From Escherichia phage vB_EcoM_E9.1: DNA of 64,000 bases. Position numbers and translations under genes: made by a program. How positions within the stretch are numbered: the stretch's first letter is position 1; the number at the start of each line of letters is the position of its first letter. Of this stretch, positions 1-64,000 are shown one piece after another. The DNA lies in sequence record PP886230; one strand, 5' to 3'. The notes below the pieces were generated by a model. It was given only the letters and a program-made list of their open reading frames with translations. It searched no databases and was not told the origin of the DNA.

Positions 1-25
1 CAAAGATACATACATTCTTAAATCA

Positions 26-343
26 ATGTCACCTATTACCGTGTTTCCTGAGAACCTATTCACTACATTAAAGAATAGTTTTATTGTGGGTGATATTGAT
101 GCATTCAAGTATTTTGACAAAGGTGCAAAACATTTTGAAATTCAATGTCTTAGTACTGCACTATGTGAACTCATTAAAATTTACATAAAAGAGTATTTGG
201 GTATTGACAATGTACGTGTACCAGAGTATACTTTTTCTATTGAATTCGATTGTGAATCAATCAAAGAGTTTGGAATTCTTTTCAATAAACAAATAGAACT
301 TGCAATTCAAAACGAAATCAAGTACTATACTACTAACATTTAA
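26..343 (+). CDS. hypothetical protein (105 aa)
   Basis: ATG ORF from track, compact plus-strand gene block. Confidence 0.5.
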   Translation: MSPITVFPENLFTTLKNSFIVGDIDAFKYFDKGAKHFEIQCLSTALCELIKIYIKEYLGIDNVRVPEYTFSIEFDCESIKEFGILFNKQIELAIQNEIKYYTTNI

Positions 344-358
344 TCAGAGGAAATTATC

Positions 359-541
359 ATGCAAATTATCATTCTTATCGTTGGCATCATGCTGGGTGTT
401 TACGGTCACTCCTGGATGAACGAGAAGTTTCCTAATACGCGTCCTGAGTATTGCAGTACTAATGTATTCCAGAATGGTGAGAAACCAAAGGAAAGCATTG
501 GTAAAAAGCTGGATAAAGTACTTGATGTGATCAATGAATAA
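359..541 (+). CDS. small membrane protein (60 aa)
   Basis: RBS-like agaggaaa upstream; hydrophobic N-terminal segment. Confidence 0.5.
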   Translation: MQIIILIVGIMLGVYGHSWMNEKFPNTRPEYCSTNVFQNGEKPKESIGKKLDKVLDVINE

Positions 542-752
542 GGGCCATAAAATGTTTAAACCGAATTCCAATGTTGGTAAGAAAGTTCAATTACTTGAAG
601 ATGTATCCACCATGAGTGGAATTTTCCCAAGAGGTCACATCATGACTATTATTGCCGAAACATCCCGTGGGTGGGATTTGGAAGATGCTGATGGTAATCG
701 CATCCTTGAGGCTGGATTCTATGGTCATCGTGAATATAAAATCGTTGATTAA
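534..752 (+). CDS. hypothetical protein (alt start 552)
   Basis: ORF overlapping upstream stop (ATGA-type coupling). Confidence 0.45.
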   Translation: MNKGHKMFKPNSNVGKKVQLLEDVSTMSGIFPRGHIMTIIAETSRGWDLEDADGNRILEAGFYGHREYKIVD

Positions 753-848
753 GGATACAACATGACTTTAGAGATTGTCTTTGGTATTGTTAGCTTAGTC
801 GTCTGTGTGGGTTGGTTTGGGTATCTGATGATTTTTGGTGATTAATAC

Positions 849-876
849 TTGACATAAGATATCAGTACTGTATAAT
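849..876 (+). promoter_or_regulatory. sigma70-type promoter, extended -10
   Basis: TTGACA - 16 nt (ending cagtactg) - TATAAT. Confidence 0.6.
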
Positions 877-906
877 GTTTATATCAAACGAAATCCACTT
901 TAACAA

Positions 907-1200
907 ATGATAGGAAATATTATGTCTTTTTCTAAAGAAGAACGTGACCTTATTAAAAAAGCAATTTGGTTTTATGCTAATGAAGGGAAGTGCGATGAAG
1001 AAAAAGCACGTGAACTGTGTAATATTCTTGAGAAGAAACAAGAACTGAAAGTGTATCGTATCCGTGATTTGGATGAAGGAGATCGTATTGTCCTAGCTGA
1101 AACAAAAGAAGAAGCAGAACAAATCTTCACTGATAAAAACGAAAATCCACATTGGATGGAAGAAGTCTGTGATGTTAAAAAAGGTACTTATATCGATTGA
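907..1200 (+). CDS. hypothetical protein (alt start 922)
   Basis: ORF downstream of consensus promoter at 849-876. Confidence 0.5.
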   Translation: MIGNIMSFSKEERDLIKKAIWFYANEGKCDEEKARELCNILEKKQELKVYRIRDLDEGDRIVLAETKEEAEQIFTDKNENPHWMEEVCDVKKGTYID

Positions 1201-1234
1201 CAGTACTGAATAATAGCAGTATTATGTTTTATAT

Positions 1235-1298
1235 AAAAGGGAATGCAGTGAAAGGAAAGACAGCATAATCGTACTCGTCACTGCGTTCCCGCCCTTTT
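1235..1298 (+). terminator. long inverted repeat, terminator candidate
   Basis: aaaagggaatgcagtga ... tcactgcgttcccgccctttt. Confidence 0.4.
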
Positions 1299-1319
1299 AA
1301 ATTAAATGAGGAATTAACT

Positions 1320-1628
1320 ATGTTTCAAACTAACACTCAAGGTTTTGTAATCATCGATTTGAATCAAAACAGCGGTCATTGGATGAAACCTACTGACGCA
1401 TGTATGCAGTTTGATTTCTTAGGTTACAAAATTAGTGTAAGTACTGGTGCTTCTGTACTGAGAGGTGGTTGTATCGTTGAACATCTGGTAACTGATCCAG
1501 AAGGTCGTGAGTATGAAATCGCAGGTTCAGTACAAGATGCCATTATGTTTGTATGTCAGCGTGAAATGAATGGTTCGAATTCAAATGCACTGACTCATGC
1601 TCTTTCTCAAGAAGTGGAGGTTCGTTAA
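1320..1628 (+). CDS. hypothetical protein (102 aa)
   Basis: RBS gaggaa 8 nt upstream of ATG. Confidence 0.55.
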   Translation: MFQTNTQGFVIIDLNQNSGHWMKPTDACMQFDFLGYKISVSTGASVLRGGCIVEHLVTDPEGREYEIAGSVQDAIMFVCQREMNGSNSNALTHALSQEVEVR

Positions 1629-1873
1629 TGAAATACATTGTAGCAGTACTCGTCGCATTTCTACTCACTGCATGTGATGCTTCTACCAAAGAACGTACAA
1701 GTGATTTTGTTCTACCTGCTGAATTAAAAGAAGCAGGGTGTAAGATTTATCGTATGCAACAAGATGGTGCTGGTGCGACTTTATACACTGTGTACTGTCC
1801 TAATGCAAATACAAGTACTGGATACACTAGCGGTAAAACACGAATCAACACTTCCGTAATTCATGGAGAATAA
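1628..1873 (+). CDS. putative lipoprotein
   Basis: signal peptide with lipobox-like LLTAC. Confidence 0.55.
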   Translation: MKYIVAVLVAFLLTACDASTKERTSDFVLPAELKEAGCKIYRMQQDGAGATLYTVYCPNANTSTGYTSGKTRINTSVIHGE

Positions 1874-1875
1874 CA

Positions 1876-2244
1876 ATGAGCCTTGATACAACACGTGCAG
1901 CAGATTTATTAACTCGTCTGAATGATGAAGAATATCTTGCTGAGATAAAGTACAAGCTTGACAAACTTGTTCGAAGTGCTGAAGTAATTGAAGTTGAAGG
2001 TCACTTACCGATGGATCAATACCATAGGTTCAAGGAAGATATGGTTTATTATCCTAATGAAATTTGGATTGAGTGGCAACATTGGACTAACAAAACTCTT
2101 CGCATTGAAGGGTATTGTGTGAAGTATGAAAGTTCACCTGGTGATGTTACAAAAACTCTATCAATTTGGTGTACAAAAACAAATGAACTCGTTGAGGTGA
2201 ATTTGAATTATATGAATGGATTCCGTTGGGGTGATGTTAAATGA
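1876..2244 (+). CDS. hypothetical protein (122 aa)
   Basis: ORF, tightly packed with neighbours. Confidence 0.5.
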   Translation: MSLDTTRAADLLTRLNDEEYLAEIKYKLDKLVRSAEVIEVEGHLPMDQYHRFKEDMVYYPNEIWIEWQHWTNKTLRIEGYCVKYESSPGDVTKTLSIWCTKTNELVEVNLNYMNGFRWGDVK

Positions 2245-2516
2245 TTAAAAAACTCTTGACTGGAATCATTGTGTGCAGTACAATGTTTCTTACAGCATGT
2301 AATGATGACGGCAGGTTTAGTGCAAAAGACTTAGTTCGTCAGGATTGTACATTCACAGGTAAGTCTTTTATTAACGAGTATGAAATATGTACACAATCAG
2401 GTCGTATCTGTGGTGGTTGGGAAAAACGACAGGAGCGATTGTATGTATATGAATGCCCTGGACATCACAACAAAGTACTAAGCACACACAAACTTGTTTA
2501 TGATAAGGTTGAATAA
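2241..2516 (+). CDS. putative lipoprotein, Cys-rich
   Basis: signal peptide with lipobox-like FLTAC; start overlaps upstream stop. Confidence 0.55.
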   Translation: MIKKLLTGIIVCSTMFLTACNDDGRFSAKDLVRQDCTFTGKSFINEYEICTQSGRICGGWEKRQERLYVYECPGHHNKVLSTHKLVYDKVE

Positions 2517-2731
2517 TGACTACCAATGAAATGATGCAGGTTATTTGGGATAAAGGTTGTGATATTAAAATCACTAGTACTGATGTTCGTGTATTCAAAA
2601 CTGAATATATGGAGTACTTGGACCTTGATACTTATAATAATATTGTATCAATTGAACACAAAGGTGCAGTACTGGAAACCATTGACGTAGTACTCAAGAA
2701 AGCTACCGACCTATTAGGAGTGGCAGTGTGA
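2516..2731 (+). CDS. hypothetical protein (71 aa)
   Basis: ORF with start overlapping upstream stop. Confidence 0.5.
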   Translation: MTTNEMMQVIWDKGCDIKITSTDVRVFKTEYMEYLDLDTYNNIVSIEHKGAVLETIDVVLKKATDLLGVAV

Positions 2732-2884
2732 ATAACAAAGAGTGGGAAGATTACCGCAAGAAGTGCAGGGAGTTTGATAAAGAACTTACTGGTACAGTGA
2801 ATGCAGTAATGTGGGTATCTGTAATTATTGCAGTTCTTGCGTTGGGTGCTATTATTATTAATAAATTATTCTAAGGCGAATATC

Positions 2885-3085
2885 ATGTTTACTTTATATC
2901 TCGCAGTAGTTCTCACCAATGGTGAAATCACTCGTACTATTGGTGAAGGTGTATATAAAACACCAGACCAGTGCTACTCTGCCACTCATTGGCCTCGCGA
3001 TAGTGGGGATGAAACTCGCACTGAATTCAAATGCATGAAAGTAAAAGGTGATTTTGTTAACCTTAAGGTTATCGAGGCGAAATAA
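2885..3085 (+). CDS. small secreted/membrane protein
   Basis: in-frame ATG (MFTLYLAVV) within track ORF 2828-3085; hydrophobic N-terminus. Confidence 0.45.
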   Translation: MFTLYLAVVLTNGEITRTIGEGVYKTPDQCYSATHWPRDSGDETRTEFKCMKVKGDFVNLKVIEAK

Positions 3086-3603
3086 TGGATATTAATGAGT
3101 TGTTGAAATTAGTGTTTAATCGTGAACGCCGCGATACAAGACCAATTGAATATCAAGATGTGATACGCATTGAAACTGATTTCTGTTATGGTAAAACAAC
3201 TCATGACCTTTTGAATCTCTCTGGAAAACGCTATGCTGATGTTTGTTTTTCAGAGAGAAGTGATGGTTCAGAAATAACGAGTACTGATATTGTTTGTTAC
3301 GCACGCAGTGCTGATAAATCTTATGAAATAGAACTTATATATTCCCCTAGTTCTAAAACAAATCATCACCGCCATATTTTATATGATGTTTATACACCAC
3401 CTGGTATTGCTGAATATTTTGTTATTGATTATAGTACTGAAGAAAATGTGTTTCAACAAAGTTTGATTCATAACTTTGAGGTGAATGATCCATTAGTACC
3501 AAAGTTGTTCAAACTACTTGACACCATAGATGTTGATTTTGAATTTGTTATGTGCATTAGAACTTCTTTATTCAATGAATTCATGGAACTTTTTAATATA
3601 TGA
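3085..3603 (+). CDS. hypothetical protein (172 aa)
   Basis: ORF; start overlaps upstream stop. Confidence 0.55.
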   Translation: MDINELLKLVFNRERRDTRPIEYQDVIRIETDFCYGKTTHDLLNLSGKRYADVCFSERSDGSEITSTDIVCYARSADKSYEIELIYSPSSKTNHHRHILYDVYTPPGIAEYFVIDYSTEENVFQQSLIHNFEVNDPLVPKLFKLLDTIDVDFEFVMCIRTSLFNEFMELFNI

Positions 3604-3821
3604 ATAGATACTATGTTGTGTATGAACACGTCTCTGAATTTAATAACATACGCGGGTTTTCCAGAGTAGTCACCAAGATGGATGTATTCATTCGTGCTCT
3701 TAGTGAAGTAGATGCACTGTTTAAATTGTTTGATGAAATTACAAAGTATAACACACCTAAAACACACCGCTATGTGGAAACTGTACATAGCATTATGCTA
3801 ACTGAAAGTGATGAGGAATGA
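3600..3821 (+). CDS. hypothetical protein (73 aa)
   Basis: ORF, overlapping start/stop. Confidence 0.5.
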   Translation: MNRYYVVYEHVSEFNNIRGFSRVVTKMDVFIRALSEVDALFKLFDEITKYNTPKTHRYVETVHSIMLTESDEE

Positions 3822-3824
3822 TAA

Positions 3825-4043
3825 ATGAATTTATATCTAGTTGAAGGTTTAGTACAAGTCTATAAACCAGAAGGTGAAGGTCAACGTTTTTCACACGTAG
3901 AAGAATTTAAGTACGTTGTACAGGCTGATGGTCAGTACGATGCGGAAATTCAAGTAGATGAATCATTCCGTAAGAAAAATGAAATTGGTAAATTTCAATA
4001 CCAGAACTTACAATATAAAGTATGGCCTAGTATAAATGACTAA
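3825..4043 (+). CDS. hypothetical protein (72 aa)
   Basis: ORF. Confidence 0.5.
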   Translation: MNLYLVEGLVQVYKPEGEGQRFSHVEEFKYVVQADGQYDAEIQVDESFRKKNEIGKFQYQNLQYKVWPSIND

Positions 4044-4251
4044 GATGTGGTGGTGTCATGGTGTATATAACGTGTATGTAAATGGTAGATATAAAATGTC
4101 TAGTACCTATGCAAGACGTGTTAATGCGAACAACCAAGTTGATGCTGCTTGTGAGATCATTGAGTGGTATGCTGAGTTCAATGCACCTGACTATATGTAC
4201 GAAATAGTTACAATAAATGTTGTACAAATCGATACATCTTTGATACAATAA
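4036..4251 (+). CDS. hypothetical protein (71 aa)
   Basis: ORF. Confidence 0.45.
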   Translation: MTKMWWCHGVYNVYVNGRYKMSSTYARRVNANNQVDAACEIIEWYAEFNAPDYMYEIVTINVVQIDTSLIQ

Positions 4252-4283
4252 CCACATCAAAAAAATTGCATCTGAGGATACTT

Positions 4284-4946
4284 ATGTTAGTTAATCTTAA
4301 TTTCATCACTTCACCTGACTGGGCATTACGTGGAGTTTCTTTAAACTTCAAGGAAACTATGTTTGACTACATTGGTGAGTGTACATTGGTAAATGCAACT
4401 TTTGATCCAAATCATCCGTTTTGGGCTGAAATTCATGATCCAAATGTAAACAACAATACATCTGTTATGACTATTGTCCAGACTAAACATGCAGGTATCC
4501 TTGCAGGTTATCGACCTGCACATGCAATTGAACACTTCACTGATTACGATGTCGTGGATGAATACCCAATGATCCATGAAGATGGAAGTCTATACACATC
4601 TGAAGACTTCCGTGCTATCTTTAATAGTACTGATGATATTCTACCAAGTGGACGTCCACGTCCTGAGTCTTATCTTATGCATCCATCTTATGGTGTAGCA
4701 GATACGCTTGAACAGATTATGAATAAGTACAAGAACCTAATTGAAGGTCCAGAAGAAATTGTCCTGTGCTATCACCCAGTACTGAAGTCTGAACAACCAA
4801 AGGATGGTGGATGGCGTTGGCATAAGAATGGTGAGTATATCGGTACTAAACGAAGTAAAGAACGTTTTGAGTACTTGTATGATGAGCCAGATGTTGATGT
4901 GGTTTTGTGTTATAATTTTATTAAGGTGAAAAAGAAATGTATCTAG
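4284..4946 (+). CDS. hypothetical protein (~220 aa)
   Basis: ATG with GAGGA RBS; track ORF begins at an upstream TTG. Confidence 0.55.
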   Translation: MLVNLNFITSPDWALRGVSLNFKETMFDYIGECTLVNATFDPNHPFWAEIHDPNVNNNTSVMTIVQTKHAGILAGYRPAHAIEHFTDYDVVDEYPMIHEDGSLYTSEDFRAIFNSTDDILPSGRPRPESYLMHPSYGVADTLEQIMNKYKNLIEGPEEIVLCYHPVLKSEQPKDGGWRWHKNGEYIGTKRSKERFEYLYDEPDVDVVLCYNFIKVKKKCI

Positions 4947-5179
4947 TACTAAGTTTTGTTGTTGCACTATTGTTTATGTTCTATCCTACACTAGTGGCAT
5001 TAGCCACTAGGCGAACGATGGTAGATCTCACTACTGTATTCTTGCTAAACGTGGCATTAGTACTGGTGTCTATTATCATTCCAGTGAGCTTTACAGTTAT
5101 TGATATTATTTCGGTATTACTCTTCGTGTTAAGTTATCTTATGCTTATTGAAGAAACAAATGTTGACAAACGTTCGTAG
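4937..5179 (+). CDS. small membrane protein
   Basis: two hydrophobic helices. Confidence 0.5.
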   Translation: MYLVLSFVVALLFMFYPTLVALATRRTMVDLTTVFLLNVALVLVSIIIPVSFTVIDIISVLLFVLSYLMLIEETNVDKRS

Positions 5180-5190
5180 TACTGTATAAT
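5163..5190 (+). promoter_or_regulatory. sigma70-type promoter, extended -10
   Basis: TTGACA - 16 nt (ending tagtactg) - TATAAT. Confidence 0.6.
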
Positions 5191-5237
5191 GGTTCCTGTA
5201 GTCTGAAACTTAACACTTAAACTTGAGGTAAAAAAAT

Positions 5238-5564
5238 ATGCTATCAGTACTAATTTCAATTCCGTCTTTAATTCTGATTTGGCTTCTGGTTTACGAATGC
5301 TTTATTACTGATGATAATGATAAAAAAGAGTTCTCTGAGTTGTTTATGCTTGATTCACCGATTGTGCGTATTTTCTATACAGTCGTTGTGGTTTCAGTAA
5401 TTGTATGGATTTTGAGTTTTATCTTCCCACTCGGTGCAGTAGTTAAAACTTTGGATTTAGTTGAGAACTTTGTTGCAATTATGTGGCTAATCAAAGCACT
5501 ATTTGCAGGAAATGTTAAAATTTGGATTGATATTATCAAATTCAAGTTCACGAATAAGATGTAA
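5238..5564 (+). CDS. membrane protein (108 aa)
   Basis: multiple hydrophobic segments; promoter at 5163-5190 upstream. Confidence 0.55.
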   Translation: MLSVLISIPSLILIWLLVYECFITDDNDKKEFSELFMLDSPIVRIFYTVVVVSVIVWILSFIFPLGAVVKTLDLVENFVAIMWLIKALFAGNVKIWIDIIKFKFTNKM

Positions 5565-5588
5565 CAGTGAAAATATCTCTATAGTATT

Positions 5589-5624
5589 AAATACTTCTGT
5601 ACATATATATAGTACAGAAGTATT
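5589..5624 (+). terminator. 13-bp perfect inverted repeat hairpin
   Basis: aatacttctgtac-atatatata-gtacagaagtatt. Confidence 0.45.
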
Positions 5625-5642
5625 TCTCGTTAGAGGTTTGTT

Positions 5643-6002
5643 ATGAAGAGTTATATAAAATTAATAGCACTTGTGTGTGCATTATTTTCATGTTTTAGTT
5701 ATGGTGCAGCAGCAGAAACATATTGTCGTAGTACTAAGGGAACGTGGCATGTATTGACTAACGACCCTAGAAATGGTAAAAATATAGTTGTTGATGGTGT
5801 GATTTATCGTTTTAAAGTAGAAAGTATTATCGGTAATAAAAAAATCTCGACTTATAGAGATGATTCTGGTACATTAGCAAACGTAATATTAATTGTAGAC
5901 CCAAGAACTGGTAATGGTGATATCTATATAGTAATTTACTTGGACTCATCGGTACGCCGTGACCTAGATATAGATAAATTGAACTTACACTGTGAAATAT
6001 AG
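5643..6002 (+). CDS. secreted protein (signal peptide)
   Basis: N-terminal signal-like MKSYIKLIALVCALFSCFSYGAAA. Confidence 0.55.
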   Translation: MKSYIKLIALVCALFSCFSYGAAAETYCRSTKGTWHVLTNDPRNGKNIVVDGVIYRFKVESIIGNKKISTYRDDSGTLANVILIVDPRTGNGDIYIVIYLDSSVRRDLDIDKLNLHCEI

Positions 6003-6013
6003 GACTTAAAAAA

Positions 6014-6391
6014 ATGGTAAACACTATTTTACTTTTGTTGTTGAATATTCCAATTATTCTGTCTTTTTTAATTTCTATTTTTATGGCAGGATATTGTTTA
6101 GTTGCAGTAATTCATTTCATTTTAACAAACAAATATGTCCTAATTTCTAAGCTTGATTCTATTTTTGCTTGCGATTCGATTGCTTATAACTTGTGGTTAA
6201 TTTGTTCTTGCATTATGGGAGTAACTTTCCTTCTGTATGTATTTGATGTCCTTGACCAAAAGTTCGTATACATCAGTACTGGATTGGCTCTTTATCCTGC
6301 TACGTGGTACTTGATTTACGTTGGTGATATATGGTATAGTACTTATAAAGAATATCAGTACAAGAAATCACTTAACGTTGGAGGAAAATAA
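6014..6391 (+). CDS. membrane protein (125 aa)
   Basis: several hydrophobic helices. Confidence 0.5.
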   Translation: MVNTILLLLLNIPIILSFLISIFMAGYCLVAVIHFILTNKYVLISKLDSIFACDSIAYNLWLICSCIMGVTFLLYVFDVLDQKFVYISTGLALYPATWYLIYVGDIWYSTYKEYQYKKSLNVGGK

Positions 6392-6393
6392 TC

Positions 6394-6744
6394 ATGAAAA
6401 TTATTTTATTTTTTGTATGTATGTTAATGTGTGGATTGTCATATGCTGAACCATTGGAAGGTTTAGTTTGTACAGATGGTAATATTAAACATATCTATCA
6501 AGGTGATAGTGACGATCGAGATATTGTATATATTGATGGACAATCATATACGTTTGTTAAAGAGCATACAGTAGGCGACATTAGCTTCACTGAGTTTTCT
6601 AACGACACAGACCCTAACTTCTTAGCGTTTATTGAAGTAGATGTATATGAAGATAGTAATGGCACACAATATGCTAAATTAGTTATGATGCGTCGTGGTG
6701 CTAAAGAAACTAGTTTTGGTGGCTTGTGTAAATATAAGGATTGA
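6394..6744 (+). CDS. secreted protein (signal peptide)
   Basis: RBS ggagg; signal-like N-terminus. Confidence 0.55.
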   Translation: MKIILFFVCMLMCGLSYAEPLEGLVCTDGNIKHIYQGDSDDRDIVYIDGQSYTFVKEHTVGDISFTEFSNDTDPNFLAFIEVDVYEDSNGTQYAKLVMMRRGAKETSFGGLCKYKD

Positions 6745-6748
6745 TATT

Positions 6749-6940
6749 ATGTTGATTTATCAAAGTGATAATATTCGTGTTATGCAGCATCCCTACTTAC
6801 AAATCTTTGATGTGCAGCAGTATATGGAAGGTGATGACCCAAGAACCTATGGTCGTAAGTATGATTACTTCACTGTAAAGCAGTGTAAAAATATTAACGA
6901 AGTACGACAATTAGTTCAAGAACTTCAAAACAAAGGTTGA
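6749..6940 (+). CDS. hypothetical protein (63 aa)
   Basis: in-frame ATG with aagga RBS inside track ORF 6695-6940. Confidence 0.45.
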   Translation: MLIYQSDNIRVMQHPYLQIFDVQQYMEGDDPRTYGRKYDYFTVKQCKNINEVRQLVQELQNKG

Positions 6941-6966
6941 CTTCGGTCAGCCTTTTTTGTTATAAT
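6932..6966 (+). terminator. terminator/promoter hybrid element
   Basis: aaaGGTTGACttcgGTCAGCCtttttt hairpin with TTGACT in 5' arm, TATAAT ~18 nt downstream. Confidence 0.6.
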
Positions 6967-6994
6967 TCTCTTAATAAATTAGAGGATTTTAATT

Positions 6995-7435
6995 ATGTAT
7001 GTATATCGTTTTGAACTTAAATTTAGTTACATTGAACCTAACTTAGATCCTGCACGAACTGTAGGTCCGTTTGCACGGTATTCAACTAGATACAGTACTA
7101 AAAATGGATTTGACCGTTTGCTTATGACTACACCTTCTCAATTCCAACCTGAACCAACTGAGGATGGGATCTATTCAATCAAAAGTGGATGGGTATTTGG
7201 CTGTCAAAGTTTGAAAGATTTGTTCAGATTCTTCACTATGGACTTGGGTAAATTGCATCGTGCTGGGTTTGCTATATCTGTATATGAAGTTCCAGACCAC
7301 CATGTAGACATTGGTCGTAATCAGGTTCAGTACTATTGCGGTAGTGCTAAATTAGTTCGTATCATGTCAGTTAAGGAAGCAAAGGATGAGTTCCGACAAA
7401 GTAAAAGAGAAACACATGAGGTAATATATGGATAA
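6995..7435 (+). CDS. hypothetical protein (146 aa)
   Basis: ORF after terminator/promoter element at ~6932-6966. Confidence 0.55.
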   Translation: MYVYRFELKFSYIEPNLDPARTVGPFARYSTRYSTKNGFDRLLMTTPSQFQPEPTEDGIYSIKSGWVFGCQSLKDLFRFFTMDLGKLHRAGFAISVYEVPDHHVDIGRNQVQYYCGSAKLVRIMSVKEAKDEFRQSKRETHEVIYG

Positions 7436-7772
7436 AACTCAAATAGAATTAAAGAAATTTGTTTCATTCTATTTTCCTGATGACCCACGTAATTCACAAA
7501 AAGATATTGAATATTATAATATCCTATCTAAACAGTTAATGAGAAAGTTTCAACAGTGTTTAACTATATTCAATACAGATGGAAGACGTAGATACCGAAT
7601 CGTTTCAATGAATGATGAAAACGCAAATTTCTTTGATTACGATGTAGTTTTTAGAGCATATAATGATGATCGTATAAAATTAAATTATGATCAAATTATA
7701 CTTGACCTGAATGTTATATGTGTTATAATCACTCACGTAGCCGAACTTAATGGTTTTAAAGAATGGTATTGA
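7428..7772 (+). CDS. hypothetical protein (114 aa)
   Basis: ORF. Confidence 0.5.
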   Translation: MDKTQIELKKFVSFYFPDDPRNSQKDIEYYNILSKQLMRKFQQCLTIFNTDGRRRYRIVSMNDENANFFDYDVVFRAYNDDRIKLNYDQIILDLNVICVIITHVAELNGFKEWY

Positions 7773-7786
7773 ATAGAGGATAACAT

Positions 7787-8053
7787 ATGAAGCTTAAATT
7801 ACAATATAATGGATTTACTTTACGTAATGATACTGAATTTATTAATCGTTCTCCTGGTGCTGAACTGTTTTTACGAGAGATGAACATTCCTTTCATCATT
7901 ACTACAGTGGGCGACCGTGAAGTTCTACAATATGCAGAGCATCCGATTATTGATGTTCCTTGGTACTCTGAGCATATGTACATGGATATGGCACGTCGCT
8001 ACAACTGTAAGTTCGTAGTTGAAGGTGATAAAATTACAGTCGAATTTAAATAA
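7787..8053 (+). CDS. hypothetical protein (88 aa)
   Basis: RBS agagga. Confidence 0.55.
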   Translation: MKLKLQYNGFTLRNDTEFINRSPGAELFLREMNIPFIITTVGDREVLQYAEHPIIDVPWYSEHMYMDMARRYNCKFVVEGDKITVEFK

Positions 8054-8065
8054 GGTAAATTAAAA

Positions 8066-8359
8066 ATGATCAGTACTTCAGTTAATGAAAGCATCGTCGC
8101 TGACGTAGAAATGGTTAAAGAATGTGCAGATGAAACTCTTCGTGATATGTACATTAATGATTTAATTACTGAATACGGTAGTCGTGGTGTACACGAATTT
8201 ATTCGTTTAAGTGGAGAGTTGATGAAAAATCGAATTCGTATGAAGCTTAACGTACATCCAAAAGCATGGGCATTTACATTAAAATACGCAGAAGATATTG
8301 TGAATTTGCGTCGAACTGAAGTATATGAACGTTTGCACAATGGTATGTTAGATAAATGA
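8066..8359 (+). CDS. hypothetical protein (97 aa)
   Basis: ORF followed by terminator hairpin. Confidence 0.55.
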   Translation: MISTSVNESIVADVEMVKECADETLRDMYINDLITEYGSRGVHEFIRLSGELMKNRIRMKLNVHPKAWAFTLKYAEDIVNLRRTEVYERLHNGMLDK

Positions 8360-8364
8360 TTGTA

Positions 8365-8394
8365 AAAAAGGAATTCTTAAATGAATTCCTTTTT
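8365..8394 (+). terminator. intrinsic terminator
   Basis: aaaaaggaattc-ttaaat-gaattccttttt. Confidence 0.6.
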
Positions 8395-8411
8395 GTTTAT
8401 AAGGTATAGTA

Positions 8412-8633
8412 ATGAAATATATAGTACTTGTACTGATATTATTCAGTACTGTTGTAAGTGCTAAACAAAAAGAATATGTTAAATGTATAAATTATGAAGA
8501 GAAATATGTTGAAACATATAAAAAAAGTATAATTAAAAACGTTTCGATTACTAACAGAGCAACAATCATTGTACTTAAAAATGGGTTAATTATGCTATAT
8601 AAACCACACGTTAAATGTGAAATTATTAATTGA
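8412..8633 (+). CDS. small secreted protein
   Basis: signal-like N-terminus. Confidence 0.5.
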   Translation: MKYIVLVLILFSTVVSAKQKEYVKCINYEEKYVETYKKSIIKNVSITNRATIIVLKNGLIMLYKPHVKCEIIN

Positions 8634-8640
8634 GGAAATT

Positions 8641-9213
8641 ATGAATCGTAAAGGTCGTTTTAAAGTATCAAAAAAGAACAAAAGTTCTAGGTTTAAACCT
8701 ATTGTTTTAACAGTTAAATCTAACAAAGAATTAACTGCACTTAGTAAAAAGATAATTTCATCTAAGATTGAAGTATCATACGTAAATTCATTAAAATATA
8801 TGAATGTCAAACCACTGGACCAACTCATTTCACTTATATTTGAACGTAATGATTTTGAGATATCAGTAGATGATTATAGAGCCTATAATGCTGGTTTCAT
8901 TAATGTTACTTGTAATAAAAAACTAACTGAGTTGGAAAATTTGTCATGTATAATAAATCTAGATAAAGGTGTTGTGAAGTACCATTTTGTACATTTCACT
9001 AATATCAATAATGGAATGGGTGTACAATCCAGACCTATAGTGCCTACGTGTGATGTTACTAAATTAGCAAAGCTCAATGATGAAGAATATTTTCAAGAAA
9101 GCATTGTAACTGAGCATTTAGATGATATAATAGCTACTTACAAAGAATGCATATGGGTGTTGAATGCTATAAAACCTAAATTGTGTTTAATGAATATTGT
9201 TCGTGATTTATGA
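8641..9213 (+). CDS. hypothetical protein (~190 aa)
   Basis: ATG with gaggaaatt RBS inside track ORF 8617-9213. Confidence 0.5.
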   Translation: MNRKGRFKVSKKNKSSRFKPIVLTVKSNKELTALSKKIISSKIEVSYVNSLKYMNVKPLDQLISLIFERNDFEISVDDYRAYNAGFINVTCNKKLTELENLSCIINLDKGVVKYHFVHFTNINNGMGVQSRPIVPTCDVTKLAKLNDEEYFQESIVTEHLDDIIATYKECIWVLNAIKPKLCLMNIVRDL

Positions 9214-9226
9214 ATGGGGAATCGTA

Positions 9227-9670
9227 ATGAGTTGGGTAAATGTTAATAGTATTGAACTTAACGAACAAGATATTTTTGCATTTGTAAATTTAACTAATAA
9301 CACAGTACTAAAAGGGCGTTTGTTCAGTGCTAGTGATGGGTACAAATGGATCTCTTTGATGGATGATAGTGGTGTGATTTATAATGTAATGCAATTACCC
9401 CAATGGGTATATAGTAACACTGCTGACGATGTTCTTACCGCAGTTATGCGTGAGTTTGAAAAACTCCCAGGTGGTGATATCAAAAACAAAGTTTTTAATG
9501 CAGAACGTAAAAATTATACAGCACAGCAGTTGGAATCCCTTGCCATTGCTGCTTATCAAGCTGCTATTAAGAAGCCAGAGTGCGTTATTCTTAAGTATGT
9601 ACCAGACTTAAAACTTACGTTGGAAGACATGGATGCATTCATTTTTACATCTGAACTTGATCAGTACTAA
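9227..9670 (+). CDS. hypothetical protein
   Basis: internal ATG (MSWVNVN) of track ORF 9197-9670. Confidence 0.45.
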   Translation: MSWVNVNSIELNEQDIFAFVNLTNNTVLKGRLFSASDGYKWISLMDDSGVIYNVMQLPQWVYSNTADDVLTAVMREFEKLPGGDIKNKVFNAERKNYTAQQLESLAIAAYQAAIKKPECVILKYVPDLKLTLEDMDAFIFTSELDQY

Positions 9671-9677
9671 TTTAACT

Positions 9678-9733
9678 TTGGGACAACCATTCTTATTATG
9701 ATATAATGTTTTATGTCATTCGATATAAATGAC
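9678..9733 (+). promoter_or_regulatory. promoter plus 5' hairpin
   Basis: TATAAT followed by gttttatGTCATTcgatataaAATGAC stem-loop. Confidence 0.4.
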
Positions 9734-9785
9734 AACGGAACTATAAATATTATAGTAAAATTTATCTCTTATAGGAGTTATAAAA

Positions 9786-10169
9786 ATGGTTGATAAATGG
9801 AATAAGAAAGATCCATCACATGATGTTGATATTTCTGGTCTAGACAATGCACATAAGCACAAGTATCTAGATTCACTAGGTCTTCTAAAACCAGACCAAA
9901 GTCTTGCACATGATCGTCCATCCCGTGAAAAAGCATTTAGCCTAGAATCACTAGGTCATGAGCTTAATCGTGTGTTTGAGGATCACCCAATCTATGTACG
10001 TGATATTATCGAGAAACTTAAAGTAACTCCTAAAGAGCACTTTAAAGCAACTGTACACTCTGCATTCCGTGCATTACATGAATCTCTAAAGAAAACTCAC
10101 AATCTTCGTAAAATTCATGATGAAATCGTGAATGCAATCGAAAGTGAAAAACATAAGTTCAAGAAGTAA
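9786..10169 (+). CDS. hypothetical protein; shares SLGLL..PKE motif with 10415 ORF
   Basis: RBS aggag; local paralogy. Confidence 0.55.
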   Translation: MVDKWNKKDPSHDVDISGLDNAHKHKYLDSLGLLKPDQSLAHDRPSREKAFSLESLGHELNRVFEDHPIYVRDIIEKLKVTPKEHFKATVHSAFRALHESLKKTHNLRKIHDEIVNAIESEKHKFKK

Positions 10170-10174
10170 TAAAA

Positions 10175-10215
10175 AGGGGTTGACTAAGGTCAGCCCTTTG
10201 TTGTATCATAAATTC
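10175..10215 (+). terminator. terminator/promoter hybrid element (variant)
   Basis: GGGTTGACtaagGTCAGCCCttt. Confidence 0.5.
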
Positions 10216-10238
10216 TCAATATAACTGAGGTATCATAT

Positions 10239-10352
10239 ATGCAAGGTTTGAAATTTGTAGTTGCTGCACTCATCGCCGCAGTACTGGTTGGTGGTGTATT
10301 CTATGTAGTGGATCAAAAAGTAAATCCACCTGCACAAGAACAATCTAAGTAA
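10239..10352 (+). CDS. small hydrophobic peptide (37 aa)
   Basis: short ORF MQGLKFVVAALIAAVLVGGVFYVV with RBS, between two terminator/promoter elements; coordinates approximate. Confidence 0.4.
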   Translation: MQGLKFVVAALIAAVLVGGVFYVVDQKVNPPAQEQSK

Positions 10353-10356
10353 CAAA

Positions 10357-10392
10357 ATAAGGTTGACTTCGGTCAGCCTTTTCTTTATACTA
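10357..10392 (+). terminator. terminator/promoter hybrid element
   Basis: GGTTGACttcgGTCAGCCttttc then TATACT. Confidence 0.55.
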
Positions 10393-10414
10393 TAAATATA
10401 GACATAGAGAAAAA

Positions 10415-11692
10415 ATGAAATCTATGGAGAGAAATCAAATGCCAAGTAATTTTACTGATAAAAATGGTGGTAACATGGCTGGTCACTCTGATAAATGGAG
10501 TGAACGCAACCGCCGTCCAAATAGTTATCAAGCAGGTCAAGGTTCACGTGGATCACGTAACCAAGGAACTGGTCTAGCTGGTAAAGCAAACGCAGAAGCA
10601 GGTGAAGTTAAGAGTACTGAGAACATGACTGAGCTAGAAAAGCTACGTTATGTTAATTCATTGGGACTTCTTAATGCTACACAAAAACAACGCCTAGCTG
10701 ATATGGAACGTGAAGAAAAAGAAAAATCTGCTCCTGCTAAAGAAGAACCAAAACAAGAAGCACCAAAGGCGGTTAACCCTGTCAAAGAACTGTCGGATAA
10801 GTTAGGTAAGATTTTTGCTAATAAACCACAACTTATCCAAGGTATTGTGAAAGAATTGCAATCTGTACCTAAAGAAGAATTAAAAGTCAAAGCACAAGCT
10901 GTGCTTGATGCAATGAGTGGAAATACCAGTACTGAACCAACTGAAGTATTCAGTACTATAATGCGTGCACTTGAAGGTACGCAACAAGGTGATGTGCCTG
11001 CACAAGAGGAAGTAAGTCTTGAAAGCGTACTTAAAACATTTGATAGTATTGGTAAAGAAGACCGTGCTAATGCTCAACAAGTTAAGAATGTACTAGCTAA
11101 GTTAGAAAACCGTCTGGAAGGTAAAGACGATAAGATTAAATTAGTATCTGATGCAGTTAACGATGCACTTAAATCTTATGTACAAGGTGAAAAGAGTCGT
11201 TTTGTAACTGCAATGGATGCTGCATTCAATACTATGAAAAAGTATGAAGCTGATCATGGTGAGAAGGTTACACGAGATGGTTATCTGATGCGTGATGATG
11301 AAGAAGGTGCAGTAGAACAGAACGATGTTCATTCAGACGAAGAAATTGATGACATGGAAGCTGAACTGTCACAAGACCGCCAAATGACTGAAAAATCCCA
11401 TAACGAACTACAGAAATTAATGCAATGGGTTGCAGATGTTGGTGAAAAAGCTGGTGCTGATAAGAAGAGTATAAACCGAAATCTTAGTTGGATTAAAGAT
11501 AAAGTTGGTAACAACGCTCGTAAACTACAAAAAGCGTGGACTGATGTAGTGAATGGTGCTGTTGACATTGATGTTGAATCCGGTGAGGCATATGATTATG
11601 CATTGACTACACTTGATGACTCTTTCCGTGATTACGAAAATGGAAATGTAACTCCTTGGGAAAAGGACATCATGAGCAAATACGGTAAATGA
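10415..11692 (+). CDS. acidic charged protein (425 aa)
   Basis: long ORF, low-complexity charged regions. Confidence 0.6.
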   Translation: MKSMERNQMPSNFTDKNGGNMAGHSDKWSERNRRPNSYQAGQGSRGSRNQGTGLAGKANAEAGEVKSTENMTELEKLRYVNSLGLLNATQKQRLADMEREEKEKSAPAKEEPKQEAPKAVNPVKELSDKLGKIFANKPQLIQGIVKELQSVPKEELKVKAQAVLDAMSGNTSTEPTEVFSTIMRALEGTQQGDVPAQEEVSLESVLKTFDSIGKEDRANAQQVKNVLAKLENRLEGKDDKIKLVSDAVNDALKSYVQGEKSRFVTAMDAAFNTMKKYEADHGEKVTRDGYLMRDDEEGAVEQNDVHSDEEIDDMEAELSQDRQMTEKSHNELQKLMQWVADVGEKAGADKKSINRNLSWIKDKVGNNARKLQKAWTDVVNGAVDIDVESGEAYDYALTTLDDSFRDYENGNVTPWEKDIMSKYGK

Positions 11693-11696
11693 TAAA

Positions 11697-11735
11697 ACAA
11701 AAGGTTGACTTCGGTCAGCCTTTTTTTGTAAATAC
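11697..11735 (+). terminator. terminator/promoter hybrid element
   Basis: aaaGGTTGACttcgGTCAGCCttttttt. Confidence 0.55.
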
Positions 11736-11763
11736 AAAAGAGGAATTAAGAAGAGGGATTACA

Positions 11764-12015
11764 ATGAAAAAATATATTATATTTGGAATTGTATTATTTT
11801 CCAGTACTGCTTATGGTGCAGATTATCATTGCTCCGTAGCAAGGCAGGATTTCAGAAATGGGGAGTTCTATACTACCTCATACACAAAAGGAATAATACA
11901 CGACACCGACAGAACTATTGGATTTAATGCGTTTGACAACAAAGATTCATATACTTCAGGTATACTATCTGAGCGTAAGACTGATGTAATGGGAATAGAA
12001 AAAGAGTTCCGGTGA
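11764..12015 (+). CDS. small secreted protein
   Basis: internal ATG (MKKYIIFGIVLFSSTAYGA) with RBS aggaatt; signal peptide. Confidence 0.5.
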   Translation: MKKYIIFGIVLFSSTAYGADYHCSVARQDFRNGEFYTTSYTKGIIHDTDRTIGFNAFDNKDSYTSGILSERKTDVMGIEKEFR

Positions 12016-12025
12016 TTCAGTAGCA

Positions 12026-12325
12026 ATGTGCAATGGCATTGAAAGTACTAAAACAATTTATTATAATAATGAACGTAACTATCGTTTTCATAATTTAACC
12101 ACAAATAAAAGTTTACTATTTTACAATTGTAAAGAAGTAATACTCCCATCAGACAATAGCTGTACTCCAACTAATCAACCCCCAGCACAATGTAATACTC
12201 CCTCTGAACCTGATAAAAATAAAAAAGACAAAAAACCTTTAAAAGATAAAAAGAAAGATAAAAAACCTAATCCGTTTAAAAATAATAAACAAGCACAACC
12301 CGATATGACGTGTAAAATAAAATAA
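12026..12325 (+). CDS. hypothetical protein, Lys-rich C-terminus
   Basis: ORF. Confidence 0.4.
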   Translation: MCNGIESTKTIYYNNERNYRFHNLTTNKSLLFYNCKEVILPSDNSCTPTNQPPAQCNTPSEPDKNKKDKKPLKDKKKDKKPNPFKNNKQAQPDMTCKIK

Positions 12326-12334
12326 GGATATATA

Positions 12335-12754
12335 ATGAAAAAGATTTTTTTAAGTATTATTTTAGTACTTTTTAGTTTTAATGTATATGCAGCAGATGCT
12401 AAACAGGTTGCAAATACAGTAAAAGATGTTATAGTAGATAATGCTCCTACATTAGAGGAAATTGGGGTAAAAACTTGTGATATAGTAATATATAATTTAG
12501 TTAATGATGAACGAGTTATGTTGAATACGTATGAACAAGTAGTCCCATTGGTTGAATCTGGTGATGCTTTTAGCTTTACATATAAAGTTAAATTAACAGG
12601 AGGGGTTGAAGTTAATCTTGACATTGATACCGCTTCAGTACTAAAAGATAAACTAGGATATGTGTTCAATCGTATTCGTGAAGAAGGTCATCTTAAGTAT
12701 GTTTATGAAAGTAAAATACTAAAACGTGCAATAGTTATAGAAAACTGTAAATGA
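12335..12754 (+). CDS. secreted protein (signal peptide)
   Basis: N-terminus MKKIFLSIILVLFSFNVYA. Confidence 0.55.
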   Translation: MKKIFLSIILVLFSFNVYAADAKQVANTVKDVIVDNAPTLEEIGVKTCDIVIYNLVNDERVMLNTYEQVVPLVESGDAFSFTYKVKLTGGVEVNLDIDTASVLKDKLGYVFNRIREEGHLKYVYESKILKRAIVIENCK

Positions 12755-12760
12755 TAATAA

Positions 12761-12795
12761 AAGGGTTGACTTCGGTCAGCCTTTTTTGTTATGAT
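12761..12795 (+). terminator. terminator/promoter hybrid element
   Basis: aaGGGTTGACttcgGTCAGCCtttttt then TATGAT. Confidence 0.55.
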
Positions 12796-12823
12796 GTTGG
12801 TATTAACTACAGAGGATAAAGTA

Positions 12824-13465
12824 ATGACTAAGCAAGACATATTCAAAACTTTAATTGACATTTTGCGTCCATCAAAAACTCGTTGTGCGATGGAGTTTGA
12901 TATTCCTTATGCTGAACGCGTAATCTTTCCACAAGTTAAAGCTGCTGGACTTACTTTGCTTGGAATGGGGATGTACTCTGTAGTAGTTGAACATAAAAAC
13001 TATCCTGGGCGTGCATTTAAAGTAACCACTTCACGCTGGGATGGTTTTCGTGCTTATGCAAAGTACTGCATTGAAAACGCAGGAACCAAGTTTCTTCCAG
13101 TGATCTACAGTGCAAACGAACAAGGAAACTTTGGATGGTATGAGATGGACAAGTACTATCCTATAATTAAACAAAAAAATAATTATGATGACTTTGTTAG
13201 TACTAAAATTGGAGATTTATATTCTTATGCACATGCTGGTCAGTACGCTACTTCAGTGAATGATATGCGTGGAAATTCTGAAGAGATTGCTATTGCGACG
13301 GTCGCTGCTAACATCATGAAAGAGTTTCACGGGCGTTTTGTACCAGACATTCATTCCAGTAATGTCATGATGGATAAAGATGGCAATGTATTCATTACTG
13401 ATCCTCTTTCGTGTGATGTACGTAGAGAAATACCAGTTACTGAAGAAGATCCAGTTTTTTATTGA
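12824..13465 (+). CDS. protein-kinase-like protein
   Basis: Gly-rich loop LLGMGMYSVVV, Lys motif AFKV, catalytic-loop-like DIHSSN, ITDP; start refined to ATG with RBS agagga. Confidence 0.5.
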   Translation: MTKQDIFKTLIDILRPSKTRCAMEFDIPYAERVIFPQVKAAGLTLLGMGMYSVVVEHKNYPGRAFKVTTSRWDGFRAYAKYCIENAGTKFLPVIYSANEQGNFGWYEMDKYYPIIKQKNNYDDFVSTKIGDLYSYAHAGQYATSVNDMRGNSEEIAIATVAANIMKEFHGRFVPDIHSSNVMMDKDGNVFITDPLSCDVRREIPVTEEDPVFY

Positions 13466-13526
13466 CAGAACTGATGTTCTGGTGTATTCTTAATAAACCA
13501 TAAAAATTGCGGTAAAGGATAAAATC

Positions 13527-13808
13527 ATGCGTTCATTTGAAAACTTAATAGGTAAGCATCTTTTATCTGAAATTGATGCAGACGTTAAAGAATTATCCAA
13601 ATCAAAAAGTTACATTCATTTGGATGAACTGTTTATTAAGTACGGTGAGATTGGTTTTAAGTCATTATTTGTTTTTACTATGAAAGTACATAGTTTAAAG
13701 TACTTCGATTTGAGTGCTAAAGATGGTGAACCGAATCTATATTACATGTATTACCTTAAGAACAAAGATGAAGCTAATACATTACTCTCTGAATATATAT
13801 TGGGGTAA
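13527..13808 (+). CDS. hypothetical protein (93 aa)
   Basis: ORF with RBS aaagga. Confidence 0.5.
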   Translation: MRSFENLIGKHLLSEIDADVKELSKSKSYIHLDELFIKYGEIGFKSLFVFTMKVHSLKYFDLSAKDGEPNLYYMYYLKNKDEANTLLSEYILG

Positions 13809-13810
13809 AA

Positions 13811-14149
13811 ATGGAACAATATTTTGAATTAATAAACAAAGTATCATTTTATGTAGTATCTTTGGTTTGGGTGTATTATATGTTTTGCTACATTATTGCA
13901 TTCTTCCGATACACTACTTTATATGAACGTATCTATTATGATGCCCCAATTTCATTCTTGATGTTTTGTGCATGTACGTGGGGAATATTAGAAGTACTGA
14001 TATGTGGGTATAGTACTGATGAATTAAATCTGGTATCGGTCTTGACTGGGTTTTCATTTGTTGTTATGATAGCTGCCGTTCCAGTATGGTTGTTCTTTGG
14101 ACTAGTTCATCGCATTGATATATGGCGTTCTAATATCCCTGAAAAGTAA
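13811..14149 (+). CDS. small polytopic membrane protein, paralog family A
   Basis: 3-4 hydrophobic helices; C-terminal R..NIPEK tail. Confidence 0.55.
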   Translation: MEQYFELINKVSFYVVSLVWVYYMFCYIIAFFRYTTLYERIYYDAPISFLMFCACTWGILEVLICGYSTDELNLVSVLTGFSFVVMIAAVPVWLFFGLVHRIDIWRSNIPEK

Positions 14150-14158
14150 GGATTGGTA

Positions 14159-14500
14159 ATGATTTATTACACTAACATGTTTGCCTATGCTGTTGCTTGC
14201 ATTTACATTGTGTACTTCTTATTCGGTGGAGTACTGTGCTTCTTTAAGTACAAAACGTTGTTCAACCGAATGTACCCAAATCATCCAATTGTGGTTGTAC
14301 TTTTGATTCTTTCAGTTTCTCAAATAATAGTTGAAACTACAATGGGTATCAGTAGTGTACATTATAGTTTTGGTACTATAGTAATTATTACTATGCTTAT
14401 TGCATACATTTTAGTACTTGGATATGGTATCTTTGGTAATATTGGTATGAAAATGTATCATCGAATTAAAACATTACGTGATAATCTACCGGAGCGTTGA
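14159..14500 (+). CDS. small polytopic membrane protein, paralog family A
   Basis: C-terminal R.NLPER; track start is an upstream TTG. Confidence 0.55.
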   Translation: MIYYTNMFAYAVACIYIVYFLFGGVLCFFKYKTLFNRMYPNHPIVVVLLILSVSQIIVETTMGISSVHYSFGTIVIITMLIAYILVLGYGIFGNIGMKMYHRIKTLRDNLPER

Positions 14501-14501
14501 T

Positions 14502-14846
14502 ATGTATAATTTGAACCTAATCTCATATATTATAACAACACTGTTTACATTCTATGCCTTTGTTGGTATAATCCTACTGTACTTTAAATTTTATAAAGTG
14601 TTTAACCGTTTCTATCCTTCAATGGAGAATGAGTTTTTCTTTGTGTTGTACGTAGGTTACACATTAATGGCTACATGTTTCACTGTAGCCGATGGTGTCA
14701 TCGGCATTAAAACTGATTCCCCAAATGGTAGTACGCTGGTTGCATTTATTCTTACTGGATTCCTTGCAACTTATATTGCCTTCATTACAACATGGTCAGT
14801 GGTTGAATTTCTCTTGCGACTACGAAAGAATATGCCGAATCGATAG
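14502..14846 (+). CDS. small polytopic membrane protein, paralog family A
   Basis: C-terminal RKNMPNR; internal ATG with RBS ggagcg. Confidence 0.55.
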   Translation: MYNLNLISYIITTLFTFYAFVGIILLYFKFYKVFNRFYPSMENEFFFVLYVGYTLMATCFTVADGVIGIKTDSPNGSTLVAFILTGFLATYIAFITTWSVVEFLLRLRKNMPNR

Positions 14847-14855
14847 GAGACATAT

Positions 14856-15110
14856 ATGTTTGCGTTGCGTAATAAAAACACTAAAGAATTATTATGTATT
14901 GATACCGTATGGGATTGTGCGGGGTCAACTACAGTTCTTGAAGAAGGAACTGGATATTGCGTGTTTGTTGTACATGATAGGAATGAACTCGAATTATTAC
15001 TTGCTGAGTTCAATGCTGGTGGTAATCCTAACAGTACTGAATACCCTGAGATTATCAATCCAGCACCACCAGGCTCTTATGAAATTCTACAACTGTGGGA
15101 GTTGAAGTAA
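14856..15110 (+). CDS. hypothetical protein (84 aa)
   Basis: RBS aggaga. Confidence 0.5.
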   Translation: MFALRNKNTKELLCIDTVWDCAGSTTVLEEGTGYCVFVVHDRNELELLLAEFNAGGNPNSTEYPEIINPAPPGSYEILQLWELK

Positions 15111-15490
15111 TGCGTCAAATGCACAAAGTAACCGAGCTAAACAAGCGTCTGGTTAAACAATCAATGTTCGAGGATAAAGAGTCTTATTATAACTTTAAAC
15201 GTGCTGTAGAGGCTGCTATCCACATTCAGAAGCTTAAAGAACGTGGTTGTATTATTCTGGAAAATGGGTCGGAAGTTGTAACGGATGACTTTAGTGTAGC
15301 GTTTGATGTTTCACCTGACGGGACGCTATCAATGCCCCGCTTAGGAACTGGAAACATGACTGTTTGGGTTGGCTTCACTATGGGGAATGTACCTGGTACT
15401 GTGTACGTAGATGATGCGGAATTGAAAGACAGTTTCAAAAACTTATCTTATCTTGAACCACAATACGCACATGAAATGAATTTATTTTGA
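15110..15490 (+). CDS. hypothetical protein
   Basis: ATG overlapping upstream stop (TAATG). Confidence 0.5.
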   Translation: MRQMHKVTELNKRLVKQSMFEDKESYYNFKRAVEAAIHIQKLKERGCIILENGSEVVTDDFSVAFDVSPDGTLSMPRLGTGNMTVWVGFTMGNVPGTVYVDDAELKDSFKNLSYLEPQYAHEMNLF

Positions 15491-15491
15491 G

Positions 15492-15548
15492 TTGACAAAC
15501 ACATTCAGTACTGTATAATGCTTATCAAGGGGATGAACTTCTCATCCC
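15492..15548 (+). promoter_or_regulatory. promoter plus 5' stem-loop (PeSL-like)
   Basis: TTGACA - 16 nt - TATAAT then GGGGATGA-acttc-TCATCCC hairpin. Confidence 0.6.
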
Positions 15549-15566
15549 TACAATCGAGGAACTACC

Positions 15567-16121
15567 ATGATTACTTTTAAGAAAACTGCTAACCACATCC
15601 ATGAAATCTACATTAACGGTCACAAAGCTGGCCTTCTTCGTTTACTCGCCCATCATCCTGATGTTACCGTATCTGATAATGAACCTAAAGATTGGCGTGT
15701 ATTTTTCTTTGGAAAGTACAGTGATTTTCAAGTATCAAACCTGAAGAACATTCGTTCAGTATGCACGTTAACTGAAATTAAAGAAAAGTTAGAAAAAGCA
15801 TTGAAAACTAATCCAGATGGTGTTCTTCCACCTGATAACTTTGTAGAGAAAGGTTATGCATTAGCTCATTTCAAAGATGGTACTATTCAATCTATCAGTA
15901 CTGAATATGAATATCAATGGACTGAGTACTTCACTTATGGATCGCGTAATACATTGATGGCTTCACGTAGTAAATTGGAAGAAGTACTGACTCGTATGAA
16001 TGAACGCGAGCGTCAATTTTATGACAAACCAGAAATGTGGAGTTCAACTTACATTGACCGTATTGACTATGTTATTATGACTCCAATCTTTGACACTGCT
16101 TACTATGATTCTTTGAAATAA
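15567..16121 (+). CDS. hypothetical protein (184 aa)
   Basis: ORF after promoter plus 5' hairpin at ~15492-15548. Confidence 0.55.
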   Translation: MITFKKTANHIHEIYINGHKAGLLRLLAHHPDVTVSDNEPKDWRVFFFGKYSDFQVSNLKNIRSVCTLTEIKEKLEKALKTNPDGVLPPDNFVEKGYALAHFKDGTIQSISTEYEYQWTEYFTYGSRNTLMASRSKLEEVLTRMNERERQFYDKPEMWSSTYIDRIDYVIMTPIFDTAYYDSLK

Positions 16122-16132
16122 GGATAACTTAT

Positions 16133-16309
16133 ATGAAACTACGTACTCGTAATCGACTGATGGATGCACTGTACCATGAACAGCTTTCACTGAATGAAGT
16201 GAAGCGTCAGTTAATGTACACATATCTGTTACCCGCTCGCATTGCAAAACAACGTGCTAAAGAATTGCTGAAAGAAGCAATCGAGTACTGGGAATCTGAT
16301 TCGTACTAA
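16133..16309 (+). CDS. hypothetical small protein (58 aa)
   Basis: short ORF with RBS aaggata, not in track; coordinates approximate. Confidence 0.4.
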   Translation: MKLRTRNRLMDALYHEQLSLNEVKRQLMYTYLLPARIAKQRAKELLKEAIEYWESDSY

Positions 16310-16313
16310 TATT

Positions 16314-16685
16314 ATGAATATAGATTTGAAAGGTGCAACACGAACTGTTATCCTTATTGGGGATTATGCTATCAAGATTCCAACCTTCAAAAGCTGGAAG
16401 TTATTCTTGACAGGAATGATAGCTAACCTCAATGAACGTTCGTGGATGCAGTACTCCAATCGTAGTGATAGTAGTATCTGTCCTACGTTGTGGTCATCAT
16501 GTACTGGACTAGTAACTGTACAGAAACGTTGTAAGCCAGTGCAACATAGGGGTTTATTTTGGGTGGAGTTGTGTGCTTTAGCATTGAATTCAGAGTTAAG
16601 TACTGACTTCTTCTATTCAGATGCGAAGCCAGAAAACTTTGGGTATCTGTGTGGTAAGTTGGTTAAACTTGATTATGGAGATTAA
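16314..16685 (+). CDS. mini protein-kinase-like protein
   Basis: GDYAIKIP (Lys motif), DAKPEN catalytic-loop signature, LDYG (DFG-like). Confidence 0.5.
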   Translation: MNIDLKGATRTVILIGDYAIKIPTFKSWKLFLTGMIANLNERSWMQYSNRSDSSICPTLWSSCTGLVTVQKRCKPVQHRGLFWVELCALALNSELSTDFFYSDAKPENFGYLCGKLVKLDYGD

Positions 16686-16686
16686 T

Positions 16687-16956
16687 ATGTACGCACTGTA
16701 TAATAAAGAAAAGAAACGATTTGCTAAGGTTGAAATTTCGATTGATACATTTGACATGTTGGAGTACTGTATTGTAACGGACCTATATGCTAACTTGTAT
16801 TACGTTCTTGATGACGTATCAGTACTGCAACGATTGCTTGAGAATTCCAAAAGCCAATGCCAGGGCATCTATGATGGTTCATCTTATGAAACACCTGAGT
16901 GTTCCTACGGCTATCTGGACGGGTATGAGATTGTGAAGTTGGGGATTGTTGAATAA
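16687..16956 (+). CDS. hypothetical protein
   Basis: internal ATG with ggag RBS inside track ORF 16621-16956. Confidence 0.45.
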   Translation: MYALYNKEKKRFAKVEISIDTFDMLEYCIVTDLYANLYYVLDDVSVLQRLLENSKSQCQGIYDGSSYETPECSYGYLDGYEIVKLGIVE

Positions 16957-17046
16957 ATGGATTAAACAATGAAGAAGTGTATGATTCTTTGTTCTAATCA
17001 CCATCGCATGGTACATTCTGGTAGACTATGTTTGATTGAAAGAAAA

Positions 17047-17082
17047 AAAGGGTTGACTTCAGTCGGCCCTTTTTGCTATAAT
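17047..17082 (+). terminator. terminator/promoter hybrid element upstream of denV
   Basis: GGGTTGACttcaGTCGGCCCttttt GC TATAAT. Confidence 0.6.
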
Positions 17083-17110
17083 CATTTCATCGAAACGAGA
17101 GGATGAATAC

Positions 17111-17626
17111 ATGACACGCATTAACTTAGTACACGTTAAAGAACTTGCTGACCAACATCTGATGGCTGAATATCGTGAACTCCCACGTGTATTTGGTGCT
17201 GTACAAAAACACGTTCAAGCACGTAAGCGTGTACGTGATTTCAAAATTAACAGTACTTATCTGTTAGGTTCAGGTCATGTAACATTTTTCTACGACAAGT
17301 TACTGTACTTACAGAAGCGTCATATTGATATTGTCAACGAATGTCTGCGTCGTGGTATGAAGATTCAAAACACTGAAGTAAACGACATTAGCGGCTTCCC
17401 TGCTGAGTTTTGTAATGACTATGTACCATCGGAGTCAGAGATTAAAATGTCTCGTGATCGTTTGATTGAGAAGCTCCAGATGAAGCCTACGTGGTATAAG
17501 TTTACTGATGTTGAATGTCCACAGTACGTTAAAGATATGCAGAACGTAAGTAGTAAGAACGAATCTAGTACTGATATGTTCGACGAAATTGAAGAACAAA
17601 TCAAAGATGAAATGAATAATTATTAA
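17111..17626 (+). CDS. denV: pyrimidine-dimer DNA glycosylase (T4 endonuclease V homolog)
   Basis: strong similarity by recall to T4 EndoV: [53 protein letters not shown]. Confidence 0.9.
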
Positions 17627-17664
17627 AGGAAAGGATTGACTTCGGTTACACAAAGGAACATAAC

Positions 17665-17859
17665 ATGTTATTAGTATATTCAAAGCGTTTCTGGATTTCT
17701 TTTATTGTACTATCGCTAATCGGCTTCGGTTTGAGTATACTCTTTTCGTGGGATGAATTGGGTACATGGTATTATGAAGTACCGTGGTACATGAAGATAG
17801 CTCCTTGTTATGCGGCATTGTTCGTGTCATTCCTTATTGTTGTCTTCAGCGAGGATTAG
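17665..17859 (+). CDS. small membrane protein
   Basis: hydrophobic helices. Confidence 0.5.
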   Translation: MLLVYSKRFWISFIVLSLIGFGLSILFSWDELGTWYYEVPWYMKIAPCYAALFVSFLIVVFSED

Positions 17860-17910
17860 TTGATGTAGTATGTGCTACACCAAAGTATTTGGATATTTGA
17901 GATATAAACA

Positions 17911-17939
17911 TTGACACCTGTTCTATCTTTCTGTATTAT
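17911..17939 (+). promoter_or_regulatory. sigma70-type promoter
   Basis: TTGACA - 17 nt - TG-TATTAT. Confidence 0.55.
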
Positions 17940-17965
17940 GTACATCACCAAATGAGGAATACAAC

Positions 17966-18325
17966 ATGGCATCTTTAAGTGAAATCGCGGAATACAACCC
18001 ACTAACAATCTCAACAATTCAACGTACAAAAACTTTTTATTTCCGTCCTGCTGATGGATGGAAACGTGGAATGAATGGTGACTATCGAGTACTGGAAGAT
18101 TCGCTCATCGAGCGTATCAACTCTGAACTACAGAAGTATGAAGGTGTTAAAGTTGTGCGTTCAACTTCTCGTTATTTTGAGTACTACATTGAGTCTTCAA
18201 CTGTAAATGAAAACTCATCATTCTCGGTGGACAACACTGATATTCTTCGTAATGCAGTTGGTCTGTTATGCAACATTGCAGAAGAAATGGGCTTAACTAT
18301 TACTACTATGAGTGAATTAGAATAA
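17966..18325 (+). CDS. hypothetical protein (119 aa)
   Basis: promoter at 17911-17939; RBS gagga. Confidence 0.55.
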   Translation: MASLSEIAEYNPLTISTIQRTKTFYFRPADGWKRGMNGDYRVLEDSLIERINSELQKYEGVKVVRSTSRYFEYYIESSTVNENSSFSVDNTDILRNAVGLLCNIAEEMGLTITTMSELE

Positions 18326-18328
18326 CAT

Positions 18329-18364
18329 AAAGGGTTGACTTCGGTCAGCCCTTTTTGCTATAAT
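18329..18364 (+). terminator. terminator/promoter hybrid element
   Basis: aaGGGTTGACttcgGTCAGCCCttttt GC TATAAT. Confidence 0.6.
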
Positions 18365-18390
18365 TATTTTATCGAAACGAGAGGTAATAC

Positions 18391-18630
18391 ATGAAACTAT
18401 CTTTTATACGTTTAGCAGAATTCTTCGGTACTGATATTATTACTTTACAACAAATTGCAGACAATACTTCATTAAGTACACAAGAAGTACTTGACTTAGA
18501 TGTAATTCAGTGCGATAATACTTCCATTGATTTCAAAGAAGGTCTTGTCGAAAAAGATAAGATTCAAGCTAAGATTAATGGTGCTGGACGGGTTCAGTAC
18601 TGGAAAGGAGTTTTAAGTAATGCCAGCTAA
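18391..18630 (+). CDS. hypothetical protein (79 aa)
   Basis: ORF after terminator/promoter element. Confidence 0.5.
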   Translation: MKLSFIRLAEFFGTDIITLQQIADNTSLSTQEVLDLDVIQCDNTSIDFKEGLVEKDKIQAKINGAGRVQYWKGVLSNAS

Positions 18631-28260: not shown

Positions 28261-29403
28261 TCAATAAACATCCCAAGGTAATGGGGTCTTCCTAAATCCA
28301 TACCTGGTTGTGCTCGCACCATCTCCAGCAATGTATCGACCGATGCCACATTGGTATAACTCTGTACTACTACATATAGCACCACCAATAGTACCACTAC
28401 CCCACTGAATTATATTAGAATATGTTATTGGTAAATCACTACATTTAGTATATACACCAACGGTAGCAGCACCACTAATACCACCAAACATGCTTCGGTT
28501 AGCACCAGTGTAATATATACCATCTGGACTCATAAATGCAGAGGTGTACGTTGTACTACAATCCACTGGACTTCTTATAGTATTAAGATCGCCAGGGTAT
28601 GTTCTAGCAGCATATACGTAAACATTACCATCAGTAGTAATACCATTACCCAACTGACCACTGTTCTGACCACCACACGTAACTAACGATGCAGAACCAG
28701 AAACAATTGCAGTAGCATTATACGAAGTACCCATTGCAATAGAAGCACCAGACAATAGTTTTGGTGTAACGATAGCTGTTGTATTACCCTGGCCTAATTC
28801 ACCATTTGTGTTTCGTCCCCATGCGTATATAGAAGTCGTATCCAATCGACATAGTACTGAACCATAACTAAACGTATATCGCATGTCATTTACAGCAGAA
28901 GGCAAATTAACCTTAGTTGCAACACTAATAACACCACCAGTAACACCACTGTTTGCGTTCATGTTACGACCATATGCATATAAAGAACCATCTGAAGTTT
29001 TAATATGCATCATACCATCTGTGCAATATAATGCATCGATGCTATCCACCGCAACCGGACCCATACTGGCAGTTATATCGGTCCATCCAAGAGTAGTAGT
29101 ACTAGAAATTAAGTTATTTCCTGCGTAAAGGATTCTATTATTATTAGTAACTACCACTGTATATCTAGCAGTAACTCCAATTAATCGAACATCAGTATAT
29201 ATCTTAGACCACGCACCTAGTGAATTGGTATTTGCATCCAAAAAGCCTAACTGCCCATCTGTATTGTATCCAATACCCCATGCATCACCTGCACTGTCCA
29301 ATAACACTTCATGTGAAAAGCCAATCTTAAAATCTTTTATTGTAGGAACTACCGGAACTGGTGCAATATTCCCGTACTTAACCATTCTTCCAAAAGGTAA
29401 CAT
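28261..29403 (-). CDS. leader-tagged RCC1-like beta-propeller protein
   Basis: leader MLPFGRMVKYGNIAP; motifs GYNTDGQLGF, GRNTNGELGQG, GGQNSGQLGNG; start trimmed from track ORF. Confidence 0.75.
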   Translation of the reverse strand: MLPFGRMVKYGNIAPVPVVPTIKDFKIGFSHEVLLDSAGDAWGIGYNTDGQLGFLDANTNSLGAWSKIYTDVRLIGVTARYTVVVTNNNRILYAGNNLISSTTTLGWTDITASMGPVAVDSIDALYCTDGMMHIKTSDGSLYAYGRNMNANSGVTGGVISVATKVNLPSAVNDMRYTFSYGSVLCRLDTTSIYAWGRNTNGELGQGNTTAIVTPKLLSGASIAMGTSYNATAIVSGSASLVTCGGQNSGQLGNGITTDGNVYVYAARTYPGDLNTIRSPVDCSTTYTSAFMSPDGIYYTGANRSMFGGISGAATVGVYTKCSDLPITYSNIIQWGSGTIGGAICSSTELYQCGIGRYIAGDGASTTRYGFRKTPLPWDVY

Positions 29404-29474
29404 AATTCCCTCCTTATTCATTATACTATATTTAATACAAATAAGAAAGCCAGTATCAAGTACTGGCCTATATT
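29404..29474 (-). promoter_or_regulatory. cassette spacer: hairpin, -10 TATAAT, RBS
   Basis: same conserved spacer. Confidence 0.55.
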
Positions 29475-30212
29475 TTAGACTGAATTGTTAGGATAATATC
29501 TCCCACGTCCCCATATTATTCGCACAGCACCACCACCAGCAGCCGTATAAGAAAAATTATCCCATATACTACCACCACCACCATACATCTTACCAGCACC
29601 ACCACTACCAGCACCACCATTATATGAACCATCGTATCTACCGCCAATACCATTAGCACCTTGAACAATGATACCAGTACCACCACCCGTACCAATGAAC
29701 GAGGTATTATAGAATGCACCACCACCACCGCCGCCGCCAGCACCATTTTCACCAGTGATTGCATCTCCGTTACCACCTTTACCAGTGTAGCCACCAGCAC
29801 CACCACCAATGACTGCACCACCACTTACACCAGCGTTGCCCCCATTACCACCACCATCATTAATAGCGTTAGCAGCTTTCCCACCTAGTCCACCAACCCT
29901 ATATTCACCAGTGAAGCTAACACATAGTTTTTCAGTTCCACGATATAAACCGTTTTCAACTGCTGTAGTAGTGTTGGGATGTGTAAGAGAAACACTTAAG
30001 TACTCACCACCAGAAACCGGAATATTATTACGCCACGATAAGCCGCCACCAGCACCACGTTGACCACCCGGCGAAATAACACATACTGATATTTCGGTAA
30101 CGCCAGCAGGAACTGTAAATTGTGTTGTTCCTATTGTCGTGATTAATTGTTCACCATGTGGCTTATATTCAATTTTATTCCCGTACTTAACCATTCTTCC
30201 AAAAGGTAACAT
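29475..30212 (-). CDS. leader-tagged glycine-rich protein
   Basis: same leader MLPFGRMVKYGN fused to Gly-rich body (GGGNGGNAGVSGG...). Confidence 0.65.
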   Translation of the reverse strand: MLPFGRMVKYGNKIEYKPHGEQLITTIGTTQFTVPAGVTEISVCVISPGGQRGAGGGLSWRNNIPVSGGEYLSVSLTHPNTTTAVENGLYRGTEKLCVSFTGEYRVGGLGGKAANAINDGGGNGGNAGVSGGAVIGGGAGGYTGKGGNGDAITGENGAGGGGGGGAFYNTSFIGTGGGTGIIVQGANGIGGRYDGSYNGGAGSGGAGKMYGGGGSIWDNFSYTAAGGGAVRIIWGRGRYYPNNSV

Positions 30213-30283
30213 ACTTCCTCCTTTATTCATTATACTATATTTAATACAAATAAGAAAGCCAGTACAAAGTACTGGCTAAATTA
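30213..30283 (-). promoter_or_regulatory. cassette spacer: hairpin, -10 TATAAT, RBS
   Basis: same conserved spacer. Confidence 0.55.
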
Positions 30284-31474
30284 TTACAATTGTCTAGGTG
30301 TATCCAGAACATATCTATTTGTACTAGGACCACCATCATCATACGTTCCGGTTGAATATATATTTTTCATATCAGCAGTTAGAAAAGTACGATACGAACC
30401 GCGATATATTTTTATTTTATCATACATAGAATATGATATTTCTGCTGGCATTGGACATATAGTAAATCTACCAATAGTAACATTAGAACCAACACCCAAC
30501 GAACCAGCATAACTACTCGCATTTAAACCAGTTGCATATACACCAGTACTCGTAACTAGTATACTAGATTGTGTTGGGTATCCTGTATGAATTGAATACA
30601 AAGTTCCAGTTGGTAATGTCGTACTATTGCTCCCTAATACAGCAATTGCCGAACTGGTTGTGGTATTGTTACCCCATGCACCATTACTCGCTAAACCACC
30701 AACTAGAAACTGACGTGCACCAGTACTTGGATTCTCAACCAAAGCACTGACTGCACCACTTGAGCATCCAGTGTATTGTAACGTTTTTGTGTATGTTGTA
30801 CTTGGTTTATATAAAGTATATTCATTAAATGGTGTCCATGTGGTACTGGTACTTATACCTGACGTACCACCACCAATATATAAATTATTTTGTGTATCAA
30901 AAAACATTACACAGTTATTTGTTGACAGTATTTGTGCAATATCAACATTAGGCGTGACAGCTTTTACAAATGATCCATCTGTTATTTGTTGAGTACTACC
31001 AGTACCATCAGCGAATTGTCTAGCCCCACTCCAACCAGTACTCCATATTGTATTATTATCCATTAATACCGTAAACCACGTAGTACCTCCATACATCTGT
31101 TTAATTGAAGTACTTGAACTTTGCGTGTACAAATTTTCAATATATTGGTTATAACTTAAAAACGTAGTAGTACTAGTTGGTAAACCAACATGATCACCAT
31201 ATCCACAATAAAAATAATTTGAGTCATTATCTTTTACTAATAAAGTTCCTTGTGTAACCCAGCAATCGTTAACGTTTTCTCTAATTAATGTCCATGATTT
31301 TAATGCAGTGTTGTTTCCCCTACCAAATTTCCCAAAACTATTATTCCCACGTGCATATAGTTGACCATCCGTATACAGAACAACAACATCTAAATCAGTT
31401 GGGATTATTTTCTTAATTTGAAGTGGTACTGGGGCAATATTCCCATAATTCATCATTCTTGCAAAAGGTAACAT
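30284..31474 (-). CDS. leader-tagged RCC1-like beta-propeller protein
   Basis: leader MLPFARMMNYGNIAP; own spacer with hairpin and promoter. Confidence 0.7.
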   Translation of the reverse strand: MLPFARMMNYGNIAPVPLQIKKIIPTDLDVVVLYTDGQLYARGNNSFGKFGRGNNTALKSWTLIRENVNDCWVTQGTLLVKDNDSNYFYCGYGDHVGLPTSTTTFLSYNQYIENLYTQSSSTSIKQMYGGTTWFTVLMDNNTIWSTGWSGARQFADGTGSTQQITDGSFVKAVTPNVDIAQILSTNNCVMFFDTQNNLYIGGGTSGISTSTTWTPFNEYTLYKPSTTYTKTLQYTGCSSGAVSALVENPSTGARQFLVGGLASNGAWGNNTTTSSAIAVLGSNSTTLPTGTLYSIHTGYPTQSSILVTSTGVYATGLNASSYAGSLGVGSNVTIGRFTICPMPAEISYSMYDKIKIYRGSYRTFLTADMKNIYSTGTYDDGGPSTNRYVLDTPRQL

Positions 31475-31545
31475 AAATTCCTCCTTTATTCATTATACTA
31501 TATTTAATACAAATAAGAAAGCCAGTACAGTGTACTGGCATTAAA
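31475..31545 (-). promoter_or_regulatory. cassette spacer: hairpin, -10 TATAAT, RBS
   Basis: same conserved spacer. Confidence 0.55.
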
Positions 31546-32694
31546 TCATTGTATAAATGACATATCAACTTCTGTATAACTAAGAATGTTTTGTCCAGCA
31601 ATTCCCCCCATTACTACCATAGCATACCCACAATAATATAATTTCTCAGTGTCCGTAAGTATAAGTGAACCAGATGGAGTGCGTACCAAATTACACGAAC
31701 TATTAAACGAAGTATACGAAGGAGTATATGAGTACTGATTAATATTATTACCAACACCTAATTGACCAAATCCATTCGACCCAGATGCGTATAGAACTTC
31801 ATCACCTTTAGCTATATGTGATGCCATGTTACTAACACACGTATATAGAGTATAAACTCCCGAACTCAATAATGTCGGAGTTTTGTATTGTATATCGGTG
31901 GATGAAGAAGTACCACCTGTGCCAAATTCGTTCCCGTATTGTGCACCGAACTGTTTACCACAAGCGTACAAATTATTATCCGATTTAATAAAAAATGTAC
32001 TTTGATAACTTACATCAAAATCTATAACATCCGAAGAAATCATCGTCACCCCAGTAATAGAAGTTTGATTACCTGTACCTAACTGATAGTAATAGTTAAA
32101 ACCACAACCCCATAAAGTATTATCTTCTTTTAGGTATATGTTACCAACTGCCTTTTTAACCGAAGTTATAGTATCTACCCTTTTGAATGTGTTAAAAGAA
32201 TTAATGTTTGTACCATCACCAAATGATGATAGGTTCGAGTTATTGTTAACTCCACAACAATACAACGTACCATCGTTTGTTATCAAATTCACCTTCATAT
32301 CATTAAAACTACTCATGTATTTTATATCAGAAACATTAATACCACCTGATGTTATCCACGTAGTACAGTCCGTCCACAAAGTTTTTGTATCAGTTACACC
32401 AGTGAATGCCTTCGTGTTACCCGTGATAAAAACTTTTCCAGTACCTTTCTCTTCATACAATTGACAACTACTACTGTTATCTTCCAATAGAACTCGTTTA
32501 ACATTCTCTGCACAAAGAATAAATTTACTCGATGCTACACCTGTTCCAGTACCCCAATTCGTCGCAGAAGATGCATACAACTTATTAGTATAAGTATCAT
32601 GGAGATACATAGAATCACTTGAATATATTTTAAAACGCCTATCCTTACCAGGGGCAATATTCCCATAATTCATCATTCTTGCAAAAGGTAACAT
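31546..32694 (-). CDS. leader-tagged RCC1-like beta-propeller protein
   Basis: leader MLPFARMMNYGNIAP; GSNGFGQLGVGNN motif. Confidence 0.7.
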   Translation of the reverse strand: MLPFARMMNYGNIAPGKDRRFKIYSSDSMYLHDTYTNKLYASSATNWGTGTGVASSKFILCAENVKRVLLEDNSSSCQLYEEKGTGKVFITGNTKAFTGVTDTKTLWTDCTTWITSGGINVSDIKYMSSFNDMKVNLITNDGTLYCCGVNNNSNLSSFGDGTNINSFNTFKRVDTITSVKKAVGNIYLKEDNTLWGCGFNYYYQLGTGNQTSITGVTMISSDVIDFDVSYQSTFFIKSDNNLYACGKQFGAQYGNEFGTGGTSSSTDIQYKTPTLLSSGVYTLYTCVSNMASHIAKGDEVLYASGSNGFGQLGVGNNINQYSYTPSYTSFNSSCNLVRTPSGSLILTDTEKLYYCGYAMVVMGGIAGQNILSYTEVDMSFIQ

Positions 32695-32765
32695 ATTTCC
32701 CTCCTTTATTCATTATACTATATTTAATACAAATAAGAAAGCCAGTACAGTGTACTGGCATTATA
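32695..32765 (-). promoter_or_regulatory. cassette spacer: hairpin, -10 TATAAT, RBS
   Basis: same conserved spacer. Confidence 0.55.
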
Positions 32766-33905
32766 TTATTTCCACGGTAGAAGTGAATCAGGAACCCTTG
32801 TTGGTACAGTAGTTGAAGACATTCCAGTAAGATTGGGTACACCACATGTGTATAAATTATTATATTCGTCAACTAACATCGTATAAGAATAGCTCTTACA
32901 AAAACTACTAAGATTACTACCTTCTAATGCAGTAAGATCCATTTCAGCGAATGATGTTATATACATATCAGTTGTACCAATACCACATTGACCATTTGAA
33001 TTAAGGCCACATGAAAATAACTTATTATTATTATTAATTATACAGGATGGTCCGGTAAGGTTTGTCCCAAGCTCACCCACCAACTCCACTTCTCCTTGGA
33101 ATGATAAATTTGGAATTAATGTACTCATTGGGGCTACTGACCTATTTCCTGTACCTGCTTGTCCATAGTCGTTAATAGATGCAACTTTAACATTACCATC
33201 ATTAAGAAATATATAAGAAGTTTCATTTGTATTGACTGCTTTAATTGCATTACTAATCGAAGTATCTTGTGTAAATGTGAGCAAGTTTTGTGTCGTCGTT
33301 CCTGATACAAACGTTCTACCTGCATACCAATATGAACCATCATTTAGTACTAATCCAGTACTATATATTGCACAACCAGCACTGATAACATTTTCTATTG
33401 TACTATAGGTGAATCGTGAAACGCTTGAAGTTGATCCATTCCCAAAAACACCACCAGTACCAGCACCACAGTAGAACCACTTTCCATTTTTTAAAAATAC
33501 ACGCATACACGAAGATATCACAACACTATCAATATCATCTGCACTGACACCGAAATCAGTAAAGTTCTGTGTTATATCAACCCAAACGCCGTTAGTGTTT
33601 GAAGATAGTATTGGAATAACAGTACGTCTACCAGTGTACCAAATAGTACCATCTTTCTTTATAGCAATTGTTCCTTGTACCCCACCCCAATATCGTGTAA
33701 CATTTGAGTTGACAAGAGTCCATTCAGTTGAAGAGTCCAATGAACCATTACCACTTTGTCCATATGCTGAAGAACCAAACCAATATAGATTGCCATTTGT
33801 GTGTAAATAAAATTTGGCATCAGCAGAACATTGTAACCTGTTTTTAGGTAGAATCAGTTCAGGTGCGATATTCCCGTACTTAACCATTCTTGCAAAAGGT
33901 AACAT
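32766..33905 (-). CDS. leader-tagged RCC1-like beta-propeller protein
   Basis: leader MLPFARMVKYGNIAP; GLNSNGQCGIG motif; start trimmed from track ORF 32766-34067. Confidence 0.7.
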   Translation of the reverse strand: MLPFARMVKYGNIAPELILPKNRLQCSADAKFYLHTNGNLYWFGSSAYGQSGNGSLDSSTEWTLVNSNVTRYWGGVQGTIAIKKDGTIWYTGRRTVIPILSSNTNGVWVDITQNFTDFGVSADDIDSVVISSCMRVFLKNGKWFYCGAGTGGVFGNGSTSSVSRFTYSTIENVISAGCAIYSTGLVLNDGSYWYAGRTFVSGTTTQNLLTFTQDTSISNAIKAVNTNETSYIFLNDGNVKVASINDYGQAGTGNRSVAPMSTLIPNLSFQGEVELVGELGTNLTGPSCIINNNNKLFSCGLNSNGQCGIGTTDMYITSFAEMDLTALEGSNLSSFCKSYSYTMLVDEYNNLYTCGVPNLTGMSSTTVPTRVPDSLLPWK

Positions 33906-33975
33906 ATTCCCTCCTTTATTTGTTATACTATATTTAATACAAATAAGAAAGCCAGTACAGTGTACTGGCATTATG
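33906..33975 (-). promoter_or_regulatory. cassette spacer: hairpin, -10 TATAAT, RBS
   Basis: same conserved spacer. Confidence 0.55.
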
Positions 33976-35085
33976 TTATTTTGGTAAATCAATTTTAGTA
34001 AAGACTGCAACATCCTCGATTGCACCTGGAATGGCGTAATACGATCCAGTACTATACACATCTCCATTTTTGGTTAATATCGATGTCAAACCATCACTAA
34101 AAAGAACATCCCTAATCTCACTAACTTCAACGGGTAATTGTAAATTGGTAGCACTATATATAGCACCAGTTTGAGAATTGTTTAATCCCAAACCACGGTT
34201 CGCCCCAACACCCTTCTGATATGTACTAGTAATTACCATTTGTGTAGCAGTATTTAAGGCAGGTGAATTCGTCATAAACAATGGAGAACTATTAGGCAAA
34301 GTACTTACAGGAACTGCACGGAATGTAGTCGTACCTGAACTAAGAAAGTTTGGAGTTTGACCACATACGAAATATGATGTACCATTATAGTAATTTAATG
34401 CATTACCACCAATGGCTGCATCGATTACACCAGAACTACGCAATCCCCAAGTGTTAATTTGTGTTTGGTTCCCCGTACCATGCTGCCCACTACTATTCCA
34501 TCCAGAACTATATAGCTTATTATCTAATGTAAGATACATACTATCATTCGCATTGGTCATTACTTTACGAACGTTCGTAGCACATTGAGTTAATGTGTAA
34601 ATTGATGAGGAACCAATACCCAAAGAACCACGATATCCATTATCTCCTGCACCATAGAGTACTGAATTAGTGCTAAGTACAAATATTAAACCATTTGTAC
34701 ATACAATATTAGCAATTTCACTTACTGGTATAGCATTGGTAAACCAATTAGTTCTTTCAACTAATACAGTACTGTAAGAAGTAGTTGTAGAAGATGAGAA
34801 CCAGTACGTTTGACCTGATGTCCATATCGTATTATCATTTTTAATAATAACAAGTGTACGATCACCCACGAAAAAATTAGAAACATCTGCACTTACTAAT
34901 GTCCACGAAGACACCGTGTTGGTATTACCATTTCCAGATTCACCACCTTGATTTCTACCTATGTAATATAAATCATGTGAATCAGTCAATAAGAATTGGC
35001 CTTGGGTAGAAGCACCAACTTTAATTATTTTTTTAGGACCAGGGACAATATTTCCATACCTAATCATTCTTCCAAAAGGTAACAT
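33976..35085 (-). CDS. leader-tagged RCC1-like beta-propeller protein
   Basis: leader MLPFGRMIRYGNIVP; GWNSSGQHGTGNQT motif; start trimmed. Confidence 0.7.
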   Translation of the reverse strand: MLPFGRMIRYGNIVPGPKKIIKVGASTQGQFLLTDSHDLYYIGRNQGGESGNGNTNTVSSWTLVSADVSNFFVGDRTLVIIKNDNTIWTSGQTYWFSSSTTTSYSTVLVERTNWFTNAIPVSEIANIVCTNGLIFVLSTNSVLYGAGDNGYRGSLGIGSSSIYTLTQCATNVRKVMTNANDSMYLTLDNKLYSSGWNSSGQHGTGNQTQINTWGLRSSGVIDAAIGGNALNYYNGTSYFVCGQTPNFLSSGTTTFRAVPVSTLPNSSPLFMTNSPALNTATQMVITSTYQKGVGANRGLGLNNSQTGAIYSATNLQLPVEVSEIRDVLFSDGLTSILTKNGDVYSTGSYYAIPGAIEDVAVFTKIDLPK

Positions 35086-35093
35086 ATTCCCTC

Positions 35094-36296
35094 CTATTGT
35101 TGCCATAACTGCGTTGGCATTAATGTTAGTGTAGTAATACTATAAGTGCCATCTGGCAATCTACCACCATTTCCATTCCAGCCACCACATGCATATAATT
35201 TATAATCTTTAGTAATTATTATGGTTCTGCTCCAATCTTTAGATGCCATAAGAACATTGTCATAACCACCACTTATTGCACTAAGATTAAAAATATTCCA
35301 AGTTCTAACTAATGTATTAGTTCCATTACCTTCTTGACCATATGAGTTAGCACCACTACTTCTAACATATGGTGCGTATTGTGCCATAGGTGCACCAATT
35401 GATGCATTTCCCATATTACTTGGACAAATAAAAGTACTGTACTTACTTACATCAACCGTGACCGATGTGTTCCTAATTGGTGTTAGCTGATTTACCGATG
35501 TAGTCGTACCATTACCAGCTTGTCCAGAACTGTTAGCCCCGCTATAATATACAGACCCACCAGTAGTAAACCACCAAGTAACATCGTATGTAGTACTAAT
35601 ATGTTCTACATTACTAATCACGAATTTGTTCAAATATACAACAGAACTACCACCACATCCACTTTCACCAAAGTTATCCTTACCACAAAACCATGCATCT
35701 TTATTTGATTTGATATAGTGCGTTCCTTGTAATGAACATGCCATATGTGTAACTTCACCCATATTAGTCATAACTGTGAGTGTAGGGATGGAATTTTTAT
35801 TCCCAGAGCCACATTCACCATTAGTATTTCTTCCACACGCAATTACTCTACCATCGGTTAATAATATTCTAGTACTTTCACCTATATATACACTCTTGAT
35901 CATATTAGCCATAACACCTATTTTATTAAATGCAACAGTAACATCAGTCCATGTTGTCAAATAACCATTAACAGGTGTTGCATCTCCATAATCAGAAAAT
36001 GCACCCACAGACCCAGTGTAGTATATTTTATTATCCAAATCAATCATCAATGAACCTTGAACACCAAGCCAAAAGGCTGCACAGTTCCTTGCAAGTACTG
36101 TAAATGACGAAACTGCTGCTGAATTCCCAAGACCAAATTGATAAAAGTTATTACTACCATAACCATATAAAGTATTAGTTGGGTTATGGAGATACATACA
36201 GTTTGTATAATGTTGTTGTAAAACATCTGAGAACTCTACAGGTTCTGGACCTGGTGCAATATTTGCGTACTTAACCATTCTTCCAAAAGGTAACAT
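35094..36296 (-). CDS. leader-tagged RCC1-like beta-propeller protein
   Basis: leader MLPFGRMVKYANIAP; GANSSGQAGNG motif; stop close to next start. Confidence 0.7.
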   Translation of the reverse strand: MLPFGRMVKYANIAPGPEPVEFSDVLQQHYTNCMYLHNPTNTLYGYGSNNFYQFGLGNSAAVSSFTVLARNCAAFWLGVQGSLMIDLDNKIYYTGSVGAFSDYGDATPVNGYLTTWTDVTVAFNKIGVMANMIKSVYIGESTRILLTDGRVIACGRNTNGECGSGNKNSIPTLTVMTNMGEVTHMACSLQGTHYIKSNKDAWFCGKDNFGESGCGGSSVVYLNKFVISNVEHISTTYDVTWWFTTGGSVYYSGANSSGQAGNGTTTSVNQLTPIRNTSVTVDVSKYSTFICPSNMGNASIGAPMAQYAPYVRSSGANSYGQEGNGTNTLVRTWNIFNLSAISGGYDNVLMASKDWSRTIIITKDYKLYACGGWNGNGGRLPDGTYSITTLTLMPTQLWQQ

Positions 36297-36367
36297 ATTT
36301 CCCTCCTTTATTCATTATACTATATTTAATACAAAAAGAAATGCCAGTATCAAGTACTGGCATAATA
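36297..36367 (-). promoter_or_regulatory. cassette spacer: hairpin, -10 TATAAT, RBS
   Basis: same conserved spacer. Confidence 0.55.
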
Positions 36368-37546
36368 TTATCGGTTAAATTTAAAATCTGTTATGTGTGT
36401 CCATGTATGATTTAATGGGGTACTCATTGGTGTAAAGCCAGCAGGGTCTGACAAAGCTGTACCACGTGCGTACATAAATTGATTGCCAGTACAATCCATT
36501 ATAGCATAAGAACGTGTTGCTGTGCCACATTTGAACCCAACTGCACTACTTGGGGTCGGTAATACTTCAAATGTAGGTGCATTTGAACTACCACCCCCAT
36601 CTTTTGTTCCAGCTATGTACAGAACTCCATTAGTATCAATGATTAAGTTAGTCCAATATGCTTGTTCTCGACCAGCATAAAAATATGTTAAATCACCGGG
36701 TACAAATGGTAACGTTCCTTTATATATTGTAGTATTAACATTCACTGGTGCACCAGCTACACCCCATGAACTCATATAGTTTCTCCCACTTGAGTAGAAT
36801 GTAGTTCCTTTACCGTAAAGTATTAATGTTGCTTGACTTGTTCGCATTGCATTATATTCAAACTCAGGATCATCAGTAGCGTCCTTAAAAATCTGTGTCC
36901 ATGTTGTTATATTACCAGTAGTCGTAACACCCATTTGATAATAATAATTATCACCAGTAGCATAGAATTCTTTAGGGCCAGTTTGTACAATTGCATTCCC
37001 ATTAGTTAACCAAAAATCTAATGTATTAGTCTTGATCTTGGTTGGTGTGTAATTCGCCACGGTATTTCCTTTTCCGAAATAACCATTAGCGTTATTTCCA
37101 TGACCCCATAAATCACCATTAGTTGTGCGTAGGAATAATGTACCAGTATTGAATCCAACTTTTTCTATAGTACTTATGTCAATACCAACAGTCGTGTACT
37201 TCGTTGTAAAATCTTGAAAAGTACTCCAATAATTAGATGAACCATTAAACATGGTTTGTCTACCAGTGTACTTCACTTTATTATCGTTAGTGATAAGTAA
37301 TGTCCCCCACACTGACGCGAACATTAACTTAACATTTTCCATAACAAAGTATGGCTTACCGTATGCTGACGCGGTAGTGTTTAAACCTAATAGTTGTCCA
37401 TCATTACTACAACCCCATACTTCGCCGTTATCCAAAAGCATCAACATAGTAGGTTTGCCGGATGATACATCCAAAAAGAAATCTTTTGGTGTTGGTACGC
37501 CCGGTGCTTCATTTCCATAATTCAACATTCTTCCAAAAGGTAACAT
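36368..37546 (-). CDS. leader-tagged RCC1-like beta-propeller protein
   Basis: leader MLPFGRMLNYGNEAP. Confidence 0.7.
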   Translation of the reverse strand: MLPFGRMLNYGNEAPGVPTPKDFFLDVSSGKPTMLMLLDNGEVWGCSNDGQLLGLNTTASAYGKPYFVMENVKLMFASVWGTLLITNDNKVKYTGRQTMFNGSSNYWSTFQDFTTKYTTVGIDISTIEKVGFNTGTLFLRTTNGDLWGHGNNANGYFGKGNTVANYTPTKIKTNTLDFWLTNGNAIVQTGPKEFYATGDNYYYQMGVTTTGNITTWTQIFKDATDDPEFEYNAMRTSQATLILYGKGTTFYSSGRNYMSSWGVAGAPVNVNTTIYKGTLPFVPGDLTYFYAGREQAYWTNLIIDTNGVLYIAGTKDGGGSSNAPTFEVLPTPSSAVGFKCGTATRSYAIMDCTGNQFMYARGTALSDPAGFTPMSTPLNHTWTHITDFKFNR

Positions 37547-37615
37547 AGTTCCTCCTTTATCATTATACTATATTTAATACAAATAAGAAAGCCAGTATCA
37601 AGTACTGGCATCGTA
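37547..37615 (-). promoter_or_regulatory. cassette spacer: hairpin, -10 TATAAT, RBS
   Basis: same conserved spacer. Confidence 0.55.
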
Positions 37616-38725
37616 TTACTTGGGTAATGGAATTGTGGTCCATCTATTTGCGGCAACGTCACCTGGTACATATGTAGGACTACCACTTACAGCAATAGTT
37701 TCATTACCATCATATACAACACTGAAGTTTGTGCACGTATACAACGCTGCGGCATCTGGATTGTAATTTTCAAGTGTTAGTGTATTGGTGAACAAATTCA
37801 ATGCAGTAGTTGAGCCGTTTTTACCATATGCACCTGTAGTATATATCTTTCCTTCTGTTGTTGAGTACATATTAACATATGACCCAGATGATGATTTAGC
37901 AATTTTATCTATCTTGCTATCTATTGTTTTAGAGTTAAATTGAAATGGATATACCTGTACGTTAGTATCTAAACCATTTCCCAGTTCCCCATTTAACTGC
38001 CACCCTGTGTGGTACATTCCCGCATTTGTATATGCAAGCGTACTATACGCATTACCACCCATTATTTTAGTGCCAGATAATTTTAAACCAAACGATGTCC
38101 ACTTACCAGTTTCATTTCCTATGGAACCATAAGCACTTGTACCACACGCACGAAGCTCGCCATTTGACGTTAGAAGCACTGTATTATTAACGTTACCAAA
38201 TATATCAATAACCTGATTAGTGCCATTATTCAGTACTGAAGTAAAAGTACTCTGTGAGTAAGTACTACCTGAACCAACAGAACCATTTGTGTTCATACCT
38301 CTTCCATATACAATTTTACCATCAGCACTAACATAGTGCATTGAATCAAAACCAATGGATATCATTTTAATATCAGATATATCTGGAAATGAAGAAGTTA
38401 CATCTACTCCACCTAGTGGAATTGTATTATTTCCTAAACCTAATGAGACATTAGTTCCGTGCATTATAAATTTATCTTCTTTAAAATATAAAATATTATA
38501 TCCACCAGCCCATGCATTATTAACGCCATTTGTAATCAGTACCCATTTATTTTGTGTAGTAGTTCCAGTAATATTTAACTGTTGATAGTTATTGATTCCA
38601 CAACCATATAGCGATCCATCACCATATAGTACATATAAATTATCATATCCTGCAATAACTTTCTTTATTTTTTTGGGTACAGGTGCTACATTCCCATACT
38701 TTAACATTCTTCCAAAAGGTAACAT
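37616..38725 (-). CDS. leader-tagged RCC1-like beta-propeller protein (first cassette)
   Basis: leader MLPFGRMLKYGNVAP; divergent promoter region upstream. Confidence 0.7.
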   Translation of the reverse strand: MLPFGRMLKYGNVAPVPKKIKKVIAGYDNLYVLYGDGSLYGCGINNYQQLNITGTTTQNKWVLITNGVNNAWAGGYNILYFKEDKFIMHGTNVSLGLGNNTIPLGGVDVTSSFPDISDIKMISIGFDSMHYVSADGKIVYGRGMNTNGSVGSGSTYSQSTFTSVLNNGTNQVIDIFGNVNNTVLLTSNGELRACGTSAYGSIGNETGKWTSFGLKLSGTKIMGGNAYSTLAYTNAGMYHTGWQLNGELGNGLDTNVQVYPFQFNSKTIDSKIDKIAKSSSGSYVNMYSTTEGKIYTTGAYGKNGSTTALNLFTNTLTLENYNPDAAALYTCTNFSVVYDGNETIAVSGSPTYVPGDVAANRWTTIPLPK

Positions 38726-38828
38726 TATTTTCTCCTTTATTCATTATATCATATTTACCTCCTAACGAAAACCCTTGACATTCTTTCAGTACTGGTGTAC
38801 TATAGAAGGAATATAAGGAGAACTACAC
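38726..38828. promoter_or_regulatory. divergent promoter region between the two arrays
   Basis: plus strand TTGACA (~38775) - 17 nt - TACTAT then aaggag RBS; minus strand TATAAT plus RBS for first RCC1 cassette. Confidence 0.5.
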
Positions 38829-39056
38829 ATGACAAATACTCTTAAGTACTACCTCAATACTCTAAATGAACTAGAGTACGGGGAATTTCTCGCGGATAGT
38901 TCGTGGCTAATTGAGCTAAAAAATTATAATAGTCCAGGATGCACCCTTATGATGAACAATGCAATTGATACCCTCATTGTGAGTATTTTACACAGCAACA
39001 TCTGCGGGGATAGCAATAAACAATTATCAAAAATCTTAGTACTGCTATCTATATGA
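38829..39056 (+). CDS. small-paralog family member (75 aa)
   Basis: N-term ..KYYLNTL, central NNAIDT, hydrophobic C-term ILVLLSI. Confidence 0.6.
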   Translation: MTNTLKYYLNTLNELEYGEFLADSSWLIELKNYNSPGCTLMMNNAIDTLIVSILHSNICGDSNKQLSKILVLLSI

Positions 39057-39256
39057 ATATCGAACAGTACTACATCGATGCACTACCAACAAAAGGTCTA
39101 CGTGAAAGCCTACTGCATACACAAACTAATTTCAAACACCTCAAACGTAGCCCTAAACTCCTGAACTCGTACAGGAATAATAACATAAGAAATGCTTTAC
39201 AAGGGGTAGAATGTATGCAATACTATTACATCCTTACCCTATTAATCGAGTACTAA
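39053..39256 (+). CDS. small-paralog family member
   Basis: family motifs; start overlaps upstream stop. Confidence 0.6.
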   Translation: MNIEQYYIDALPTKGLRESLLHTQTNFKHLKRSPKLLNSYRNNNIRNALQGVECMQYYYILTLLIEY

Positions 39257-39257
39257 T

Positions 39258-39467
39258 ATGAATACTGAACATAAAGAATTCTACACCAAATACCTTAGCA
39301 ACGAAGAACAATTGTTTCTAAGGAGTGTATCACCTGTAAGTACCAATACTCAATTCGGTAGAGATTGCTTTAATAATTGTATACGTAGTACTCTAGAAGC
39401 AATCGAATGCAATAACAAAAATATTATGTACTCAGGTTTAATAGGACTAATATATTTCTATGAATAA
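39258..39467 (+). CDS. small-paralog family member
   Basis: MNTEHKEFYTKY...FGRDCFNNCI...LIGLIYFYE. Confidence 0.6.
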   Translation: MNTEHKEFYTKYLSNEEQLFLRSVSPVSTNTQFGRDCFNNCIRSTLEAIECNNKNIMYSGLIGLIYFYE

Positions 39468-39654
39468 TCATAAAGATTTCTATTGTAGTAAACTACCCAA
39501 ACAAGAACAGCTATCATTCTCTTTAGCACCACCTATGAGAAAGGATAATCTGTATTATAATTACGATTTCAGGATGGTGACACGTTATGCAATAGAACAT
39601 CAGTTCCCTGAAACTAAGTACCGCTCTATCCTGAACCTCATCTTTAAGTTCTAA
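39460..39654 (+). CDS. small-paralog family member
   Basis: MNNHKDFYCSKL...; overlapping start. Confidence 0.6.
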   Translation: MNNHKDFYCSKLPKQEQLSFSLAPPMRKDNLYYNYDFRMVTRYAIEHQFPETKYRSILNLIFKF

Positions 39655-39706
39655 AAGGTACACCAGGGACCGAGTACTTTAATATAGTAAGGCTAATTAC
39701 ATTATA

Positions 39707-39892
39707 ATGAATCATATAAGCTACTACTACCAACAACTATCCGACAGAGACAAGTACAGTCACAACTCCCATGTGTGGTACTACAAACGCGGCAGTATAA
39801 GAGACAAACAACATTACTTCTGTATTTCTATTAAAGAAGCACTGACAACTAAGTACACGTACCGAGCAGTACTTAAACTTATTGAAATGTAA
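39707..39892 (+). CDS. small-paralog family member
   Basis: C-terminal YRAVLKLIEM. Confidence 0.55.
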   Translation: MNHISYYYQQLSDRDKYSHNSHVWYYKRGSIRDKQHYFCISIKEALTTKYTYRAVLKLIEM

Positions 39893-39902
39893 AGAGAATA
39901 CT

Positions 39903-40085
39903 ATGAACATTGAATTGTACTTAAGTAAATTACAGCCTGGCGATAGATTCATCTACAATAAGTTCGAATTCAACTACAAGAACGGGAGCAACAAATATCG
40001 TCGAGGATACCTATATACAAGCACAAGAGATGCACAAAACGAAAAGTACACATACAGAGAAGTACTTAAACTAATCTCTATTTGA
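39903..40085 (+). CDS. small-paralog family member
   Basis: internal ATG (MNIELYLSKL); C-term YREVLKLISI. Confidence 0.55.
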   Translation: MNIELYLSKLQPGDRFIYNKFEFNYKNGSNKYRRGYLYTSTRDAQNEKYTYREVLKLISI

Positions 40086-40093
40086 GGTAATAT

Positions 40094-40279
40094 ATGAATA
40101 CATTTGAGTACTATACCAATAAACTATCTATGCCTGAAAGATCTCATCTCTATGTGTGGAGAAATGCGTATAAAAGCGGCAATAAACTTATACAAAGAAA
40201 TTCCCTTACAGTGTGTACAAATTTAATTAAAGCAGAGTACCGCACATATATTGAAGTACTCAAACTGATAGCAATATAA
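40094..40279 (+). CDS. small-paralog family member
   Basis: MNTFEYYTNKL...YIEVLKLIAI. Confidence 0.6.
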   Translation: MNTFEYYTNKLSMPERSHLYVWRNAYKSGNKLIQRNSLTVCTNLIKAEYRTYIEVLKLIAI

Positions 40280-40287
40280 GGTACTCT

Positions 40288-40467
40288 ATGCAAGAATTCT
40301 ATATCTATAACCTCCAGCACAAAGATAGATACAACTATAATAAATTCCAAAGGTACTACACAGTCGGGAACAAAAGAGATAAAAAACGTTATCTACTCTC
40401 GTGTACAGTAGAAGCACAAAACGAAAAGTACACGTACAGAGAAGTACTTAAACTAATCTCAATCTAA
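40288..40467 (+). CDS. small-paralog family member (59 aa, not in track)
   Basis: MQEFYIYNLQ...YREVLKLISI; fills gap between neighbours. Confidence 0.5.
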   Translation: MQEFYIYNLQHKDRYNYNKFQRYYTVGNKRDKKRYLLSCTVEAQNEKYTYREVLKLISI

Positions 40468-40474
40468 GGTAGAC

Positions 40475-40663
40475 ATGAACACTTTTGAGTACTACTTCAA
40501 TAAACTAAACCACATAGAACAAAGTATGCACCACACATTTATTCAGAACCATCAATCATCTTCACCTCTAATTAAAAACATATCGATTGAGATTATCACT
40601 ACCCGTGTACAGTCATCTGAACGTTATATGTATATTGATGTACTGAAACTCATCTCTATGTAA
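40475..40663 (+). CDS. small-paralog family member
   Basis: MNTFEYYFNKL...YIDVLKLISM. Confidence 0.6.
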   Translation: MNTFEYYFNKLNHIEQSMHHTFIQNHQSSSPLIKNISIEIITTRVQSSERYMYIDVLKLISM

Positions 40664-40671
40664 GGAATACT

Positions 40672-40851
40672 ATGCAACAATTCTATAGAGAACACATAAG
40701 CATTAAAGACCGTTTCATGTACGACACCTTCGTGAAGTACTACAAACTAGGAACAAAAAGTACTAAAAATATTAATCTCAATAGCTGCATTTATGCTGTA
40801 CTAACACAAGATAATCCCTACAGGGAAATCATTGCCCTGGCATCTATATAA
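40672..40851 (+). CDS. small-paralog family member (59 aa, not in track)
   Basis: MQQFYREHISIKDRF...; fills gap. Confidence 0.45.
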   Translation: MQQFYREHISIKDRFMYDTFVKYYKLGTKSTKNINLNSCIYAVLTQDNPYREIIALASI

Positions 40852-40861
40852 AGGAAACCAA

Positions 40862-41521
40862 ATGAAACTTAATCCACACAGCAAACAATACCTTAAGCAC
40901 TTTAAATACCTCAACAGTATTCAAGCAGAATCTTTTACACCAGCATATACGTATCACCCAAATGTACTAAAGAAACGAAATAAAAAGAAAAAATCCAGAA
41001 ATGTTCTCGTATCTAAGAACCTCAAATCGTACTTGAAGAAAAATAATATAGCTCTTGCTTTTATTAATATCTATAATACTGATTTAAAAGTATTGAGTAC
41101 TAATACCAGCACAAAAGCACTAAAGAATGCATCTATCTATATACACATGGATAATATCCCGTGCACTATAATTCTATCTTTCGGGAATGTATACTTCTTC
41201 GGGAATTGTAATAGCACCCATGATATCAGTACTGCACAATTCCAAATCGGCGATATGTACTGCATGGGTTCAGAAAAAATACACGATAACATGCACTTCT
41301 TCCAAAAGCAACGTACTAACGAAACTGATACAGTACTGCAATTCCTAAAAGAACTACAAAACAAAGAATTAACACCAGAAGAAGAATTCATGTACAGTAC
41401 TGTAATCGATAATCCAGAACTCTATAAAAACGCGTACAATCTAACAAAACATGTACAGGAACTTATCAGTACTGATAAGAAATTTCATCACCTCATTACG
41501 TATATTTCAAACTATGTATAA
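40862..41521 (+). CDS. hypothetical protein (220 aa) embedded in small-paralog operon
   Basis: ATG with aaggaaacc RBS; unrelated to flanking family. Confidence 0.5.
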   Translation: MKLNPHSKQYLKHFKYLNSIQAESFTPAYTYHPNVLKKRNKKKKSRNVLVSKNLKSYLKKNNIALAFINIYNTDLKVLSTNTSTKALKNASIYIHMDNIPCTIILSFGNVYFFGNCNSTHDISTAQFQIGDMYCMGSEKIHDNMHFFQKQRTNETDTVLQFLKELQNKELTPEEEFMYSTVIDNPELYKNAYNLTKHVQELISTDKKFHHLITYISNYV

Positions 41522-41696
41522 AGAATACTACAAAGATAAAATCCCAATGCATCTACAACACCATATACCAAACGTTGCATTGGGTATCAAAGATCACGCA
41601 AAGATAATGTTCCAACAATGTACTAAGTACACGCTCATATACGATGATAATCCATATATGCTGTACTACGTAGTAATGCTAACATTCAGGTACTAA
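41514..41696 (+). CDS. small-paralog family member
   Basis: MYKEYYKDKIPMHLQHHIP...MLTFRY; ATGTATAA overlap. Confidence 0.55.
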   Translation: MYKEYYKDKIPMHLQHHIPNVALGIKDHAKIMFQQCTKYTLIYDDNPYMLYYVVMLTFRY

Positions 41697-41697
41697 T

Positions 41698-41877
41698 ATG
41701 AATACTTATAAAGAATTCTACCTCTCGTACCTTAATTCCGATATAGTAACATCCAATACATTCAGTACTAAAATTATCTATAATGAATTAATGAAAGAAT
41801 GTATTAAAGGTGCTATTAACCCTAAAGATACGTATGACTTGTACTATGCAGTACTAACCCTTGTTTTCACGAAATAA
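41698..41877 (+). CDS. small-paralog family member (59 aa, not in track)
   Basis: MNTYKEFYLSYL...KECIKGAI...LTLVFTK. Confidence 0.5.
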   Translation: MNTYKEFYLSYLNSDIVTSNTFSTKIIYNELMKECIKGAINPKDTYDLYYAVLTLVFTK

Positions 41878-41885
41878 CACATAAT

Positions 41886-42077
41886 ATGAATAACCACATA
41901 GAATACTACATAGAGAAACTCCCAATGTATCTCCAACACCTTGTACCAACAGTACCATTGGGTATAGAAAAAAACTACGAAAAAGACTACTTCATTCAGT
42001 GCACTAAATCCTCGATATATATTGAAGACTATAATCGAGTACTGTATCACATCCTTTTACTAATATATAGGTACTAA
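41886..42077 (+). CDS. small-paralog family member
   Basis: MNNHIEYYIEKLPMYLQHLVP...LLLIYRY. Confidence 0.6.
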   Translation: MNNHIEYYIEKLPMYLQHLVPTVPLGIEKNYEKDYFIQCTKSSIYIEDYNRVLYHILLLIYRY

Positions 42078-42078
42078 T

Positions 42079-42261
42079 ATGCACAAAGAATACTACACAC
42101 AATTTCTCCCCAGCATTTTTGAACACTACGCCAGATACAAAGTCCCTATGGATAACGATTTGGCAGTACTGGGATTCAATAACTGCATAGAACGAAGTAT
42201 AGAAAATAGTAGTAGTTATGACCAGCTATATAACACTATCCTACTTATATTCAGGTACTAA
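42079..42261 (+). CDS. small-paralog family member
   Basis: MHKEYYTQFL...NNCIERSIEN...LLIFRY. Confidence 0.6.
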   Translation: MHKEYYTQFLPSIFEHYARYKVPMDNDLAVLGFNNCIERSIENSSSYDQLYNTILLIFRY

Positions 42262-42262
42262 T

Positions 42263-42451
42263 ATGCATAAAGAATACTACACAAAATATTTCCCAATGTA
42301 CCTCAGTACTAATCTATTAGATAAACCTCGCGGTATCAATGCACAAAACGATAAAGTGTACTTTACTATGTGCACTAAAGCATGTATACTAGATTTTGAC
42401 AGCTATCATCGAGTACTGTATCATACCCTGTACCTAGCTTTCGTATTCTAA
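42263..42451 (+). CDS. small-paralog family member
   Basis: internal ATG (MHKEYYTKYF). Confidence 0.55.
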   Translation: MHKEYYTKYFPMYLSTNLLDKPRGINAQNDKVYFTMCTKACILDFDSYHRVLYHTLYLAFVF

Positions 42452-42460
42452 AAGAACAAT

Positions 42461-42646
42461 ATGCATAAAGAATTCTACTTAAGCCATCTCGATCTAAACT
42501 CCCAAATGCTTATACCACTAATCCCAATAGATATCAAGGATAAGAAAAATACCGAACAATTCATTTACCATACACAGTGTGCGATCACCCCAAATTACAT
42601 TCCATATGAATTGTACTACATTATCGCCCTAATATATAGGTACTAA
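42461..42646 (+). CDS. small-paralog family member
   Basis: MHKEFYLSHL...IALIYRY. Confidence 0.6.
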   Translation: MHKEFYLSHLDLNSQMLIPLIPIDIKDKKNTEQFIYHTQCAITPNYIPYELYYIIALIYRY

Positions 42647-42647
42647 T

Positions 42648-42833
42648 ATGCATAGAGAATACTACACACAATTTGTTAAAGGGAACTACAAATGTGCCGT
42701 ACCCAGAACCCCTTTAAATTCTCATGACCCAAGTACTATATTCTTGTTTAATGACGCAATACGTACAGTACTCAATACTAAAGATGAAGATGTGCAGTAC
42801 GTATTCTTACTATTACTTATATACAGACACTAA
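42648..42833 (+). CDS. small-paralog family member
   Basis: MHREYYTQFV...LLLLIYRH. Confidence 0.6.
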   Translation: MHREYYTQFVKGNYKCAVPRTPLNSHDPSTIFLFNDAIRTVLNTKDEDVQYVFLLLLIYRH

Positions 42834-42838
42834 CTAAT

Positions 42839-43048
42839 ATGAATAAAGAACATAAAGAATTCTACTCCAAATACATAAGCCCCTCAGAACAAATGTTTCT
42901 AAGGACTACTCCACCTTTAAGTACTAATACATTTTTCGGCAGAGTATGCTACAATAATTGTATTCAAATGACTTTAAACGCAAATGAAGATGGTAACAGT
43001 ACTAACCTGTACTCCGGCATCATAGGTATACTATTCCTGTATGAATAA
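42839..43048 (+). CDS. small-paralog family member
   Basis: MNKEHKEFYSKY...FGRVCYNNCIQ; close paralog of 39258. Confidence 0.6.
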   Translation: MNKEHKEFYSKYISPSEQMFLRTTPPLSTNTFFGRVCYNNCIQMTLNANEDGNSTNLYSGIIGILFLYE

Positions 43049-43229
43049 TTACAAAGACTTCTATTTGAATACACTACCTACTGTACTTTCTCTAAGTGCT
43101 CAATGTAAAATCCCCCTGGATAATGCTTACGCCAGATATAGCTATTCCATAACTGTTAATCGATGTATAGAGAATCATTGCAGTACTAACCAGTACTATA
43201 ACATAATCCTACTTATATTCAGGTACTAA
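43041..43229 (+). CDS. small-paralog family member
   Basis: MNNYKDFYLNTL...VNRCIENHC...LLIFRY. Confidence 0.6.
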   Translation: MNNYKDFYLNTLPTVLSLSAQCKIPLDNAYARYSYSITVNRCIENHCSTNQYYNIILLIFRY

Positions 43230-43230
43230 T

Positions 43231-43413
43231 ATGAATAAAGAACATAAAGAATTCTATATACGAAAACTAACATTCGTCCCCGTAAGAATATATAAAGAAT
43301 GCGACCCAAGATTATACCTATGGCACTTCAATGAGTGCATAAAAGATTCTATATACCATAAGAACTATAAAGAACAATTGTGCTCAGTACTAACACTAGT
43401 ACTATCATATTAA
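43231..43413 (+). CDS. small-paralog family member
   Basis: MNKEHKEFYIRKL...FNECIKDSI. Confidence 0.6.
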   Translation: MNKEHKEFYIRKLTFVPVRIYKECDPRLYLWHFNECIKDSIYHKNYKEQLCSVLTLVLSY

Positions 43414-43428
43414 TTAATAGAGAATACT

Positions 43429-43620
43429 ATGTATAAAAACTTCTATATAAGTAAACTAAAAGAAAATGAACAAGTATGGATTAGATCTATAATTCCACTG
43501 GCATTTAATAGATATGCATTTAACAGATGTACCGAGATTGCTATAGACCCTTATAATATTAAAGAGAATGTACAGTATAATCAGTACTACTATATCTTAA
43601 TGCTTATATATAGAAAGTAA
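43429..43620 (+). CDS. small-paralog family member (last)
   Basis: MYKNFYISKL...FNRCTEIAID...LMLIYRK. Confidence 0.6.
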   Translation: MYKNFYISKLKENEQVWIRSIIPLAFNRYAFNRCTEIAIDPYNIKENVQYNQYYYILMLIYRK

Positions 43621-43639
43621 TTAAACACATAGAGACAGG

Positions 43640-43715
43640 GGAAGCTCCTAGTGAACAACCTTTATGTACAGGCGAATTGTTAAAATTCAGCCTGGACAAA
43701 TGCGATCACTAGGAT
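43640..43715 (+). other. long imperfect inverted repeat (possible RNA structure or terminator)
   Basis: ggggaagctcctagtga ... tcactaggattctcccc enclosing an inner caggc/gcctg stem. Confidence 0.4.
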
Positions 43716-44265
43716 TCTCCCCAGGCTAAACCCCGTAATCATAGGTAGTCATAAGTAATCATATATAAACATTTATATGAGCACCGTAGAATCACAGAAT
43801 GATTATATATGATTCAGTACTGATTAGTATAGACAAGATTGCTCAAGAATGCACGGAAATGTGTGTGAATGATTCAGTACTGATATGCCACTAAGTAGGC
43901 AGAGGAAGTCTGCCGTACTTTGTAGTTTCCAAGCTCCTTTTCCATTTTGTAAATTACATCAAATGTAATCAAAAGTAATCACGCAATGATTAGTACTGAA
44001 TTATTACTTTCACCTTAATTACAATTACCCTTTTACCCTTCGGGGTAAAATTCAATTACCCCTTGAGGCTCCAGCAAAAAGTTGGTTAGTACTCCATCCT
44101 AAATCTCGATCCTAAAAATTTTGGAGTACCTATGAAATAAAAGTTGGATCTTCGAAAGTTGAAATTTACGTTGGGACGTTTATGATTTGTGGGATATAAT
44201 GATGTTTGTAGACGGGTAGTTCTCAAGAATATCAGTACTGAATGGTGAAAGAAAGTTATTGACAT

Positions 44266-44296
44266 TATGATTCAGTACTGTATAATGTTTTACATA
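44266..44296 (+). promoter_or_regulatory. sigma70-type promoter with no downstream ORF
   Basis: TTGACA - spacer containing cagtactg - TATAAT, then gttttacat; no ORF over 60 aa for >1 kb. Confidence 0.45.
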
Positions 44297-44599
44297 GAGA
44301 GATGAGTTGCCGCAAACAATTCATTCACTCTACCTCCTGTCGTGAGACAGTACAGAAAGATAGTTCCTCCAATGGGTGGTACATCTTTTTGAACCTCATA
44401 TGAAAATTGTAATAACAGTACTGATATTAACAGAATGGTGTCAGTACTGATTTTAATCTAAAGCATTATGCCACCAGCACAAGCTGGTGGATTCCCTCTA
44501 ACAGTATTCAGTACTACATGATAGTCTTCATCCTCCTAGGGTAACATAGTGAGGGCTATGATGGCAGTACTGAATACTCCCTTTCAAAAGATAGATCTA

Positions 44600-44800
44600 T
44601 GGTATAGTACTGACGGATTTTGGGCGTAGTTACCCTGGATGGATTTTGGACGTAGATATGTCTAGCCCTCCAGAAGTCTGGAAGTAAAGATGGCTATCCA
44701 TCTAGACGGCTAAACGGCTAGATTTCTGGATGGCTAGACGTTTGGACGGCTAAACGGCTAGATGGGTACACGTCTGGAAGTATAGACGGCTAAATCAAAA
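44600..44800. repeat. iteron-like direct repeats
   Basis: gacggctaaacggctagat twice (~44705, ~44745), partial third copy, ctggaagta twice, attttggRcgta repeats. Confidence 0.55.
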
Positions 44801-45410
44801 TTTTATTTTGTTTTTCCAATAGTTCCCCTACCGCGTGGGGATAGTTTCCCCGCAGTATCTGAAGTTAGATTTTTCTGAATCTGGAATCATTATCTTATAA
44901 ACTGGGGGCAATGTCAACGGCCTGGCCGGATATTTTTAAAAATTTTTTCAGTACTGAATTTTGGGCGTAACTATGCACCCGATGGGCTTGAGTCTTTCTC
45001 GACTTGATGGAACTATTATACAGTACTGAAAAAATAAAGCAATACCCTGGAAGCAAAAAAGTTTTAATTAATTTGCTTGCTATCCTGGGCCGGACTATGG
45101 TACTATATTTCAGTACTGAGAAAGTGCGTTTACCTGCTAGGGTGCGGGAGTCTATCCTTTTTTTATATCTTGAATTTTGGACGGATCTTCCCACCCCCTG
45201 GGGTATCCGCTTTCTCGCGTCTATGTAGTAATTATACGCTTTTTCAGGATCAAGTCAATACCTAAAAACAAAATAATTGAAAATAATTTAACGCGTTTAA
45301 ACGGCCCGTAACGCCCTGGATTGTTGGGAGTGGTGCAAATGTATAGCTTAGGTGTATTAATGCGTTAGAATGCGTCTGAGGCCGTTTTATGGGGTGTAGT
45401 AGTGATTTGG

Positions 45411-45503
45411 TTGATTCAGTACTGAATAATAGTACTCCTATATAGAAAGATAGTTCCCCTGGATTGATTCAGTACTGAATAATAGTACTCCTATATAGAA
45501 AGA
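45411..45503. repeat. 40-bp perfect direct repeat x2
   Basis: ttgattcagtactgaataatagtactcctatatagaaaga at ~45411 and ~45464. Confidence 0.7.
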
Positions 45504-45534
45504 AAACTATTTTAAAAGTATTTGTAGAAAGTAC

Positions 45535-45593
45535 TTGCACCGTACTGATAAAAGCGTATAATGTTTTACATCGAGAGCGGGAACACTTCCCGC
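45535..45593 (+). promoter_or_regulatory. PeSL-like cassette: promoter plus 5' stem-loop
   Basis: TTGCAC - 16 nt - TATAAT gttttacatcgaga GCGGGAAcacTTCCCGC. Confidence 0.6.
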
Positions 45594-45617
45594 TACACTT
45601 TAAGAGAGATTAATACG

Positions 45618-45980
45618 ATGGCAACTCAAATCACCAAAATTATTGCTAACCTGGTTAACTTCCGCGACGAGATGAAAGATCTTCCGGCGGCGACGGTTAA
45701 AACTCACATTGACGCATACCGCGAACTGATTAAAATGCTGCCGCTTAAGCGTGAACAATACGCCGCTACCGTGATGCTTGATGCGATGATCCATAAGATG
45801 ATCGCCAGTGATTTGACGATGGTTTATCAGTATATGGGCGAAAATTTCGCGGTGTGTAGTAAGCCAGTACCAGGGATGGCAACAACTGAGGAATTGCACG
45901 GCTTAAACTTAAAACAAGATGCATGGGATAATATGCCTCGTTTCCTGGTATGGGCTGACAGTGGCAAAATTTACAAATAA
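45618..45980 (+). CDS. hypothetical protein (120 aa), GC-richer codon usage
   Basis: ATG after RBS taagagag; track ORF start is an ATG inside the -10 hexamer. Confidence 0.6.
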   Translation: MATQITKIIANLVNFRDEMKDLPAATVKTHIDAYRELIKMLPLKREQYAATVMLDAMIHKMIASDLTMVYQYMGENFAVCSKPVPGMATTEELHGLNLKQDAWDNMPRFLVWADSGKIYK

Positions 45981-45994
45981 GTTTAATAAAGTAC

Positions 45995-46053
45995 TTGCAA
46001 ACTATGTTTAATGGCGTATAATGTTTTACATCAGGTGGGGAATAGTTCCCCAC
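45995..46053 (+). promoter_or_regulatory. PeSL-like cassette
   Basis: TTGCAA .. TATAAT .. GTGGGGAAtagTTCCCCAC. Confidence 0.6.
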
Positions 46054-46075
46054 TATATAAGAGGATTAAAAAAAA

Positions 46076-46315
46076 ATGGCTAAATCAAAAATGTTCTTAG
46101 GTCACAAAAACAAAACTCATTGGAATGTAAGCCTGTGGATTAATAACGATGAGGGATTGTATCGGTTGGCCCTGGACTTTATTGCCGCCAATACTAATCG
46201 CAATGATGCGGCCCGTCATATGATGTTATTTTTAGAACAGACTGGACAAGATAAAACACCGGACGGATTCAAATATAGCACTACTGCGATCCGTGCGGCG
46301 ATGGTTGGAATGTAA
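46076..46315 (+). CDS. hypothetical protein (79 aa)
   Basis: promoter and 5' hairpin upstream; RBS gagga. Confidence 0.55.
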   Translation: MAKSKMFLGHKNKTHWNVSLWINNDEGLYRLALDFIAANTNRNDAARHMMLFLEQTGQDKTPDGFKYSTTAIRAAMVGM

Positions 46316-46403
46316 TAGAATAGAATTTATTTAAAGTACTATTGCACGGGGATAGTACTTTATAATAGTGTTTTATTCATACACCAACGATAAGGGCAAC
46401 AGC

Positions 46404-46670
46404 ATGAATATTAAGTATTTTGCGACGCGTGAACAAGCTCGGATCGCCGCTCGCCAGGACGGGGCAACGTTTAAAGATATGGGCGTACAATCGGAACGTG
46501 GTAAACGTTGGGCCATTGTAAAGCGTAGTACCGCCAGATCATTACAGTACTGGTTAGCGGCCTTAAAAAGTCCCGATAGTGTATCGCGTCGAGTGGTAGA
46601 AATAAAGCTCGACCGAAAGGGCAACCGCGTGACCGTGTACCGTACTAAAAAGATTGCAGTACTTGAATAA
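46404..46670 (+). CDS. hypothetical protein; paralog of 58621 ORF
   Basis: shared KYFATREQARIAAR..TFKDMG..DRKGNRVTVY motifs. Confidence 0.6.
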   Translation: MNIKYFATREQARIAARQDGATFKDMGVQSERGKRWAIVKRSTARSLQYWLAALKSPDSVSRRVVEIKLDRKGNRVTVYRTKKIAVLE

Positions 46671-46677
46671 AAAGTAC

Positions 46678-46736
46678 TTGCAAACTATGTTTAAAGGCGT
46701 ATAATGTTTTACATCGAGAGCGGGAACTCTTCCCGC
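46678..46736 (+). promoter_or_regulatory. PeSL-like cassette
   Basis: TTGCAA .. TATAAT .. GCGGGAActcTTCCCGC. Confidence 0.6.
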
Positions 46737-46757
46737 CTATAACCTGGAGTAATAAAA

Positions 46758-46988
46758 ATGACTAATATGTATATGACTGAAGTTAAAACCGTAAAAGATA
46801 CTACCACGAATAAAACTACTTACTTACAGCGGATCTGTGGTGTATGGCAACGTATCAGCAAATCAAAGTACTTTAAATTAACATCATATGCAAACCGTTC
46901 TGATTCATTCAGTACTGAAATAAAAGGTAATAAAGTACACCAATACGGCACTTATTATTATTACAGCCTGGACGCGATTGCAGTATAA
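46758..46988 (+). CDS. hypothetical protein (76 aa)
   Basis: promoter-hairpin cassette upstream; RBS ggag. Confidence 0.55.
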   Translation: MTNMYMTEVKTVKDTTTNKTTYLQRICGVWQRISKSKYFKLTSYANRSDSFSTEIKGNKVHQYGTYYYYSLDAIAV

Positions 46989-47237
46989 GCAGTTTACAAA
47001 TCTTTACAATTGCCGGTATTGACTTATTTTGTCAGTACTGGCATAATGTATTCATTGGCAGATAAGCCGTAGCCCATAGGGTGCGGGAGTGTATCTATAG
47101 AAAAATTAGTTTAGTATAGTTACAATTGTGCACCCGGTGGGTTAGCTGTTGTCATGGGGTATATTATGCCAGTACTTGATAATGCTGTCAATACTTTTTT
47201 TTACTATCCAGTACAGAAAACTATTTTTAAAAAGTAC

Positions 47238-47384
47238 TTGCAAACTATGTTTAAAGGCGTATAATGTTTTACATCAGGACGGGGGAACGAAATAAGTAAC
47301 TTCCCGTTAAGTAGCCCAGGAGTAAGGCACACGAAAAACTCCCCTGATAAAATAGTTTGACAAATGTTTTTAAAAGCGTATAAT
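47238..47384 (+). promoter_or_regulatory. dual-promoter module with conserved inter-promoter element (copy 1)
   Basis: TTGCAA..TATAAT (47238-47265), ~73-nt element caggacggggg...cccctg, then TTGACA..TATAAT (47357-47384). Confidence 0.55.
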
Positions 47385-47416
47385 ACTTACATCAACTACT
47401 GAATGAGGGTTACAAA

Positions 47417-48028
47417 ATGAAAACTATCACTACTACTACTTTCGTTATGGATTTTTCTGAATTGAACGCAGAACAAAAAACGTCAGCTATCGAACTGGTT
47501 CGGGAACGTGAAAAAAACTCAAACGACAATTATTTTTCTGAAAGTGAAATTGAATACTATAAAGAAACAGTACTACCGGAATATGGCATTAATGACGCTG
47601 AAATACAATTCAGTGGCTTTTGGTCCCAGGGTGACGGTGCATCAATCAGTACTGACCACGTTGACGCAGTGAAGTTTTTACGCAAGGTAAGAGCATTAAC
47701 TAAGTATCGCTCAATCCGTCACTTGCTGAATGAAGATGATTTGGCGATGAGTGTAAAGCGTTCGCACTCCCACTACTCGCATGAGAATACTGTAAGCGGG
47801 TACATTGAATCGGCTTACACTGATTTAACCGCAAAACAAGAAACGTTAGTTAATGAGCTTGAGGAACTACTCACTGATACTATTCGTGAATTGTCCCGCA
47901 AGTTGTACCGTGATTTAGAGAATGCATATGAGGATCAATTCACTACTGAAAACATTACGGCACTGATTGAGGGTAACGAGTATCAATTCAATGTTATTGA
48001 TGGCGTAGTGGAATCAATCGAATATTAA
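47417..48028 (+). CDS. hypothetical protein (203 aa)
   Basis: downstream of dual-promoter module; RBS gaggg. Confidence 0.6.
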   Translation: MKTITTTTFVMDFSELNAEQKTSAIELVREREKNSNDNYFSESEIEYYKETVLPEYGINDAEIQFSGFWSQGDGASISTDHVDAVKFLRKVRALTKYRSIRHLLNEDDLAMSVKRSHSHYSHENTVSGYIESAYTDLTAKQETLVNELEELLTDTIRELSRKLYRDLENAYEDQFTTENITALIEGNEYQFNVIDGVVESIEY

Positions 48029-48040
48029 TTTAAAAAGTAC

Positions 48041-48099
48041 TTGCAAACTAAGTTTAAAAGCGTATAATACTTTATATCGAGAGCGGGAATAGTTCCCGC
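48041..48099 (+). promoter_or_regulatory. PeSL-like cassette
   Basis: TTGCAA .. TATAAT .. GCGGGAAtagTTCCCGC. Confidence 0.6.
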
Positions 48100-48120
48100 T
48101 ACTAATGAGGAATACTACAA

Positions 48121-48285
48121 ATGAATACTTTTACCTTCGCTCAATTGAACGCCCTGGATGTATTGTCTGATGCTTTGCGGGATGCAACTGAAAGCGGTTT
48201 ATTTGACAATGTTGACATTCACCCTGATGTAATTAATAATTTTTGTGATGCTATCGCAGAAGTACTGGAAGATCTAAAAAAATAA
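48121..48285 (+). CDS. hypothetical small protein (54 aa, not in track)
   Basis: ATG after promoter-hairpin cassette and RBS gagg. Confidence 0.5.
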   Translation: MNTFTFAQLNALDVLSDALRDATESGLFDNVDIHPDVINNFCDAIAEVLEDLKK

Positions 48286-48295
48286 TAGAAAGTAC

Positions 48296-48355
48296 TTGCA
48301 ATTAGTTTTTAGTACTGTATAATGTTTTACATAGAGGGGAGAAATGGTTCTCCCT
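48296..48355 (+). promoter_or_regulatory. PeSL-like cassette
   Basis: TTGCAA .. gtactgTATAAT .. GGGGAGAAatggTTCTCCC. Confidence 0.6.
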
Positions 48356-48373
48356 GGTAATGAGGAAAATACA

Positions 48374-48595
48374 ATGGCTAATATCACTACTCTTTCCCAA
48401 CTGGAAGCACTGGTTAAATCTATGCGGGAACATGCCGACAATATCGGCGTAAAAGATCCAGCCGTTTGCTTCTGCGACGAATTGAATGATGATACCCTGG
48501 TAATAGCAGAAGTCCAGGACGTTTCTAACTATTCCTCGCGTTACACTGGCGGCGTAGCAAATAAAGGTGACTTCTGTTTATACCTTACCAAATAA
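48374..48595 (+). CDS. hypothetical protein
   Basis: internal ATG (MANITTLSQ) after RBS; cassette upstream. Confidence 0.55.
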   Translation: MANITTLSQLEALVKSMREHADNIGVKDPAVCFCDELNDDTLVIAEVQDVSNYSSRYTGGVANKGDFCLYLTK

Positions 48596-48763
48596 CAACG
48601 CGGGGAGATAATAACTCCCCGTTACTTTTTCAGTACTGAATCATTTAATAGACGGATCTCGGCACCCGGTGGGTTAGTGACTGTTTCGTCTTGATGTAGT
48701 AATTATGCCAGTACTGGATGCACTTGTCAACAACTATTTTTCAAATACTTTTTATTAAAATAC

Positions 48764-48817
48764 TTGCTAATAGTTTTTAAACGCGTATAATGTTTTGCAT
48801 AGGGGGAGCGGTTCCCC
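48764..48817 (+). promoter_or_regulatory. PeSL-like cassette
   Basis: TTGCTA .. TATAAT .. GGGGAgcgGTTCCCC. Confidence 0.55.
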
Positions 48818-48838
48818 TGGTAACTAAGGAATAATAAA

Positions 48839-49075
48839 ATGCTTGAACAAATCAAATCAACGTCTGCGAATGTAACGGGAACGGTTGTACACTTTACTAG
48901 TGATGAATCGCGGGGCGTTCCCTATTGTGCTGTACATGTAAACACTGATGGCAACTACTGGTTTACGGTTTACGGATCATATTCATTTGGACGACCAGGG
49001 CATCAAAAAATTCTGGATAAAGTACAGCCAACGGGTAAAAATATCACGGCTGAAATGTTTTATAAAAAATCATAA
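48839..49075 (+). CDS. hypothetical protein (78 aa)
   Basis: cassette upstream; RBS aagga. Confidence 0.55.
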   Translation: MLEQIKSTSANVTGTVVHFTSDESRGVPYCAVHVNTDGNYWFTVYGSYSFGRPGHQKILDKVQPTGKNITAEMFYKKS

Positions 49076-49080
49076 AGTAC

Positions 49081-49140
49081 TTGATAATAGTTTTTAGTAC
49101 TGTATAATATTTTACATCGCAAGGGGGTAATGGTTCCCCC
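49081..49140 (+). promoter_or_regulatory. PeSL-like cassette
   Basis: TTGATA .. gtactgTATAAT .. GGGGGTAAtggTTCCCCC. Confidence 0.55.
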
Positions 49141-49160
49141 TGGTAACTAAGGATAATCAA

Positions 49161-49460
49161 ATGAAAGTTGCATTCATCGCCCTGGCTTTATCTGTTTCCT
49201 CTTTTGCTGTTAATGCGTCGTTAGATGTAAGTAGTGAAAAATTCATTCAGTGCACTGTAGCAATGACAGATGAAAGTACTGGCGAGATTGTATTAAAGGA
49301 TCTGGAGATTCAGCCGGAAGCATTTAAAAACGGCCCGTTCCATGAAGAAGACGAAAACGGTAGCACAACAATTTATTATGATGCCAGTACTAAACGCGGG
49401 TCGGTCACTGTTATGGATACTGAGAAAGTAACTCATACTGGCGTTATTAATTGCCGTTGA
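49161..49460 (+). CDS. secreted protein (signal peptide)
   Basis: N-terminus MKVAFIALALSVSSFAVNA. Confidence 0.6.
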   Translation: MKVAFIALALSVSSFAVNASLDVSSEKFIQCTVAMTDESTGEIVLKDLEIQPEAFKNGPFHEEDENGSTTIYYDASTKRGSVTVMDTEKVTHTGVINCR

Positions 49461-49481
49461 TAGATACTACGGGGTAACATC

Positions 49482-49712
49482 ATGACTAAGCGAATTGTTT
49501 TACTTAACGAAAGCAGTACTACACAACTACTTAACGCCGTGCATTATGATATTGAAACGAGCGTTAATCTTATCAGTACTGTAGTACTGTTGGACACTGG
49601 AAAGGTCGCCAATGATAAAGCGATTGCAGGTATACTAACGGATCTTGAGCCTGGTAGCAGTGCACCAATAACGTTAAATGGTAAAGTGTTTAATATTTTA
49701 CTCACTGATTAA
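49482..49712 (+). CDS. hypothetical protein (76 aa)
   Basis: ORF followed by intrinsic terminator. Confidence 0.55.
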   Translation: MTKRIVLLNESSTTQLLNAVHYDIETSVNLISTVVLLDTGKVANDKAIAGILTDLEPGSSAPITLNGKVFNILLTD

Positions 49713-49718
49713 GTACAT

Positions 49719-49742
49719 AGCCCACCTGGTGGGCTTTTTTGT
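49719..49742 (+). terminator. intrinsic terminator
   Basis: agcccacctggtgggct + T-run. Confidence 0.7.
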
Positions 49743-49943
49743 TTTTGTAGTATCGTAGTACTGAGATACTTTGAAAATAGTTTTAAAAAAGTAGTTGACA
49801 TTACCGCAGAAAAGCGTAGAATGTATTACATCAAGACGGGGAGCACTAAGTAGACCGCCAGTAAGTCGAACGAAAAACTGGACACGTCGAGAAAACTTTG
49901 ATACACTAATAAACGTAAACTAAACTTTAATTGAGGATTTATA

Positions 49944-50426
49944 ATGGCTAATGTAAAATCATTCATCAAAGCACTGGTAGCAAATGAAACTAACGTCGCG
50001 GCTGAGATCCTGGCTGAACTGGATAACGATACCATGAAAGCGGTACGCAATAATTTTAACATCGCGTACAGTACTGCGAAAGAACTACAAGCAAATAAAG
50101 CGGCAGAAATTGAAGCGGCAAAGGCGGCCCGTGAAGCAGAACTACAAGCAACAATCGAAAGTATCCAGGCGGCGGTGTCTGGATTGGATCTGGAAGTGGT
50201 TGTGGAAATGGCACATAAAGCCCTGGCGGTTAAGTATGGTGAAGATAAGCCAGAATCTAAACCCAAAAAATGGATTCAGGAACGCGTAGCGGTAGTACTG
50301 GACAACGGGGAAGAATATCTGATTCCGGTGCGTGGTAACTGTATTGCGGTAGTACTGGACGCTATCAAAGAAAGCGGTATGACTCGCGAGGAATGGATCG
50401 AAGCTCATCGCAAAGTTGAAGCATAA
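49944..50426 (+). CDS. hypothetical protein (160 aa), Ala/Glu-rich helical
   Basis: long 5' leader after promoter at ~49795; RBS gagga; terminator downstream. Confidence 0.6.
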   Translation: MANVKSFIKALVANETNVAAEILAELDNDTMKAVRNNFNIAYSTAKELQANKAAEIEAAKAAREAELQATIESIQAAVSGLDLEVVVEMAHKALAVKYGEDKPESKPKKWIQERVAVVLDNGEEYLIPVRGNCIAVVLDAIKESGMTREEWIEAHRKVEA

Positions 50427-50447
50427 CAATTAAAGTACTGAATCACT

Positions 50448-50473
50448 AGCCCACTGTATAAGTGGGCTTTTTT
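50448..50473 (+). terminator. intrinsic terminator
   Basis: agcccactgtataagtgggct + tttttt. Confidence 0.7.
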
Positions 50474-50637
50474 GTGTTTATCGTTTACCAGGCCACCAGC
50501 ACCGCCTAGAAACGATTCTAACGCATTAAACGGATTATCTGATGCATTGCCCTAGCTGGTGGCGTTAAGGCTGTAAGAACGCGATTGAGAGCGTTTAAAG
50601 TATTTTGCAAAAAGTAATAAAAAGTACTTGAACGATT

Positions 50638-50687
50638 AAGAGATTAGCGTATAATGTTTTACATCGAGAGGGGGAAACGGTTCTCCT
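50638..50687 (+). promoter_or_regulatory. PeSL-like cassette
   Basis: TTGAAC .. TATAAT .. GAGGGGGAAacggTTCTCC. Confidence 0.55.
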
Positions 50688-50710
50688 TCCAAATCAAAGG
50701 AATCAAAACA

Positions 50711-50938
50711 ATGGCTATTATCATTACTCGCGTATCTGGTACTACTGGCAACGAACAAGTAGTTGCAGTCATTACGAACAAGGCAGGTGCGGAATTGCAA
50801 AATGCAATGAATACCTGGGCCGTTAATGAGTTCGGTCAGTGGGCAAGTGTAGCATACATTGAAACCTATCAAGTGCCGTCGATTAGTTTAACTGATTTGG
50901 GCGTTGAGCGTATCCTTTGCCTTGATGAATTAAATTAA
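50711..50938 (+). CDS. hypothetical protein
   Basis: internal ATG (MAIIITRV) after RBS aagga. Confidence 0.55.
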   Translation: MAIIITRVSGTTGNEQVVAVITNKAGAELQNAMNTWAVNEFGQWASVAYIETYQVPSISLTDLGVERILCLDELN

Positions 50939-50946
50939 AAAAGTAC

Positions 50947-51006
50947 TTGCAAAGTAAATCGAATAAAGTATAATACATTACATCAAGGGGAGAAATGGTT
51001 CTCCCC
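50947..51006 (+). promoter_or_regulatory. PeSL-like cassette
   Basis: TTGCAA .. TATAAT .. GGGGAGAAatggTTCTCCCC. Confidence 0.6.
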
Positions 51007-51023
51007 ACTACAAGGAAACTAAA

Positions 51024-51236
51024 ATGGCTATCATTACTAAAATCAAAGTTAGTAAATCACTGGTTAAACTTGAAGAAGTGAAAGAAGGTTATAAAGTATC
51101 TTGGTGCGGTATGTATCGGACGTTCGCAGATATAGATGATGCGATCAATTATTACACTGACACGGTTAAAAACTTTGTTCGTGCTGATGTGGTTATGGCA
51201 GTGGCAACATATAAAGCATCAAAAGAAAGTAAGTAA
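51024..51236 (+). CDS. hypothetical protein; N-terminus resembles 54180 ORF
   Basis: MAII.K start; cassette upstream. Confidence 0.55.
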   Translation: MAIITKIKVSKSLVKLEEVKEGYKVSWCGMYRTFADIDDAINYYTDTVKNFVRADVVMAVATYKASKESK

Positions 51237-51317
51237 AAATATTATCACAGTACTATTGACATAGTTTGATAGTACTGGCATAATAACTTTTATCAAGACA
51301 ACTAAGAGGAAATTAAA

Positions 51318-51662
51318 ATGGCTAACATCAATACTATAGCAGCACAAAATATCAACCTGTCTTCTGTTGAAGTTGTACATATTGCCGCTCGGCGTTGGTT
51401 CCAGGCTTCATATGGTAACACTTATTTCTCTTTAAGTGTAGACGTAGAAATTGATGGTAATTTTATTGAAGTAGTAAACGTGCCGTTCCAATATGGATAC
51501 GGGGATCATTTTGACACTGTAGCAATGGAAGAATTTAGCAAGGTTATTAATATGGAAGGTAAAGAGTTTTTACGCGGTTCTTATCTTTCCCGTTTTTGCC
51601 GTGATAATAATATCACTGTTTATAGTTCTGTTAGTGATGTTAAACGCAAAAAAGATCTTTAA
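51318..51662 (+). CDS. hypothetical protein; paralog of 58202 ORF
   Basis: shared RW..GNTY...YGYG...VKRKKD motifs. Confidence 0.6.
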   Translation: MANINTIAAQNINLSSVEVVHIAARRWFQASYGNTYFSLSVDVEIDGNFIEVVNVPFQYGYGDHFDTVAMEEFSKVINMEGKEFLRGSYLSRFCRDNNITVYSSVSDVKRKKDL

Positions 51663-51742
51663 TTAGCTTTACTTTATGCAGATACTTTGATATAGTGTCT
51701 GCATAGGGGAAAGAAATTAAATTAACTTAAGAGGATAGTATA

Positions 51743-52012
51743 ATGAAAAATATCAGTACTTTAATCGATGCAGGTACTCATGTTCGTCGGTCTATGGTTG
51801 CAACCAGTACTACAAAACAAGTAGCGAGCGGTTATCTTGTATTTGTGCACGATGGTAAACTCCTGGAACGTTCAATCAATTTTGATGTTAAAAACAATTG
51901 CCGTTTTATTATCTTTAAGCGTGAGCAATATAAAATTGATTTACCAGCAAAGCCCATTAGTGGGGCGTACAACGTGCAATCATTGTTTGAACGTCAACCA
52001 TACACCTATTAA
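51743..52012 (+). CDS. hypothetical protein (89 aa)
   Basis: RBS agagga. Confidence 0.5.
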   Translation: MKNISTLIDAGTHVRRSMVATSTTKQVASGYLVFVHDGKLLERSINFDVKNNCRFIIFKREQYKIDLPAKPISGAYNVQSLFERQPYTY

Positions 52013-52063
52013 TCAAAACATCGTTAGCGGTCGATTCAGGCCGCTTATATTGGGGATTATACC

Positions 52064-52336
52064 ATGAACGTTAATCAAGTACTGAATGAGATCGAAAGCA
52101 TCATTAAACCGATGAAGCGTACTGATGCTATGTTAACACCGGAAGAATGCCGCCTTTATGAGCGTTACAGCGTCGAACAAGTCCAGGCAATGGCTATGGC
52201 TACCCCAGCCGTTAAACCGCCTGAGAATGCGTTACAGGACGTTACAGGGGATTATATCATCAATCCAGTACTAGGGAAGATGGCTGCAATCACCGAAGAT
52301 CAACAAGACTACTTAAGCCAGTACTTAAAAGGTTAA
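52064..52336 (+). CDS. hypothetical protein (90 aa)
   Basis: ORF with RBS. Confidence 0.5.
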   Translation: MNVNQVLNEIESIIKPMKRTDAMLTPEECRLYERYSVEQVQAMAMATPAVKPPENALQDVTGDYIINPVLGKMAAITEDQQDYLSQYLKG

Positions 52337-52341
52337 TTAAT

Positions 52342-52551
52342 ATGCTTACTGTACAGGATAAGATCGACATCTTAAAGGTTAATATGTATGTGATTGATGC
52401 AGAACCTGGTAAAGTATTTGCATACGATGATAGTACTGTAAGCGATTTCTACTATAGCCAGGCCGTGGGGGATCTTTCTGTACAGTCGGTTATTGAAAAC
52501 GTAGTTAATGCAGCGTATGAGCATTTACTTTCAAATAGTACTTGCAATTAG
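52342..52551 (+). CDS. hypothetical protein (69 aa)
   Basis: ORF. Confidence 0.5.
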   Translation: MLTVQDKIDILKVNMYVIDAEPGKVFAYDDSTVSDFYYSQAVGDLSVQSVIENVVNAAYEHLLSNSTCN

Positions 52552-52600
52552 TTTTTAAACGCGTATAATGTTTTACATCGAGAGCGGGAATAGTTCCCGC
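52542..52600 (+). promoter_or_regulatory. PeSL-like cassette
   Basis: TTGCAA .. TATAAT .. GCGGGAAtagTTCCCGC. Confidence 0.6.
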
Positions 52601-52621
52601 CTCACTTTTAAGGAATATGAA

Positions 52622-52768
52622 ATGAAAGCATCAAAAAAGAGTACTAACAAGAAAGCACGTTCAACCTTAGATGGGGTATTCCCTTTACGTTTCGTTGATG
52701 AAGTGGTTTCCTACCCGCCTGGCCTTACTCCTGAGATGGTAGAAAGTTTGCGTAAATCTAAAAAATAG
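52622..52768 (+). CDS. hypothetical small basic protein
   Basis: internal ATG (MKASKKSTNK) after RBS aagga. Confidence 0.5.
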   Translation: MKASKKSTNKKARSTLDGVFPLRFVDEVVSYPPGLTPEMVESLRKSKK

Positions 52769-52771
52769 TAC

Positions 52772-52831
52772 TTGCAATTAGTTTTTAGTACTGTATAATG
52801 TTTTACATGAAGGGGAGAAATGATTCTCCCC
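52772..52831 (+). promoter_or_regulatory. PeSL-like cassette
   Basis: TTGCAA .. gtactgTATAAT .. GGGGAGAAatgaTTCTCCCC. Confidence 0.6.
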
Positions 52832-52849
52832 AATAACAGGAGAAACAAA

Positions 52850-53002
52850 ATGAAACAATACAACGCTCGGTTTGATGTTACTATCGGTAACGGCAAAGGT
52901 CAATTCTCTTTCAGTACTCGCCGCAGTTATACAGAAAACTTCCTGCGTAATTGTGCATTGACCGCCGCTCAAATTAAACATTATTTTCAGGCTAAAAAAT
53001 GA
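52850..53002 (+). CDS. hypothetical small protein
   Basis: internal ATG (MKQYNARF) after RBS aggaga. Confidence 0.5.
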   Translation: MKQYNARFDVTIGNGKGQFSFSTRRSYTENFLRNCALTAAQIKHYFQAKK

Positions 53003-53088
53003 GATCATTAGCTTATTACAGTTCGGCCCTGGTCGGTGCATTGATCGCGGCGTTGTTAGTAACCTATCTATTCTTTATGGTGATTTAA
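52999..53088 (+). CDS. small hydrophobic peptide (29 aa)
   Basis: ATGA overlap with upstream stop; single TM-like helix; not in track. Confidence 0.4.
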   Translation: MRSLAYYSSALVGALIAALLVTYLFFMVI

Positions 53089-53226
53089 ATGAATCCTAAC
53101 GGTATAATTTACAGTACTCCTAAAACGAAAGCAGACAAGGTAAACGCTAAAAAAGCGAAAGTAAAGGAGTACATCAAACAAGGAATGACACGAAAGGCGG
53201 CGATTCTAAAAGCTAAAAATAAATGA
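53089..53226 (+). CDS. small Lys-rich peptide (45 aa)
   Basis: TAAATG overlap; not in track. Confidence 0.35.
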   Translation: MNPNGIIYSTPKTKADKVNAKKAKVKEYIKQGMTRKAAILKAKNK

Positions 53227-53230
53227 AAAA

Positions 53231-53264
53231 GTGGTTGACTTCGGTCAGCCATTTTGCTATTATA
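53231..53264 (+). terminator. terminator/promoter hybrid element (second-half variant)
   Basis: TGGTTGACttcgGTCAGCCAtttt GC TATTAT. Confidence 0.55.
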
Positions 53265-53367
53265 TATTCATTGAGAGATAGCTCACTAGCCCACAGGGTG
53301 CAGGAGTGTATCTATTGTATAATGTTTGAGTACTGAAAACTATTTTAAAGTATTTGATAAAAAGTAC

Positions 53368-53426
53368 TTGCAAACTATCTCAATAAGCGTATAATGTTTT
53401 ACATCGCAAGGGGAAACGGTTTCCCC
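53368..53426 (+). promoter_or_regulatory. PeSL-like cassette
   Basis: TTGCAA .. TATAAT .. GGGGAAAcggTTTCCCC. Confidence 0.6.
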
Positions 53427-53446
53427 TAGTAATAAGGAAACGAATC

Positions 53447-53788
53447 ATGACTATCTCAATTGCTCAATCTAACTTTGAAAATGAAATCATCGCCCAGGCA
53501 CTGCGTTTAAATGATGGTCGGGCCGAAATCAATTACGGTTTCAATTCAGGCGGTTGTGAAAAATATCAGTACTTTGTAACGGCTGATGGCGGTGTACTGG
53601 GCATCAATACAGTTATTGTAAACATACAGAAAATTAATTTCAATGATCCAGACGATAGCCAGTTTTACATCACTGGCGTAGACGTGAACTATGAGGATGA
53701 CTCACTAACTGATGACCACACTGGCGAGAAGTTAGAAAGTGCATACGGTGAAGATGATTATCAGTCCGGTCCAGAAGATTTCGAATAA
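53447..53788 (+). CDS. hypothetical acidic protein (113 aa)
   Basis: cassette upstream; RBS aagga. Confidence 0.55.
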   Translation: MTISIAQSNFENEIIAQALRLNDGRAEINYGFNSGGCEKYQYFVTADGGVLGINTVIVNIQKINFNDPDDSQFYITGVDVNYEDDSLTDDHTGEKLESAYGEDDYQSGPEDFE

Positions 53789-53802
53789 TATTAAAAAATA
53801 GT

Positions 53803-53862
53803 TTGACAATAGATTATAGTACTGTATAATAGTTTACATCAAGGGGAGAAAAACTTCTCCCC
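53803..53862 (+). promoter_or_regulatory. PeSL-like cassette
   Basis: TTGACA .. gtactgTATAAT .. GGGGAGAAaaacTTCTCCCC. Confidence 0.6.
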
Positions 53863-53884
53863 ACTAACAGAGAGAGAAAACAAA

Positions 53885-54097
53885 ATGGCTAATATCCGGT
53901 CGAAATTAAAAAATGCAAAACAAGTTTTATTTTCAGATCATGAATACTTTAATAAAGATATTACAGGAGTTACAAGTATCAAGGAAGTAAAAGAAAAAAC
54001 CGGCGTTTTGTGTGATGTGCGATTAGTTGGGACATTTGGGAATAACGTGCTATATCGCTGTGGTGATTACAATTTTACACTGACTATCATTAACTAA
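53885..54097 (+). CDS. hypothetical protein (70 aa)
   Basis: cassette upstream; RBS agagag. Confidence 0.55.
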   Translation: MANIRSKLKNAKQVLFSDHEYFNKDITGVTSIKEVKEKTGVLCDVRLVGTFGNNVLYRCGDYNFTLTIIN

Positions 54098-54179
54098 AAA
54101 TATTATCACAGTACTATTGACATAGTTTGATAGTACTGACATAATAACTTTTATCAACTACACTACTAAGGAATTAAAA

Positions 54180-54359
54180 ATGGCTATCATCGCAAAAACT
54201 GAAATCATCGGCCTGGATTCTATCATCATGACGTTTGAAGATCAAAAAGGTATGTATGTGGTTTCCTATGGTGATTATGTTCGGGAGTATGAAACGGTAG
54301 ACGAAGCCTTTGAAAGTTACATTCGCCAGGTGAATAAAGCATACGACGACTACCGCTAA
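54180..54359 (+). CDS. hypothetical protein (59 aa, not in track)
   Basis: MAIIAKTEIIGLDS; promoter TTGACA..CATAAT upstream; RBS aagga. Confidence 0.5.
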   Translation: MAIIAKTEIIGLDSIIMTFEDQKGMYVVSYGDYVREYETVDEAFESYIRQVNKAYDDYR

Positions 54360-54458
54360 AATATATTACCAGTACTATTAAAGATATTGACAACGTTTGA
54401 TAGTACTGTATAATAAGTTTTATAAACAGTAGTTAACTTAACCTAAGAGAGAAATAAA

Positions 54459-54602
54459 ATGATCGCACTGGATTCATTCATCGACGCAGTACTGGCAAAA
54501 ACTGGCGAGGATCTGACCGCAGAACAATACGCGATGATCGAACAATGTCAACAGGACGGTAAATCGGTGAAAGATACTGTTAAGATTATCCGCAAGATGT
54601 AA
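54459..54602 (+). CDS. hypothetical small protein (47 aa, not in track)
   Basis: promoter plus RBS agagag; terminator hairpin downstream. Confidence 0.45.
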   Translation: MIALDSFIDAVLAKTGEDLTAEQYAMIEQCQQDGKSVKDTVKIIRKM

Positions 54603-54608
54603 GATTAT

Positions 54609-54637
54609 AGCCCACTGGTTAACGCTGGTGGGCTTTA
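54609..54637 (+). terminator. terminator hairpin containing a Chi octamer
   Basis: agcccactggttaacGCTGGTGGgcttt. Confidence 0.5.
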
Positions 54638-54707
54638 ATTCATTACCCTATACAATGCCAGTACTAAACCGTTTATCTCGTTAGAATGCGTTACAGGACG
54701 TTTACCA

Positions 54708-54905
54708 ATGATTAGCATGAAATCAGTACAAAAACAAATAGAAACATTATCAAAAATTAAACGTAAACAGTACTCCTTAGAATATACAATCAATGGTAAC
54801 TATCATCTAATGAAAGAAAATAATTTTATAGTCATTGATGAATCATTGCAAATCATTAGTATAGTACTGAAAGCATTAATCAATGACAGAAAAAAATTAA
54901 AATAA
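54708..54905 (+). CDS. hypothetical protein (65 aa)
   Basis: ORF. Confidence 0.45.
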   Translation: MISMKSVQKQIETLSKIKRKQYSLEYTINGNYHLMKENNFIVIDESLQIISIVLKALINDRKKLK

Positions 54906-55236
54906 ACTATTGACAATATCATCCAGCACTGGCATAATACTTACACCAAGACGAGAACGTCACTAACCCATAGGGTGCACAAATGTAACTGTATAATATT
55001 GATCAAAAAATGATCTGATCAATACTTGATCAATTTGCGTAAAGTAGTATAATTCTATGCAGTTGGTTAGACGAAAGGTTATGATTAGTAGTGCAAGTGT
55101 ATAAAAATTTTCATGGTGTATCGTTCCGCACATATGGGGATGAATATGTGGTATCATGTGGATTGGAAAAAGTAAGAACAAGTAATATTATTGTCGCATT
55201 ACAGTACTATAGTATTTTTATAATGAGGTTAAAATA

Positions 55237-55494
55237 ATGGCTGTAGGATTCGCGAAAGATGGGGCCGAGCAAGACGAGATTAACGCAGTGATTCAGGCCG
55301 CCGTTAACCACGCTAGAAAGCAAATTAACGCACAAATAGAATCACTGATACATTGCCTCGACTGCGGCGATATAATCCCTGAGAAACGACGCCAGGCCGT
55401 TAAGGGATGTAAGTACTGCATAACTTGCCAGGAGGATCATGATAGTACTTTTAAACGTCCCCCGCGTAATTGTTGGCATAGATCTATGAGATAA
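55237..55494 (+). CDS. TraR/DksA-family C4 zinc-finger protein
   Basis: CLDCGDIIPEKRRQAV..CKYCITCQE matches the TraR C-x2-C-x17-C-x2-C finger and basic PE.RR motif. Confidence 0.7.
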   Translation: MAVGFAKDGAEQDEINAVIQAAVNHARKQINAQIESLIHCLDCGDIIPEKRRQAVKGCKYCITCQEDHDSTFKRPPRNCWHRSMR

Positions 55495-55500
55495 AAAGTA

Positions 55501-55528
55501 TTGACAGTACTGAAAGATAGTGTATAAT
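55501..55528 (+). promoter_or_regulatory. sigma70-type promoter upstream of GNAT-like gene
   Basis: TTGACA - 16 nt - TG-TATAAT. Confidence 0.55.
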
Positions 55529-55557
55529 GTTTTATATCTTAACTGAGGATAGTAATC

Positions 55558-55914
55558 ATGGGAATACAACATATCACGCGTACTACTGACAATGGCGAGA
55601 TCACTGGCTATCAAGTACAGGGCAAAGTAGCACAATTGCAGTACTGGTTTGTGAAACGTGGAATCATTGCACCGGATCTTGATTATGACCGTGTAGCGTT
55701 TATTGATTCTCTTTATGTTGATCCTGATAGTCGGGGCAATGGTGAAGGTAACGAATTAATGAATGCCTTTATTGATGCCGCCGATGATTCAGATTGTATC
55801 ATTTTAGAATGCGATACGGGAGAAGATAACGCCTTTAATCTTAAAGAATGGTACGAAGGTTTCGGATTCGAGGTACTGATCGATAGTGAATATCCTATCA
55901 TGATTTTATCATAG
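55558..55914 (+). CDS. GNAT-like acetyltransferase domain protein
   Basis: LYVDPDSRGNGEGNELM resembles GNAT motif A (R-G-x-G-x-G); C-terminal YEGFGF. Confidence 0.5.
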   Translation: MGIQHITRTTDNGEITGYQVQGKVAQLQYWFVKRGIIAPDLDYDRVAFIDSLYVDPDSRGNGEGNELMNAFIDAADDSDCIILECDTGEDNAFNLKEWYEGFGFEVLIDSEYPIMILS

Positions 55915-55992
55915 TACTTGCATTTAGTTTTCAGTACTGTTATAGTACTTGCATCAAGGGGAAACATCTTCCCCTACTAAGAGGAAATAAAA

Positions 55993-56181
55993 ATGGAAAA
56001 CTTATCAAGTATTTTAGTACAAGATGATTTCGGTAATCCTGGAAGTGCTATCATTGTTCGGGGTAATAAAGCAACGTTTGTTATTGCTGGTGGACCAGTA
56101 CAGCGTAGCATTAAAAATAATGCTGTTACCATTAATAATGTACGCTATCGCTTAGATAAAGAATTGATTCATAAACTGTAA
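55993..56181 (+). CDS. hypothetical protein (62 aa)
   Basis: cassette upstream; RBS agagga. Confidence 0.55.
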   Translation: MENLSSILVQDDFGNPGSAIIVRGNKATFVIAGGPVQRSIKNNAVTINNVRYRLDKELIHKL

Positions 56182-56208
56182 TATTAATTTAATAGAGGAT
56201 AACAATAA

Positions 56209-56532
56209 ATGTACATTCATACTACTATCACAAAGGAAGTCCGTTGCCAGTTCGAAAGTATTCCGGGCGTATGTTTCATCACTGGTACGTTTTCCCCTGG
56301 TGATCGTGATAATCCAGTACTGTTACAATTACGCCATCCATCATGGGATAAAGCATTTGATCTACCGTTGAATGAATTCGCAACTACTGCTGAAAAGTAC
56401 ATTAAAAATATTCGCGAGAATGATCGACTATTCATTAATGCTTTTAGTGATTCCGCGTTAAGCGAGATCCACGGCGTATTGGTTGCAATCATGGAATCAA
56501 TGCAGAAAACTAAATTCAAACAAGGTGAATAA
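56209..56532 (+). CDS. hypothetical protein (107 aa)
   Basis: RBS gagga. Confidence 0.55.
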   Translation: MYIHTTITKEVRCQFESIPGVCFITGTFSPGDRDNPVLLQLRHPSWDKAFDLPLNEFATTAEKYIKNIRENDRLFINAFSDSALSEIHGVLVAIMESMQKTKFKQGE

Positions 56533-56538
56533 AAACTA

Positions 56539-56598
56539 TTGACAATGCAACCCAGTACTGTATAATAGTTTACATGAAGGGGAGAAATGATTCTCCCC
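56539..56598 (+). promoter_or_regulatory. PeSL-like cassette
   Basis: TTGACA .. gtactgTATAAT .. GGGGAGAAatgaTTCTCCCC. Confidence 0.6.
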
Positions 56599-56615
56599 AC
56601 TGAGAGGAAAGAAAA

Positions 56616-56828
56616 ATGCAAGGTCAACTAATCGTTCGTAAATGGTCTGATACTAACGAAAAACCGTGGGATGTACAATACATCGGACCGGATGGGGTAT
56701 CACGTTATCAGCCTGGCGTAACGCATAGTACTGAGCAATATGCCGCCGCTCACCGCGAACGCCTGTTAGAATCCATGAAACAGGGATTCTGTGAAAAATT
56801 CATTCAAGATCATTGGCTGAAAGATTAA
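56616..56828 (+). CDS. hypothetical protein (70 aa)
   Basis: cassette upstream; RBS gagagga. Confidence 0.55.
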   Translation: MQGQLIVRKWSDTNEKPWDVQYIGPDGVSRYQPGVTHSTEQYAAAHRERLLESMKQGFCEKFIQDHWLKD

Positions 56829-56845
56829 TAGAAGGAGTACAGCTT

Positions 56846-56938
56846 ATGCAAATGAATCCGATGATTATTGTTTTAGCTGTACTTATGATCATTCATGCAA
56901 TTGTAGAAGTATTAACGCAATCAGGAGTAATAAAATGA
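56846..56938 (+). CDS. small hydrophobic peptide (30 aa)
   Basis: RBS aggag; single TM-like helix; not in track. Confidence 0.4.
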   Translation: MQMNPMIIVLAVLMIIHAIVEVLTQSGVIK

Positions 56939-57108
56939 TTCAAGTAGAATTATCAGTACTGAAAGATCTGTTTTATCGGTTAGGTACTACTGGAGAGTAT
57001 CCTAAAAGTGATACCGCAAAACTTTTTGTATCACTCGACTTATGGCAACGCGAACAATTAGTAATGTCCTGGCGTAAAGGTAAAGCAGATCGCGAGGTGA
57101 AAGCATGA
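56935..57108 (+). CDS. hypothetical small protein (57 aa)
   Basis: ATGA overlap; not in track. Confidence 0.4.
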   Translation: MIQVELSVLKDLFYRLGTTGEYPKSDTAKLFVSLDLWQREQLVMSWRKGKADREVKA

Positions 57109-57254
57109 AAGAATTCTTATTCGAAGTAGTGTTTCAAGGTGTCGGTAGTAACCAACTGATTCGCTCAAGTGGTTACAATGTTAACCAGGCATGGAATAAC
57201 ATTAAACAAATGTACCCGAACGCTATCACCTATCGCAACCCGAAAGAAGTTTAA
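57105..57254 (+). CDS. hypothetical small protein (49 aa)
   Basis: ATGA overlap; not in track. Confidence 0.4.
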   Translation: MKEFLFEVVFQGVGSNQLIRSSGYNVNQAWNNIKQMYPNAITYRNPKEV

Positions 57255-57267
57255 AAATATTTGAAAA

Positions 57268-57303
57268 AGGGATTGACTCCGGTCAGTCCCTTTGCTATTA
57301 TAT
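57268..57303 (+). terminator. terminator/promoter hybrid element (second-half variant)
   Basis: GGGATTGACtccgGTCAGTCCCttt GC TATTAT. Confidence 0.55.
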
Positions 57304-57391
57304 ACGCATAGAAACAATTCAGCCCACCGGGTGCATAAATGTATCTATTATATGCTGGTGGCTAGTACTGAAAACTATTTTTAAAAAGTAC

Positions 57392-57535
57392 TTGCATTGT
57401 ATTTAGAATCAAGTATAATGTTTTACATCAGGACGGGGAACGAAACAAGTAACCCCGTTAAGTAGTCCAGGAGTAAGACATACGAAAACCTCCCCTGATA
57501 AAATAGTTTGACAATAGAAATTAAACGAGTATAAT
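57392..57535 (+). promoter_or_regulatory. dual-promoter module with conserved inter-promoter element (copy 2)
   Basis: TTGCAT..TATAAT, element caggacgggg...cccctg (~57429-57496), TTGACA..TATAAT. Confidence 0.55.
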
Positions 57536-57567
57536 ACTTACATCAACCACTGATAAGGAAACATAAA

Positions 57568-57843
57568 ATGCGGATTCTACTGACAGCTAACGAAATCGAA
57601 CAAGTACTGACTACTAACCTGGAAGACTGGAAACGTGAAGCAGATATCCAGGCGGTTCAATGGTTAAATGATAAGTTAACGCCGGATGACTTAAGCAAGA
57701 TTGTAGATCCTCAATTCTACGAAGATATCCACGACACCGCGTTAAGCGTCGAGGATGTACTAGATAAGCACTTTATTGATACTGATTTGCAGGTTTACGG
57801 TCGTAAAAACTTTATCACTATTCACGACATTTACAATAATTAA
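57568..57843 (+). CDS. hypothetical protein (91 aa)
   Basis: downstream of dual-promoter module; RBS aagga. Confidence 0.55.
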   Translation: MRILLTANEIEQVLTTNLEDWKREADIQAVQWLNDKLTPDDLSKIVDPQFYEDIHDTALSVEDVLDKHFIDTDLQVYGRKNFITIHDIYNN

Positions 57844-57846
57844 GTA

Positions 57847-57908
57847 TTGACAAAGTATCTTAGTACTGTATAATAGTTTACATCAAGCGAGGGGAATGGT
57901 TCCCCTCC
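57847..57908 (+). promoter_or_regulatory. PeSL-like cassette
   Basis: TTGACA .. gtactgTATAAT .. GAGGGGAAtggTTCCCCTC. Confidence 0.6.
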
Positions 57909-57930
57909 TAACTAAAAGAGAGAAATAAAA

Positions 57931-58113
57931 ATGGCTAAGTGCACTATCTGCAAGAAAGAAATAGTATTAGTTCCAAGTGCCCGTGAACGTGCCGCTCGGT
58001 TCGGTGGCAAAGCGTCAGACTATACAAAAATGTTTACTACCCATACAGCTTGCCAGGTAGCAAAACGTTCACAAGAAAGCGTAGAATTAATGCGTAAACT
58101 TTCCAAAAAATAA
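57931..58113 (+). CDS. small basic Cys-containing protein (60 aa)
   Basis: CTICKKE....HTACQ; cassette upstream. Confidence 0.55.
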   Translation: MAKCTICKKEIVLVPSARERAARFGGKASDYTKMFTTHTACQVAKRSQESVELMRKLSKK

Positions 58114-58116
58114 GTA

Positions 58117-58179
58117 TTGACAAAGTATCTTAGTACTGTATAATAGTTTACATCAAGTGAGGGGAAACGGTTCCCCTCC
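58117..58179 (+). promoter_or_regulatory. PeSL-like cassette
   Basis: TTGACA .. gtactgTATAAT .. GAGGGGAAacggTTCCCCTC. Confidence 0.6.
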
Positions 58180-58201
58180 TAACAAAGAGAGAGAAATAAA
58201 A

Positions 58202-58525
58202 ATGGCTATGATCCTTGCCCAGAAAGTAGAATTGAAAATTGTAACCTCCTTTGACATTAACGTTAATCGGTGGACTGATTCACACGGCAATACTTACCAC
58301 TCTTGCTACGTGTCTGCGTTAATTGGCGACCGCTGGGAAGACCTGGGACACGAAACCTTTACATACGGTTACGGTACACAAGGCGAATACACGGGCTTGG
58401 AGATCATTAAAGAAACCGTTATAGGTTTCAACCCGAAAGAAAAAGTTATTCACCGCATCGAGGAAGAGATCAACAAAGAAATAACAGTTCGCTACCACGA
58501 TGTAAAACGTAAGAAAGACATGTAA
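58202..58525 (+). CDS. hypothetical protein; paralog of 51318 ORF
   Basis: internal ATG (MAMILAQ); shared motifs with 51318. Confidence 0.55.
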   Translation: MAMILAQKVELKIVTSFDINVNRWTDSHGNTYHSCYVSALIGDRWEDLGHETFTYGYGTQGEYTGLEIIKETVIGFNPKEKVIHRIEEEINKEITVRYHDVKRKKDM

Positions 58526-58620
58526 TAGAATCCATTTAAAGTACTATTTGACATTGCCCAGATAGTACTTTATAATAGACTCTAACTTGTAGTACTAACT
58601 TAACTAATAGGATGTATACC

Positions 58621-59016
58621 ATGATTACTAAATTCTACGCTACCCGTGAAGCTGCCCGTATTGTTGCACGCGAGGAAGGCGAAACATTTAAAGACATGGG
58701 CAAAGATGCACCGAAAGGTCAACGCTGGGCCGTACAGTTCAAAGAGATCTCTGATATTGTGAATTCACCGGAGCCAGTACTAACAGCAGCAGAACTAAAA
58801 CGAGCGGATTTACTGGCGTCAATACTTGATGCACAAGATGAGTTTATCGCTGATTCTGATATCAAAGTACAGACAAACCACACCGCTTGGACTCACGCGG
58901 ATCACCTGGCAAACCTTAAGCGTCCAAGTGAACTGATTCGCAACCAGAAAGAGATCCGACACGACCGTAAGGGTAATCGTGTAACAGTATACAGTAAACG
59001 CCGCCAGGTTATCTAA
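58621..59016 (+). CDS. hypothetical protein; paralog of 46404 ORF
   Basis: KFYATREAARIVAR..TFKDMG..DRKGNRVTVY; terminator downstream. Confidence 0.6.
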   Translation: MITKFYATREAARIVAREEGETFKDMGKDAPKGQRWAVQFKEISDIVNSPEPVLTAAELKRADLLASILDAQDEFIADSDIKVQTNHTAWTHADHLANLKRPSELIRNQKEIRHDRKGNRVTVYSKRRQVI

Positions 59017-59039
59017 TAACTTGCAGTACTAACAACACG

Positions 59040-59065
59040 GCGGGATCAGTTCCCGCCTTTTTTAT
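59040..59065 (+). terminator. intrinsic terminator
   Basis: ggcgggatcagttcccgcc + tttttt. Confidence 0.7.
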
Positions 59066-59077
59066 AGGACAAACAAA

Positions 59078-59332
59078 ATGATTAAGGTTCAACTATATAA
59101 AGATAACATCTTACGGGTACACTATAAAGCACCTCAGAGAATCATCACAAAGGCCGTACAGCTTGCTAATGAGTTTATTAATGGTAACCTATTACCAAGG
59201 AAGTTAAGCAACGGGAAACTGCGTGTAATCGATGTGGACACTAACAACAGAATAGTAATAGAGAACACAGGAAAAATAAACCTATATGAACACCAACAAT
59301 ATAATAAGAAAATAAAACTAATATCACGTTGA
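59078..59332 (+). CDS. hypothetical protein (84 aa)
   Basis: ORF after terminator. Confidence 0.5.
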   Translation: MIKVQLYKDNILRVHYKAPQRIITKAVQLANEFINGNLLPRKLSNGKLRVIDVDTNNRIVIENTGKINLYEHQQYNKKIKLISR

Positions 59333-59385
59333 CAGTACTCAAATGTTTTAGTACTATATGTACATACCAACACGGGGGAAACAAA

Positions 59386-59628
59386 ATGATTACTTTAGAA
59401 AAACGTATCAAAGAAACTACATCGCTGGTGGAACTGTTAACAGTACTCAAATGTAAAACAACACCATTCAGCACGCCGGACTTTATTAATATGGTTGATG
59501 TTAATGGTCGCTATCGTATCACGGTCGAACAAGGAGCGGCGAAAGTATTCAGTACTAAAAACACGAAGGAAGTGATCCACGCCGTTAATGTTAAAAAAGT
59601 AGTTGCCATTGATAGTAAAGTACTGTAA
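59386..59628 (+). CDS. hypothetical protein
   Basis: internal ATG (MITLEKRIKE) after RBS. Confidence 0.5.
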   Translation: MITLEKRIKETTSLVELLTVLKCKTTPFSTPDFINMVDVNGRYRITVEQGAAKVFSTKNTKEVIHAVNVKKVVAIDSKVL

Positions 59629-59659
59629 GATAGTTACATTAACTCAAGGAGAACATGCA

Positions 59660-60244
59660 ATGCGTAATTATACTAAATTCATCCGTACACTGTCAGAAAT
59701 GGAAACCAACAAAGAGATCCTTTCAGCTTGTCGGTTAGCTGGCCTGGAGATCATCGGTGCTGGTTCTTCCCGTATAGTATTCGCTTTAAATGATCGGTTA
59801 GTGATTAAGGTCGCGAATTGTGATGCGGGTGTAGAACAAAATGAAACTGAATGTAAGGTATGGAATTTTTTAGACTATGACCGCCCTCAGTTGAAACAGT
59901 ACTTTGCAAAGGTGCATATGCATTTATGCGATCCTGATAATATGTTTATCGTTATGGATCGGTTGAGTACTGCAAGCAAAGGCAGCGTAAAGCACGTTAA
60001 CGCGTGCAACGAATTAAAGTATAATATTAAACGTAATGCCATTGAACGCCAGCACCGCTTTGCTGATGCACTACAACACGTTGATGATACATTATCAACA
60101 CTAACGATAAGAGATATCAGAAAACAGAATATCGGCCAGGATCGTAATGGACTTATTAAAGTACTTGATTACGGTTTAACCCGCAATATCTGGAATCAGT
60201 ACTATAAAAAGCGTGATGTAGAAGCAAGTAAGGTAACACGATAA
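59660..60244 (+). CDS. mini protein-kinase-like protein
   Basis: IGAGSSRIVF (Gly loop), VIKVA (Lys), RDIRKQN (catalytic loop D-x4-N), VLDYG (DFG-like); internal ATG with RBS aaggag. Confidence 0.6.
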   Translation: MRNYTKFIRTLSEMETNKEILSACRLAGLEIIGAGSSRIVFALNDRLVIKVANCDAGVEQNETECKVWNFLDYDRPQLKQYFAKVHMHLCDPDNMFIVMDRLSTASKGSVKHVNACNELKYNIKRNAIERQHRFADALQHVDDTLSTLTIRDIRKQNIGQDRNGLIKVLDYGLTRNIWNQYYKKRDVEASKVTR

Positions 60245-60258
60245 AAAAAGATTAAAAA

Positions 60259-60295
60259 AGGGATTGACTCCGGTCAGTCCCTTTGCTATTATATA
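60259..60295 (+). terminator. terminator/promoter hybrid element (second-half variant)
   Basis: same as 57268 copy. Confidence 0.55.
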
Positions 60296-60385
60296 TTCAT
60301 TGAGAGATAACTCACTGACCCATAGGGTGCGGAAGTGTATCTATTATATAAGTATTCAGTACTGAAAACTATTTTTAAAAAGTAC

Positions 60386-60446
60386 TTGCATTGTACTTAG
60401 AATCAAGTATAATGTTTTATATCGAGAGGGGAAATGGTTCTCCCTC
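60386..60446 (+). promoter_or_regulatory. PeSL-like cassette
   Basis: TTGCAT .. TATAAT .. GAGAGGGGAAatggTTCTCCCTC. Confidence 0.6.
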
Positions 60447-60466
60447 AAAGAACAAGGAATAAAATC

Positions 60467-60688
60467 ATGACTACAATGACTTGCATTCACGCTTCAAACC
60501 TGCTTAATGATGCGGCCTTTAATGTTGAAACAGAATATCAATGTTATCGGGATGAAAATAAAAAAGTTTTTGTAGTTGATAATAATGGTTTCCATATTGA
60601 ATTGCAATCCGGCTTCACTGGCGTTGATGGTAAATCAGTATGGGGCGTACAGGATGATAAAGGCACATATCATTTTAAACGTAATTAA
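60467..60688 (+). CDS. hypothetical protein
   Basis: internal ATG (MTTMTCIH) after RBS aagga. Confidence 0.5.
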   Translation: MTTMTCIHASNLLNDAAFNVETEYQCYRDENKKVFVVDNNGFHIELQSGFTGVDGKSVWGVQDDKGTYHFKRN

Positions 60689-60691
60689 GTA

Positions 60692-60750
60692 TTGACAAAG
60701 TATATCAGTACTGTATAATAGTTTACATCAAGGGGAGAATAGTTCTCCCC
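60692..60750 (+). promoter_or_regulatory. PeSL-like cassette
   Basis: TTGACA .. gtactgTATAAT .. GGGGAGAAtagTTCTCCCC. Confidence 0.6.
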
Positions 60751-60774
60751 ACACCAATAAAAGGAAACATAATT

Positions 60775-61047
60775 ATGTCTAGCTACTCCGCTACTATGAT
60801 CATTAAAGATATGAACGGTAATCCTACTTCTGCTGGTGGATCATTTGGAAACATTAATTTAGATGGTCGGTTATCCATGCAATCAGCAATCGATGCAGCG
60901 AAAGAAGTTTTTAAGAATGAATGTACTGTTAGTAAGCTGGATTATATGGGATTTGCTATCGAAAAAACTAATCGTTTTGTGGACTACAAAAAACCACTGA
61001 TGATTGATACTAACCTGAAAGCAAACGAAGTGGAGTACTTATTATGA
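60775..61047 (+). CDS. hypothetical protein (90 aa)
   Basis: cassette upstream; RBS aagga. Confidence 0.55.
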   Translation: MSSYSATMIIKDMNGNPTSAGGSFGNINLDGRLSMQSAIDAAKEVFKNECTVSKLDYMGFAIEKTNRFVDYKKPLMIDTNLKANEVEYLL

Positions 61048-61235
61048 CAGTTGAAGAAGTAAAAAAAGTACTGGCAGTACTACGCTATCATAATCATTGT
61101 AAGGTGAAGAATGATCCTGATTATCTTGATTCATCCCTGGAAGAGGATACACTACAAGCAATAAGCCATATGCAAAAAATGCTTAAGCGTATGACCGAAA
61201 AGAACAGGCCAGACTATATCGGAAATAAAATTTAA
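61044..61235 (+). CDS. hypothetical protein (63 aa)
   Basis: ATGA overlap. Confidence 0.5.
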   Translation: MTVEEVKKVLAVLRYHNHCKVKNDPDYLDSSLEEDTLQAISHMQKMLKRMTEKNRPDYIGNKI

Positions 61236-61242
61236 AAAGTAC

Positions 61243-61303
61243 TTGCATTGTAGTTAGATTAACGTATAATGTTTTACATAGAGCGGGGGAATAGTTCTCC
61301 CGC
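61243..61303 (+). promoter_or_regulatory. PeSL-like cassette
   Basis: TTGCAT .. TATAAT .. GCGGGGGAAtagTTCTCCCGC. Confidence 0.6.
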
Positions 61304-61321
61304 CAGTCCAGGAGATACACC

Positions 61322-61585
61322 ATGAACACTATCGAAATCACTATCAATGCACACGTATACGACAACGTAGTACTGCAAACTACTATGACCGCTAATGATA
61401 CCAGTACTTTGCGGAATACTGTTATTAGTGCCGTATGTGCCGCTATCGGTGATGTCGCCCTGGAAAATGCAAAACACGTAAACGATGGTTTCACTATGTG
61501 CAAACGTGATAACGCAAAACATATCATCGTGGAAGGTTACGGCGGTGTAGAATTTAATGTTTATATGAAAAAAGTACTTGCATAA
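61322..61585 (+). CDS. hypothetical protein (87 aa)
   Basis: cassette upstream; RBS aggag. Confidence 0.55.
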   Translation: MNTIEITINAHVYDNVVLQTTMTANDTSTLRNTVISAVCAAIGDVALENAKHVNDGFTMCKRDNAKHIIVEGYGGVEFNVYMKKVLA

Positions 61586-61634
61586 TAACTAAAACAAAGT
61601 ATAATGTTTTGCATAGGGGGAGATATCCTCCCCC
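61578..61634 (+). promoter_or_regulatory. PeSL-like cassette
   Basis: TTGCAT .. TATAAT .. GGGGGAGatatCCTCCCCC. Confidence 0.55.
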
Positions 61635-61652
61635 ACTAAAAGGAGTACTAAA

Positions 61653-61877
61653 ATGGCTAACTTTGATGAACTGATGCGGGAAGTAGCTAACCTGGCAGAA
61701 GAGAAGAAATCATTCGATTCTATCTATAACACCGCTCATCGTGATTCAGTACTGGCATGTAACCAGGATCAAAAAGATGAACTAATCGCCACCTATCATG
61801 AAGCATGGAAGTACTACCGACAATGGGAGAAAGAAGAAAGCGAGTCTACCATCAACGGCATCAATAATCTAATCTAA
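61653..61877 (+). CDS. hypothetical protein (74 aa)
   Basis: cassette upstream; RBS aaggag. Confidence 0.55.
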   Translation: MANFDELMREVANLAEEKKSFDSIYNTAHRDSVLACNQDQKDELIATYHEAWKYYRQWEKEESESTINGINNLI

Positions 61878-61953
61878 AAGTTTTATTTCAGTACTATTGA
61901 CATAGCTTGATAGTACTGATGTAATAACTTTACTAACTACAAGGGGAAACATA

Positions 61954-62211
61954 ATGGAACAGTTCACACAATATCGGGTAAATCCTCAAGCTATGGCCTA
62001 CGTAGAAGACCATAAAACGTTACCAGTACTGCAACCAGTTAAAGGCCATATCTATCGTGCAATGTCGTGGTGTGCGGCCCAGGATGGCTATAAAACCGTA
62101 GCCGTGGGTATGTACTGCGGTAATGGTGAATGGTTTGATCCAAATAATCCGGTAGCCATTGACAGTACTGAAAAAATGAAATGGGCCGACTACATCGAAG
62201 ATATTTCATAA
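61954..62211 (+). CDS. hypothetical protein (85 aa)
   Basis: promoter TTGACA..CTGATGTAAT upstream. Confidence 0.5.
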   Translation: MEQFTQYRVNPQAMAYVEDHKTLPVLQPVKGHIYRAMSWCAAQDGYKTVAVGMYCGNGEWFDPNNPVAIDSTEKMKWADYIEDIS

Positions 62212-62218
62212 AAACTAT

Positions 62219-62279
62219 TTGACAGTACTAACCAGTAATGTATAATGTTTTACATAGAGCGGGGGAATAGTTCTCCCGC
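62219..62279 (+). promoter_or_regulatory. PeSL-like cassette
   Basis: TTGACA .. TATAAT .. GCGGGGGAAtagTTCTCCCGC. Confidence 0.6.
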
Positions 62280-62301
62280 CAATAGTTTGGAGTTAAACAT
62301 T

Positions 62302-62502
62302 ATGTCTATCGCTATCTCCCTGGTTGAAGTACTGAAAGAAGCTAAAGCCAACCAGATCGACGTAAAGATCCAGGAACTACAAAACGGCTTAATCGGCTGT
62401 ACTTGTACCGCTGGTGGAGCGGCAGACTATCGAGAACACGAATCACTCGAATCACTGGTTCGGTATCTTTCCATGATCGTTGATGATTGGAGAATCATCT
62501 AA
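62302..62502 (+). CDS. hypothetical protein
   Basis: internal ATG (MSIAISLVEV) after RBS ggag. Confidence 0.5.
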   Translation: MSIAISLVEVLKEAKANQIDVKIQELQNGLIGCTCTAGGAADYREHESLESLVRYLSMIVDDWRII

Positions 62503-62518
62503 CAAAAAAGAATAAAAA

Positions 62519-62555
62519 AGGGATTGACTCCGGTCAGTCCCTTTGCTATTATATA
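62519..62555 (+). terminator. terminator/promoter hybrid element (second-half variant)
   Basis: same as 57268 copy. Confidence 0.55.
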
Positions 62556-62746
62556 CGCATAGACAAAAACTAGCCCACAGGGTGCATAGGTGTATCCAAA
62601 ATATATAGTTAATAACGGTGAGTAACTATCTGCTGGTGGAACTAAAACTATTAATAAAAAAGTATTGACAAAGTATATCAGTACTGCGATAATGTATCTC
62701 GTAGGGCGGCAATGGTGCGACGGCCCACAAAGTTAGGAGATTCAAA

Positions 62747-63079
62747 ATGACTACTTCAATCGCTATCGTTAAAGCTTTCATCCGTACTAATGTTTCCTCT
62801 GTATTCATCGACGGCCTCGACCGTAACGTAGAATACTCAATCATTATCGCACAAACGGCAAACGGTTCTCGGTACATCCTGAATGATAGTGAAGCAAATC
62901 ACTACTACTTCACTAAAGCCACTGGCTTTAAACGCATCGATGCTGATGTAGTATACGCTAAGATGAATAAGCTGGTAGATAAGATTAACGCTAAAGGTAC
63001 TATAGATTTACAGTACTGGACCGAAACCGATCCAGAGTATGGATCTCACCGCTACCTGAATCCAGGTATCAAAATGTAA
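62747..63079 (+). CDS. hypothetical protein (110 aa)
   Basis: promoter upstream; RBS aggag. Confidence 0.55.
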   Translation: MTTSIAIVKAFIRTNVSSVFIDGLDRNVEYSIIIAQTANGSRYILNDSEANHYYFTKATGFKRIDADVVYAKMNKLVDKINAKGTIDLQYWTETDPEYGSHRYLNPGIKM

Positions 63080-63086
63080 AAAGTAC

Positions 63087-64000: not shown

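Follow-up and report, generated by a model that had tools for sequence, protein, structure and literature searches.

Short intergenic cassettes that combine an early promoter with a stem-loop, known as PeSLs (promoter-early stem-loops), have been described in several T4-type phages, i.e., RB49 and phi1, T4 and PST, and KVP40 and nt-1 (Arbiol et al. 2010, PMC2839356; Comeau et al. 2014, PMC4122927). In RB49 and phi1 both promotion and termination have been shown experimentally, and the PeSL subclasses include one in which the stem-loop overlaps the -35 box (PMC2839356). By their sequence, the copies described below match this kind of cassette, already known from T4-type phages. They were found in a window of 64,000 nucleotides from Escherichia phage vB_EcoM_E9.1 (PP886230), a jumbo coliphage of the genus Asteriusvirus (121Q/PBECO4-like and Rak2-related). 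In papers on the Asteriusvirus group, a phage-encoded sigma factor is reported to act together with the host polymerase (PMC11895373), and the cassette sites are not discussed; papers and records on Rak2-like phages give the hairpins only as terminators.

A first-pass annotation of this DNA had proposed that at least 12 copies of a terminator/promoter element occur between genes in both halves of the window, from 6932 to 62555. A search of both strands with the pattern GGGTTGACTTCGGTCAGCCC, allowing up to three mismatches, recovered exactly 12 copies of a cassette of approx. 40 bp, eight in the first half and four in the second, and the proposed limits correctly bracket the first and the last of them. 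The matches start at 6934, 10177, 10360, 11702, 12763, 17050, 18332, 20590, 53232, 57270, 60261 and 62521; all 12 are intergenic, lie on the + strand and are co-directional with the genes. The same pattern gave no match in 100 dinucleotide-preserving shuffles of the window, so that the chance expectation is 0, and a looser pattern (TTGAC-N3-8-GTC[AG]) added only a hairpin-poor promoter at 47019. The statement that the second half uses a variant holds for three copies, which carry GGGATTGACTCCGGTCAGTCCC exactly (57269, 60260 and 62520), but not for the copy at 53232, which reads TGGTTGACTTCGGTCAGCCA and is nearer to the first-half type. In phage 121Q, all seven exact 18-mer copies and both variant copies fall in the stretch equivalent to the window.

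Every copy consists of an A-tract, a G+C-clamped stem of 8-9 bp, a loop that is mostly UUCG or UCCG, and a T-run. The A-run, of 3-8 nt, lies directly 5' of the stem in 12/12 copies, and the T-run that follows the stem has 4-7 T in the first-half copies and three T followed by GCTATTAT in the second-half variant; termination at this variant may be partial because only three T come directly after the stem. Folding energies are -13.9 to -19.5 kcal/mol for the RNA hairpin of the sense strand (z about -5 to -6) and -8.7 to -13.2 kcal/mol for the antisense one. This advantage of 5-6 kcal/mol stems from a conserved U·G wobble (the 3' arm reads GTCAG, not GTCAA), which also abolishes the mirror-image TTGAC. 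The outer stem pairs may be G-C, A-T, T-A or C-G with pairing kept, and the loops are chiefly UUCG/UNCG or GNRA. An intrinsic terminator has a stem rich in G+C and a short loop, with a U-run beginning no more than 1-2 nt after the stem, and a terminator scan of the + strand of the window recovered all 12 copies among 18 terminator-like hairpins; the remaining ones have stems unrelated to the cassette. ARNold-type predictions in G17, UE-S1 and CBB likewise list the equivalent sites as terminators (-13.5 to -17 kcal/mol), in agreement with the first-pass reading of the hairpin and T-run.

The second half of the proposed function depends on the TTGACT located in the 5' arm of the stem, which had been placed about 18 nt upstream of a -10 hexamer. 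Such a hexamer (TATAAT, TATTAT, TATGAT, TATCAT or TATACT) was indeed found 17-18 nt downstream of TTGACT in 11/12 copies, preceded by TG in 9/12, and the same test was passed by random positions of the window 15% of the time. Six first-half copies have a spacer of 18 nt; in the copy at 10360 and in all four second-half copies it is 17 nt. The copy at 11702 has no -10 hexamer at 16-19 nt and is probably a half element, with the terminator only. The window also holds many further sigma-70-like promoters that could drive the genes, and a second promoter family with flanks that differ from those of the cassette promoters. The DNA-hairpin promoter of the N4 type, where a single-subunit virion RNA polymerase encoded by the phage recognises a hairpin extruded from the DNA, was also considered; the cassette has full sigma-70 boxes, which the N4 type does not need.

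In the first half, the cassette spans the gap from stop codon to ATG in 8/8 copies: the hairpin starts 3-10 nt past the upstream stop, the next ATG is 55-62 nt away, and the downstream gene carries its own Shine-Dalgarno sequence. Copy 1 (6930-6966; hairpin 6934-6953, AGGTTGAC-TTCG-GTCAGCCT) has TTGACT at 6937, an 18-nt spacer, TGt-TATAAT at 6961-6966 and the next ATG at 6995; here the TGA stop of the upstream ORF (6938-6940) falls within TTGAC itself. Copy 2 (10173-10209; GGGTTGAC-TAAG-GTCAGCCC), with TATCAT at 18 nt, is predicted to drive a 37-aa ORF (10239-10352), and copy 3 (10356-10391; again AGGTTGAC-TTCG-GTCAGCCT), with TATACT at 17 nt, precedes the ATG at 10415 of a 425-aa homologue of a virion structural protein. 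Copy 4, the half element, comprises the hairpin and T-run at 11698-11728. Copy 5 (12759-12795; GGGTTGAC-TTCG-GTCAGCCT; TGt-TATGAT at 18 nt) lies upstream of a protein kinase homologue (ATG 12824), and copy 6 (17044-17082; GGGTTGAC-TTCA-GTCGGCCC, with a second U·G wobble; TGc-TATAAT at 18 nt) upstream of a pyrimidine-dimer glycosylase (ATG 17111). Copies 7 (18328-18364; next ATG 18391) and 8 (20586-20622; next ATG 20651, an AAA-type ATPase) show the exact consensus, GGGTTGACTTCGGTCAGCCC-TTTTTGC-TATAAT. In the second half a second promoter intervenes between cassette and gene in 4/4 copies, and the next ATG is reached only after approx. 170-225 nt. Copy 9 (53227-53263; TGGTTGAC-TTCG-GTCAGCCA, outer pair T-A) has TGc-TATTAT at 17 nt and is followed by approx. 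100 nt of conserved untranslated sequence and then the second promoter; copy 10 (57264-57301) is the variant GGGATTGAC-TCCG-GTCAGTCCC with a 9-bp stem and TGc-TATTAT at 17 nt, and copies 11 (60255-60292) and 12 (62515-62552) belong to this variant too. The majority of the flanking and intervening genes have no Pfam match or belong to PHROGs of unknown function.

Comparison with other phages bears on whether both parts of the cassette matter. Among IMG/VR viral contigs, 56 exact copies of the 18-nt hairpin core were found, from sources that include RaK2, CBB, GAP32, Aeromonas phage 65, Vibrio VH7D and Brochothrix A9, and 52 of them keep a -10-like hexamer at 16-19 nt, mostly preceded by TG; retention at the same spacing shows that the hairpin and the -10 are both under selection. 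An equal architecture is present in ValKK3, Vibrio D482, Aeromonas phage 65 and Cronobacter CR9, and 27-40 bp of the cassette recur nearly base for base in virulent phages that are otherwise unrelated: in Rak2-like jumbo phages, in T4-type phages of Schizotequatrovirus and Ishigurovirus, in Vequintavirinae and in Brochothrix phage A9. Since the 18-37-mer is thus present in phages unrelated to the source, sharing it is no lineage marker. The earlier argument that a common element places both halves of the window in one genome is therefore weak, although the halves are in fact contiguous in SP27, 121Q and UE-S1. No match to the cassette was found in 5,426 complete E. coli genomes. Mobile miniature repeats of the MITE or REP kind were rejected as an explanation: 12/12 copies have the orientation of the genes, the conserved unit comprises regulatory signals only, with no flanking duplication, and the E. 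coli genomes gave 0 matches.

Relatives of the phage also differ by what lies between copies. Both the 37-aa ORF that separates copies 2 and 3 (10206-10347) and the three genes, all of unknown function, that separate copies 4 and 5 (11726-12747) are missing from UE-S1, which has one chimeric copy at each site. The segment between copies 7 and 8 (18373-20569), with a 79-aa ORF and an HNH endonuclease split into two ORFs, is missing from UE-S1 and SP27, each with one chimeric copy. All three segments are on the + strand, and each deletion runs exactly between neighbouring copies. In 121Q, G17, PBECO4 and ELP-22 the endonuclease part of the last segment (18608/18622-20586) is swapped for other genes; this variable block (18620-20586), which holds the HNH-type endonuclease here and different endonuclease genes in relatives, is a homing-endonuclease hot spot with copy 8 (20590) as its constant right boundary. 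Only this one of the three clean indels includes a homing endonuclease, whose own mobility could be an alternative cause of that indel. Overall, 7 of 20 alignment break-points fall within the elements, which make up 2% of the sequence (binomial p about 1e-7, the break-points being ends of BLAST alignments and not fully independent events); in the two genomes compared, none coincides with any of the four second-half copies. The element-bounded deletions with chimeric junctions and the hot spot at a copy are new here.

What the computation shows directly is how the cassette is built, how it differs between strands, that hairpin and -10 are conserved together across lineages, and that relatives carry chimeric junctions; with the analogy to RB49 and phi1, this makes it probable that each copy is a compact regulatory cassette of PeSL type, which fills practically the entire gap between two genes. 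For actual termination, actual initiation, the sigma factor used and the recombination pathway, we infer the following. A transcript coming from upstream would form the hairpin, with its G+C clamp and UUCG/UCCG loop, and be released at the T-run by intrinsic termination; the same hairpin would also shield the upstream mRNA at its 3' end. Host RNA polymerase with sigma-70 (or possibly the phage's own RpoD-like sigma) would take the TTGACT of the 5' arm as the -35, the TG that closes the T-run would serve as an extended -10 together with TATAAT/TATTAT 17-18 nt downstream, and transcription would restart approx. 7 nt past the -10. Because of this start point, the new mRNA would lack the hairpin and begin with a short leader carrying GAGG and ATG. 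The U·G wobble would keep the sense RNA paired while the mirror-image TTGAC is lost and the antisense hairpin weakened, and would thus make the element directional. The two functions, termination and promotion, may not be cleanly separated and could disturb one another, since a terminating polymerase must enter the promoter spacer. As a by-product or second role, these direct repeats of approx. 40 bp would act as crossover points, and crossovers between two copies would delete, insert or swap the intervening gene cassettes. The dual function that had been proposed, one element that ends incoming transcription and restarts it, is probably correct; the anatomy and the comparative data support it, and the RB49 and phi1 PeSLs are a precedent (PMC2839356).

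It could be argued that these are ordinary intrinsic terminators, with TTGAC and a TATAAT-like hexamer occurring incidentally in A+T-rich intergenic DNA. The published annotations of relatives list the sites only as terminators, the copy at 11702 lacks a -10, and the other sigma-70-like promoters of the window could drive the genes. Against this, the -10 occurs at 17-18 nt in 11/12 copies versus a 15% background, with TG in 9/12, and 52/56 exact cores in many unrelated phage contigs keep the hexamer at the same spacing; the other terminators of the window use unrelated stems, so that the recurring TTGAC is explained by nothing but a -35 role, and genes with their own Shine-Dalgarno sequence follow 55-62 nt downstream. 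We thus regard this explanation as very improbable. Slightly less credible still is that a dimeric regulator of phage or host origin binds the TTGAC-N4-GTCA inverted repeat as its operator over an early promoter, the RNA hairpin being irrelevant. A palindrome centred on the promoter and symmetric changes at its outer positions would suit a dimer binding site; however, the systematic asymmetry of TTGAC versus GTCAG is a U·G pair in RNA and a half-site mismatch in DNA, and the copy at 17050 carries one more substitution of this sort (GTCGG). Most loops are tetraloops that stabilise RNA (UUCG/UNCG/GNRA), no stem lacks its T-run, and a common regulator is unlikely for phages of hosts as distant as Brochothrix.

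A larger, though still minor, chance is given to the idea that the elements are kept mainly as recombination linkers, i.e., portable patches of homology that move gene cassettes within, and perhaps between, phage genomes, the transcription signals being their vehicle and not their purpose. The three indels exactly between neighbouring copies with their chimeric junctions, the swap hot spot adjoining copy 20590, the enrichment of break-points at copies, the identical 27-37-mers in unrelated phage families and the PeSL mini-circles demonstrated in RB49 and phi1 (PMC2839356) all point this way. Nevertheless, the conserved positions are exactly those required for termination and initiation, and homology alone needs neither strand asymmetry nor fixed spacing; the second-half copies are stable in the relatives compared, no cargo gene beside the element is known to be common to the families, and the cross-family identity is explicable by convergence on one functional optimum. 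It is also conceivable, but unlikely, that the promoter half is read by a phage RpoD-like sigma instead of host sigma-70, which would make these middle and not immediate-early signals. Relatives encode such a factor just upstream of the position where the window starts (PMC11895373), and the other promoter family of the window, with its different flanks, could reflect two sigma specificities; yet the boxes come very close to the E. coli sigma-70 consensus and include an extended -10, and the element is present in the T4-type ValKK3 and in phage 65, which have no such sigma in the annotated regions examined. A comparably speculative extension, suggested by the sequence identities, is that the cassette could be a common docking sequence for the exchange of ready-to-express gene cassettes between phage families during co-infection. 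If so, it would be a recombinase-free analogue of integron cassettes; the alternative is a striking convergence on one optimal design.

The PeSL-type cassette can finally be placed beside the systems that it resembles. Like PeSLs, it is intergenic, runs from stop codon to ATG (8/8 first-half copies), and combines sigma-70-like -35 and -10 boxes at N17 (approx. 17 nt apart in 11/12 copies) with a stable stem-loop terminator and a Shine-Dalgarno sequence; an A/T-rich tract lies upstream of the -35 in 12/12 copies, and the 8-9 bp stem contains the -35 box. The copies are clustered in variable regions, where small genes of unknown function abound, and indels or replacements between close relatives end in them, but with no instance at the four second-half copies. 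They differ from PeSLs in that the carrier is a Rak2-like jumbo phage outside the T4 group, in a far more uniform hairpin (its 20-22 nt are fixed, the loop is UUCG/UCCG and the U·G wobble is conserved), and in a -35 box, TTGACT, that falls outside the consensus given for nt-1/KVP40, TTGYVH; for RB49 and phi1, promoter and terminator activity and the formation of mini-circles were measured by reporter assays, transcript-end mapping and inverse PCR. With the intrinsic (Rho-independent) terminators of E. coli and its phages the cassette shares the G+C-rich 8-9 bp stem, the tetraloop and the immediate U-run, but those are free in their stem sequence, while the cassette has a 5' arm constrained to be a -35 and a U-run that closes with the TG of the extended -10. 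The HNH-type gene at 18620-20586 and the other endonuclease genes of relatives recall the free-standing homing endonucleases of T4-like phages (seg/mob); however, an endonuclease is present in only one of the three element-bounded indels, and the element itself encodes nothing. Lambdoid morons are likewise self-contained units of one or a few accessory genes between a promoter and a terminator, but they have no flanking repeat in common and their integration is considered illegitimate, whereas every unit here is flanked by one and the same repeat, apparently the site of crossover.

A search of the window with the 20-mer core of the element, allowing up to three mismatches, recovered 12 matches, all on the + strand, and shuffled sequences gave none; the first-pass annotation had claimed at least 12 copies placed between genes, and every one of these is indeed intergenic. 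Eight are in the first half (6934, 10177, 10360, 11702, 12763, 17050, 18332 and 20590) and four in the second, i.e., 53232, which is closer to the first-half type, and 57270, 60261 and 62521; the variant said to be used in the second half is present as a 22-mer with exactly three exact occurrences. A looser pattern gained just one site, the hairpin-poor promoter at 47019. Among the first-half copies, the upstream stop codon lies 3–10 nt 5' of the hairpin start (in copy 6934 the TTGAC contains the upstream TGA stop), and the next ATG is found 55–62 nt further on, with GAGG in front of it. When the copies were aligned on TTGAC, conservation was limited to approx. 42 bp, from an A-tract through the -10 hexamer, and was weaker at the Shine-Dalgarno sequence. 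Since only these signals are conserved, the repeat is a group of signals, not what is left of a gene duplication. The whole window was scanned against Rfam and for tRNAs with no match, which shows that the repeats are not RNA genes of a known type. No copy is present in 5,426 complete E. coli genomes, and an origin in the host or a prophage is therefore excluded. What is said of the element at the scale of the genome is based on 121Q, which was scanned in IMG/VR for exact matches.

The sense RNA of the elements folds with energies of -13.9 to -19.5 kcal/mol (z about -5 to -6), with UUCG or UCCG loops closed by a C-G pair and a T-run on the 3' side, while the antisense RNA is 5–6 kcal/mol weaker. 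A conserved U·G pair (TTGAC versus GTCAG) corresponds to a C·A mismatch in the antisense RNA, and copy 17050 has a second wobble of this type; from this asymmetry we infer that the U·G pair prevents a mirror-image TTGAC on the opposite strand. A standard terminator scan listed only two of the eight first-half copies, we think because it extends the stem into A/T pairs and consumes the T-run, and it was replaced by a purpose-made hairpin scan, in which the element accounts for 12 of the 18 terminator-like hairpins of the + strand. The same sequences were described as Rho-independent terminators by the annotators of G17 and UE-S1 and in the supplementary table of the CBB paper (for example GGGTTGACTTCGGTCAGCCC, -16.8 kcal/mol).

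The stem of these terminators also carries the TTGACT, and 11 of the 12 copies have a -10 hexamer (TATAAT, TATTAT, TATGAT, TATCAT or TATACT) 17 or 18 nt past it, as against 15% of random window positions in the same test; in nine, a TG as in extended -10 promoters precedes the hexamer. Copy 11702, which is devoid of a -10, resembles a half element. The promoter is best supported by data from outside the window: IMG/VR contigs contain 56 exact occurrences of the 18-nt core, among others in 121Q, RaK2, CBB, GAP32, fHe-Yen9-04, Aeromonas phage 65, Vibrio VH7D, Brochothrix A9 and several contigs of 110–160 kb; a -10-like hexamer follows at 16–19 nt in 52 of these cores, mostly with TG. The layout is also the same in individual copies of ValKK3 (after rIIB), Vibrio D482, phage 65 and Cronobacter CR9. 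The outer stem pairs differ (G-C, A-T, T-A, C-G) with pairing preserved, and the loops are varied stable tetraloops. This variation of stem and loop, together with the -10s retained across lineages, indicates that hairpin and -10 are kept together, a joint retention that a pure terminator would not need. The contig of Brochothrix phage A9, whose host is Gram-positive, has two exact cores (L034, L040), each followed by TTTTGT-TATTAT, which points to a single design reached by convergence, not by descent.

Comparison of the first 25 kb of the window with seven relatives suggests a further role as module boundary, which had gone unnoticed in the first-pass annotation. UE-S1 lacks 10206–10347 (a 37-aa ORF), 11726–12747 (three genes of unknown function) and 18373–20569, and SP27 lacks 18373–20583. 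Each absent block is bounded exactly by two adjacent copies, and the shorter genomes have one copy, with the 5' flank of the left copy and the 3' flank of the right one; such a chimeric single copy is the expected product of a crossover within the repeat. In 121Q, G17, PBECO4 and ELP-22, other genes replace the stretch from 18608/18622 to 20586, and the right end of the replacement always lies at copy 20590. Altogether, seven of 20 break-points lie in elements, which represent 2% of the sequence (binomial p about 1e-7). Window 18620–20583 contains an HNH-type homing endonuclease split in two ORFs of 449 and 193 aa (a single 628-aa CDS in slurp01), and in the relatives this site holds at least five different genes or is empty. 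Given this endonuclease, and that the replacements of the third block (18373–20569) are also endonuclease-like, mobility of the endonuclease may contribute to the indel there; the other two missing blocks have no endonuclease gene. In UE-S1 and 121Q, all four second-half copies keep their positions, and none of them has a break-point.

Each half of the window is 92–99% identical to the Asteriusvirus jumbo coliphages slurp01, SP27, phAPEC6, 121Q, PBECO4, UE-S1 and G17, Rak2-related phages of approx. 350 kb with an RpoD-like sigma factor of their own. Their records hold both halves in the same order, so the earlier proposal that the two belong to one genome was correct; the argument offered for it, the sharing of the element, is weak, as the sequence also occurs in unrelated phages. 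The base composition switches near 44 kb, with a jump in G+C and a flip of the GC skew at 43900–44200. This coincides with the start of the direct terminal repeat of approx. 21 kb that was determined experimentally for the relative fEgEco12 (record position 353,741, equivalent to window approx. 44.1 kb). Therefore, the second half corresponds to the terminal repeat, in which a second promoter family is densely represented and the hairpin elements are spaced by approx. 2–4 kb, and the window probably reads through the physical end of the genome, assembled in circular form.

Other repeats are present in the window. A second and commoner cassette (44252–63136; 25 aligned copies, more if variants are counted) precedes nearly every ORF of 60–110 aa in the second half, and consists of AAAGTACTTGCA (or TATTGACA), N16–17, (G)TATAAT, GTTTTACAT, CGAGAG, the hairpin GGGGAnnnnnTCCCC, a Shine-Dalgarno sequence and ATG. 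These cassettes contain 26 of 37 break-points versus UE-S1 and 121Q and make up 20% of the sequence; they may form another PeSL-like class (promoter-early stem-loop, see below), one whose stem-loop lies 3' of the -10. A conserved untranslated stretch lies 3' of each second-half element (53264–53345, 57302–57375, 60293–60370 and 62553–62630) and of the promoter at 47019 (47040–47130), and is followed by a second promoter and then the gene. Its core is GCCCAnAGGGTGC, and its outer stem has changes in both arms (CACU/AGUG versus ACAU/AUGU); the stretches 3' of the second-half copies include a small conserved hairpin, CCCAnAGGG. The folding is no better than that of shuffles (z +0.2 to -1.4) and there is no Rfam match; an RNA gene is not claimed. 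On the minus strand, 24611–38725 is a tandem array of approx. 11–12 RCC1-like paralogues (approx. 370–430 aa), which vary in number and integrity among relatives, each followed by a hairpin GCCAGTACnnnGTACTGGC, TTTCTTATTTGTATTAAATATAGTATAAT, a Shine-Dalgarno sequence and ATG. The hairpins between them (GCCAGTAC...GTACTGGC) were considered as a second hybrid with an embedded -35, and this was rejected because there is no acceptable -35 at the right distance. On the + strand, 38829–43620 contains approx. 24 back-to-back ORFs of 59–81 aa with almost zero intergenic space and no repeated cassettes. The hexamer AGTACT, often as CAGTACTG, occurs window-wide (e.g., 44267–44306, 45411–45503, 23956 and 28255) and is common to all three repeat families; the second promoter family has it in its spacers, the minus-strand hairpins contain it, and so does a 40-bp sequence duplicated exactly at 45411 and 45464. 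A phage factor might bind to it.

The element is real, non-random and well-built. Its anatomy and the conservation of hairpin and -10 together across lineages make the mechanism first proposed, a hybrid of terminator and promoter, the best-supported explanation of its predicted function, and this mechanism with an added role as recombination boundary is probably right. The Asteriusvirus papers on Sharanji, fEgEco12 and UE-S1 contain no promoter/terminator analysis. The searchable papers and records on Rak2-like phages give these hairpins as terminators only; as a result, likely strong early promoters and the true map of transcription units are missed in annotation. The uniform design, i.e., a -35 inside a UUCG hairpin, a directional wobble and a T-run whose end supplies the TG of an extended -10, would suit synthetic biology as a neat natural part, and it offers a simple system in which to study the coexistence of termination and initiation within 40 bp.

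The closest known system is the PeSL cassette of T4-type phages, which is intergenic and combines an A/T-rich tract, a strong sigma-70-like promoter and a terminating stem-loop; five subclasses were described, one with the stem-loop overlapping the -35 box, and PeSLs cluster in variable regions, at the ends of indels (PMC2839356; PMC4122927). For RB49 and phi1, promoter activity, terminator activity and mini-circles were shown experimentally (PMC2839356). The window element, known here from its sequence, has all the defining features that exist at that level. However, it belongs to the lineage of Rak2-like jumbo phages, its hairpin is unusually uniform and has a directional wobble pair, and its -35 departs from the consensus stated for nt-1/KVP40. 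These results extend the PeSL idea, of promoter/terminator cassettes that mark sites of gene shuffling, from T4-type phages to Rak2-like jumbo phages and several other lineages.

Follow-up and report, generated by a model that had tools for sequence, protein, structure and literature searches.

Truncated kinase-like genes in an Asteriusvirus jumbo phage, including a 123-residue protein with a predicted protein-kinase-like fold

Described truncated kinases and the phage locus

Experiments on the kinase of phage T7 (T7K, gp0.7) show it to be constitutively active and hyperpromiscuous, to act on Ser, Thr and Tyr and to counter bacterial defences, and it has been demonstrated that it disarms many of these systems through indiscriminate phosphorylation (PMC13645617). 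The equivalent of the DFG motif in T7K is a DPV at positions 213-215 of a kinase domain spanning residues 1-242, and the enzyme, truncated past this point, phosphorylates proteins (PMC13645617). Homologues of T7K also exist in jumbophages (Escherichia phage G17, Salmonella phage Munch), where the shut-off domain is missing (PMC13645617). Outside phages, small kinases are represented by the type III secretion effectors OspG, NleH1/2 and HopBF1 and by the archaeal tRNA kinases Ark1/ArkI, whose chains of 160-216 residues keep helices past DFG; the solved PDB chains comprise 169 residues for OspG, 160 for NleH1, 176 for HopBF1 and 173 for Ark1.

The stretch of DNA analysed here (the window, 64,000 nucleotides) comes from an Asteriusvirus jumbo phage with 96-99% identity to the 121Q/PBECO4/G17/phAPEC6 group. 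The original prediction had pointed to three minimal kinase-like proteins, and the corresponding ORFs are indeed genuine genes, located on the + strand at 12824-13465 (gene A), 16314-16685 (gene B) and 59660-60244 (gene C). In all three the kinase motifs follow each other in the correct order, and alignment supports this order, the motif residues being invariant columns in each family. HMM searches covering all 208 ORFs in the window detected no additional paralogues. The proteins had been regarded as too short for a full kinase while retaining its core, and this description holds: their C-termini lie 18-19 (A), 1 (B) and 22 (C) residues past the DFG equivalent, so that they lack the activation segment, the APE motif and helices F-I. 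In this respect they resemble T7K, as in all of them the kinase core stops about 20-30 residues or fewer past the DFG equivalent.

The idea that the three proteins form a single family did not survive profile comparison. With hhalign, the B and C families align colinearly at 95.5% probability (E 1.4e-8), and direct comparison of B with C by BLASTP or phmmer gives no similarity. The A family reaches only 22% probability against the C family and less than 1%, that is, no signal, against B; in addition, neither B nor C matches PHROG 2828 or PHROG 15752. B and C represent two distant subfamilies of PHROG 4301, and A is a member of the T7K-like family (PHROG 2828/15752). A single jumbo phage would then possess three kinases that are independent of each other and truncated in the same way.

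The T7K-like gene A and the Hanks-type gene C

Gene A encodes a protein of 213 aa that resembles the kinase domain of T7 gp0.7. It contains the Gly-rich loop LGMGMYS (residues 46-52, nt 12959-12979), AFKV with K66 (within nt 13013-13024), the catalytic loop DIHSSN (residues 175-180, nt 13346-13363) and TDPL (residues 192-195, nt 13397-13408). Profile searches give matches to phrog_15752 (E 4e-91) and to the T7 kinase family phrog_2828 (E 8e-17), and BLASTP aligns the protein colinearly with T7 gp0.7 at 26% identity (E 5e-9), every motif being in register. Homologues of gene A carry PF27024 (PF27024.1), and the protein itself has no match to Pfam Pkinase PF00069. G47, G49, K66, D175, H177, N180, T192, D193 and P194 are invariant in the family, and the D-x-H-x-x-N and D-P-x motifs are kept in all 16 aligned members, T7 gp0.7 included. 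The DYG that had been claimed for this protein is absent, its place being taken by D193-P194-L195, the counterpart of the T7 kinase DPV. Gene A thus shares with T7K the G-loop, the lysine, the D-x-H-x-x-N loop and a DP-x replacing DFG, and differs from it in the Leu instead of Val after DP, in the low overall identity and in the absence of the C-terminal DNA-binding shut-off domain found in Autographiviridae T7K. This absence fits the jumbophage sub-clade rather than the T7 architecture. The start at 12824 is favoured over 12791, as 213-aa homologues begin with MTK. Gene A already bears the annotation 'protein kinase' in 121Q, PBECO4 and phAPEC6, and a 2026 Nature paper (PMC13645617) describes the orthologue from G17, so the gene has to be considered known.

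The novelty of gene C had been overstated as well, since a protein-kinase annotation already exists in several records and the gene is mentioned in the Sharanji paper (PMC11895373). It encodes a truncated Hanks-type kinase-like protein of 194 aa and is preceded by an AAGGAG ribosome-binding site (59646-59651). The protein starts with helices, continues with a core that extends from the G-loop to DYG, and closes with a basic tail of 22 residues. The core comprises GAGSSRIVF (residues 33-41, nt 59756-59782), VIKVA with K50 (within nt 59801-59815), QNETE with E64 (within nt 59837-59851), DIRKQN (residues 152-157, nt 60113-60130) and DYG (residues 170-172, nt 60167-60175); G33, G35, K50, E64, D152, D170 and G172 are invariant in the family. 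Gene C matches phrog_4301 at E 1e-41 over profile positions 13-184. A search against Pkinase, proposed as a check of the kinase assignment, supported C only in part and A and B not at all: residues 46-181 of C align with positions 26-152 of the 263-position model at 17.8 bits (E 0.0024), below the PF00069 gathering threshold of 31.7 bits, which B fails to reach as well. For the RaK2 orthologue of C the score is 20.8 bits (E 2.8e-4, model positions 1-152), and Pkinase matches occur in 8 of 13 members of the C family. Against PDB sequences, the C family profile aligns from the G-loop to DFG with MKK4/MKK7 at E 1.5e-4 to 8e-4, and it retrieves more than 250 sequences at E < 1, nearly all of them kinases. 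The structure model of C itself is of low confidence (pLDDT 49.5), and indirect support for a kinase-like fold comes from the BFVD model of the RaK2 orthologue, which resembles the model of B.

A 123-residue kinase-fold protein and its possible activity

Gene B and gene C share the features of Hanks-type kinases (PF00069): G-loop, beta3 Lys, helix-C Glu, D-x-K-P-E-N or D-I-R-K-Q-N and D-Y-G follow one another in the order and at the distances canonical for these kinases, and the PDB profile matches of their families comprise MKK4/7, PKC, BTK and TTK. They differ from Pkinase in that nothing in them corresponds to the activation segment, APE and helices F-I of the model (positions 153-263), and from T7K in their D-x-K-x-x-N loop, their D-Y-G and their lack of a PHROG 2828 match. 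The protein encoded by gene B is only 123 aa long and contains KGATRTV (residues 6-12, nt 16329-16349), AIKIP with K21 (within nt 16368-16382), NLNER with E41 (within nt 16425-16439), DAKPEN (residues 103-108, nt 16620-16637) and DYG (residues 120-122, nt 16671-16679). The Gly-rich loop that had been proposed for this protein reads G-x-T-R, with a single glycine, and not G-x-G-x-x-G. Structure prediction gave a confident model (pLDDT 90) with a protein-kinase-like (PKL) fold, in which a five-stranded N-lobe sheet with helix C is followed by helix E, the catalytic loop and a beta7-beta8 hairpin bearing the Mg-binding Asp. Foldseek returned 1,737 PDB matches for this model, the 50 listed being all kinases. 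In BFVD it matches, among others, a phage protein named 'protein kinase domain' and, at E 5e-5, the C-type protein of RaK2, the modelled orthologue of C. At the sequence level, the B-family profile reaches PDB kinases only at E about 0.15, and a shallower profile finds no match among PDB sequences. No sequence homology was detected between B and OspG, NleH1/2, HopBF1 or Ark1/ArkI, and B stops at DYG whereas those proteins continue beyond it.

Gene B matches phrog_4301 (E 4.2e-43, profile positions 40-167 of 225), a library entry of 'unknown function' that holds both B and C; no Pfam family covers B, and no paper describing the gene or its family was found. The library entry does not describe the kinase fold of PHROG 4301, its truncation at DYG or how large the 120-aa subfamily is, all of which come from the present analysis. 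At E <= 1e-3 the family counts at least 1,211 representatives (clusters at 50% identity), nearly all of 110-135 aa, distributed over unrelated phages and prophages of jumbo, T4-like, lambdoid and sipho-type, so this design is a very large accessory-gene family and no oddity of one phage. The end of the family profile coincides with the protein C-terminus, and in 114 of 158 members (about 72%) only 0-3 residues separate D-x-G from the C-terminus. Among 134 diverse members the sole invariant columns are K21 (ATP-binding Lys), E41 (helix-C Glu) and D120 (Mg-binding Asp). The catalytic loop is less constant, position 103 being D or E and position 108 N or S: in about one third of the family E-N-K-x-D-S replaces D-x-K-P-E-N, and longer relatives such as Kc263 show further substitutions, which suggests that the chemistry may not be uniform.

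Taken together, these features make it reasonably probable that A, B and C are three stand-alone enzymes of the PKL superfamily, truncated to their cores, that transfer phosphate from Mg-ATP to proteins during early host takeover or anti-defence. Each would consist of an ATP-binding N-lobe (beta1-3 with the catalytic Lys, helix C with Glu or an equivalent), helix E, the catalytic loop and the Mg-binding Asp, and would dispense with the activation segment, the P+1/APE loop and the helical F-I substrate-docking lobe, B being the extreme case with a 120-aa core that stops at D-Y-G. Mg-ATP would be bound by the Lys, Glu and Asp, and the gamma-phosphate would be transferred with the help of the catalytic-loop Asp, Lys and Asn, arranged in B and C in the D-x-K-x-x-N form of Ser/Thr kinases, to hydroxyl groups of host or phage proteins. 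The absence of both a regulatory activation loop and a substrate-docking lobe suggests constitutively active and poorly selective enzymes, as in T7K, which also offers a precedent for a role in early-infection takeover or anti-defence. A more tentative proposal is that the B family represents the smallest autonomous protein-kinase catalytic unit known, an active 'half kinase' made of the ATP-binding lobe, the catalytic loop and the Mg-binding Asp, which many phages would use, unregulated and motif-blind, against host proteins or defences, or which would borrow a host protein as its C-lobe.

A different substrate class is conceivable for B, and possibly for C, although we regard it as unlikely. 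Rather than phosphorylating proteins, B could transfer phosphate to small molecules, hydrolyse ATP or bind nucleotides, and in this way modify or sequester, for example, a nucleotide, an immune second messenger, a lipid, a sugar or an antibiotic-like compound. The complete absence of a protein-substrate docking lobe and the variable sites of the catalytic loop would suit such an activity, as would the moron-like accessory positions that the family occupies in unrelated phages, typical for anti-defence genes, and comparisons of B give a score of 8.1 for SAICAR synthetase and scores of 6.5-7.5 for the kinases of viomycin, macrolides, ethanolamine and corramycin. The nearest sequence matches, however, are protein kinases of the TTK and MKK type, and T7K acts on proteins with a similarly truncated core. 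In addition, the D-x-K-P-E-N loop, with Lys two residues past Asp, is a signature of Ser/Thr protein kinases from which small-molecule PKL kinases differ (Hanks motifs).

Less probable still is that B and/or C are inactive alone, being ATP-binding pseudokinase scaffolds, or half-enzymes whose missing C-lobe comes from a host or phage partner or from homodimerisation. In canonical kinases helix F anchors the catalytic loop and both hydrophobic spines, and OspG needs a host partner for full activity, being activated by E2~ubiquitin binding. B ends before helix F and all later elements, solved minimal kinases still comprise 160-176 residues, and the 120-aa core may be unstable or inactive alone. 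On the other hand, a pure scaffold would not need the invariant Lys, Glu and Mg-binding Asp and the largely conserved catalytic Asp, Lys and Asn found in more than 130 diverged homologues, a pattern that also makes the pseudokinase nature suggested in the original prediction unlikely. Nor do the genes surrounding B point to a partner, as no conserved neighbour appears across four unrelated phage contexts, and the longer relatives have unrelated extensions at their C-terminus in place of a C-lobe. Finally, a chance occurrence of the motifs in short AT-rich ORFs, or an origin of B as a decayed fragment of a longer C-like kinase gene, might be read from its missing annotation in phAPEC6, its lack of direct similarity to C and the sub-threshold Pfam scores of B and C, but is refuted by the length and C-terminus kept in 15 homologues (identity down to 45%) and throughout the family, by the confident model with invariance limited to functional residues, and by the records of G17, Sharanji, 121Q and others, in which B carries a CDS annotation.

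If B is active, it would define a minimal sequence for kinase catalysis without helix F, activation loop or substrate lobe, widen the known role of phosphorylation in phage-host conflict and provide a 120-residue scaffold for protein engineering; if it is inactive alone, it would offer a natural system to study the completion of a kinase core in trans. In either case, PHROG 4301 and the ORFs of about 120 aa that are labelled 'hypothetical' or remain uncalled, as in phAPEC6, could receive the label 'kinase-like'.

Transcriptional setting

The promoter patterns of the region suggest that the three genes may be expressed early. An early-type setting also fits the position of gene C, which lies in the terminal repeat in related genomes. 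Directly upstream of gene A, a sigma-70-like promoter (TTGACT-18-TATGAT, 12766..12795, + strand) with an extended -10 TG matches the consensus at 10 of 12 positions, by pattern only. A perfect-consensus sigma-70-like promoter (TTGACA-16-TATAAT, 15492..15519, + strand, 12 of 12 positions) stands at the head of a series of + strand genes (15567 to 16956) to which gene B belongs, and may drive the transcription of gene B. Within this series, gene B and the gene that follows it (ATG at 16687) lie so close that the stop of B overlaps the downstream GGAG ribosome-binding site. Downstream of gene C, a hairpin resembling an intrinsic terminator, with a 12-pair stem (60257..60284, + strand), closes the transcription unit, and in phage G17 the corresponding position carries a terminator annotation.

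Kinase motifs and known relatives of genes A and C

Gene A (12824-13465), gene B (16314-16685) and gene C (59660-60244), + strand ORFs encoding 213, 123 and 194 aa, had been predicted to form a family of stripped-down kinases or pseudokinases. Reading of the sequences bears out the three ORFs and their motifs, which follow one another in the order Gly-rich loop, Lys, catalytic loop and Mg-binding Asp, and this motif signal exceeds chance by far. The observation is confirmed, and its interpretation is partly supported. The DYG ascribed to A is absent, the equivalent of DFG (the motif with the Mg-binding Asp) being D193-P194-L195 in this protein, and the Gly-rich loop of B is there as a nucleotide loop but has a single glycine (K-G-A-T-R-T-V). 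In profile searches A matched phrog_15752 (E 4e-91) and phrog_2828, the family of the T7 protein kinase gp0.7 (8e-17), while B and C both matched phrog_4301, whose function is unannotated, at about 1e-42. No further kinase paralogue was found in the window when B-family and C-family HMMs were run against its 208 ORFs of 60 aa or more, and a search of NCBIfam gave no significant match. PADLOC returned C only, with weak matches to the defence kinase PD-T4-6 that reflect generic kinase homology.

Gene A is already known as a sequence family. BLASTP aligns 178 of its residues with T7 gp0.7 at 26% identity (E 5e-9), and the motifs pair along the two proteins as LGMGMYS/LGNGHFS, the beta3 Lys, DIHSSN/DMHSGN and ITDPLS/ITDPVS. 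In a 16-sequence alignment that includes T7, residues G47, G49, K66, D175, H177, N180, T192, D193 and P194 are invariant. Homologues of A carry PF27024 and the gene is annotated as 'protein kinase' in relatives; its orthologue in phage Sharanji, WNN14432.1, has been described as a T7 kinase homologue (PMC11895373). Homologues of the T7 kinase in the jumbophages G17 and Munch are devoid of the shut-off domain, and the residue after D-P is less conserved in them (PMC13645617). Two in-frame ATG starts are available for A: 12791 is used by Sharanji and by a cluster of 224-aa proteins, and 12824 is supported by phAPEC6 and all the 213-aa homologues, which begin with MTK.

The kinase annotation of C is likewise prior knowledge. 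Its orthologues, confined to Rak2-like jumbo phages, are already annotated as protein kinases in ph0011, fEgEco12, Turkey3, K64-1 and fENko-Kae01, and the Sharanji one (WNN14351.1) as 'another protein kinase, function unknown' (PMC11895373). The HMM check of the original prediction gave C a subthreshold match to Pfam Pkinase, with an E of 0.0024 and 17.8 bits, that is nevertheless colinear, residues 46-181 following positions 26-152 of the 263-position model; the 194-aa orthologue in RaK2 covers positions 1-152 with an E of 2.8e-4, and 8 of the 13 family members match Pkinase. More than 250 PDB sequences reach E < 1 with the C-family profile, kinases nearly throughout, led by MKK4 and MKK7 (1.5e-4 to 8e-4) with alignments running from the G-loop to just beyond DFG. 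C thus matches a Hanks-type kinase over its first 60%, with two additional helices at the N-terminus and a basic tail of 22 residues. Invariant residues of its family include G33, G35, K50, E64, D152, D170 and G172.

The 120-residue family of gene B

B is a hitherto unrecognised member of a very large family, one whose kinase cores are 120 residues long and stop at the DFG-equivalent motif. Its 15 homologues at 45-98% identity are all 118-127 aa long, all end one residue after D-Y-G and share G7, T9, R10, K21, P23, E41, D103, K105, P106, N108, G110, D120 and G122. A search of 1.84 billion cluster representatives with the B-family profile yielded 1,211 relatives at E <= 1e-3, of which 640 reach E <= 1e-10; almost all have a length of 110-135 aa, the end of the profile is the end of the protein, and in 114 of 158 members the C-terminus lies 0-3 residues beyond D-x-G. 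Only three columns, K21, E41 and D120, are fully invariant in 134 diverse members, and these are exactly the kinase residues that anchor ATP (Lys), pair with that Lys from helix C (Glu) and bind Mg (Asp). The catalytic loop, at the equivalent of window positions 16620-16637 (family alignment, P0014-P0173), takes two forms, D-x-K-P-E-N-F-G in ~64% and E-N-K-x-D-S-F-G in ~34% of members, with the remaining protein conserved in both; they may represent a register shift or a differing catalytic arrangement.

Asteriusvirus records label B hypothetical, the homologues of both B and C are free of precomputed Pfam domains, and no 120-aa or minimal phage kinase family was found described in a literature search. 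In phAPEC6 the B orthologue (L001 4834-5498; MK817115.1 about 22182-22550) is intact and 96.7% identical, with no CDS called. In Salmonella phage SD-1_S14 the match is limited to the C-terminal half. P0055, a predicted protein of 1,073 aa in which a 66-residue repeat recurs 16 times almost unchanged, matches part of the profile but looks like translated tandem-repeat DNA and a spurious match, not a kinase.

A, B and C show no pairwise similarity by phmmer or BLASTP. The family relationship originally proposed holds for B and C, which are clearly homologous by profile alignment, a relation that emerged only with a deep profile: hhalign gave 66% with the 15-sequence B profile and 95.5% (E 1.4e-8, 118 colinear columns) with 134 sequences. 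It does not extend to A, for which hhalign detects no relationship of the A/T7 kinase family with B and a weak colinear match (22%) with C. B is essentially C minus the N-terminal helices, the insert before the catalytic loop and the tail.

Against PDB sequences the shallow B profile found no match and the deep one TTK only, at an E of about 0.15; structure, together with homology to C, is thus the basis on which B is assigned as a kinase. The AlphaFold2 model of B is confident (pLDDT 90, pTM 0.80) and has a kinase-like fold, in the order three beta strands, helix C, two strands, helix E, a short helix and two further strands; the model of C, built from 13 sequences, reached a pLDDT of 49.5 and was left out of the fold search. 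Foldseek returned 1,737 PDB matches for the B model, and all 50 of those listed are kinases, Lpg2603, TTK and WbdD among them (query-normalised TM 0.5-0.63). Structural neighbours also include the known minimal kinases OspG (score 7.1), Ark1 (7.1), NleH1 (6.5) and HopBF1 (6.4). The best BFVD matches are phage proteins, among them one of Ralstonia phage RP12 named 'protein kinase domain-containing protein' in UniProt (TM 0.84) and the C-type protein of RaK2 (E 5e-5).

Possible activity of the three proteins

Conservation falls on the residues with which a kinase holds Mg-ATP (the Lys-Glu pair, the Mg-binding Asp and the Asn) and catalyses phosphotransfer (the Asp and the Lys of D-x-K, a Lys that marks Ser/Thr kinases). 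The parts of a canonical kinase involved in regulation and in positioning of the protein substrate are missing from all three. The T7 kinase is truncated in the same way, with its DPV at positions 213-215 of a 242-residue domain. Experiments have shown it to be constitutively active and motif-blind, to phosphorylate a large part of the proteome and to weaken several of the defence systems of bacteria (PMC13645617). The most economical reading would see A, C and probably also B as phosphotransferases of low specificity that escape regulation and are deployed early against host proteins.

The strongest doubts about such a role concern B. Helix F is wholly absent, small-molecule kinases are among its best structural neighbours, and the catalytic loop is altered in one third of the family. 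B could itself be a small-molecule kinase or an ATPase, which we regard as unlikely; dependence on a partner, or a scaffold role, is a slightly less probable explanation still. A split kinase completed by the translationally coupled downstream gene (16687-16956) was rejected: in four other phage contexts the proteins flanking B homologues are homologous neither to each other nor to the 89-aa product of that gene, and a conserved partner supplying the C-lobe is therefore ruled out. The C-terminal extensions of the longer relatives Kc263 (267 aa), P0141 and P0162 gave no Pfam match at E <= 1 and are not a kinase C-lobe. B homologues occupy accessory-type positions that are unrelated: in a SU10-like phage upstream of terminase, in lambdoid Salmonella prophages between the Rz lysis gene and Nu1, within an nrd gene cluster, and in the T4-like phage JS10 between gene 24.3 and rnlB. 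A truncated pseudogene is ruled out by the conserved length and C-terminus. Membership of the 120-residue family makes B a new and extreme variation on a known fold, and it is the part of the finding worth pursuing.

Genomic setting

The window is AT-rich and 96-99% identical to the Asteriusvirus E. coli jumbo phages phAPEC6, G17, 121Q, PBECO4, Sharanji and JP4. A - strand gene block at ~24-44 kb is flanked by + strand blocks on either side, and GC skew turns from positive to negative at ~24000 and back at ~44000, coinciding with that block. A, B and C each lie within runs of small + strand genes with sigma-70-type promoters (pattern matches) ahead: a predicted perfect consensus TTGACA-16-TATAAT at 15492-15519 (+) upstream of the unit containing B, and a 10/12 match with extended -10 at 12766-12795 (+) immediately before A. 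Predicted terminators at 59039-59057 and 60257-60284 bound C.

Several related genomes have two copies of the C gene because it belongs to their direct terminal repeat, where it lies a few kb away from the genome end. In each of the records of G17 (L002, positions 4249-4833), BF17, WPEC3, JP4, fEgEco12 and fENko-Kae01, at least two places match the C region, and the annotated direct terminal repeat of fENko-Kae01 covers the gene; this places C within the terminal repeat in relatives.

Immediately downstream of A stand three tandem paralogous genes (13811-14149, 14153-14500 and 14478-14846, +) for small multi-pass membrane-like proteins of 112-122 aa, which have ...F(K/R)Y(K/T)TLxxRxYP... in common and close, at the C-terminus, with R-x-N-(I/L/M)-P-(E/N)-(K/R). 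Between 44000 and 64000, at least 25 copies of a conserved intergenic cassette of 57-100 nt (for example 52765-52821, 57364-57440 and 60358-60466) precede almost every small + strand gene. Each runs from a sigma-70-like promoter (AAAGTACTTGCA or TTGACA, 17 nt, GTATAAT) through GTTTTACATC and a conserved GGGGAAnnGGTTCCCC hairpin to a ribosome-binding site and ATG, and resembles a module for early-gene expression in which the 5'-UTR stem-loop is shared.

Follow-up and report, generated by a model that had tools for sequence, protein, structure and literature searches.

A glycine-rich protein of a jumbo coliphage shares a short N-terminal leader with its RCC1-like neighbours: a candidate virion-borne binding module

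A single gene at positions 29475-30212 of Escherichia phage vB_EcoM_E9.1 (record PP886230) encodes a protein that begins like its RCC1-propeller neighbours and continues as something else: its first 12 residues match those of 11 RCC1-like paralogs, and the rest, rich in glycine, does not. We favour, with a probability of about 0.6, the reading that it is a small accessory virion protein, in which the leader would act as an incorporation or docking peptide and the cargo behind it as a swappable, surface-binding head. The stretch of DNA analysed, called the window from here on, is 64,000 nucleotides long, and the array that holds the gene sits in it amid small uncharacterised genes, outside the main structural module. 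The features of the gene and of its surroundings are collected in Table 1.

Table 1. The glycine-rich gene, its cassette and the array in the window.
Feature	Position	Strand	Basis or remark
CDS, 245-aa leader-tagged glycine-rich protein (121Q gp243 orthologue)	29475..30212	-	ORF, sequence, homologues, AF2 model
Leader codons 1-12 (MLPFGRMVKYGN), common to the RCC1 paralogs	30177..30212	-	12 copies vs 0.08 expected
Linker KIEYKPH, from leader to folded domain	30156..30176	-	pLDDT 76 (residues 11-20); first strand residue 20
N-terminal beta-sandwich half, TNF-like in the model, ~residues 20-100	29913..30155	-	Limits approximate
Glycine-rich region, ~residues 101-228, 41% Gly, invariant GGGAGGY	29529..29912	-	Composition; limits approximate
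C-terminal strand and tail, signature AVRIIWGxxRxYP	29478..29528	-	Invariant W234, P241; strand E229-234
RBS AAGGAGG	30217..30223	-	4 nt 5' of ATG
AT-rich box TATTAAATATAGTATAAT, putatively promoter-like	30229..30246	-	Identical in 7/8 aligned cassettes
Hairpin GCCAGTAC-N3-GTACTGGC and T-run, terminator-like, ends upstream RCC1 gene (30284-31474)	30258..30276	-	
Hairpin and T-run, terminator-like, ends glycine-rich gene	29449..29467	-	Terminator scan
Junction repeat, ~110 bp, upstream copy (hairpin, AT box, RBS, leader)	30176..30286	-	Alignment to 29367-29477
Junction repeat, ~110 bp, downstream copy, heads next RCC1 cassette	29367..29477	-	Two copies bound cassette
Whole array, 12 leader-headed cassettes	24611..38725	-	10 intact RCC1-like, 1 split RCC1-like, 1 glycine-rich

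The reading frame, which opens with the ATG at 30212 and closes with the stop at 29475-29477, is intact over its 245 codons. The ORF tool had set a longer start in the same frame, the ATG at 30230 (MNKGGS...), which falls within the promoter/RBS stretch; MLPF is the start in all 12 cassettes and in every orthologue. Around the gene, the DNA is 97-98% identical to that of SP27, phAPEC6, 121Q and UB, all members of Asteriusvirus (the 121Q/phAPEC6-like jumbo coliphages), and 17 of 38 related records span 80% or more of this region. Orthologues with 94-99.6% identity, all labelled "hypothetical proteins", occur in 16 Asteriusvirus records; that of 121Q, gp243, is flanked by genes called "regulator of chromosome condensation". 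The copy in a 17th record (CMSTMSU) is frameshifted, with 85% identity, and as the record is marked UNVERIFIED it was dropped from the strain comparison. Between strains, pN/pS is about 0.5-0.6, a value that comes from only 10-15 substitutions, too few to call either constraint or diversification; the differences hit the non-glycine residues 103, 105, 127, 166, 192, 194, 209 and 220.

The preliminary description of this DNA, made from its letters, had proposed the same leader fused to a body of glycine runs that has no RCC1 motifs, and had named a frame error as the finding that would overturn the proposal. Its account of the body is borne out. The translation holds MLPFGRMVKYGN, GGGNGGNAGVSGGAVIGGGAGGYTGKGGNG and GAGGGGGGGAF verbatim, glycine makes up 29% of the whole protein and 41% of residues 100-230, and there are 30 GG dipeptides. 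Pfam recovers RCC1-like domains in the neighbours and no RCC1 repeats in this protein, and neither tblastn nor the AlphaFold2 model gives any sign of a seven-bladed propeller.

Could the glycine-rich frame nevertheless be an artefact, that is, an RCC1 gene read in the wrong frame or a decayed pseudogene of low complexity? Spurious ORFs do arise elsewhere from GGN-rich DNA, and one of them, a poly-Val frame, is annotated as gp004 in phAPEC6. Here, however, a six-frame tblastn search of the gene, with the 10 intact RCC1 paralogs as queries, found similarity in the leader codons only and only in the annotated frame (residues 1-12, weakly up to 28), and therefore the objection of a frame error fails. 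The artefact is further contradicted by the ORF, which is intact in 16 of the 17 Asteriusvirus records, by 179 homologues in which the non-glycine residues Y142, W234 and P241 are invariant, by a predicted fold of high confidence, and by the detection of homologues as proteins. Taken with the frame test, these observations refute it, and the chance that it is right is negligible.

The leader is what ties the gene to its neighbours. As a DNA motif, it occurs 12 times in the window, always on the minus strand and between 25743 and 38725 (shuffled sequence gives a mean of 0.08), and it heads 10 intact RCC1-like genes of 369-400 aa, one that is split into ORFs of 74 and 298 aa, and the glycine-rich gene. 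Conservation is focused on it: identity among the window leaders is 67-100% (median 83%), against only 22-37% among the RCC1 bodies, and 9 of the 15 invariant columns of the 10 RCC1 paralogs lie within residues 1-15. The type-A consensus M-L-P-F-x-[RIP]-[MLI]-x-x-Y-[GA]-N, placed right after the RBS, includes MLPFGRMVKYGN. In the models of both cargo classes, the leader is an appendage outside the folded domain, with low confidence (pLDDT 53 in the glycine-rich protein and 51 in an RCC1 protein) and a position ahead of the first strand. It is followed by Pro-rich linkers (IAPVPVVP, EAPGVPTP) in the propeller proteins and by KIEYKPH in the glycine-rich one, whose residues 1-19 are modelled as unstructured and free of helix.

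At the DNA level, each gene comes in a similar package. Eight cassettes of the window share a block that starts with the hairpin (GCCAGTAC-loop-GTACTGGC) and its T-run, passes through TATTAAATATAGTATAAT and AAGGAGG, and reaches codon 12; similarity ends abruptly on both sides. Terminator-like hairpins are enriched (16 found, 5.7 expected), and nearly every cassette has one at its 3' end. The AT box, which differs in one of the eight cassettes at its last two bases, resembles the ATAAATA late motif reported for Pectobacterium phage CBB and may act as a promoter. A sigma-70 scan showed no enrichment (57 found, 64.8 expected) and did not call the box; therefore, no promoter class is claimed.

The cassette is also a unit of gain and loss. 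It is bounded by two junction repeats, whose alignment shows 5 mismatches and 4 single-base gaps, and Asteriusvirus JNE01 has a single repeat and lacks exactly this cassette. Window positions 28153-29477 and 30176-31476 both align to JNE01 with an overlap of 111 bp, and the upstream repeat copy corresponds to positions 9068-9178 of the JNE01 sequence (L012). Since the breakpoints fall in the repeat, the cargo was gained or lost as a unit.

These same data invite a different explanation, in which the leader has no role as a peptide and is kept only as a part of this expression and recombination junction, homogenised by gene conversion among tandem paralogs. Its first 21 nt are indeed identical in 11 of the 12 window copies, synonymous sites included, the conserved block runs without a break from the hairpin via the RBS into the leader, and the indel occurs precisely at the junction repeat. 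Yet two cassettes of the window retain the leader without the upstream module, and the comparison with other genera, to which we now turn, makes this explanation improbable.

A degenerate DNA scan of IMG/VR, combined with a reading of GenBank records, found the leader in Rak2-like jumbo phages only, and always as the start of an ORF after an RBS. Two subtypes are seen, MLPFxR[MLI]xxY[GA]N and MLPFPIISNT. The scan for type-B leader DNA gave 51 loci in IMG/VR, with real MLPF ORFs only on contigs of 354-371 kb; the remaining loci were discarded as chance matches. The carriers are CBB, Serratia phage BF, GAP32, whose gp001 begins MLPFSRIIQYGN, and four uncultured contigs of 355-371 kb (L015/36, L032, L041 and L044). 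At least five cargo types follow the leader: RCC1, Kelch, Laminin_G_3, PHROG-6011 and glycine-rich, and the uncultured contigs add RCC1+Kelch double propellers and more Laminin_G_3. CBB has at least 10 ORFs that start with MLPF...Y[GA]N, a lower bound that covers two loci. Their cargoes are Laminin_G_3 (CBB_548 and CBB_551), Kelch (CBB_550, CBB_552 and CBB_554), the PHROG-6011 type (CBB_549 and CBB_553), bodies with no family (CBB_536 and CBB_537), and a homologue of the glycine-rich protein, CBB_144. The 10 leader ORFs of phage BF comprise seven RCC1, two glycine-rich and one PHROG-6011 protein, the last annotated as "virion structural protein". In CBB, BF and L006, the arrays are accompanied at their flank by a DUF1190 lipoprotein gene; the ORF that flanks the window array is not DUF1190, and therefore the gene was rejected as a conserved partner.

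Across these genera MLPF...Y[GA]N is kept while its codons vary (CCT/CCA/CCG/CCC, TTT/TTC, TTA/CTA/CTT), and the cassettes of CBB and BF have neither the hairpin nor the AT box of the window, their upstream DNA being unrelated. Because the residues are retained under different codons and next to unrelated DNA, the conservation is placed at the level of the protein, and the synonymous differences between genomes point to selection on the peptide. CBB_144 adds an independent case, as it retains the leader although its neighbours are nrdD and nrdG and no array is near. Together with the codon data, it contradicts a purely DNA-level cause. The modular architecture of leader and swappable cargo, which the preliminary description had suggested, thus gains support from the leader-focused conservation, from the same leader on other cargoes and from the cassette indel of JNE01.

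A parallel system exists outside the jumbo phages. The non-jumbo relatives nearest to the glycine-rich body open with M-[LIF]-E-[LIM]-[LIM], a start seen in 32 of the 120 homologues listed, and the homology of such proteins to the query begins at the linker (about residues 13-19). In the Seunavirus EspYZU08, three cargo classes stand behind a leader of the form M-x-E-[ILM]-L-x-[IG]-G: MFEMLLGG in the RCC1-like protein, MLEILTIG in the glycine-rich one and MQELLLIG in the PHROG-6011-like one. Judged from the sequences, the leader tracks the phage lineage and not the cargo, and the cargo families are common to both lineages. A leader that fits a site of the particle peculiar to each lineage would be expected to give such a pattern. 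On a 216-kb contig, the surroundings of a distant homologue contain no shared leaders.

What, then, is the glycine-rich body? Direct annotation by Pfam, NCBIfam and PDB sequence searches gave no real match: no Pfam family reached E<=0.1, the protein fell below all NCBIfam thresholds, and the PDB profile "hits", being Gly-Ser linkers, were discarded. Its sole direct family match is PHROG 4474, of "unknown function". The 179 relatives from the homology search are mainly stand-alone proteins of ~250 aa from metagenomes and phages, many with PF21722 (Gly_rich_2), a family that has no experimentally defined function in Pfam. By phmmer, the query matches PF21722-bearing proteins at 1e-15 (P0038) and 2e-16 (P0037), and PF21722 is found in 21 of the 73 aligned homologues at E<=0.01 (best 3.8e-13). 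The query itself fails the PF21722 gathering score of 24.3 bits, and the BF paralogs (20.2 and 17.9 bits) are also under the cut-off. Still, GGGxGG, GGGAGGY and VRIIWG are common to the query and the members of the family. In the 73-sequence alignment, G121, G137, A139, G141, Y142, G211, W234 and P241 are invariant, R231 and G235 are nearly so, and the family ends in AVRIIWGxxRxFP (listed with Y in place of F in Table 1). By homology and by predicted fold, the gene would belong with the PF21722-type proteins, though it stays below the Pfam cut-off.

The AlphaFold2 model built with this alignment is a sandwich and not a propeller. Its confidence is high (pLDDT 93.8, pTM 0.90), with only the first ~19 residues uncertain, and the body is predicted to be a TNF-like beta-sandwich with a polyglycine lattice, a fold known from the tips of phage fibres. 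Structure matches in BFVD comprise 85 viral proteins, chiefly "glycine-rich domain-containing protein", and the top Foldseek ranks for the body model are the same proteins as in the structural comparison below.

The solved relatives of this fold are all extracellular binding modules, carried on fibres or on receptor ectodomains. The first is the tail fibre gp24 of cyanophage Pam3 (PDB 7YPX/7YFW), with its relatives TFP_Y and MMNM_27 of Klebsiella phages, a match in fold at an identity of only 16%. In Pam3 gp24 the TNF-like and Gly-rich domains form the host-recognition end of the fibre (PMC9608196), and TFP_Y binds LPS, with host-range mutations located in its Gly-rich domain (PMC12671077). 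The differences lie in the attachment: Pam3 gp24 trimerises and docks to the baseplate by a two-helix N-terminal domain, in place of which the glycine-rich protein has its 12-residue leader. Likewise, gp24 needs an adjacent Tfa-like chaperone, gp25, whereas the glycine-rich gene is flanked by RCC1 paralogs and its cassette holds no other ORF. Further relatives in fold are the "wing brush" gp33 and the tail spike gp29 of mycobacteriophage Bxb1 (PDB 9D93), which belong to a siphovirus tail tip, attach differently and share 14-23% identity. In gp33, as in Pam3 gp24, this fold makes up the tip that binds the receptor. Finally, the glycine-rich domain of the ALK/LTK ectodomain (PDB 7LRZ, 7LIR, 7NX3), which is part of an animal receptor tyrosine kinase and binds a cytokine, has no sequence relationship to the query that a PDB profile search could detect.

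The nearest counterparts are found in related phages. CBB gp144 ("structural protein") and the "PE-PGRS family protein" of Serratia phage BF and of the Erwinia pEa_SNUABM phages fall in PHROG 4474, have an MLPF-type leader (of the MLPFPIISNT subtype in BF) and a similar size, and are ~34-35% identical to the query. They are present in virions by MS. In the published CBB proteome, gp144 is covered to 34% by 5 peptides. Of the 554 ORFs of CBB, 55 give virion proteins, and 8 of the 10 leader ORFs are among these (CBB_144, 536, 537, 548, 549, 551, 552 and 553; hypergeometric 2e-7). For phAPEC6, with 62 virion proteins out of 551, 6 of the 8 annotated leader ORFs are included (4e-5), each with 1-4 peptides, and MS identifies GAP32 gp001 as a structural protein. 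A virion LC-MS/MS table for three Erwinia phages of the genus Eneladusvirus lists the BF-type "PE-PGRS" glycine-rich protein as well as "DNA condensation" proteins (4 mentions), and the spectral counts of its leader proteins are ~1-2% of those of the major capsid protein. Most of the leader-bearing proteins have thus been detected in virions; as far as the family and array of the query are concerned, the detected ones are CBB_144, the Erwinia "PE-PGRS" protein and RCC1 paralogs. The GenBank record of phAPEC6 leaves the glycine-rich gene unannotated, calling the out-of-frame poly-Val ORF gp004 instead, and so the absence of the protein from that proteome is uninformative.

The databases file these genes under nucleotide metabolism and name them "regulator of chromosome condensation", "DNA condensation protein", "PE-PGRS family protein" or "hypothetical". 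The labels that speak of chromosome or DNA condensation derive from the RCC1 name and not from evidence.

Where in the particle would such proteins reside? Two precedents pull in different directions. In modular phage receptor-binding proteins, the distal binding domains can be exchanged while a conserved N-terminus fixes them at a single site of the particle, and the adenovirus fibre uses a very short conserved N-terminal peptide. To our knowledge, the phage anchors described are folded domains that belong to trimeric fibres and have roughly 100 residues or more; what is shared here amounts to ~12 residues and heads unrelated and probably monomeric folds. The second precedent is the capsid-targeting sequence of T4 (IPI-III, Alt), an N-terminal tag of ~10 residues that takes varied cargo from a hypervariable locus into the virion, ends in a protease site (L/I-x-E) and leaves its cargo inside the head.

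If the leader were a capsid-targeting sequence of this kind, its cargo would lie inside the head, in an inner body, and might be ejected into the host, where the propeller, lectin and glycine-rich modules would have host or defence proteins as their targets. Varied cargo that is encoded at a variable locus and headed by a short N-terminal tag matches the T4 pattern, and the low abundance in virions, in both the Erwinia and the phAPEC6 data, would suit such a place. Moreover, phAPEC6 does have an inner body, for which its authors nominated the RCC1 paralogs, and in some CBB leaders there is an L-x-E that recalls the protease site of T4. Glu is absent from all 12 leaders of the window, however, which leaves no conserved cleavage motif of the T4 or the phiKZ type, and the Pro-rich linkers look like exposed tethers. 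We rate the capsid interior as the lesser prospect, and an unlikely one, because all solved relatives of the glycine-rich fold are exposed binding modules, the other cargoes include folds typical of adhesion (Laminin_G_3, Kelch), and no motif of the protease type is present in the leaders of the window. The class that fits is that of modular binding proteins of phages, whose attachment element is N-terminal and conserved.

Under the favoured reading of a tagged surface-binding protein, two modules would divide the work. Residues 1-12 and the linker, an unstructured MLPF leader, would attach the proteins that bear it to a shared site of the particle, probably at its exterior, as the predicted fold and its relatives suggest. 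Residues ~20-245, with the TNF-like sandwich and its loops arranged as a polyglycine lattice, would bind a glycan of the host surface, such as LPS. The array as a whole would offer alternative heads for binding, roughly a dozen, on a single universal tag: 10 or 11 RCC1 propellers and the glycine-rich head. Each cassette may be an independent unit of terminator, promoter-like element, RBS and leader, and homologous recombination at the ~110-bp junction repeat would make possible the gain, loss or exchange of cassettes.

A bolder version, which we put forward tentatively and at somewhat less than even odds, makes the MLPF leader a universal plug. One socket on the virion, possibly on the "hairy" fibres of phAPEC6, 121Q and CBB, would take any protein with the tag, so that a shuffled set of unrelated lectin-like heads (RCC1, Kelch, Laminin_G, PHROG-6011 and TNF/glycine-rich) would be displayed; the M-x-E-L-L leader would do likewise, for these cargo families, in the Vequintavirinae. 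Should this be true, it would be display by a peptide tag, whereas the anchors known from receptor-binding proteins of phages are whole domains.

The gene itself, as a hypothetical protein in databases, and the fold are already known. In the searchable literature, we found no description of the shared leader, of its at least five unrelated and mostly virion-borne cargo folds, or of the parallel leader in Vequintavirinae. The evidence collected here points to a family of virion-borne binding modules with one short tag, and it places in a phage context the TNF-like/polyglycine fold that is held in common with the ALK receptor. If the tag docks, its carriers become candidates for the hair-like or whisker appendages of these phages, and foreign binding domains could be put on display on jumbo phages by way of the 12-residue leader. 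Docking of this kind would also explain how phages of ~350 kb diversify their adsorption repertoire, namely by the exchange of cassettes at a 110-bp junction.

Most cassettes of the array are headed by a junction repeat of ~110 bp comprising a hairpin, an AT box, the RBS and the leader, a shared 12-residue N-terminus of MLPF type. How are the cassettes starting at window 27005 and 35085 expressed, given that both lack the hairpin and the AT box? Each starts 8 nt past the preceding stop codon (TAGGAGGGAAT-ATG), so their expression probably relies on translational coupling to the upstream paralog and not on a transcript of their own. A different upstream region (38726-38835) also precedes the array's first cassette; in it the hairpin is missing and the box is altered (TATGATATAATGAATAAAGGAG), consistent with an outer boundary of the array.

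The twelfth leader cassette (window 24611-25763, minus strand) is broken into two ORFs (see table); behind the split lies a paralog that is frameshifted or decaying, or else a sequencing error. As for the flanks, they carry many small plus-strand ORFs without a Pfam match, with one AAA-type NTPase as the sole exception. In BF, one uncultured relative and CBB, a DUF1190 lipoprotein-like gene adjoins the leader arrays; the ORF at the equivalent position in the window (23968-24630) is not DUF1190. ARAGORN found no tRNA or tmRNA genes in window 1-64000.

Related phages offer further arrangements. CBB_144, a leader-bearing glycine-rich gene of phage CBB, is solitary, flanked by nrdD and nrdG (anaerobic ribonucleotide reductase) and distant from CBB's remaining leader genes, and its counterpart is missing from GAP32. 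In two other records, RCC1-like and Kelch propellers are united in a single leader-headed chain of 667-673 aa. The Cronobacter phage EspYZU08 (Seunavirus) encodes a PHROG-6011-like, an RCC1-like and a glycine-rich protein that begin with another leader in common, M-x-E-[ILM]-L-x-[IG]-G, and that are all unannotated in its record. The glycine-rich gene and the adjacent RCC1 paralog are both unannotated in the GenBank record of phAPEC6 (MK817115, 9177-11239), whose "gp004" is an out-of-frame poly-Val ORF within the glycine-rich gene; consequently, a proteome search using those annotations would miss both proteins.

Coordinates of features in the window and in related phage records (L-numbers)
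Feature	Record	Coordinates	Strand
ORF, 74 aa: leader MLPFGRIITSSK and first RCC1 blade	window	25539-25763	minus
ORF, 298 aa: remainder of RCC1-like domain	window	24611-25507	minus
AAA-type NTPase	window	20651-21421	
DUF1190 lipoprotein-like gene	L005	1041-1676	opposite array
DUF1190 lipoprotein-like gene	L006	522-1142	opposite array
DUF1190 lipoprotein-like gene	L011	13361-13984	opposite array
EspYZU08 loci	L010	7674-8324; 11353-12516; 14366-15103	
CBB_144	L003	9001-9765	
RCC1-like and Kelch double propeller	L032	140-2161	
RCC1-like and Kelch double propeller	L041	6413-8416	

P0002, a homologue of 206 aa from a Logan assembly, is near-identical to the glycine-rich protein minus exactly the 12-residue leader (MNKGG-NKIEYKPHG...), and a glycine run of 33 residues is missing from it as well. 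Repeats may have misled the assembly, or the variant may be naturally leaderless. Among Asteriusvirus strains (UE-S1, Sharanji), differences fall mostly at non-glycine residues between the glycine runs (window 29529-29912): no glycine of a run is replaced, and the single glycine change, G68S, sits outside the runs. The variable non-glycine residues in the range 103-220 (E103, R105, A127, A166, R192, D194, M209 and F220) may be the tips of putative ligand-contact loops.

Follow-up and report, generated by a model that had tools for sequence, protein, structure and literature searches.

Does a short divergent intergenic region join two expanded gene families of a jumbo phage into one regulated island, or does it mark the boundary between two transcription programs? 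The question is raised by a region of 103 bp (32% GC) at positions 38726-38828 of the window, i.e., the whole 64-kb stretch of Escherichia phage DNA analyzed here, from which a tandem array of RCC1-like beta-propeller genes runs leftward and a dense array of small open reading frames (ORFs) runs rightward. A preliminary description of this DNA placed a promoter and a ribosome-binding site on each strand of the region and considered the two families to be linked, physically and probably regulatorily, as two arms of one 19-kb island. Every motif that it listed was recovered at its position on both strands. With somewhat better than even confidence, the region is read here from its sequence as two back-to-back promoters of different temporal class, i.e., an early sigma70-type promoter directed to the right and a T4-type late promoter directed to the left; the polymerase form, the start sites, and the timing at both promoters are inferred.

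Phage identity and organization of the locus

In a megablast search with positions 37600-40600 (3 kb compared), the window is 99.9% identical to Escherichia phage SHEFM2K, and approximately 30 other E. coli and Salmonella phages with genomes of 310-386 kb show 86-99% identity. By nucleotide identity, the window is a part of an Asteriusvirus (PBECO4/121Q/phAPEC6-like, "Rak2-like" group) E. coli jumbo phage of approximately 350 kb. If it belonged to a nucleus-forming phage of the phiKZ/Goslar type with its own RNA polymerases, sigma70 motifs would be irrelevant; this assignment was rejected because the relatives are Asteriusvirus/Rak2-like, and it is also countered by the gp55-like late sigma carried by these relatives and by the dependence of PA5oct, a member of the clade, on the host polymerase.

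The features of the locus are collected in Table 1. The propeller arm and the small-ORF arm together extend from 24611 to 43620 (19.0 kb), and 32 of 36 related phage records contain the divergent junction as one contiguous stretch, which bears out the physical adjacency of the two arms. Conservation was assessed by alignment of the spacer from 16 Asteriusvirus genomes, among which 44 of the 103 intergenic columns vary; since these genomes are approximately 90% identical, the conservation statistics are weak. The TAAATA core of the leftward candidate and the TTGACA core of the rightward candidate lie 17 bp apart without overlapping, and the two predicted starts are approximately 64 bp apart. 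No Rfam family and no tRNA were found in the whole 64-kb window, and the RNA folding z-scores of the spacer (-1.4 on the plus and -1.9 on the minus strand) are not significant. An RNA element in the spacer was rejected, because the fold is driven by the two mirrored Shine-Dalgarno sequences and no Rfam family is matched.

Table 1. Genes and predicted signals on both sides of the divergent intergenic region (window coordinates; minus-strand signals are given in reading direction)
Feature	Position	Strand	Remark
Plus-strand genes	1-24630	+	
Approximately 12 tandem genes annotated "regulator of chromosome condensation"	24611-38725	-	
Remaining RCC1-like cassettes	24611-37546	-	eight repeat the leader
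Hairpin terminator of first propeller gene	37609-37591	-	terminator scan
First RCC1-like beta-propeller gene, 369 aa	37616-38725	-	Pfam RCC1_2 and RCC1-like domain; PHROG 4219, E = 6.5e-66
ATG of first propeller gene	38725 to 38723	-	
Shine-Dalgarno AAGGAG of first propeller gene	38737 to 38732	-	
TGATATAAT, containing TATAAT (38748 to 38743)	38751 to 38743	-	read as downstream TATA/initiation element; alternatively extended -10
TAAATA core, T4-type late promoter candidate	38757 to 38752	-	unchanged in 16/16 genomes
-35 hexamer TTGACA, rightward sigma70-type	38775-38780	+	unchanged in 16/16 Asteriusvirus genomes
17-nt spacer with palindrome CAGTACTG (38787-38794)	38781-38797	+	length unchanged in 16 genomes
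-10 hexamer TACTAT	38798-38803	+	ends 26 nt upstream of ATG
Predicted rightward transcription start	38810	+	from standard sigma70 geometry, ~7 nt past -10; leader ~19 nt
Shine-Dalgarno AAGGAG	38815-38820	+	8 nt ahead of ATG 38829; one variable column in 16 genomes
Plus-strand genes resume	38829 to window end	+	first 4.8 kb (38829-43620), dense small-ORF array
Approximately 21 small ORFs (59-75 aa), tightly packed, and one 219-aa ORF	38829-43620	+	
219-aa ORF	40862-41521	+	PHROG 29152; inserted between subfamilies A and B

The leftward element as a candidate late promoter

Phage T4 uses the host RNA polymerase throughout infection, and its early promoters carry -35 and -10 hexamers. By contrast, T4 late promoters comprise a single -10-like box, TATAAATA, which occupies -13 to -6, lacks an accompanying -35, is read with the phage gp55-type sigma, and sits a few tens of nucleotides before structural genes. 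The box in the intergenic region is GGTAAATA, a 6/8 match to this consensus, and a 2-nt insertion in Ecwhy_1 gives the perfect TATAAATA. Thus, the late core in the window differs from that of T4 in being nTAAATA (with G or T before it) rather than the full TATAAATA, and in being followed by a TATA element at N3-5. The window holds 25 copies of TAAATA on both strands (0.20 per kb per strand); 10 of these precede propeller-family starts by 24-28 nt, and four stand before the approximately 125 plus-strand genes. The composite TAAATA-N2-6-TATA was observed 10 times versus 8.2 expected from shuffles, i.e., without an overall excess, and only placement and strand are informative.

Structural genes of a relative carry the same motif. 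In a survey of the 138 kb of phAPEC6 that hold the virion genes (110-248 kb), (T)ATAAATA or nTAAATA, usually followed at N3-5 by TATA, was found 20-60 nt before the ATG of many virion genes verified by mass spectrometry (protein list in PMC7247149), including those for the major capsid, scaffold/protease, sheath, and neck proteins as well as gp274c, gp275c, gp306c, gp315c, and gp323c. G, C, and T all occur before TAAATA in these positions, and the variants GGTAAATA (gp247), ATTAAATA (gp276c), and TAAATA-AAG-TATAATG (gp274c) recur in the same forms in the propeller leaders. Furthermore, gp237c of phAPEC6, annotated as a late sigma, matches PHROG 12791 (E = 3e-154) and PHROG 234, "late sigma transcription factor" (E = 8e-18); SHEFM2K has a 100% identical copy. 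NCBIfam gave no match to this protein, whereas PHROGs did. As judged from these profile matches, the gene content of the phage includes a gp55-like late sigma factor. Homologs of the co-activators gp33 and gp45 are reported missing in the related phage CBB (PMC5259590). The phAPEC6 genome carries the same tandem array, with approximately eleven RCC1-like "DNA condensation" genes, whose leaders, terminators, and promoters are not analyzed in the phAPEC6 paper (PMC7247149). The propeller proteins gp549 and gp551 were detected in phAPEC6 virions by mass spectrometry, on the basis of 4-5 peptides (PMC7247149). The gene for gp549 adjoins the same spacer and corresponds in position to the first cassette, although it is a diverged paralog, with nucleotide homology to the first cassette of the window only from approximately 45 nt inside the gene.

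In the proposed mechanism, the host core RNA polymerase with the phage gp55-like late sigma would read the TAAATA core and fire to the left, and TATAAT, three bases downstream, would serve as the A/T-rich initiation region. By T4 geometry, transcription would start near 38746 and produce a leader of approximately 21 nt that contains the Shine-Dalgarno sequence.

The preliminary description had instead assumed sigma70 promoters on both strands, with TGATATAAT as an extended -10, such that both arms would fire together early; this model is considered unlikely. An exact match to TGnTATAAT, which is rare (0.14 per kb per strand), stands in the window and is kept by 13 of 16 relatives, the TG is present in the first cassette only, where internal cassettes have TAGTATAAT, and the string TGATATAATG also occurs upstream of phAPEC6 gp199c, gp246c, and gp279c. 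By itself, however, a minus-strand TATAAT is expected by chance in approximately 13% of such 103-nt regions and thus is no evidence of a promoter. Only 5 nt separate this TATAAT from the Shine-Dalgarno sequence and 17 nt from the ATG, compared with 27-40 nt from -10 to ATG in the phAPEC6 examples; with a start approximately 7 nt past the -10, a sigma70 transcript would begin at the very first Shine-Dalgarno base. Moreover, the hexamer is damaged in 3 of 16 relatives, with T-7 lost in JNE01 and Turkey5 (TATAAC) and T-12 lost in ph0011 (GATGAT), and TATAAC likewise stands in the leader of the internal cassette at 32766-33905, whereas TAAATA is invariant. A leftward -35 was not found (best match TTTTCG, 3/6), and a -35 of the GGGACA type, the box of the TGnTATAAT class of phAPEC6, was rejected for TGATATAAT because the box is absent. 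Thus, an extended -10 string is present without a usable leader or conserved -10 bases, and the virion proteins encoded by the positional counterparts argue against joint early firing. The minus-strand TATAAT and its ribosome-binding site are both there as described; the reading of TATAAT as a sigma70 -10 is not sustained, although some leftward initiation by sigma70 is conceivable, given the perfect extended -10 in 13 of 16 genomes.

The proposed regulatory link is affected accordingly, since the motif classes at the two promoters differ (early sigma70-type versus late gp55-type) and predict opposite timing; the link is not supported. In addition to this difference in class, the only palindrome in the spacer, CAGTACTG, which might have marked a co-regulated divergent pair, is lost in two of 16 genomes. 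On this sequence evidence, the propeller genes and the small ORFs are neighbors that are probably not switched on together, rather than arms of one regulon.

The predicted rightward promoter

The plus-strand TTGACA matches the sigma70 consensus at 6/6 positions and TACTAT at 4/6, with T-12, A-11, and T-7 present; with the 17-nt spacer, the total score of the site is 10/12. Such a score or a higher one is expected in approximately 4% of 103-nt regions per strand (0.036 from shuffles and 0.044 from the coding background). On the plus strand of the window, 81 sites reach at least 10/12, including 15 perfect 12/12 sites; 54 are intergenic, corresponding to 4.5 per kb of intergenic versus 0.5 per kb of coding DNA, and 39 end 15-65 nt before a plus-strand start, a placement for which 9.6% of positions are eligible (binomial p = 6e-19). 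A low-stringency scan of 30-48 kb yielded 74 sites against 81.5 expected from shuffles, without an excess. Among the 16 genomes, the -10 varies at positions 3 and 4 only (TACAAT in four genomes and TAGAAT in one), the changes go toward the consensus, and all 16 retain T-12, A-11, and T-7, whereas 8 of the 17 spacer bases vary although the spacer length is fixed. That no more than two of the 12 hexamer columns vary has a hypergeometric probability of 0.048, which is supportive but weak. The plus-strand promoter and ribosome-binding site of the preliminary description are thereby retained as a credible candidate, given the enrichment of the class upstream of genes and the conserved hexamers, and by its motif, spacing, and placement the TTGACA-17-TACTAT site is a member of a real sigma70-type promoter class of this genome. 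The spacer palindrome CAGTACTG is absent in JNE01 and Turkey5; because AGTACT occurs at approximately 8 per kb of intergenic DNA, it is not significant, and its interpretation as a specific operator was rejected on this frequency and on the loss in the two relatives.

In the proposed mechanism, a host sigma70-type, early-class promoter would fire to the right, with a start near 38810, and would drive the 4.8-kb small-ORF operon. The assignment to the early class is by analogy. In PA5oct, the rifampicin-sensitive host polymerase is needed, TTGAC/TATAATA promoters are found at mapped starts, and terminal-repeat genes are early (PMC7318152). PA5oct belongs to the same clade, but it has a Pseudomonas host and is of another genus, and neither an RCC1-like array nor a small-paralog operon was examined there; by extension from PA5oct, early sigma70 use of the rightward promoter is inferred. 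Predictions for CBB and GAP32 distinguish three promoter classes, namely an RpoD-like class with an upstream element, a class with a divergent -35, and an ATAAATA late class; the RpoD-like class is concentrated in short hypothetical genes and the terminal repeat, and ATAAATA stands before structural genes (PMC5259590). The region analyzed here resembles this arrangement in having one RpoD-like and one ATAAATA-like member. CBB and GAP32 are of other genera, and the divergent -35 is TGAAACG in CBB and GGGACA in phAPEC6.

It is also conceivable, though clearly improbable, that the rightward promoter, although real, is of the middle class and is recognized by an RpoD-like sigma of the phage instead of host sigma70. 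Such a factor is encoded in Asteriusvirus and related phages (Sharanji paper; CBB_513, PMC5259590). Two further copies of TTGACA-17-TACTAT, at 21429 and 59329, end 29-30 nt ahead of start codons, and the promoter at 38775 shares with these look-alikes the unusual TACTAT -10, short leaders, and a lack of the A/T-rich upstream stretch that is present in the strongest promoters of the window. Nevertheless, its -35 is the perfect host consensus at the optimal 17-nt spacing, its -10 drifts toward TATAAT in relatives (TACAAT, TAGAAT), and the other predicted non-host classes in the clade use the different -35 boxes GGGACA and TGAAACG. The phAPEC6 class GGGACA-N13/14-TGnTATAAT occurs in approximately ten copies in the surveyed 138 kb, mostly before replication and metabolism genes, as well as at window positions 9678-9707; it differs from the TGAAACG box of CBB and, from its placement, may be a middle promoter class.

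Propeller cassettes as self-contained units

Nine RCC1-like propeller genes share a leader consisting of a hairpin terminator followed by TAAATA-N3-TATAAT-GAATAAAGGAGG. When the upstream regions are lined up, the internal cassettes show the hairpin GCCAGTAC(n3-5)GTACTGGC, a T-run, TATTAAATATAGTATAATGAATAAAGGAGG, N5, and the ATG; in the first cassette, TAAATATGATATAATGAATAAAGGAG is kept and the hairpin is absent. The scan called hairpin terminators at 30277, 31539, 32759, 33969, 36363, and 37609. With their own terminator and the same leader, most cassettes appear to be self-contained units, and the claim, as taken up here, that the region drives the whole propeller arm was abandoned on these grounds. 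The candidate late promoter would serve the first RCC1-like cassette only, ending at its own hairpin terminator, and most later cassettes would repeat the combination of a terminator, a late promoter, and a Shine-Dalgarno sequence. As the cassette leaders share one ancestor, the agreement among them does not count as independent evidence.

For most relatives, homology with the window at the nucleotide level starts approximately 45 nt into the first propeller gene (at approximately 38676-38682); the leader and the first ~15 codons are conserved, and the remainder is a different paralog. Such a pattern points to shuffling of cassettes, or to gene conversion, with the breakpoint shortly after the start of the coding sequence.

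The common ancestry of the leaders leads to a further alternative, held to be very improbable, in which the rightward promoter alone works and the leftward leader is a duplicated translation-initiation leader without a promoter, the propeller genes being transcribed by read-through or from an unrecognized element. Gene conversion among copies of one ancestral sequence might account for the conservation, and the composite late motif lacks enrichment in raw counts. Supply by read-through is, however, opposed by the strong hairpin terminator and T-run ahead of most cassettes. Furthermore, the DNA upstream of the first cassette is antisense small-ORF DNA only and offers no good promoter in the leftward direction; a 10/12 site 829 nt off, inside a coding sequence, is the best available. 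That all motifs are chance matches in AT-rich DNA, with no transcription start in the region, is hardly credible: the low-stringency scan of 30-48 kb no higher than shuffles and the chance frequency of TATAAT alone (~0.13) fit this view, but the strong sites are enriched and placed upstream of genes as a class, the hexamers are invariant, and both divergent gene sets need a promoter, for which 38726-38828 is the sole non-coding DNA between them.

The small-ORF operon

The small ORFs comprise a subfamily A of 13 members (PHROG 11711) and a subfamily B of six members with the C-terminal sequence ...YREVLKLISI, and by tblastn the family was found in Asteriusvirus records only. The preliminary description placed a "first small paralog" behind the promoter; a small-ORF operon does stand there, but the first two ORFs at its 5' end are only marginal members of the family (E of about 0.004 and 0.001 versus the 21-sequence set). 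An 11/12 site, TTGACA-17-TATCAT, lies inside a small ORF at 42396-42424 (+), 37 nt upstream of the ATG of the next ORF (42461), with AGTACTG abutting its -10; from this position, it may be an internal promoter of the operon.

The AGTACT palindrome

AGTACT is present in 291 copies in the 64 kb versus approximately 22 expected from base composition (13-fold), whereas the next most frequent 6-mer palindrome of the window has 76 copies. Within genes, 193 copies are present, spread over all three frames, compared with 24 +/- 4 when codon order is shuffled and 54 +/- 6 when synonymous codons are shuffled with the proteins kept. Copies are most closely spaced in the small-ORF array (7.1/kb) and the terminal repeat (6.6/kb), and the motif also forms the stems of the propeller-cassette terminators and lies in the rightward promoter spacer. 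In the structural and replication regions of phAPEC6 (110-248 kb), it is 5- to 6-fold over-represented, and in the distant relative CBB (170-195 kb) 6.8-fold.

Among 43 strong early-type promoters, approximately 13-17 have cAGTACTG directly against the -10 (AGTACTG-TATAAT), with examples at 849, 5163, 15492, 44259, 48296, 53803, 56539, 57847, and 60692, and approximately ten promoters have aaaGTAC directly ahead of a TTGCAA -35. With these flanks, the early promoter consensus seems to be longer than two hexamers. Early promoters of the window differ in this respect from those of T4, of which, to our knowledge, AGTACTG against the -10 is not a feature. It is highly doubtful, though conceivable from its abundance and placement, that AGTACT is a site bound or marked by a factor of the phage clade that acts at early promoters and couples both arms; if so, the rightward early promoter might, for example, be shut off as the leftward late promoter comes on. 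No mention of AGTACT was found in the CBB paper (PMC5259590) or in the bacteriophage promoter literature searched.

The terminal repeat and other promoter-like modules

Both terminal-repeat copies are held in the linear records of ELP-22 and fEgEco12 and start at the equivalent of window position 43894; thus, the small-ORF array ends approximately 270 bp before the repeat, and 43894-64000 lies inside it. A small hairpin, GGCAGAGGAAGTCTGCC, is located at 43894; judging from these records, both the physical end of the genome and the edge of the direct terminal repeat are probably at this position. The surrounding 43620-45560 is gene-poor (approximately 2 kb with few ORFs) and has consensus promoters on both strands (44259 +, 44917 -, and 45258 -).

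Two further modules were observed in the window. A fused terminator-promoter, aaGGGTTGACTTCGGTCAGCCCTTTTTgcTATAAT, occurs in six copies on the plus strand (6937, 10363, 12766, 17053, 18335, and 20593), in which one arm of an 8-bp, UUCG-looped hairpin supplies the -35 TTGACT and the T-run provides the promoter spacer. In addition, a stable GC hairpin (-8 to -15 kcal/mol) with the motif CATCaAG-GGGGAGAA-nnn-TTCTCCCC lies downstream of 20 of the 43 early-type promoters, at approximately +5 to +30, with stem sequences that differ among copies. Almost all of these hairpins are in the terminal-repeat part, at approximately 44259-62700 (+), e.g., at 45995, 48296, 50947, 53803, 56539, and 60692; the rightward promoter at 38775-38803 has none.

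Implications and perspective

No promoter analysis was found in the phAPEC6, Sharanji, and fEgEco12 papers, and the literature searches returned no promoter, transcript, start-site, or reporter data for Asteriusvirus. The present analysis provides three working promoter consensus sequences for Asteriusvirus, for which no published one was found in the literature searched; beyond that, it is routine phage promoter annotation, and the promoters are of already known kinds. Its main consequence is that the two most expanded gene families of Asteriusvirus are assigned to different predicted temporal programs. The small ORFs beside the terminal repeat look like early host-takeover candidates, and the RCC1-like propellers resemble late proteins that are in part carried in virions. 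This assignment would narrow the hypotheses regarding the functions of both families and argues against the 19-kb block as one co-regulated island.

Follow-up and report, generated by a model that had tools for sequence, protein, structure and literature searches.

A tandem array of small paralogous genes in an Asteriusvirus jumbo coliphage, possibly an early bank of host-directed binding proteins

Large virulent phages carry early gene clusters, such as the host-takeover module of SPO1 and the hyperplastic early regions of T4-type phages. Tandem multigene families, or "genomic accordions," are found in large eukaryotic DNA viruses and include MGF110, MGF360, and MGF505 of ASFV and the amplification of K3L in poxviruses; the adaptive role of these families in antagonizing their hosts is established. 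Small phage inhibitors that act via stoichiometric binding include the T4 antitoxin Dmd, T4 AsiA, T7 Gp2, and anti-CRISPR proteins. In CBB, a phage related to the one studied here, RpoD-like promoters are concentrated along a stretch of short hypothetical ORFs, suspected by the authors to be early host-takeover genes, and this suspected early region (CBB_390-546) was used for comparison (PMC5259590).

The genome of Escherichia phage vB_EcoM_E9.1 is that of an Asteriusvirus jumbo coliphage (121Q/PBECO4 group; 99.6% to SHEFM2K), and the 64,000-nucleotide stretch analyzed is referred to as the window. As in the SPO1, T4, and CBB clusters, a dense run of small genes lies behind a host-sigma-type promoter (TTGACA-N17-TACTAT with AAGGAG, across eight genomes), is poorly conserved between relatives, and encodes non-virion products. 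Those clusters hold mostly unrelated small genes and several promoters, whereas here 20 to 21 paralogs of one fold follow one main promoter. Like the ASFV and poxvirus families, the array is a tandem set of paralogs that vary in copy number between close relatives and evolve faster at the protein level than the core genome, although the viruses and hosts are different and there is no homology; an adaptive role of the array would be putative. With Dmd, AsiA, Gp2, and the anti-CRISPRs, the products share a length of 50 to 90 amino acids, solubility, presumed early expression, lineage restriction, and fast evolution; however, those inhibitors are encoded by single-copy genes rather than arrays of about 20 members, and no similarity in sequence or fold to the small family was detected.

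Gene content and family structure of the array

A sequence-only reading had described 21 consecutive small paralogs of 59 to 75 amino acids at 38829 to 43620 on the + strand. The count and sizes were confirmed, and the ORFs, all with ATG starts, matched these coordinates exactly, but the genes are not strictly consecutive, since an unrelated 219-amino-acid gene (g11; 40862..41521) intervenes between the 10th and 11th. Packing is tight at a GC content of 33 to 34%, yet stop and start codons do not mostly overlap as had been proposed: true overlaps (4 or 8 nt) occur at 4 of 21 junctions, a 1-nt spacer (TAAtATG) at 6, gaps of 5 to 15 nt at 10, and a gap of 52 nt at 1. Only three members, rather than six, fall below 60 amino acids (g08, g10, and g13, 59 each), and four have exactly 60.

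The array opens with g01 (38829..39056; 75 amino acids), a divergent and borderline family member with orthologs in most genomes, and g02 (39053..39256; 67 amino acids), also divergent, which overlaps g01 by 4 nt. Next come g03 (39258..39467; 69 amino acids) and g04 (39460..39654; 64 amino acids), a two-gene unit of subfamily B with an 8-nt overlap. This unit is duplicated as g19 (42839..43048; 69 amino acids) and g20 (43041..43229; 62 amino acids), which likewise overlap by 8 nt, and the duplication is visible in the DNA as a 246-nt direct repeat (39252-39497 and 42833-43078; 74% identity). The sole long gap, of 52 nt, precedes subfamily A, which comprises g05 (39707..39892; 61 amino acids), g06 (39903..40085; 60), g07 (40094..40279; 61), g08 (40288..40467), g09 (40475..40663; 62), and g10 (40672..40851); g07 and g09 are of the MNTFEYY type. 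At the boundary between the subfamilies, g11 is a conserved fixture. It encodes a basic protein that gave a full-length match to PHROG 29152 (E value, 2.7e-113), had no match in Pfam, showed no similarity to the small family in profile comparison, yielded no confident AlphaFold model (pLDDT 37), and had homologs in Asteriusvirus-like contigs only. The rest of subfamily B follows: g12 (41514..41696; 60 amino acids), which overlaps g11 by 8 nt, g13 (41698..41877), g14 (41886..42077; 63), g15 (42079..42261; 60), g16 (42263..42451; 62), g17 (42461..42646; 61), g18 (42648..42833; 61), the g19-g20 unit, g21 (43231..43413; 60), and the final gene, g22 (43429..43620; 63).

A family HMM iterated from g14 alone and run against 496 six-frame small ORFs (from the window and nine related loci) recruited 20 of the 21 small genes at E values of ≤3.5e-12 (1.3e-14 for g02), with g01 at 5e-3, and the best non-array ORF reached only 0.41; AT-rich composition therefore does not explain the similarity. 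Thus 20 of the 21 genes are one family, as had been claimed for all 21, and g01 is borderline. Pairwise BLAST among the array proteins gave E values down to 1e-31 (g03 and g19). Subfamilies A and B aligned colinearly in profile-profile comparison (P = 8.5e-4); the best bridge from A to B in the window was g07 (B HMM E value, 1.4e-4), and members from JNE01 and Turkey5 matched the HMMs of both. The N-terminal E-[FY]-Y...L and C-terminal Y..[IV]L.L[IA] motifs are family-wide, with Tyr8 invariant, but the central F-x-x-C-(I/T) motif, earlier ascribed to the whole family in a similar form, is confined to subfamily B.

PHROG 11711 matched 13 of the 21 small genes, those of subfamily B (best E value, 1.6e-27), and residues 3 to 63 of g14 aligned to positions 1 to 62 of the 62-position profile (E value, 1e-25); subfamily A, g01, and g02 had no match to it. 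Both PHROG 11711 and PHROG 29152 are orthologous groups from PBECO4/121Q-type phages with no assigned function. The tandem-operon arrangement is not recorded in PHROG 11711, and subfamilies A and B were connected with each other only in this analysis. The family was found in 35 phage records, in 52 clusters, in a divergent metagenomic relative, and in 31 matches among 1.84 billion representative proteins; it is thus conserved beyond this genome and, as judged from these searches, confined to the Asteriusvirus lineage. No small protein scored above the curated gathering thresholds of Pfam, the best NCBIfam E value was 0.03 (no family match), and profile searches of the PDB gave no match at an E value of ≤1. 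A match of one member to EB1 (PF03271; E value, 4.3e-4) lay below the Pfam gathering threshold and was taken as chance, and a single match to a PADLOC defense family among the 21 members (E value, 0.0024) was at chance level. No similarity to known anti-defense, antitoxin, or regulator families was found.

Predicted fold, selection, and copy number

AlphaFold2 modeled g14 from a 57-sequence alignment with a pLDDT of 92.1 and a pTM of 0.77, giving four helices (residues 3 to 10, 14 to 17, 30 to 45, and 49 to 60); no specific structural relatives of this predicted fold were found. Nearly all conserved columns are hydrophobic, and entropies at polar positions are mostly >2 and reach 3.5 bits, so that the family combines a conserved hydrophobic core with a hypervariable surface. 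The proteins range in pI from 4.7 to 9.6 and in charge from −3 to +6, many being basic, and neither a transmembrane segment nor a signal-like N terminus was identified in them. The predicted product of every gene is a soluble protein of the cytoplasm, about 60 residues long and folded into four short helices. The extreme expansion of a very small protein noted in the sequence-only reading is real, and it is lineage-specific.

Across five genomes, pN/pS of the small genes was 0.40; in a comparison with flanking genes it was 0.38, about three to four times the value of those genes (0.12; n = 53), and other small genes gave 0.08. Differences at first, second, and third codon positions numbered 205, 165, and 286, respectively, an excess at the third. 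Selection on the small genes is purifying but relaxed. Even outside the core, pN/pS remained below 1 (0.41, versus 0.29 for core positions). These values fall short of demonstrating an arms race and are also compatible with a plain relaxation of constraint. The earlier suggestion of a diversifying function is upheld for copy number and for a rate of protein evolution about threefold that of flanking genes, but diversifying selection is not supported at a pN/pS of about 0.4.

Copy number was 15 to 23 per genome, with g06-g09, g13, and g19-g20 present or absent as cassettes and extra copies in BAU.Micro_ELP-22. The small proteins of JNE01 and Turkey5 share only 30 to 59% identity with those of the window. 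In the related genomes examined all array ORFs were intact, and each copy examined keeps its start codon and Shine-Dalgarno sequence. Comparison of these genomes shows a birth-and-death mode of evolution, with one- or two-gene units duplicated or lost. The DNA of the array is most conserved at the gene junctions, and unequal recombination there is probably behind the gain and loss of units that led to 15 to 23 copies per genome.

Promoter and operon organization

A promoter scan, together with the sequence, placed a sigma70-type promoter at 38775..38803 (+ strand), composed of TTGACA, a 17-nt spacer containing TCAGTACTG, and TACTAT (10 of 12 consensus matches), with an AAGGAG Shine-Dalgarno sequence between it and the g01 start. 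All eight aligned genomes, including the divergent JNE01 and Turkey5, have kept TTGACA at 17-nt spacing from a TAnnAT −10 element, as well as AAGGAG. A second promoter-like site lies inside g16 (42396-42424; TTGACA-N17-TATCAT, 11 of 12 matches) and also carries AGTACTG in its spacer. This spacer feature recurs in strong TTGACA-N10-AGTACTG-TATAAT promoters that drive short ORFs at 44 to 64 kb; a promoter-dense region at 43.6 to 45.6 kb adjoins the array.

Between 38829 and 43620, no terminator-like site was detected on the + strand. The last stop codon is followed immediately by a stable RNA-type hairpin (43638..43722, + strand; minimum free energy, −39.7 kcal/mol; z = −4.1 versus shuffles), which had no Rfam match and is conserved in sequence genus-wide, including genomes with diverged array proteins; it is possibly the 3′ end of the operon transcript or a processing or stabilizing element. 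At five of the six junctions with a 1-nt spacer, the AGG codon within the conserved C-terminal R-Y-stop (AGG TAC TAA T ATG) doubles as the Shine-Dalgarno sequence for the following gene. These features suggest a single polycistronic operon transcribed by the host sigma70 RNA polymerase from the conserved promoter, in which translation would be coupled from gene to gene across stop and start codons that overlap or lie 1 to 15 nt apart. Use of one conserved promoter by the host polymerase, together with analogy to other phages, would make expression early in infection most likely. Literature searches found neither transcriptome nor functional work on an Asteriusvirus and no expression, translation, or interaction data for any member of the small family.

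Possible roles of the small proteins

The explanation favored here, at a probability of roughly 45%, is that the array, expressed early as a polycistronic unit, provides a bank of small host-directed binding proteins and evolves by gene birth and death. The paralogs would act as stoichiometric binders (inhibitors or modulators) of proteins of the host or of competing elements, for example in host takeover or anti-defense, with different paralogs covering different targets or target variants. A bank of anti-defense or host-modulating peptides had been proposed from the sequence, which the conserved sigma70-type promoter and polycistronic layout would fit, although searches of Pfam, NCBIfam, PDB, and PADLOC showed no homology to anti-defense proteins. 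That the ORFs are not genes, their similarity stemming from AT-rich low complexity or from a DNA-level repeat, is effectively refuted: the genome is AT-rich and repeated junction DNA is present, but the family HMM recruits no other six-frame ORF of the genome, and purifying selection, codon-position bias, the confident model, and the colinearity and retained hydrophobic pattern of JNE01 proteins as little as 30% identical all speak for coding. It is unlikely, if less so than the alternatives that follow, that the array consists largely of dispensable duplicates, in which a once-useful gene was amplified via recombination-prone junctions and the copies drift without distinct functions. The elevated pN/pS, its small difference between core and non-core positions, the viability of phages lacking whole cassettes, and the conserved junction DNA would agree with such drift, but pN/pS is clearly below 1 with a third-position excess, every copy examined is intact, the family persists in all 35 Asteriusvirus records and the metagenomic relative with at least 15 copies per counted isolate genome, and sequence covariation predicts its fold with high confidence.

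An array of RCC1-like propeller genes adjoins the small genes on the opposite strand, and this divergent adjacency occurs in every Asteriusvirus examined and in the divergent metagenomic relative. The host-directed bank leaves this conserved adjacency unaccounted for. The sequence-only reading had proposed cognate partners, chaperones, or inhibitors of the propellers, that is, dedicated assembly chaperones, adaptors, or inhibitors, with different paralogs serving different propellers. Both expansions are genus-specific and both arrays are hypervariable with raised pN/pS (0.38 for the small genes and 0.26 for the propeller genes), but such a partnership is now disfavored and appears quite improbable. 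Counts of RCC1-like and small genes (12/21, 12/16, 11/23, and 9/15) are neither 1:1 nor correlated; in JNE01 the propellers are 83 to 96% identical to those of the window while the small genes fall to 30 to 59%, and in BAU.Micro_ELP-22 the propeller set differs while the small-gene set is nearly identical. Control is also separate, since 8 of the 12 propeller genes have their own terminator hairpin and a box without a −35 element (AAATATAGTATAATGAATAAAGGAGG). Eight RCC1-like proteins were detected in phAPEC6 virions, whereas none of the small proteins was among the 62 proteins of that virion proteome (PMC7247149). The propellers thus belong to the virion and have promoter boxes of another type. 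No stoichiometric or co-evolutionary pairing of the small genes with RCC1-like partners was found, and the opposite strands and different promoter types speak against co-expression; early host-directed accessory proteins fit better than helpers of the neighboring propellers.

A role directed at the phage itself is slightly less likely again; the small proteins would then be transcription-timing, anti-sigma/appropriator-like, or DNA-binding proteins tied to the AGTACT motif. Their small size, helical fold, and often basic character (pI up to 9.6) and the adjoining promoter-dense region would suit this role, but 21 paralogs with hypervariable surfaces and such varied charges are unexpected for factors of one motif or one polymerase, and gain and loss of many copies is tolerated. 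The motif itself is 13-fold over-represented in the genome and sits in promoter spacers, and therefore some factor probably reads AGTACT.

Gene layout and family relationships of the small-gene array

Between 38829 and 43620 on the + strand lie 22 ATG-started genes (numbered g01 to g22), of which 21 encode proteins of 59 to 75 amino acids. The exception, g11 (40862-41521, +; 219 aa), lies mid-array; the sequence-only reading had the number of small genes right, but they are not strictly consecutive, and three rather than six are shorter than 60 aa. Junctions were tight, with four overlaps (4 or 8 nt), six spacers of 1 nt, ten of 5 to 15 nt, and one of 52 nt, and a purine-rich Shine-Dalgarno element was identified at nearly every gene start. 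At five of the six 1-nt junctions, as read from the sequence, this element is the AGG codon in the C-terminal ...R-Y-stop of the upstream gene (AGG TAC TAA T ATG), and the conserved C terminus is therefore partly dual-purpose. The g11 gene was restricted to the Asteriusvirus lineage and unrelated to the small family; its C-terminal part was considered as a fused family domain, which was rejected after profile-profile comparison gave a probability of 1%. Structure prediction for g11 yielded no usable model (pLDDT 37).

All-against-all BLAST resolved the array proteins into two blocks, with within-block E values of 1e-3 to 1e-31. Subfamily A (g05 to g10) carries the C terminus ...YTYREVLKLISI and subfamily B (g03, g04, and g12 to g22) ...LLIYRY. 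Thirteen array members matched PHROG 11711, a phage orthologous group without an assigned function; no PHROG was matched by g01, g02, or any subfamily A gene. Profile-profile comparison aligned the two subfamilies colinearly from end to end (P = 8.5e-4), and divergent JNE01 and Turkey5 phage members matched both subfamily HMMs. An HMM iterated from g14 alone, using 496 six-frame small ORFs from the window and nine related loci as the target, reached convergence with 164 members; of the 21 window genes, 20 were picked up at E values of ≤3.5e-12, and g01 scored 5e-3. Since the top non-array ORF reached only 0.41, AT-rich composition was ruled out as the source of the similarity. The BLAST blocks, the alignment of A with B, and the iterated HMM bear out the earlier proposal of one small-protein family. 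Family-wide signatures were found at the N terminus (E-[FY]-Y-x3-[LI], with an invariant Tyr) and the C terminus ([YL]-x2-[IV]-L-x-L-[IA]); the central Cys motif previously described for the family is present, but restricted to one subfamily.

Constraint, predicted fold, and distribution of the small proteins

Orthologs of the array genes in five other genomes were intact ORFs, with a pooled pN/pS of 0.40 and an excess of third-position differences (205/165/286 across codon positions). Measured against phage 121Q, the array had a pN/pS of 0.38, whereas the adjoining RCC1-like genes had 0.26, a set of 53 flanking genes 0.12, and other short genes (≤90 aa) 0.08; the array genes are constrained, approximately threefold less than their neighbors. 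The difference between hydrophobic-core columns (0.29) and remaining codons (0.41) was small, and no sign of pN/pS above 1, sought as a diversifying signal, was seen at core or non-core positions of the array.

AlphaFold2 with a 57-sequence alignment produced a confident monomer model for g14 (pLDDT, 92.1; pTM, 0.77) comprising four helices (residues 3-10, 14-17, 30-45, and 49-60). Conserved columns of the family were nearly all hydrophobic and polar positions highly variable, net charge spanned −3 to +6, and the array proteins lacked transmembrane and signal-like segments. Their composition is rich in Tyr (11%), Asn, Lys, Ile, and Leu and poor in Gly (1.9%), which accounts for the GC skew of −0.15 to −0.20 and the strongly positive AT skew (up to 0.21) of the array coding strand across 38001-44000; other + strand genes in the window have positive GC skew. 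Pfam returned nothing above curated thresholds (the best match, EB1, involved one member at an E value of 4.3e-4 and was attributed to chance); searches of NCBIfam and PADLOC and a PDB profile search likewise gave nothing significant. Judged by these comparisons, the array proteins are related to nothing characterized; the family was already on record, both as a PHROG without assigned function and under the label hypothetical protein.

The window is a segment of an Asteriusvirus genome. Asteriusviruses are Rak2-like jumbo myoviruses of the 121Q/PBECO4/phAPEC6 type that have genomes of ∼350 kb and infect E. coli and Salmonella. The array region was 99.6% identical in SHEFM2K and 99.5% identical in JP4, and ∼30 more Asteriusvirus records aligned at 80 to 99%, with hypothetical protein as the sole annotation of the small genes. 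Among 50,697 phage records searched with tblastn, the two subfamilies occurred together in 35, all of them Asteriusvirus, and in no others. A word-indexed profile search of 5.8 billion proteins returned 52 clusters, and an HMM run exhaustively against 1.84 billion representatives returned 31 matches, all plain family members of 44 to 69 aa; distant relatives sought in both sets amounted only to obvious members from Asteriusvirus-like contigs. The family is kept beyond its own genome, within this lineage. One divergent metagenomic relative shared the same architecture, with RCC1-like genes on the − strand, a small-gene array including a 222-aa gene, and a gap of ∼2 kb.

Copy number varied from 15 to 23 small genes per genome. 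Gene order was anchored (g01-g05, g10, g11, g12 ... g22), cassettes g06-g09, g13, and g19-g20 were present or absent among genomes, and BAU.Micro_ELP-22 carried two extra copies. Members from the JNE01/Turkey5 clade shared only 30 to 59% identity with those of the window. Duplications often affected gene pairs, g03-g04 recurring as g19-g20 (a 246-nt repeat with 74% identity) and g06-g07 as g08-g09. Obligatory two-gene (heterodimer) units were nevertheless rejected, because genomes without g06-g09 retain just one of the two subtypes. The best-conserved DNA of the array is found at gene junctions, e.g., CTA.TATAT.CAGGTACTAATATGCATAAAGAATACTAC, which unequal recombination would probably use and homogenize.

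Expression signals and possible roles of the array

A σ70-type promoter (38775-38803, +; TTGACA, 17-nt spacer, TACTAT) followed by AAGGAG precedes g01. Eight genomes, divergent ones among them, retain both hexamers, the distance between them, and the Shine-Dalgarno element around a variable spacer, and no terminator-like site was identified on the + strand within the array. The spacer carries TCAGTACTG, the hallmark of the putative strong promoter class TTGACA-N10-AGTACTG-TATAAT, at least 12 copies of which precede short + strand ORFs from 44 to 64 kb. In its extended form, TTGACA-N10-AGTACTG-TATAAT-(a/g)ttttACAT..GAGGGGAG, this cassette, with hexamers that match the consensus at 12 of 12 positions, stands before short + strand ORFs across 44259-62700 (e.g., 44259-44286, 53803-53830, 56539-56566, 57847-57874, and 60692-60719). 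It looks like the early-promoter class of the phage and would make 44 to 64 kb an early region. The RpoD-like promoters of the related phage CBB cluster where its ORFs are short and hypothetical, and the authors of that study suspect these ORFs to be early host-takeover genes (PMC5259590). The conserved promoter, its spacer class, and the CBB parallel together suggest that the array is expressed early. Literature searches found no Asteriusvirus transcriptome and no description of the array.

The reading we favor, at a probability of about 0.45, is that the array would be transcribed early by host RNA polymerase as one polycistronic operon, encoding a repertoire of small soluble proteins that have four helices and a common scaffold but differing surfaces. 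These proteins would bind host or competitor proteins, and the family would evolve by gene birth and death. The comparisons establish the genes themselves, their kinship, the selection acting on them, the variation in copy number, the conservation of the promoter, and the confinement to this lineage; the timing, binding mechanism, and targets of the products are what we infer.

Twelve RCC1-like genes (24611-38725, −) lie divergently upstream. Eight have their own unit, consisting of a terminator hairpin (GCCAGTACTTGATACTGGC plus a T-run) and then a box without a −35 element (AAATATAGTATAATGAATAAAGGAGG). The near-identical intergenic cassette before eight of the 12 (25508-38810, −) reads GCCAGTAC(N4-5)GTACTGGC plus a T-run, TTAAATATAGTATAATGAATAAAGGAGG, and ATG, where TTAAATATAGTATAATGAATAAAGGAGG is the promoter-like box without a −35 element; the gene adjoining the small-gene array (37616-38725) has the box and no hairpin. 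Paralogs within the window were 25 to 45% identical in a hypervariable array, and their set and order differed among the window, 121Q, BAU.Micro_ELP-22, and JNE01. A short RCC1-like gene, R05 (29475-30230), matched several of the other paralogs locally at 88 to 92% identity, pointing to recombination or to a common module.

The two arrays are conserved neighbors and both hypervariable, and the small proteins had been proposed as partners, chaperones, or inhibitors of the propellers. This now appears improbable: most propellers have cassettes and box types of their own, the RCC1-like and small-gene counts are uncoupled (12/21 in the window, 12/16 in 121Q, 11/23 in BAU.Micro_ELP-22, and 9/15 in JNE01), and the two array-adjoining propellers of JNE01 are 83% and 96% identical to those of the window while its small genes share 30 to 59%. 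Mass spectrometry of phAPEC6 virions likewise detected eight RCC1-like proteins and none of the small proteins (PMC7247149). Together, these observations argue against cognate pairing. A different view, of the array as weakly constrained duplicated ballast, is unlikely, and a role for the small proteins as phage-directed regulators is decidedly improbable. Purifying pN/pS, intact orthologous ORFs, and the failure of the AT-rich explanation leave a non-coding artifact scarcely credible.

The array is akin in kind to viral tandem multigene families and to phage early accessory clusters. Speculatively, and doubtful as it stands, it could form a phage-encoded "immunity bank" of ∼20 diversified small helical proteins, each with a differing target. 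Targets would be host abortive-infection, toxin, or defense effectors, or rival-phage proteins, and the content would be reshuffled by accordion-like cassette gain and loss, helping to set Asteriusvirus host range. Such a bank, if true, would parallel in a bacteriophage the multigene families of ASFV and poxviruses, and would rest on a fold without known relatives.

In jumbo phages, now being proposed for therapy, more than 80% of genes lack a known function. The array offers a compact, experimentally tractable case, with ∼20 paralogs, one confidently predicted mini-fold, and presence/absence variation over 35 phages. If the paralogs are host-directed inhibitors, they would constitute a ready-made binder library against E. 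coli and Salmonella proteins or defense systems and a rare example from a bacterial virus of adaptation via multigene-family expansion. If they instead serve virion propellers, they would help to explain the 9 to 12 RCC1-like structural proteins per phage.

Noncoding sequence downstream and palindrome usage

Directly after the last array stop codon lies a conserved noncoding element (43638-43735) with a stable hairpin at 43638-43722 (−39.7 kcal/mol; z = −4.1). All relatives retain its sequence (…TGTTAAAATTCAGCCTGGACAAATGCGATCACTAGGATTCTCCCCAGGCTAAACCCCGTAA), including those whose array proteins share only 30 to 59% identity. An Rfam search of 38 to 47 kb, including this element, returned nothing. 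The ORF-poor stretch of ∼2 kb that follows the array (43621-45600) is unannotated in 121Q. Both of its strands are crowded with TCAGTACTG sites and consensus promoters, and it also contains a degenerate GGCTAGACGTCTGGAT-like tandem repeat of period 16/40 (44703-44794) and the cumulative GC skew minimum. It could have a regulatory or an origin function.

The palindrome AGTACT occurs at 291 sites in the whole window against 22 expected (13-fold), most densely from 38 to 64 kb, and is the sole over-represented palindromic hexamer. TCAGTACTG itself was found 58 times (0.55 expected), in promoter spacers, terminator stems, and coding sequence. Four palindromic hexamers are absent from the window, namely, CCATGG (10.2 expected), ACCGGT (8.3), AGGCCT (5.9), and AGCGCT (4.2), which looks like restriction-site avoidance.
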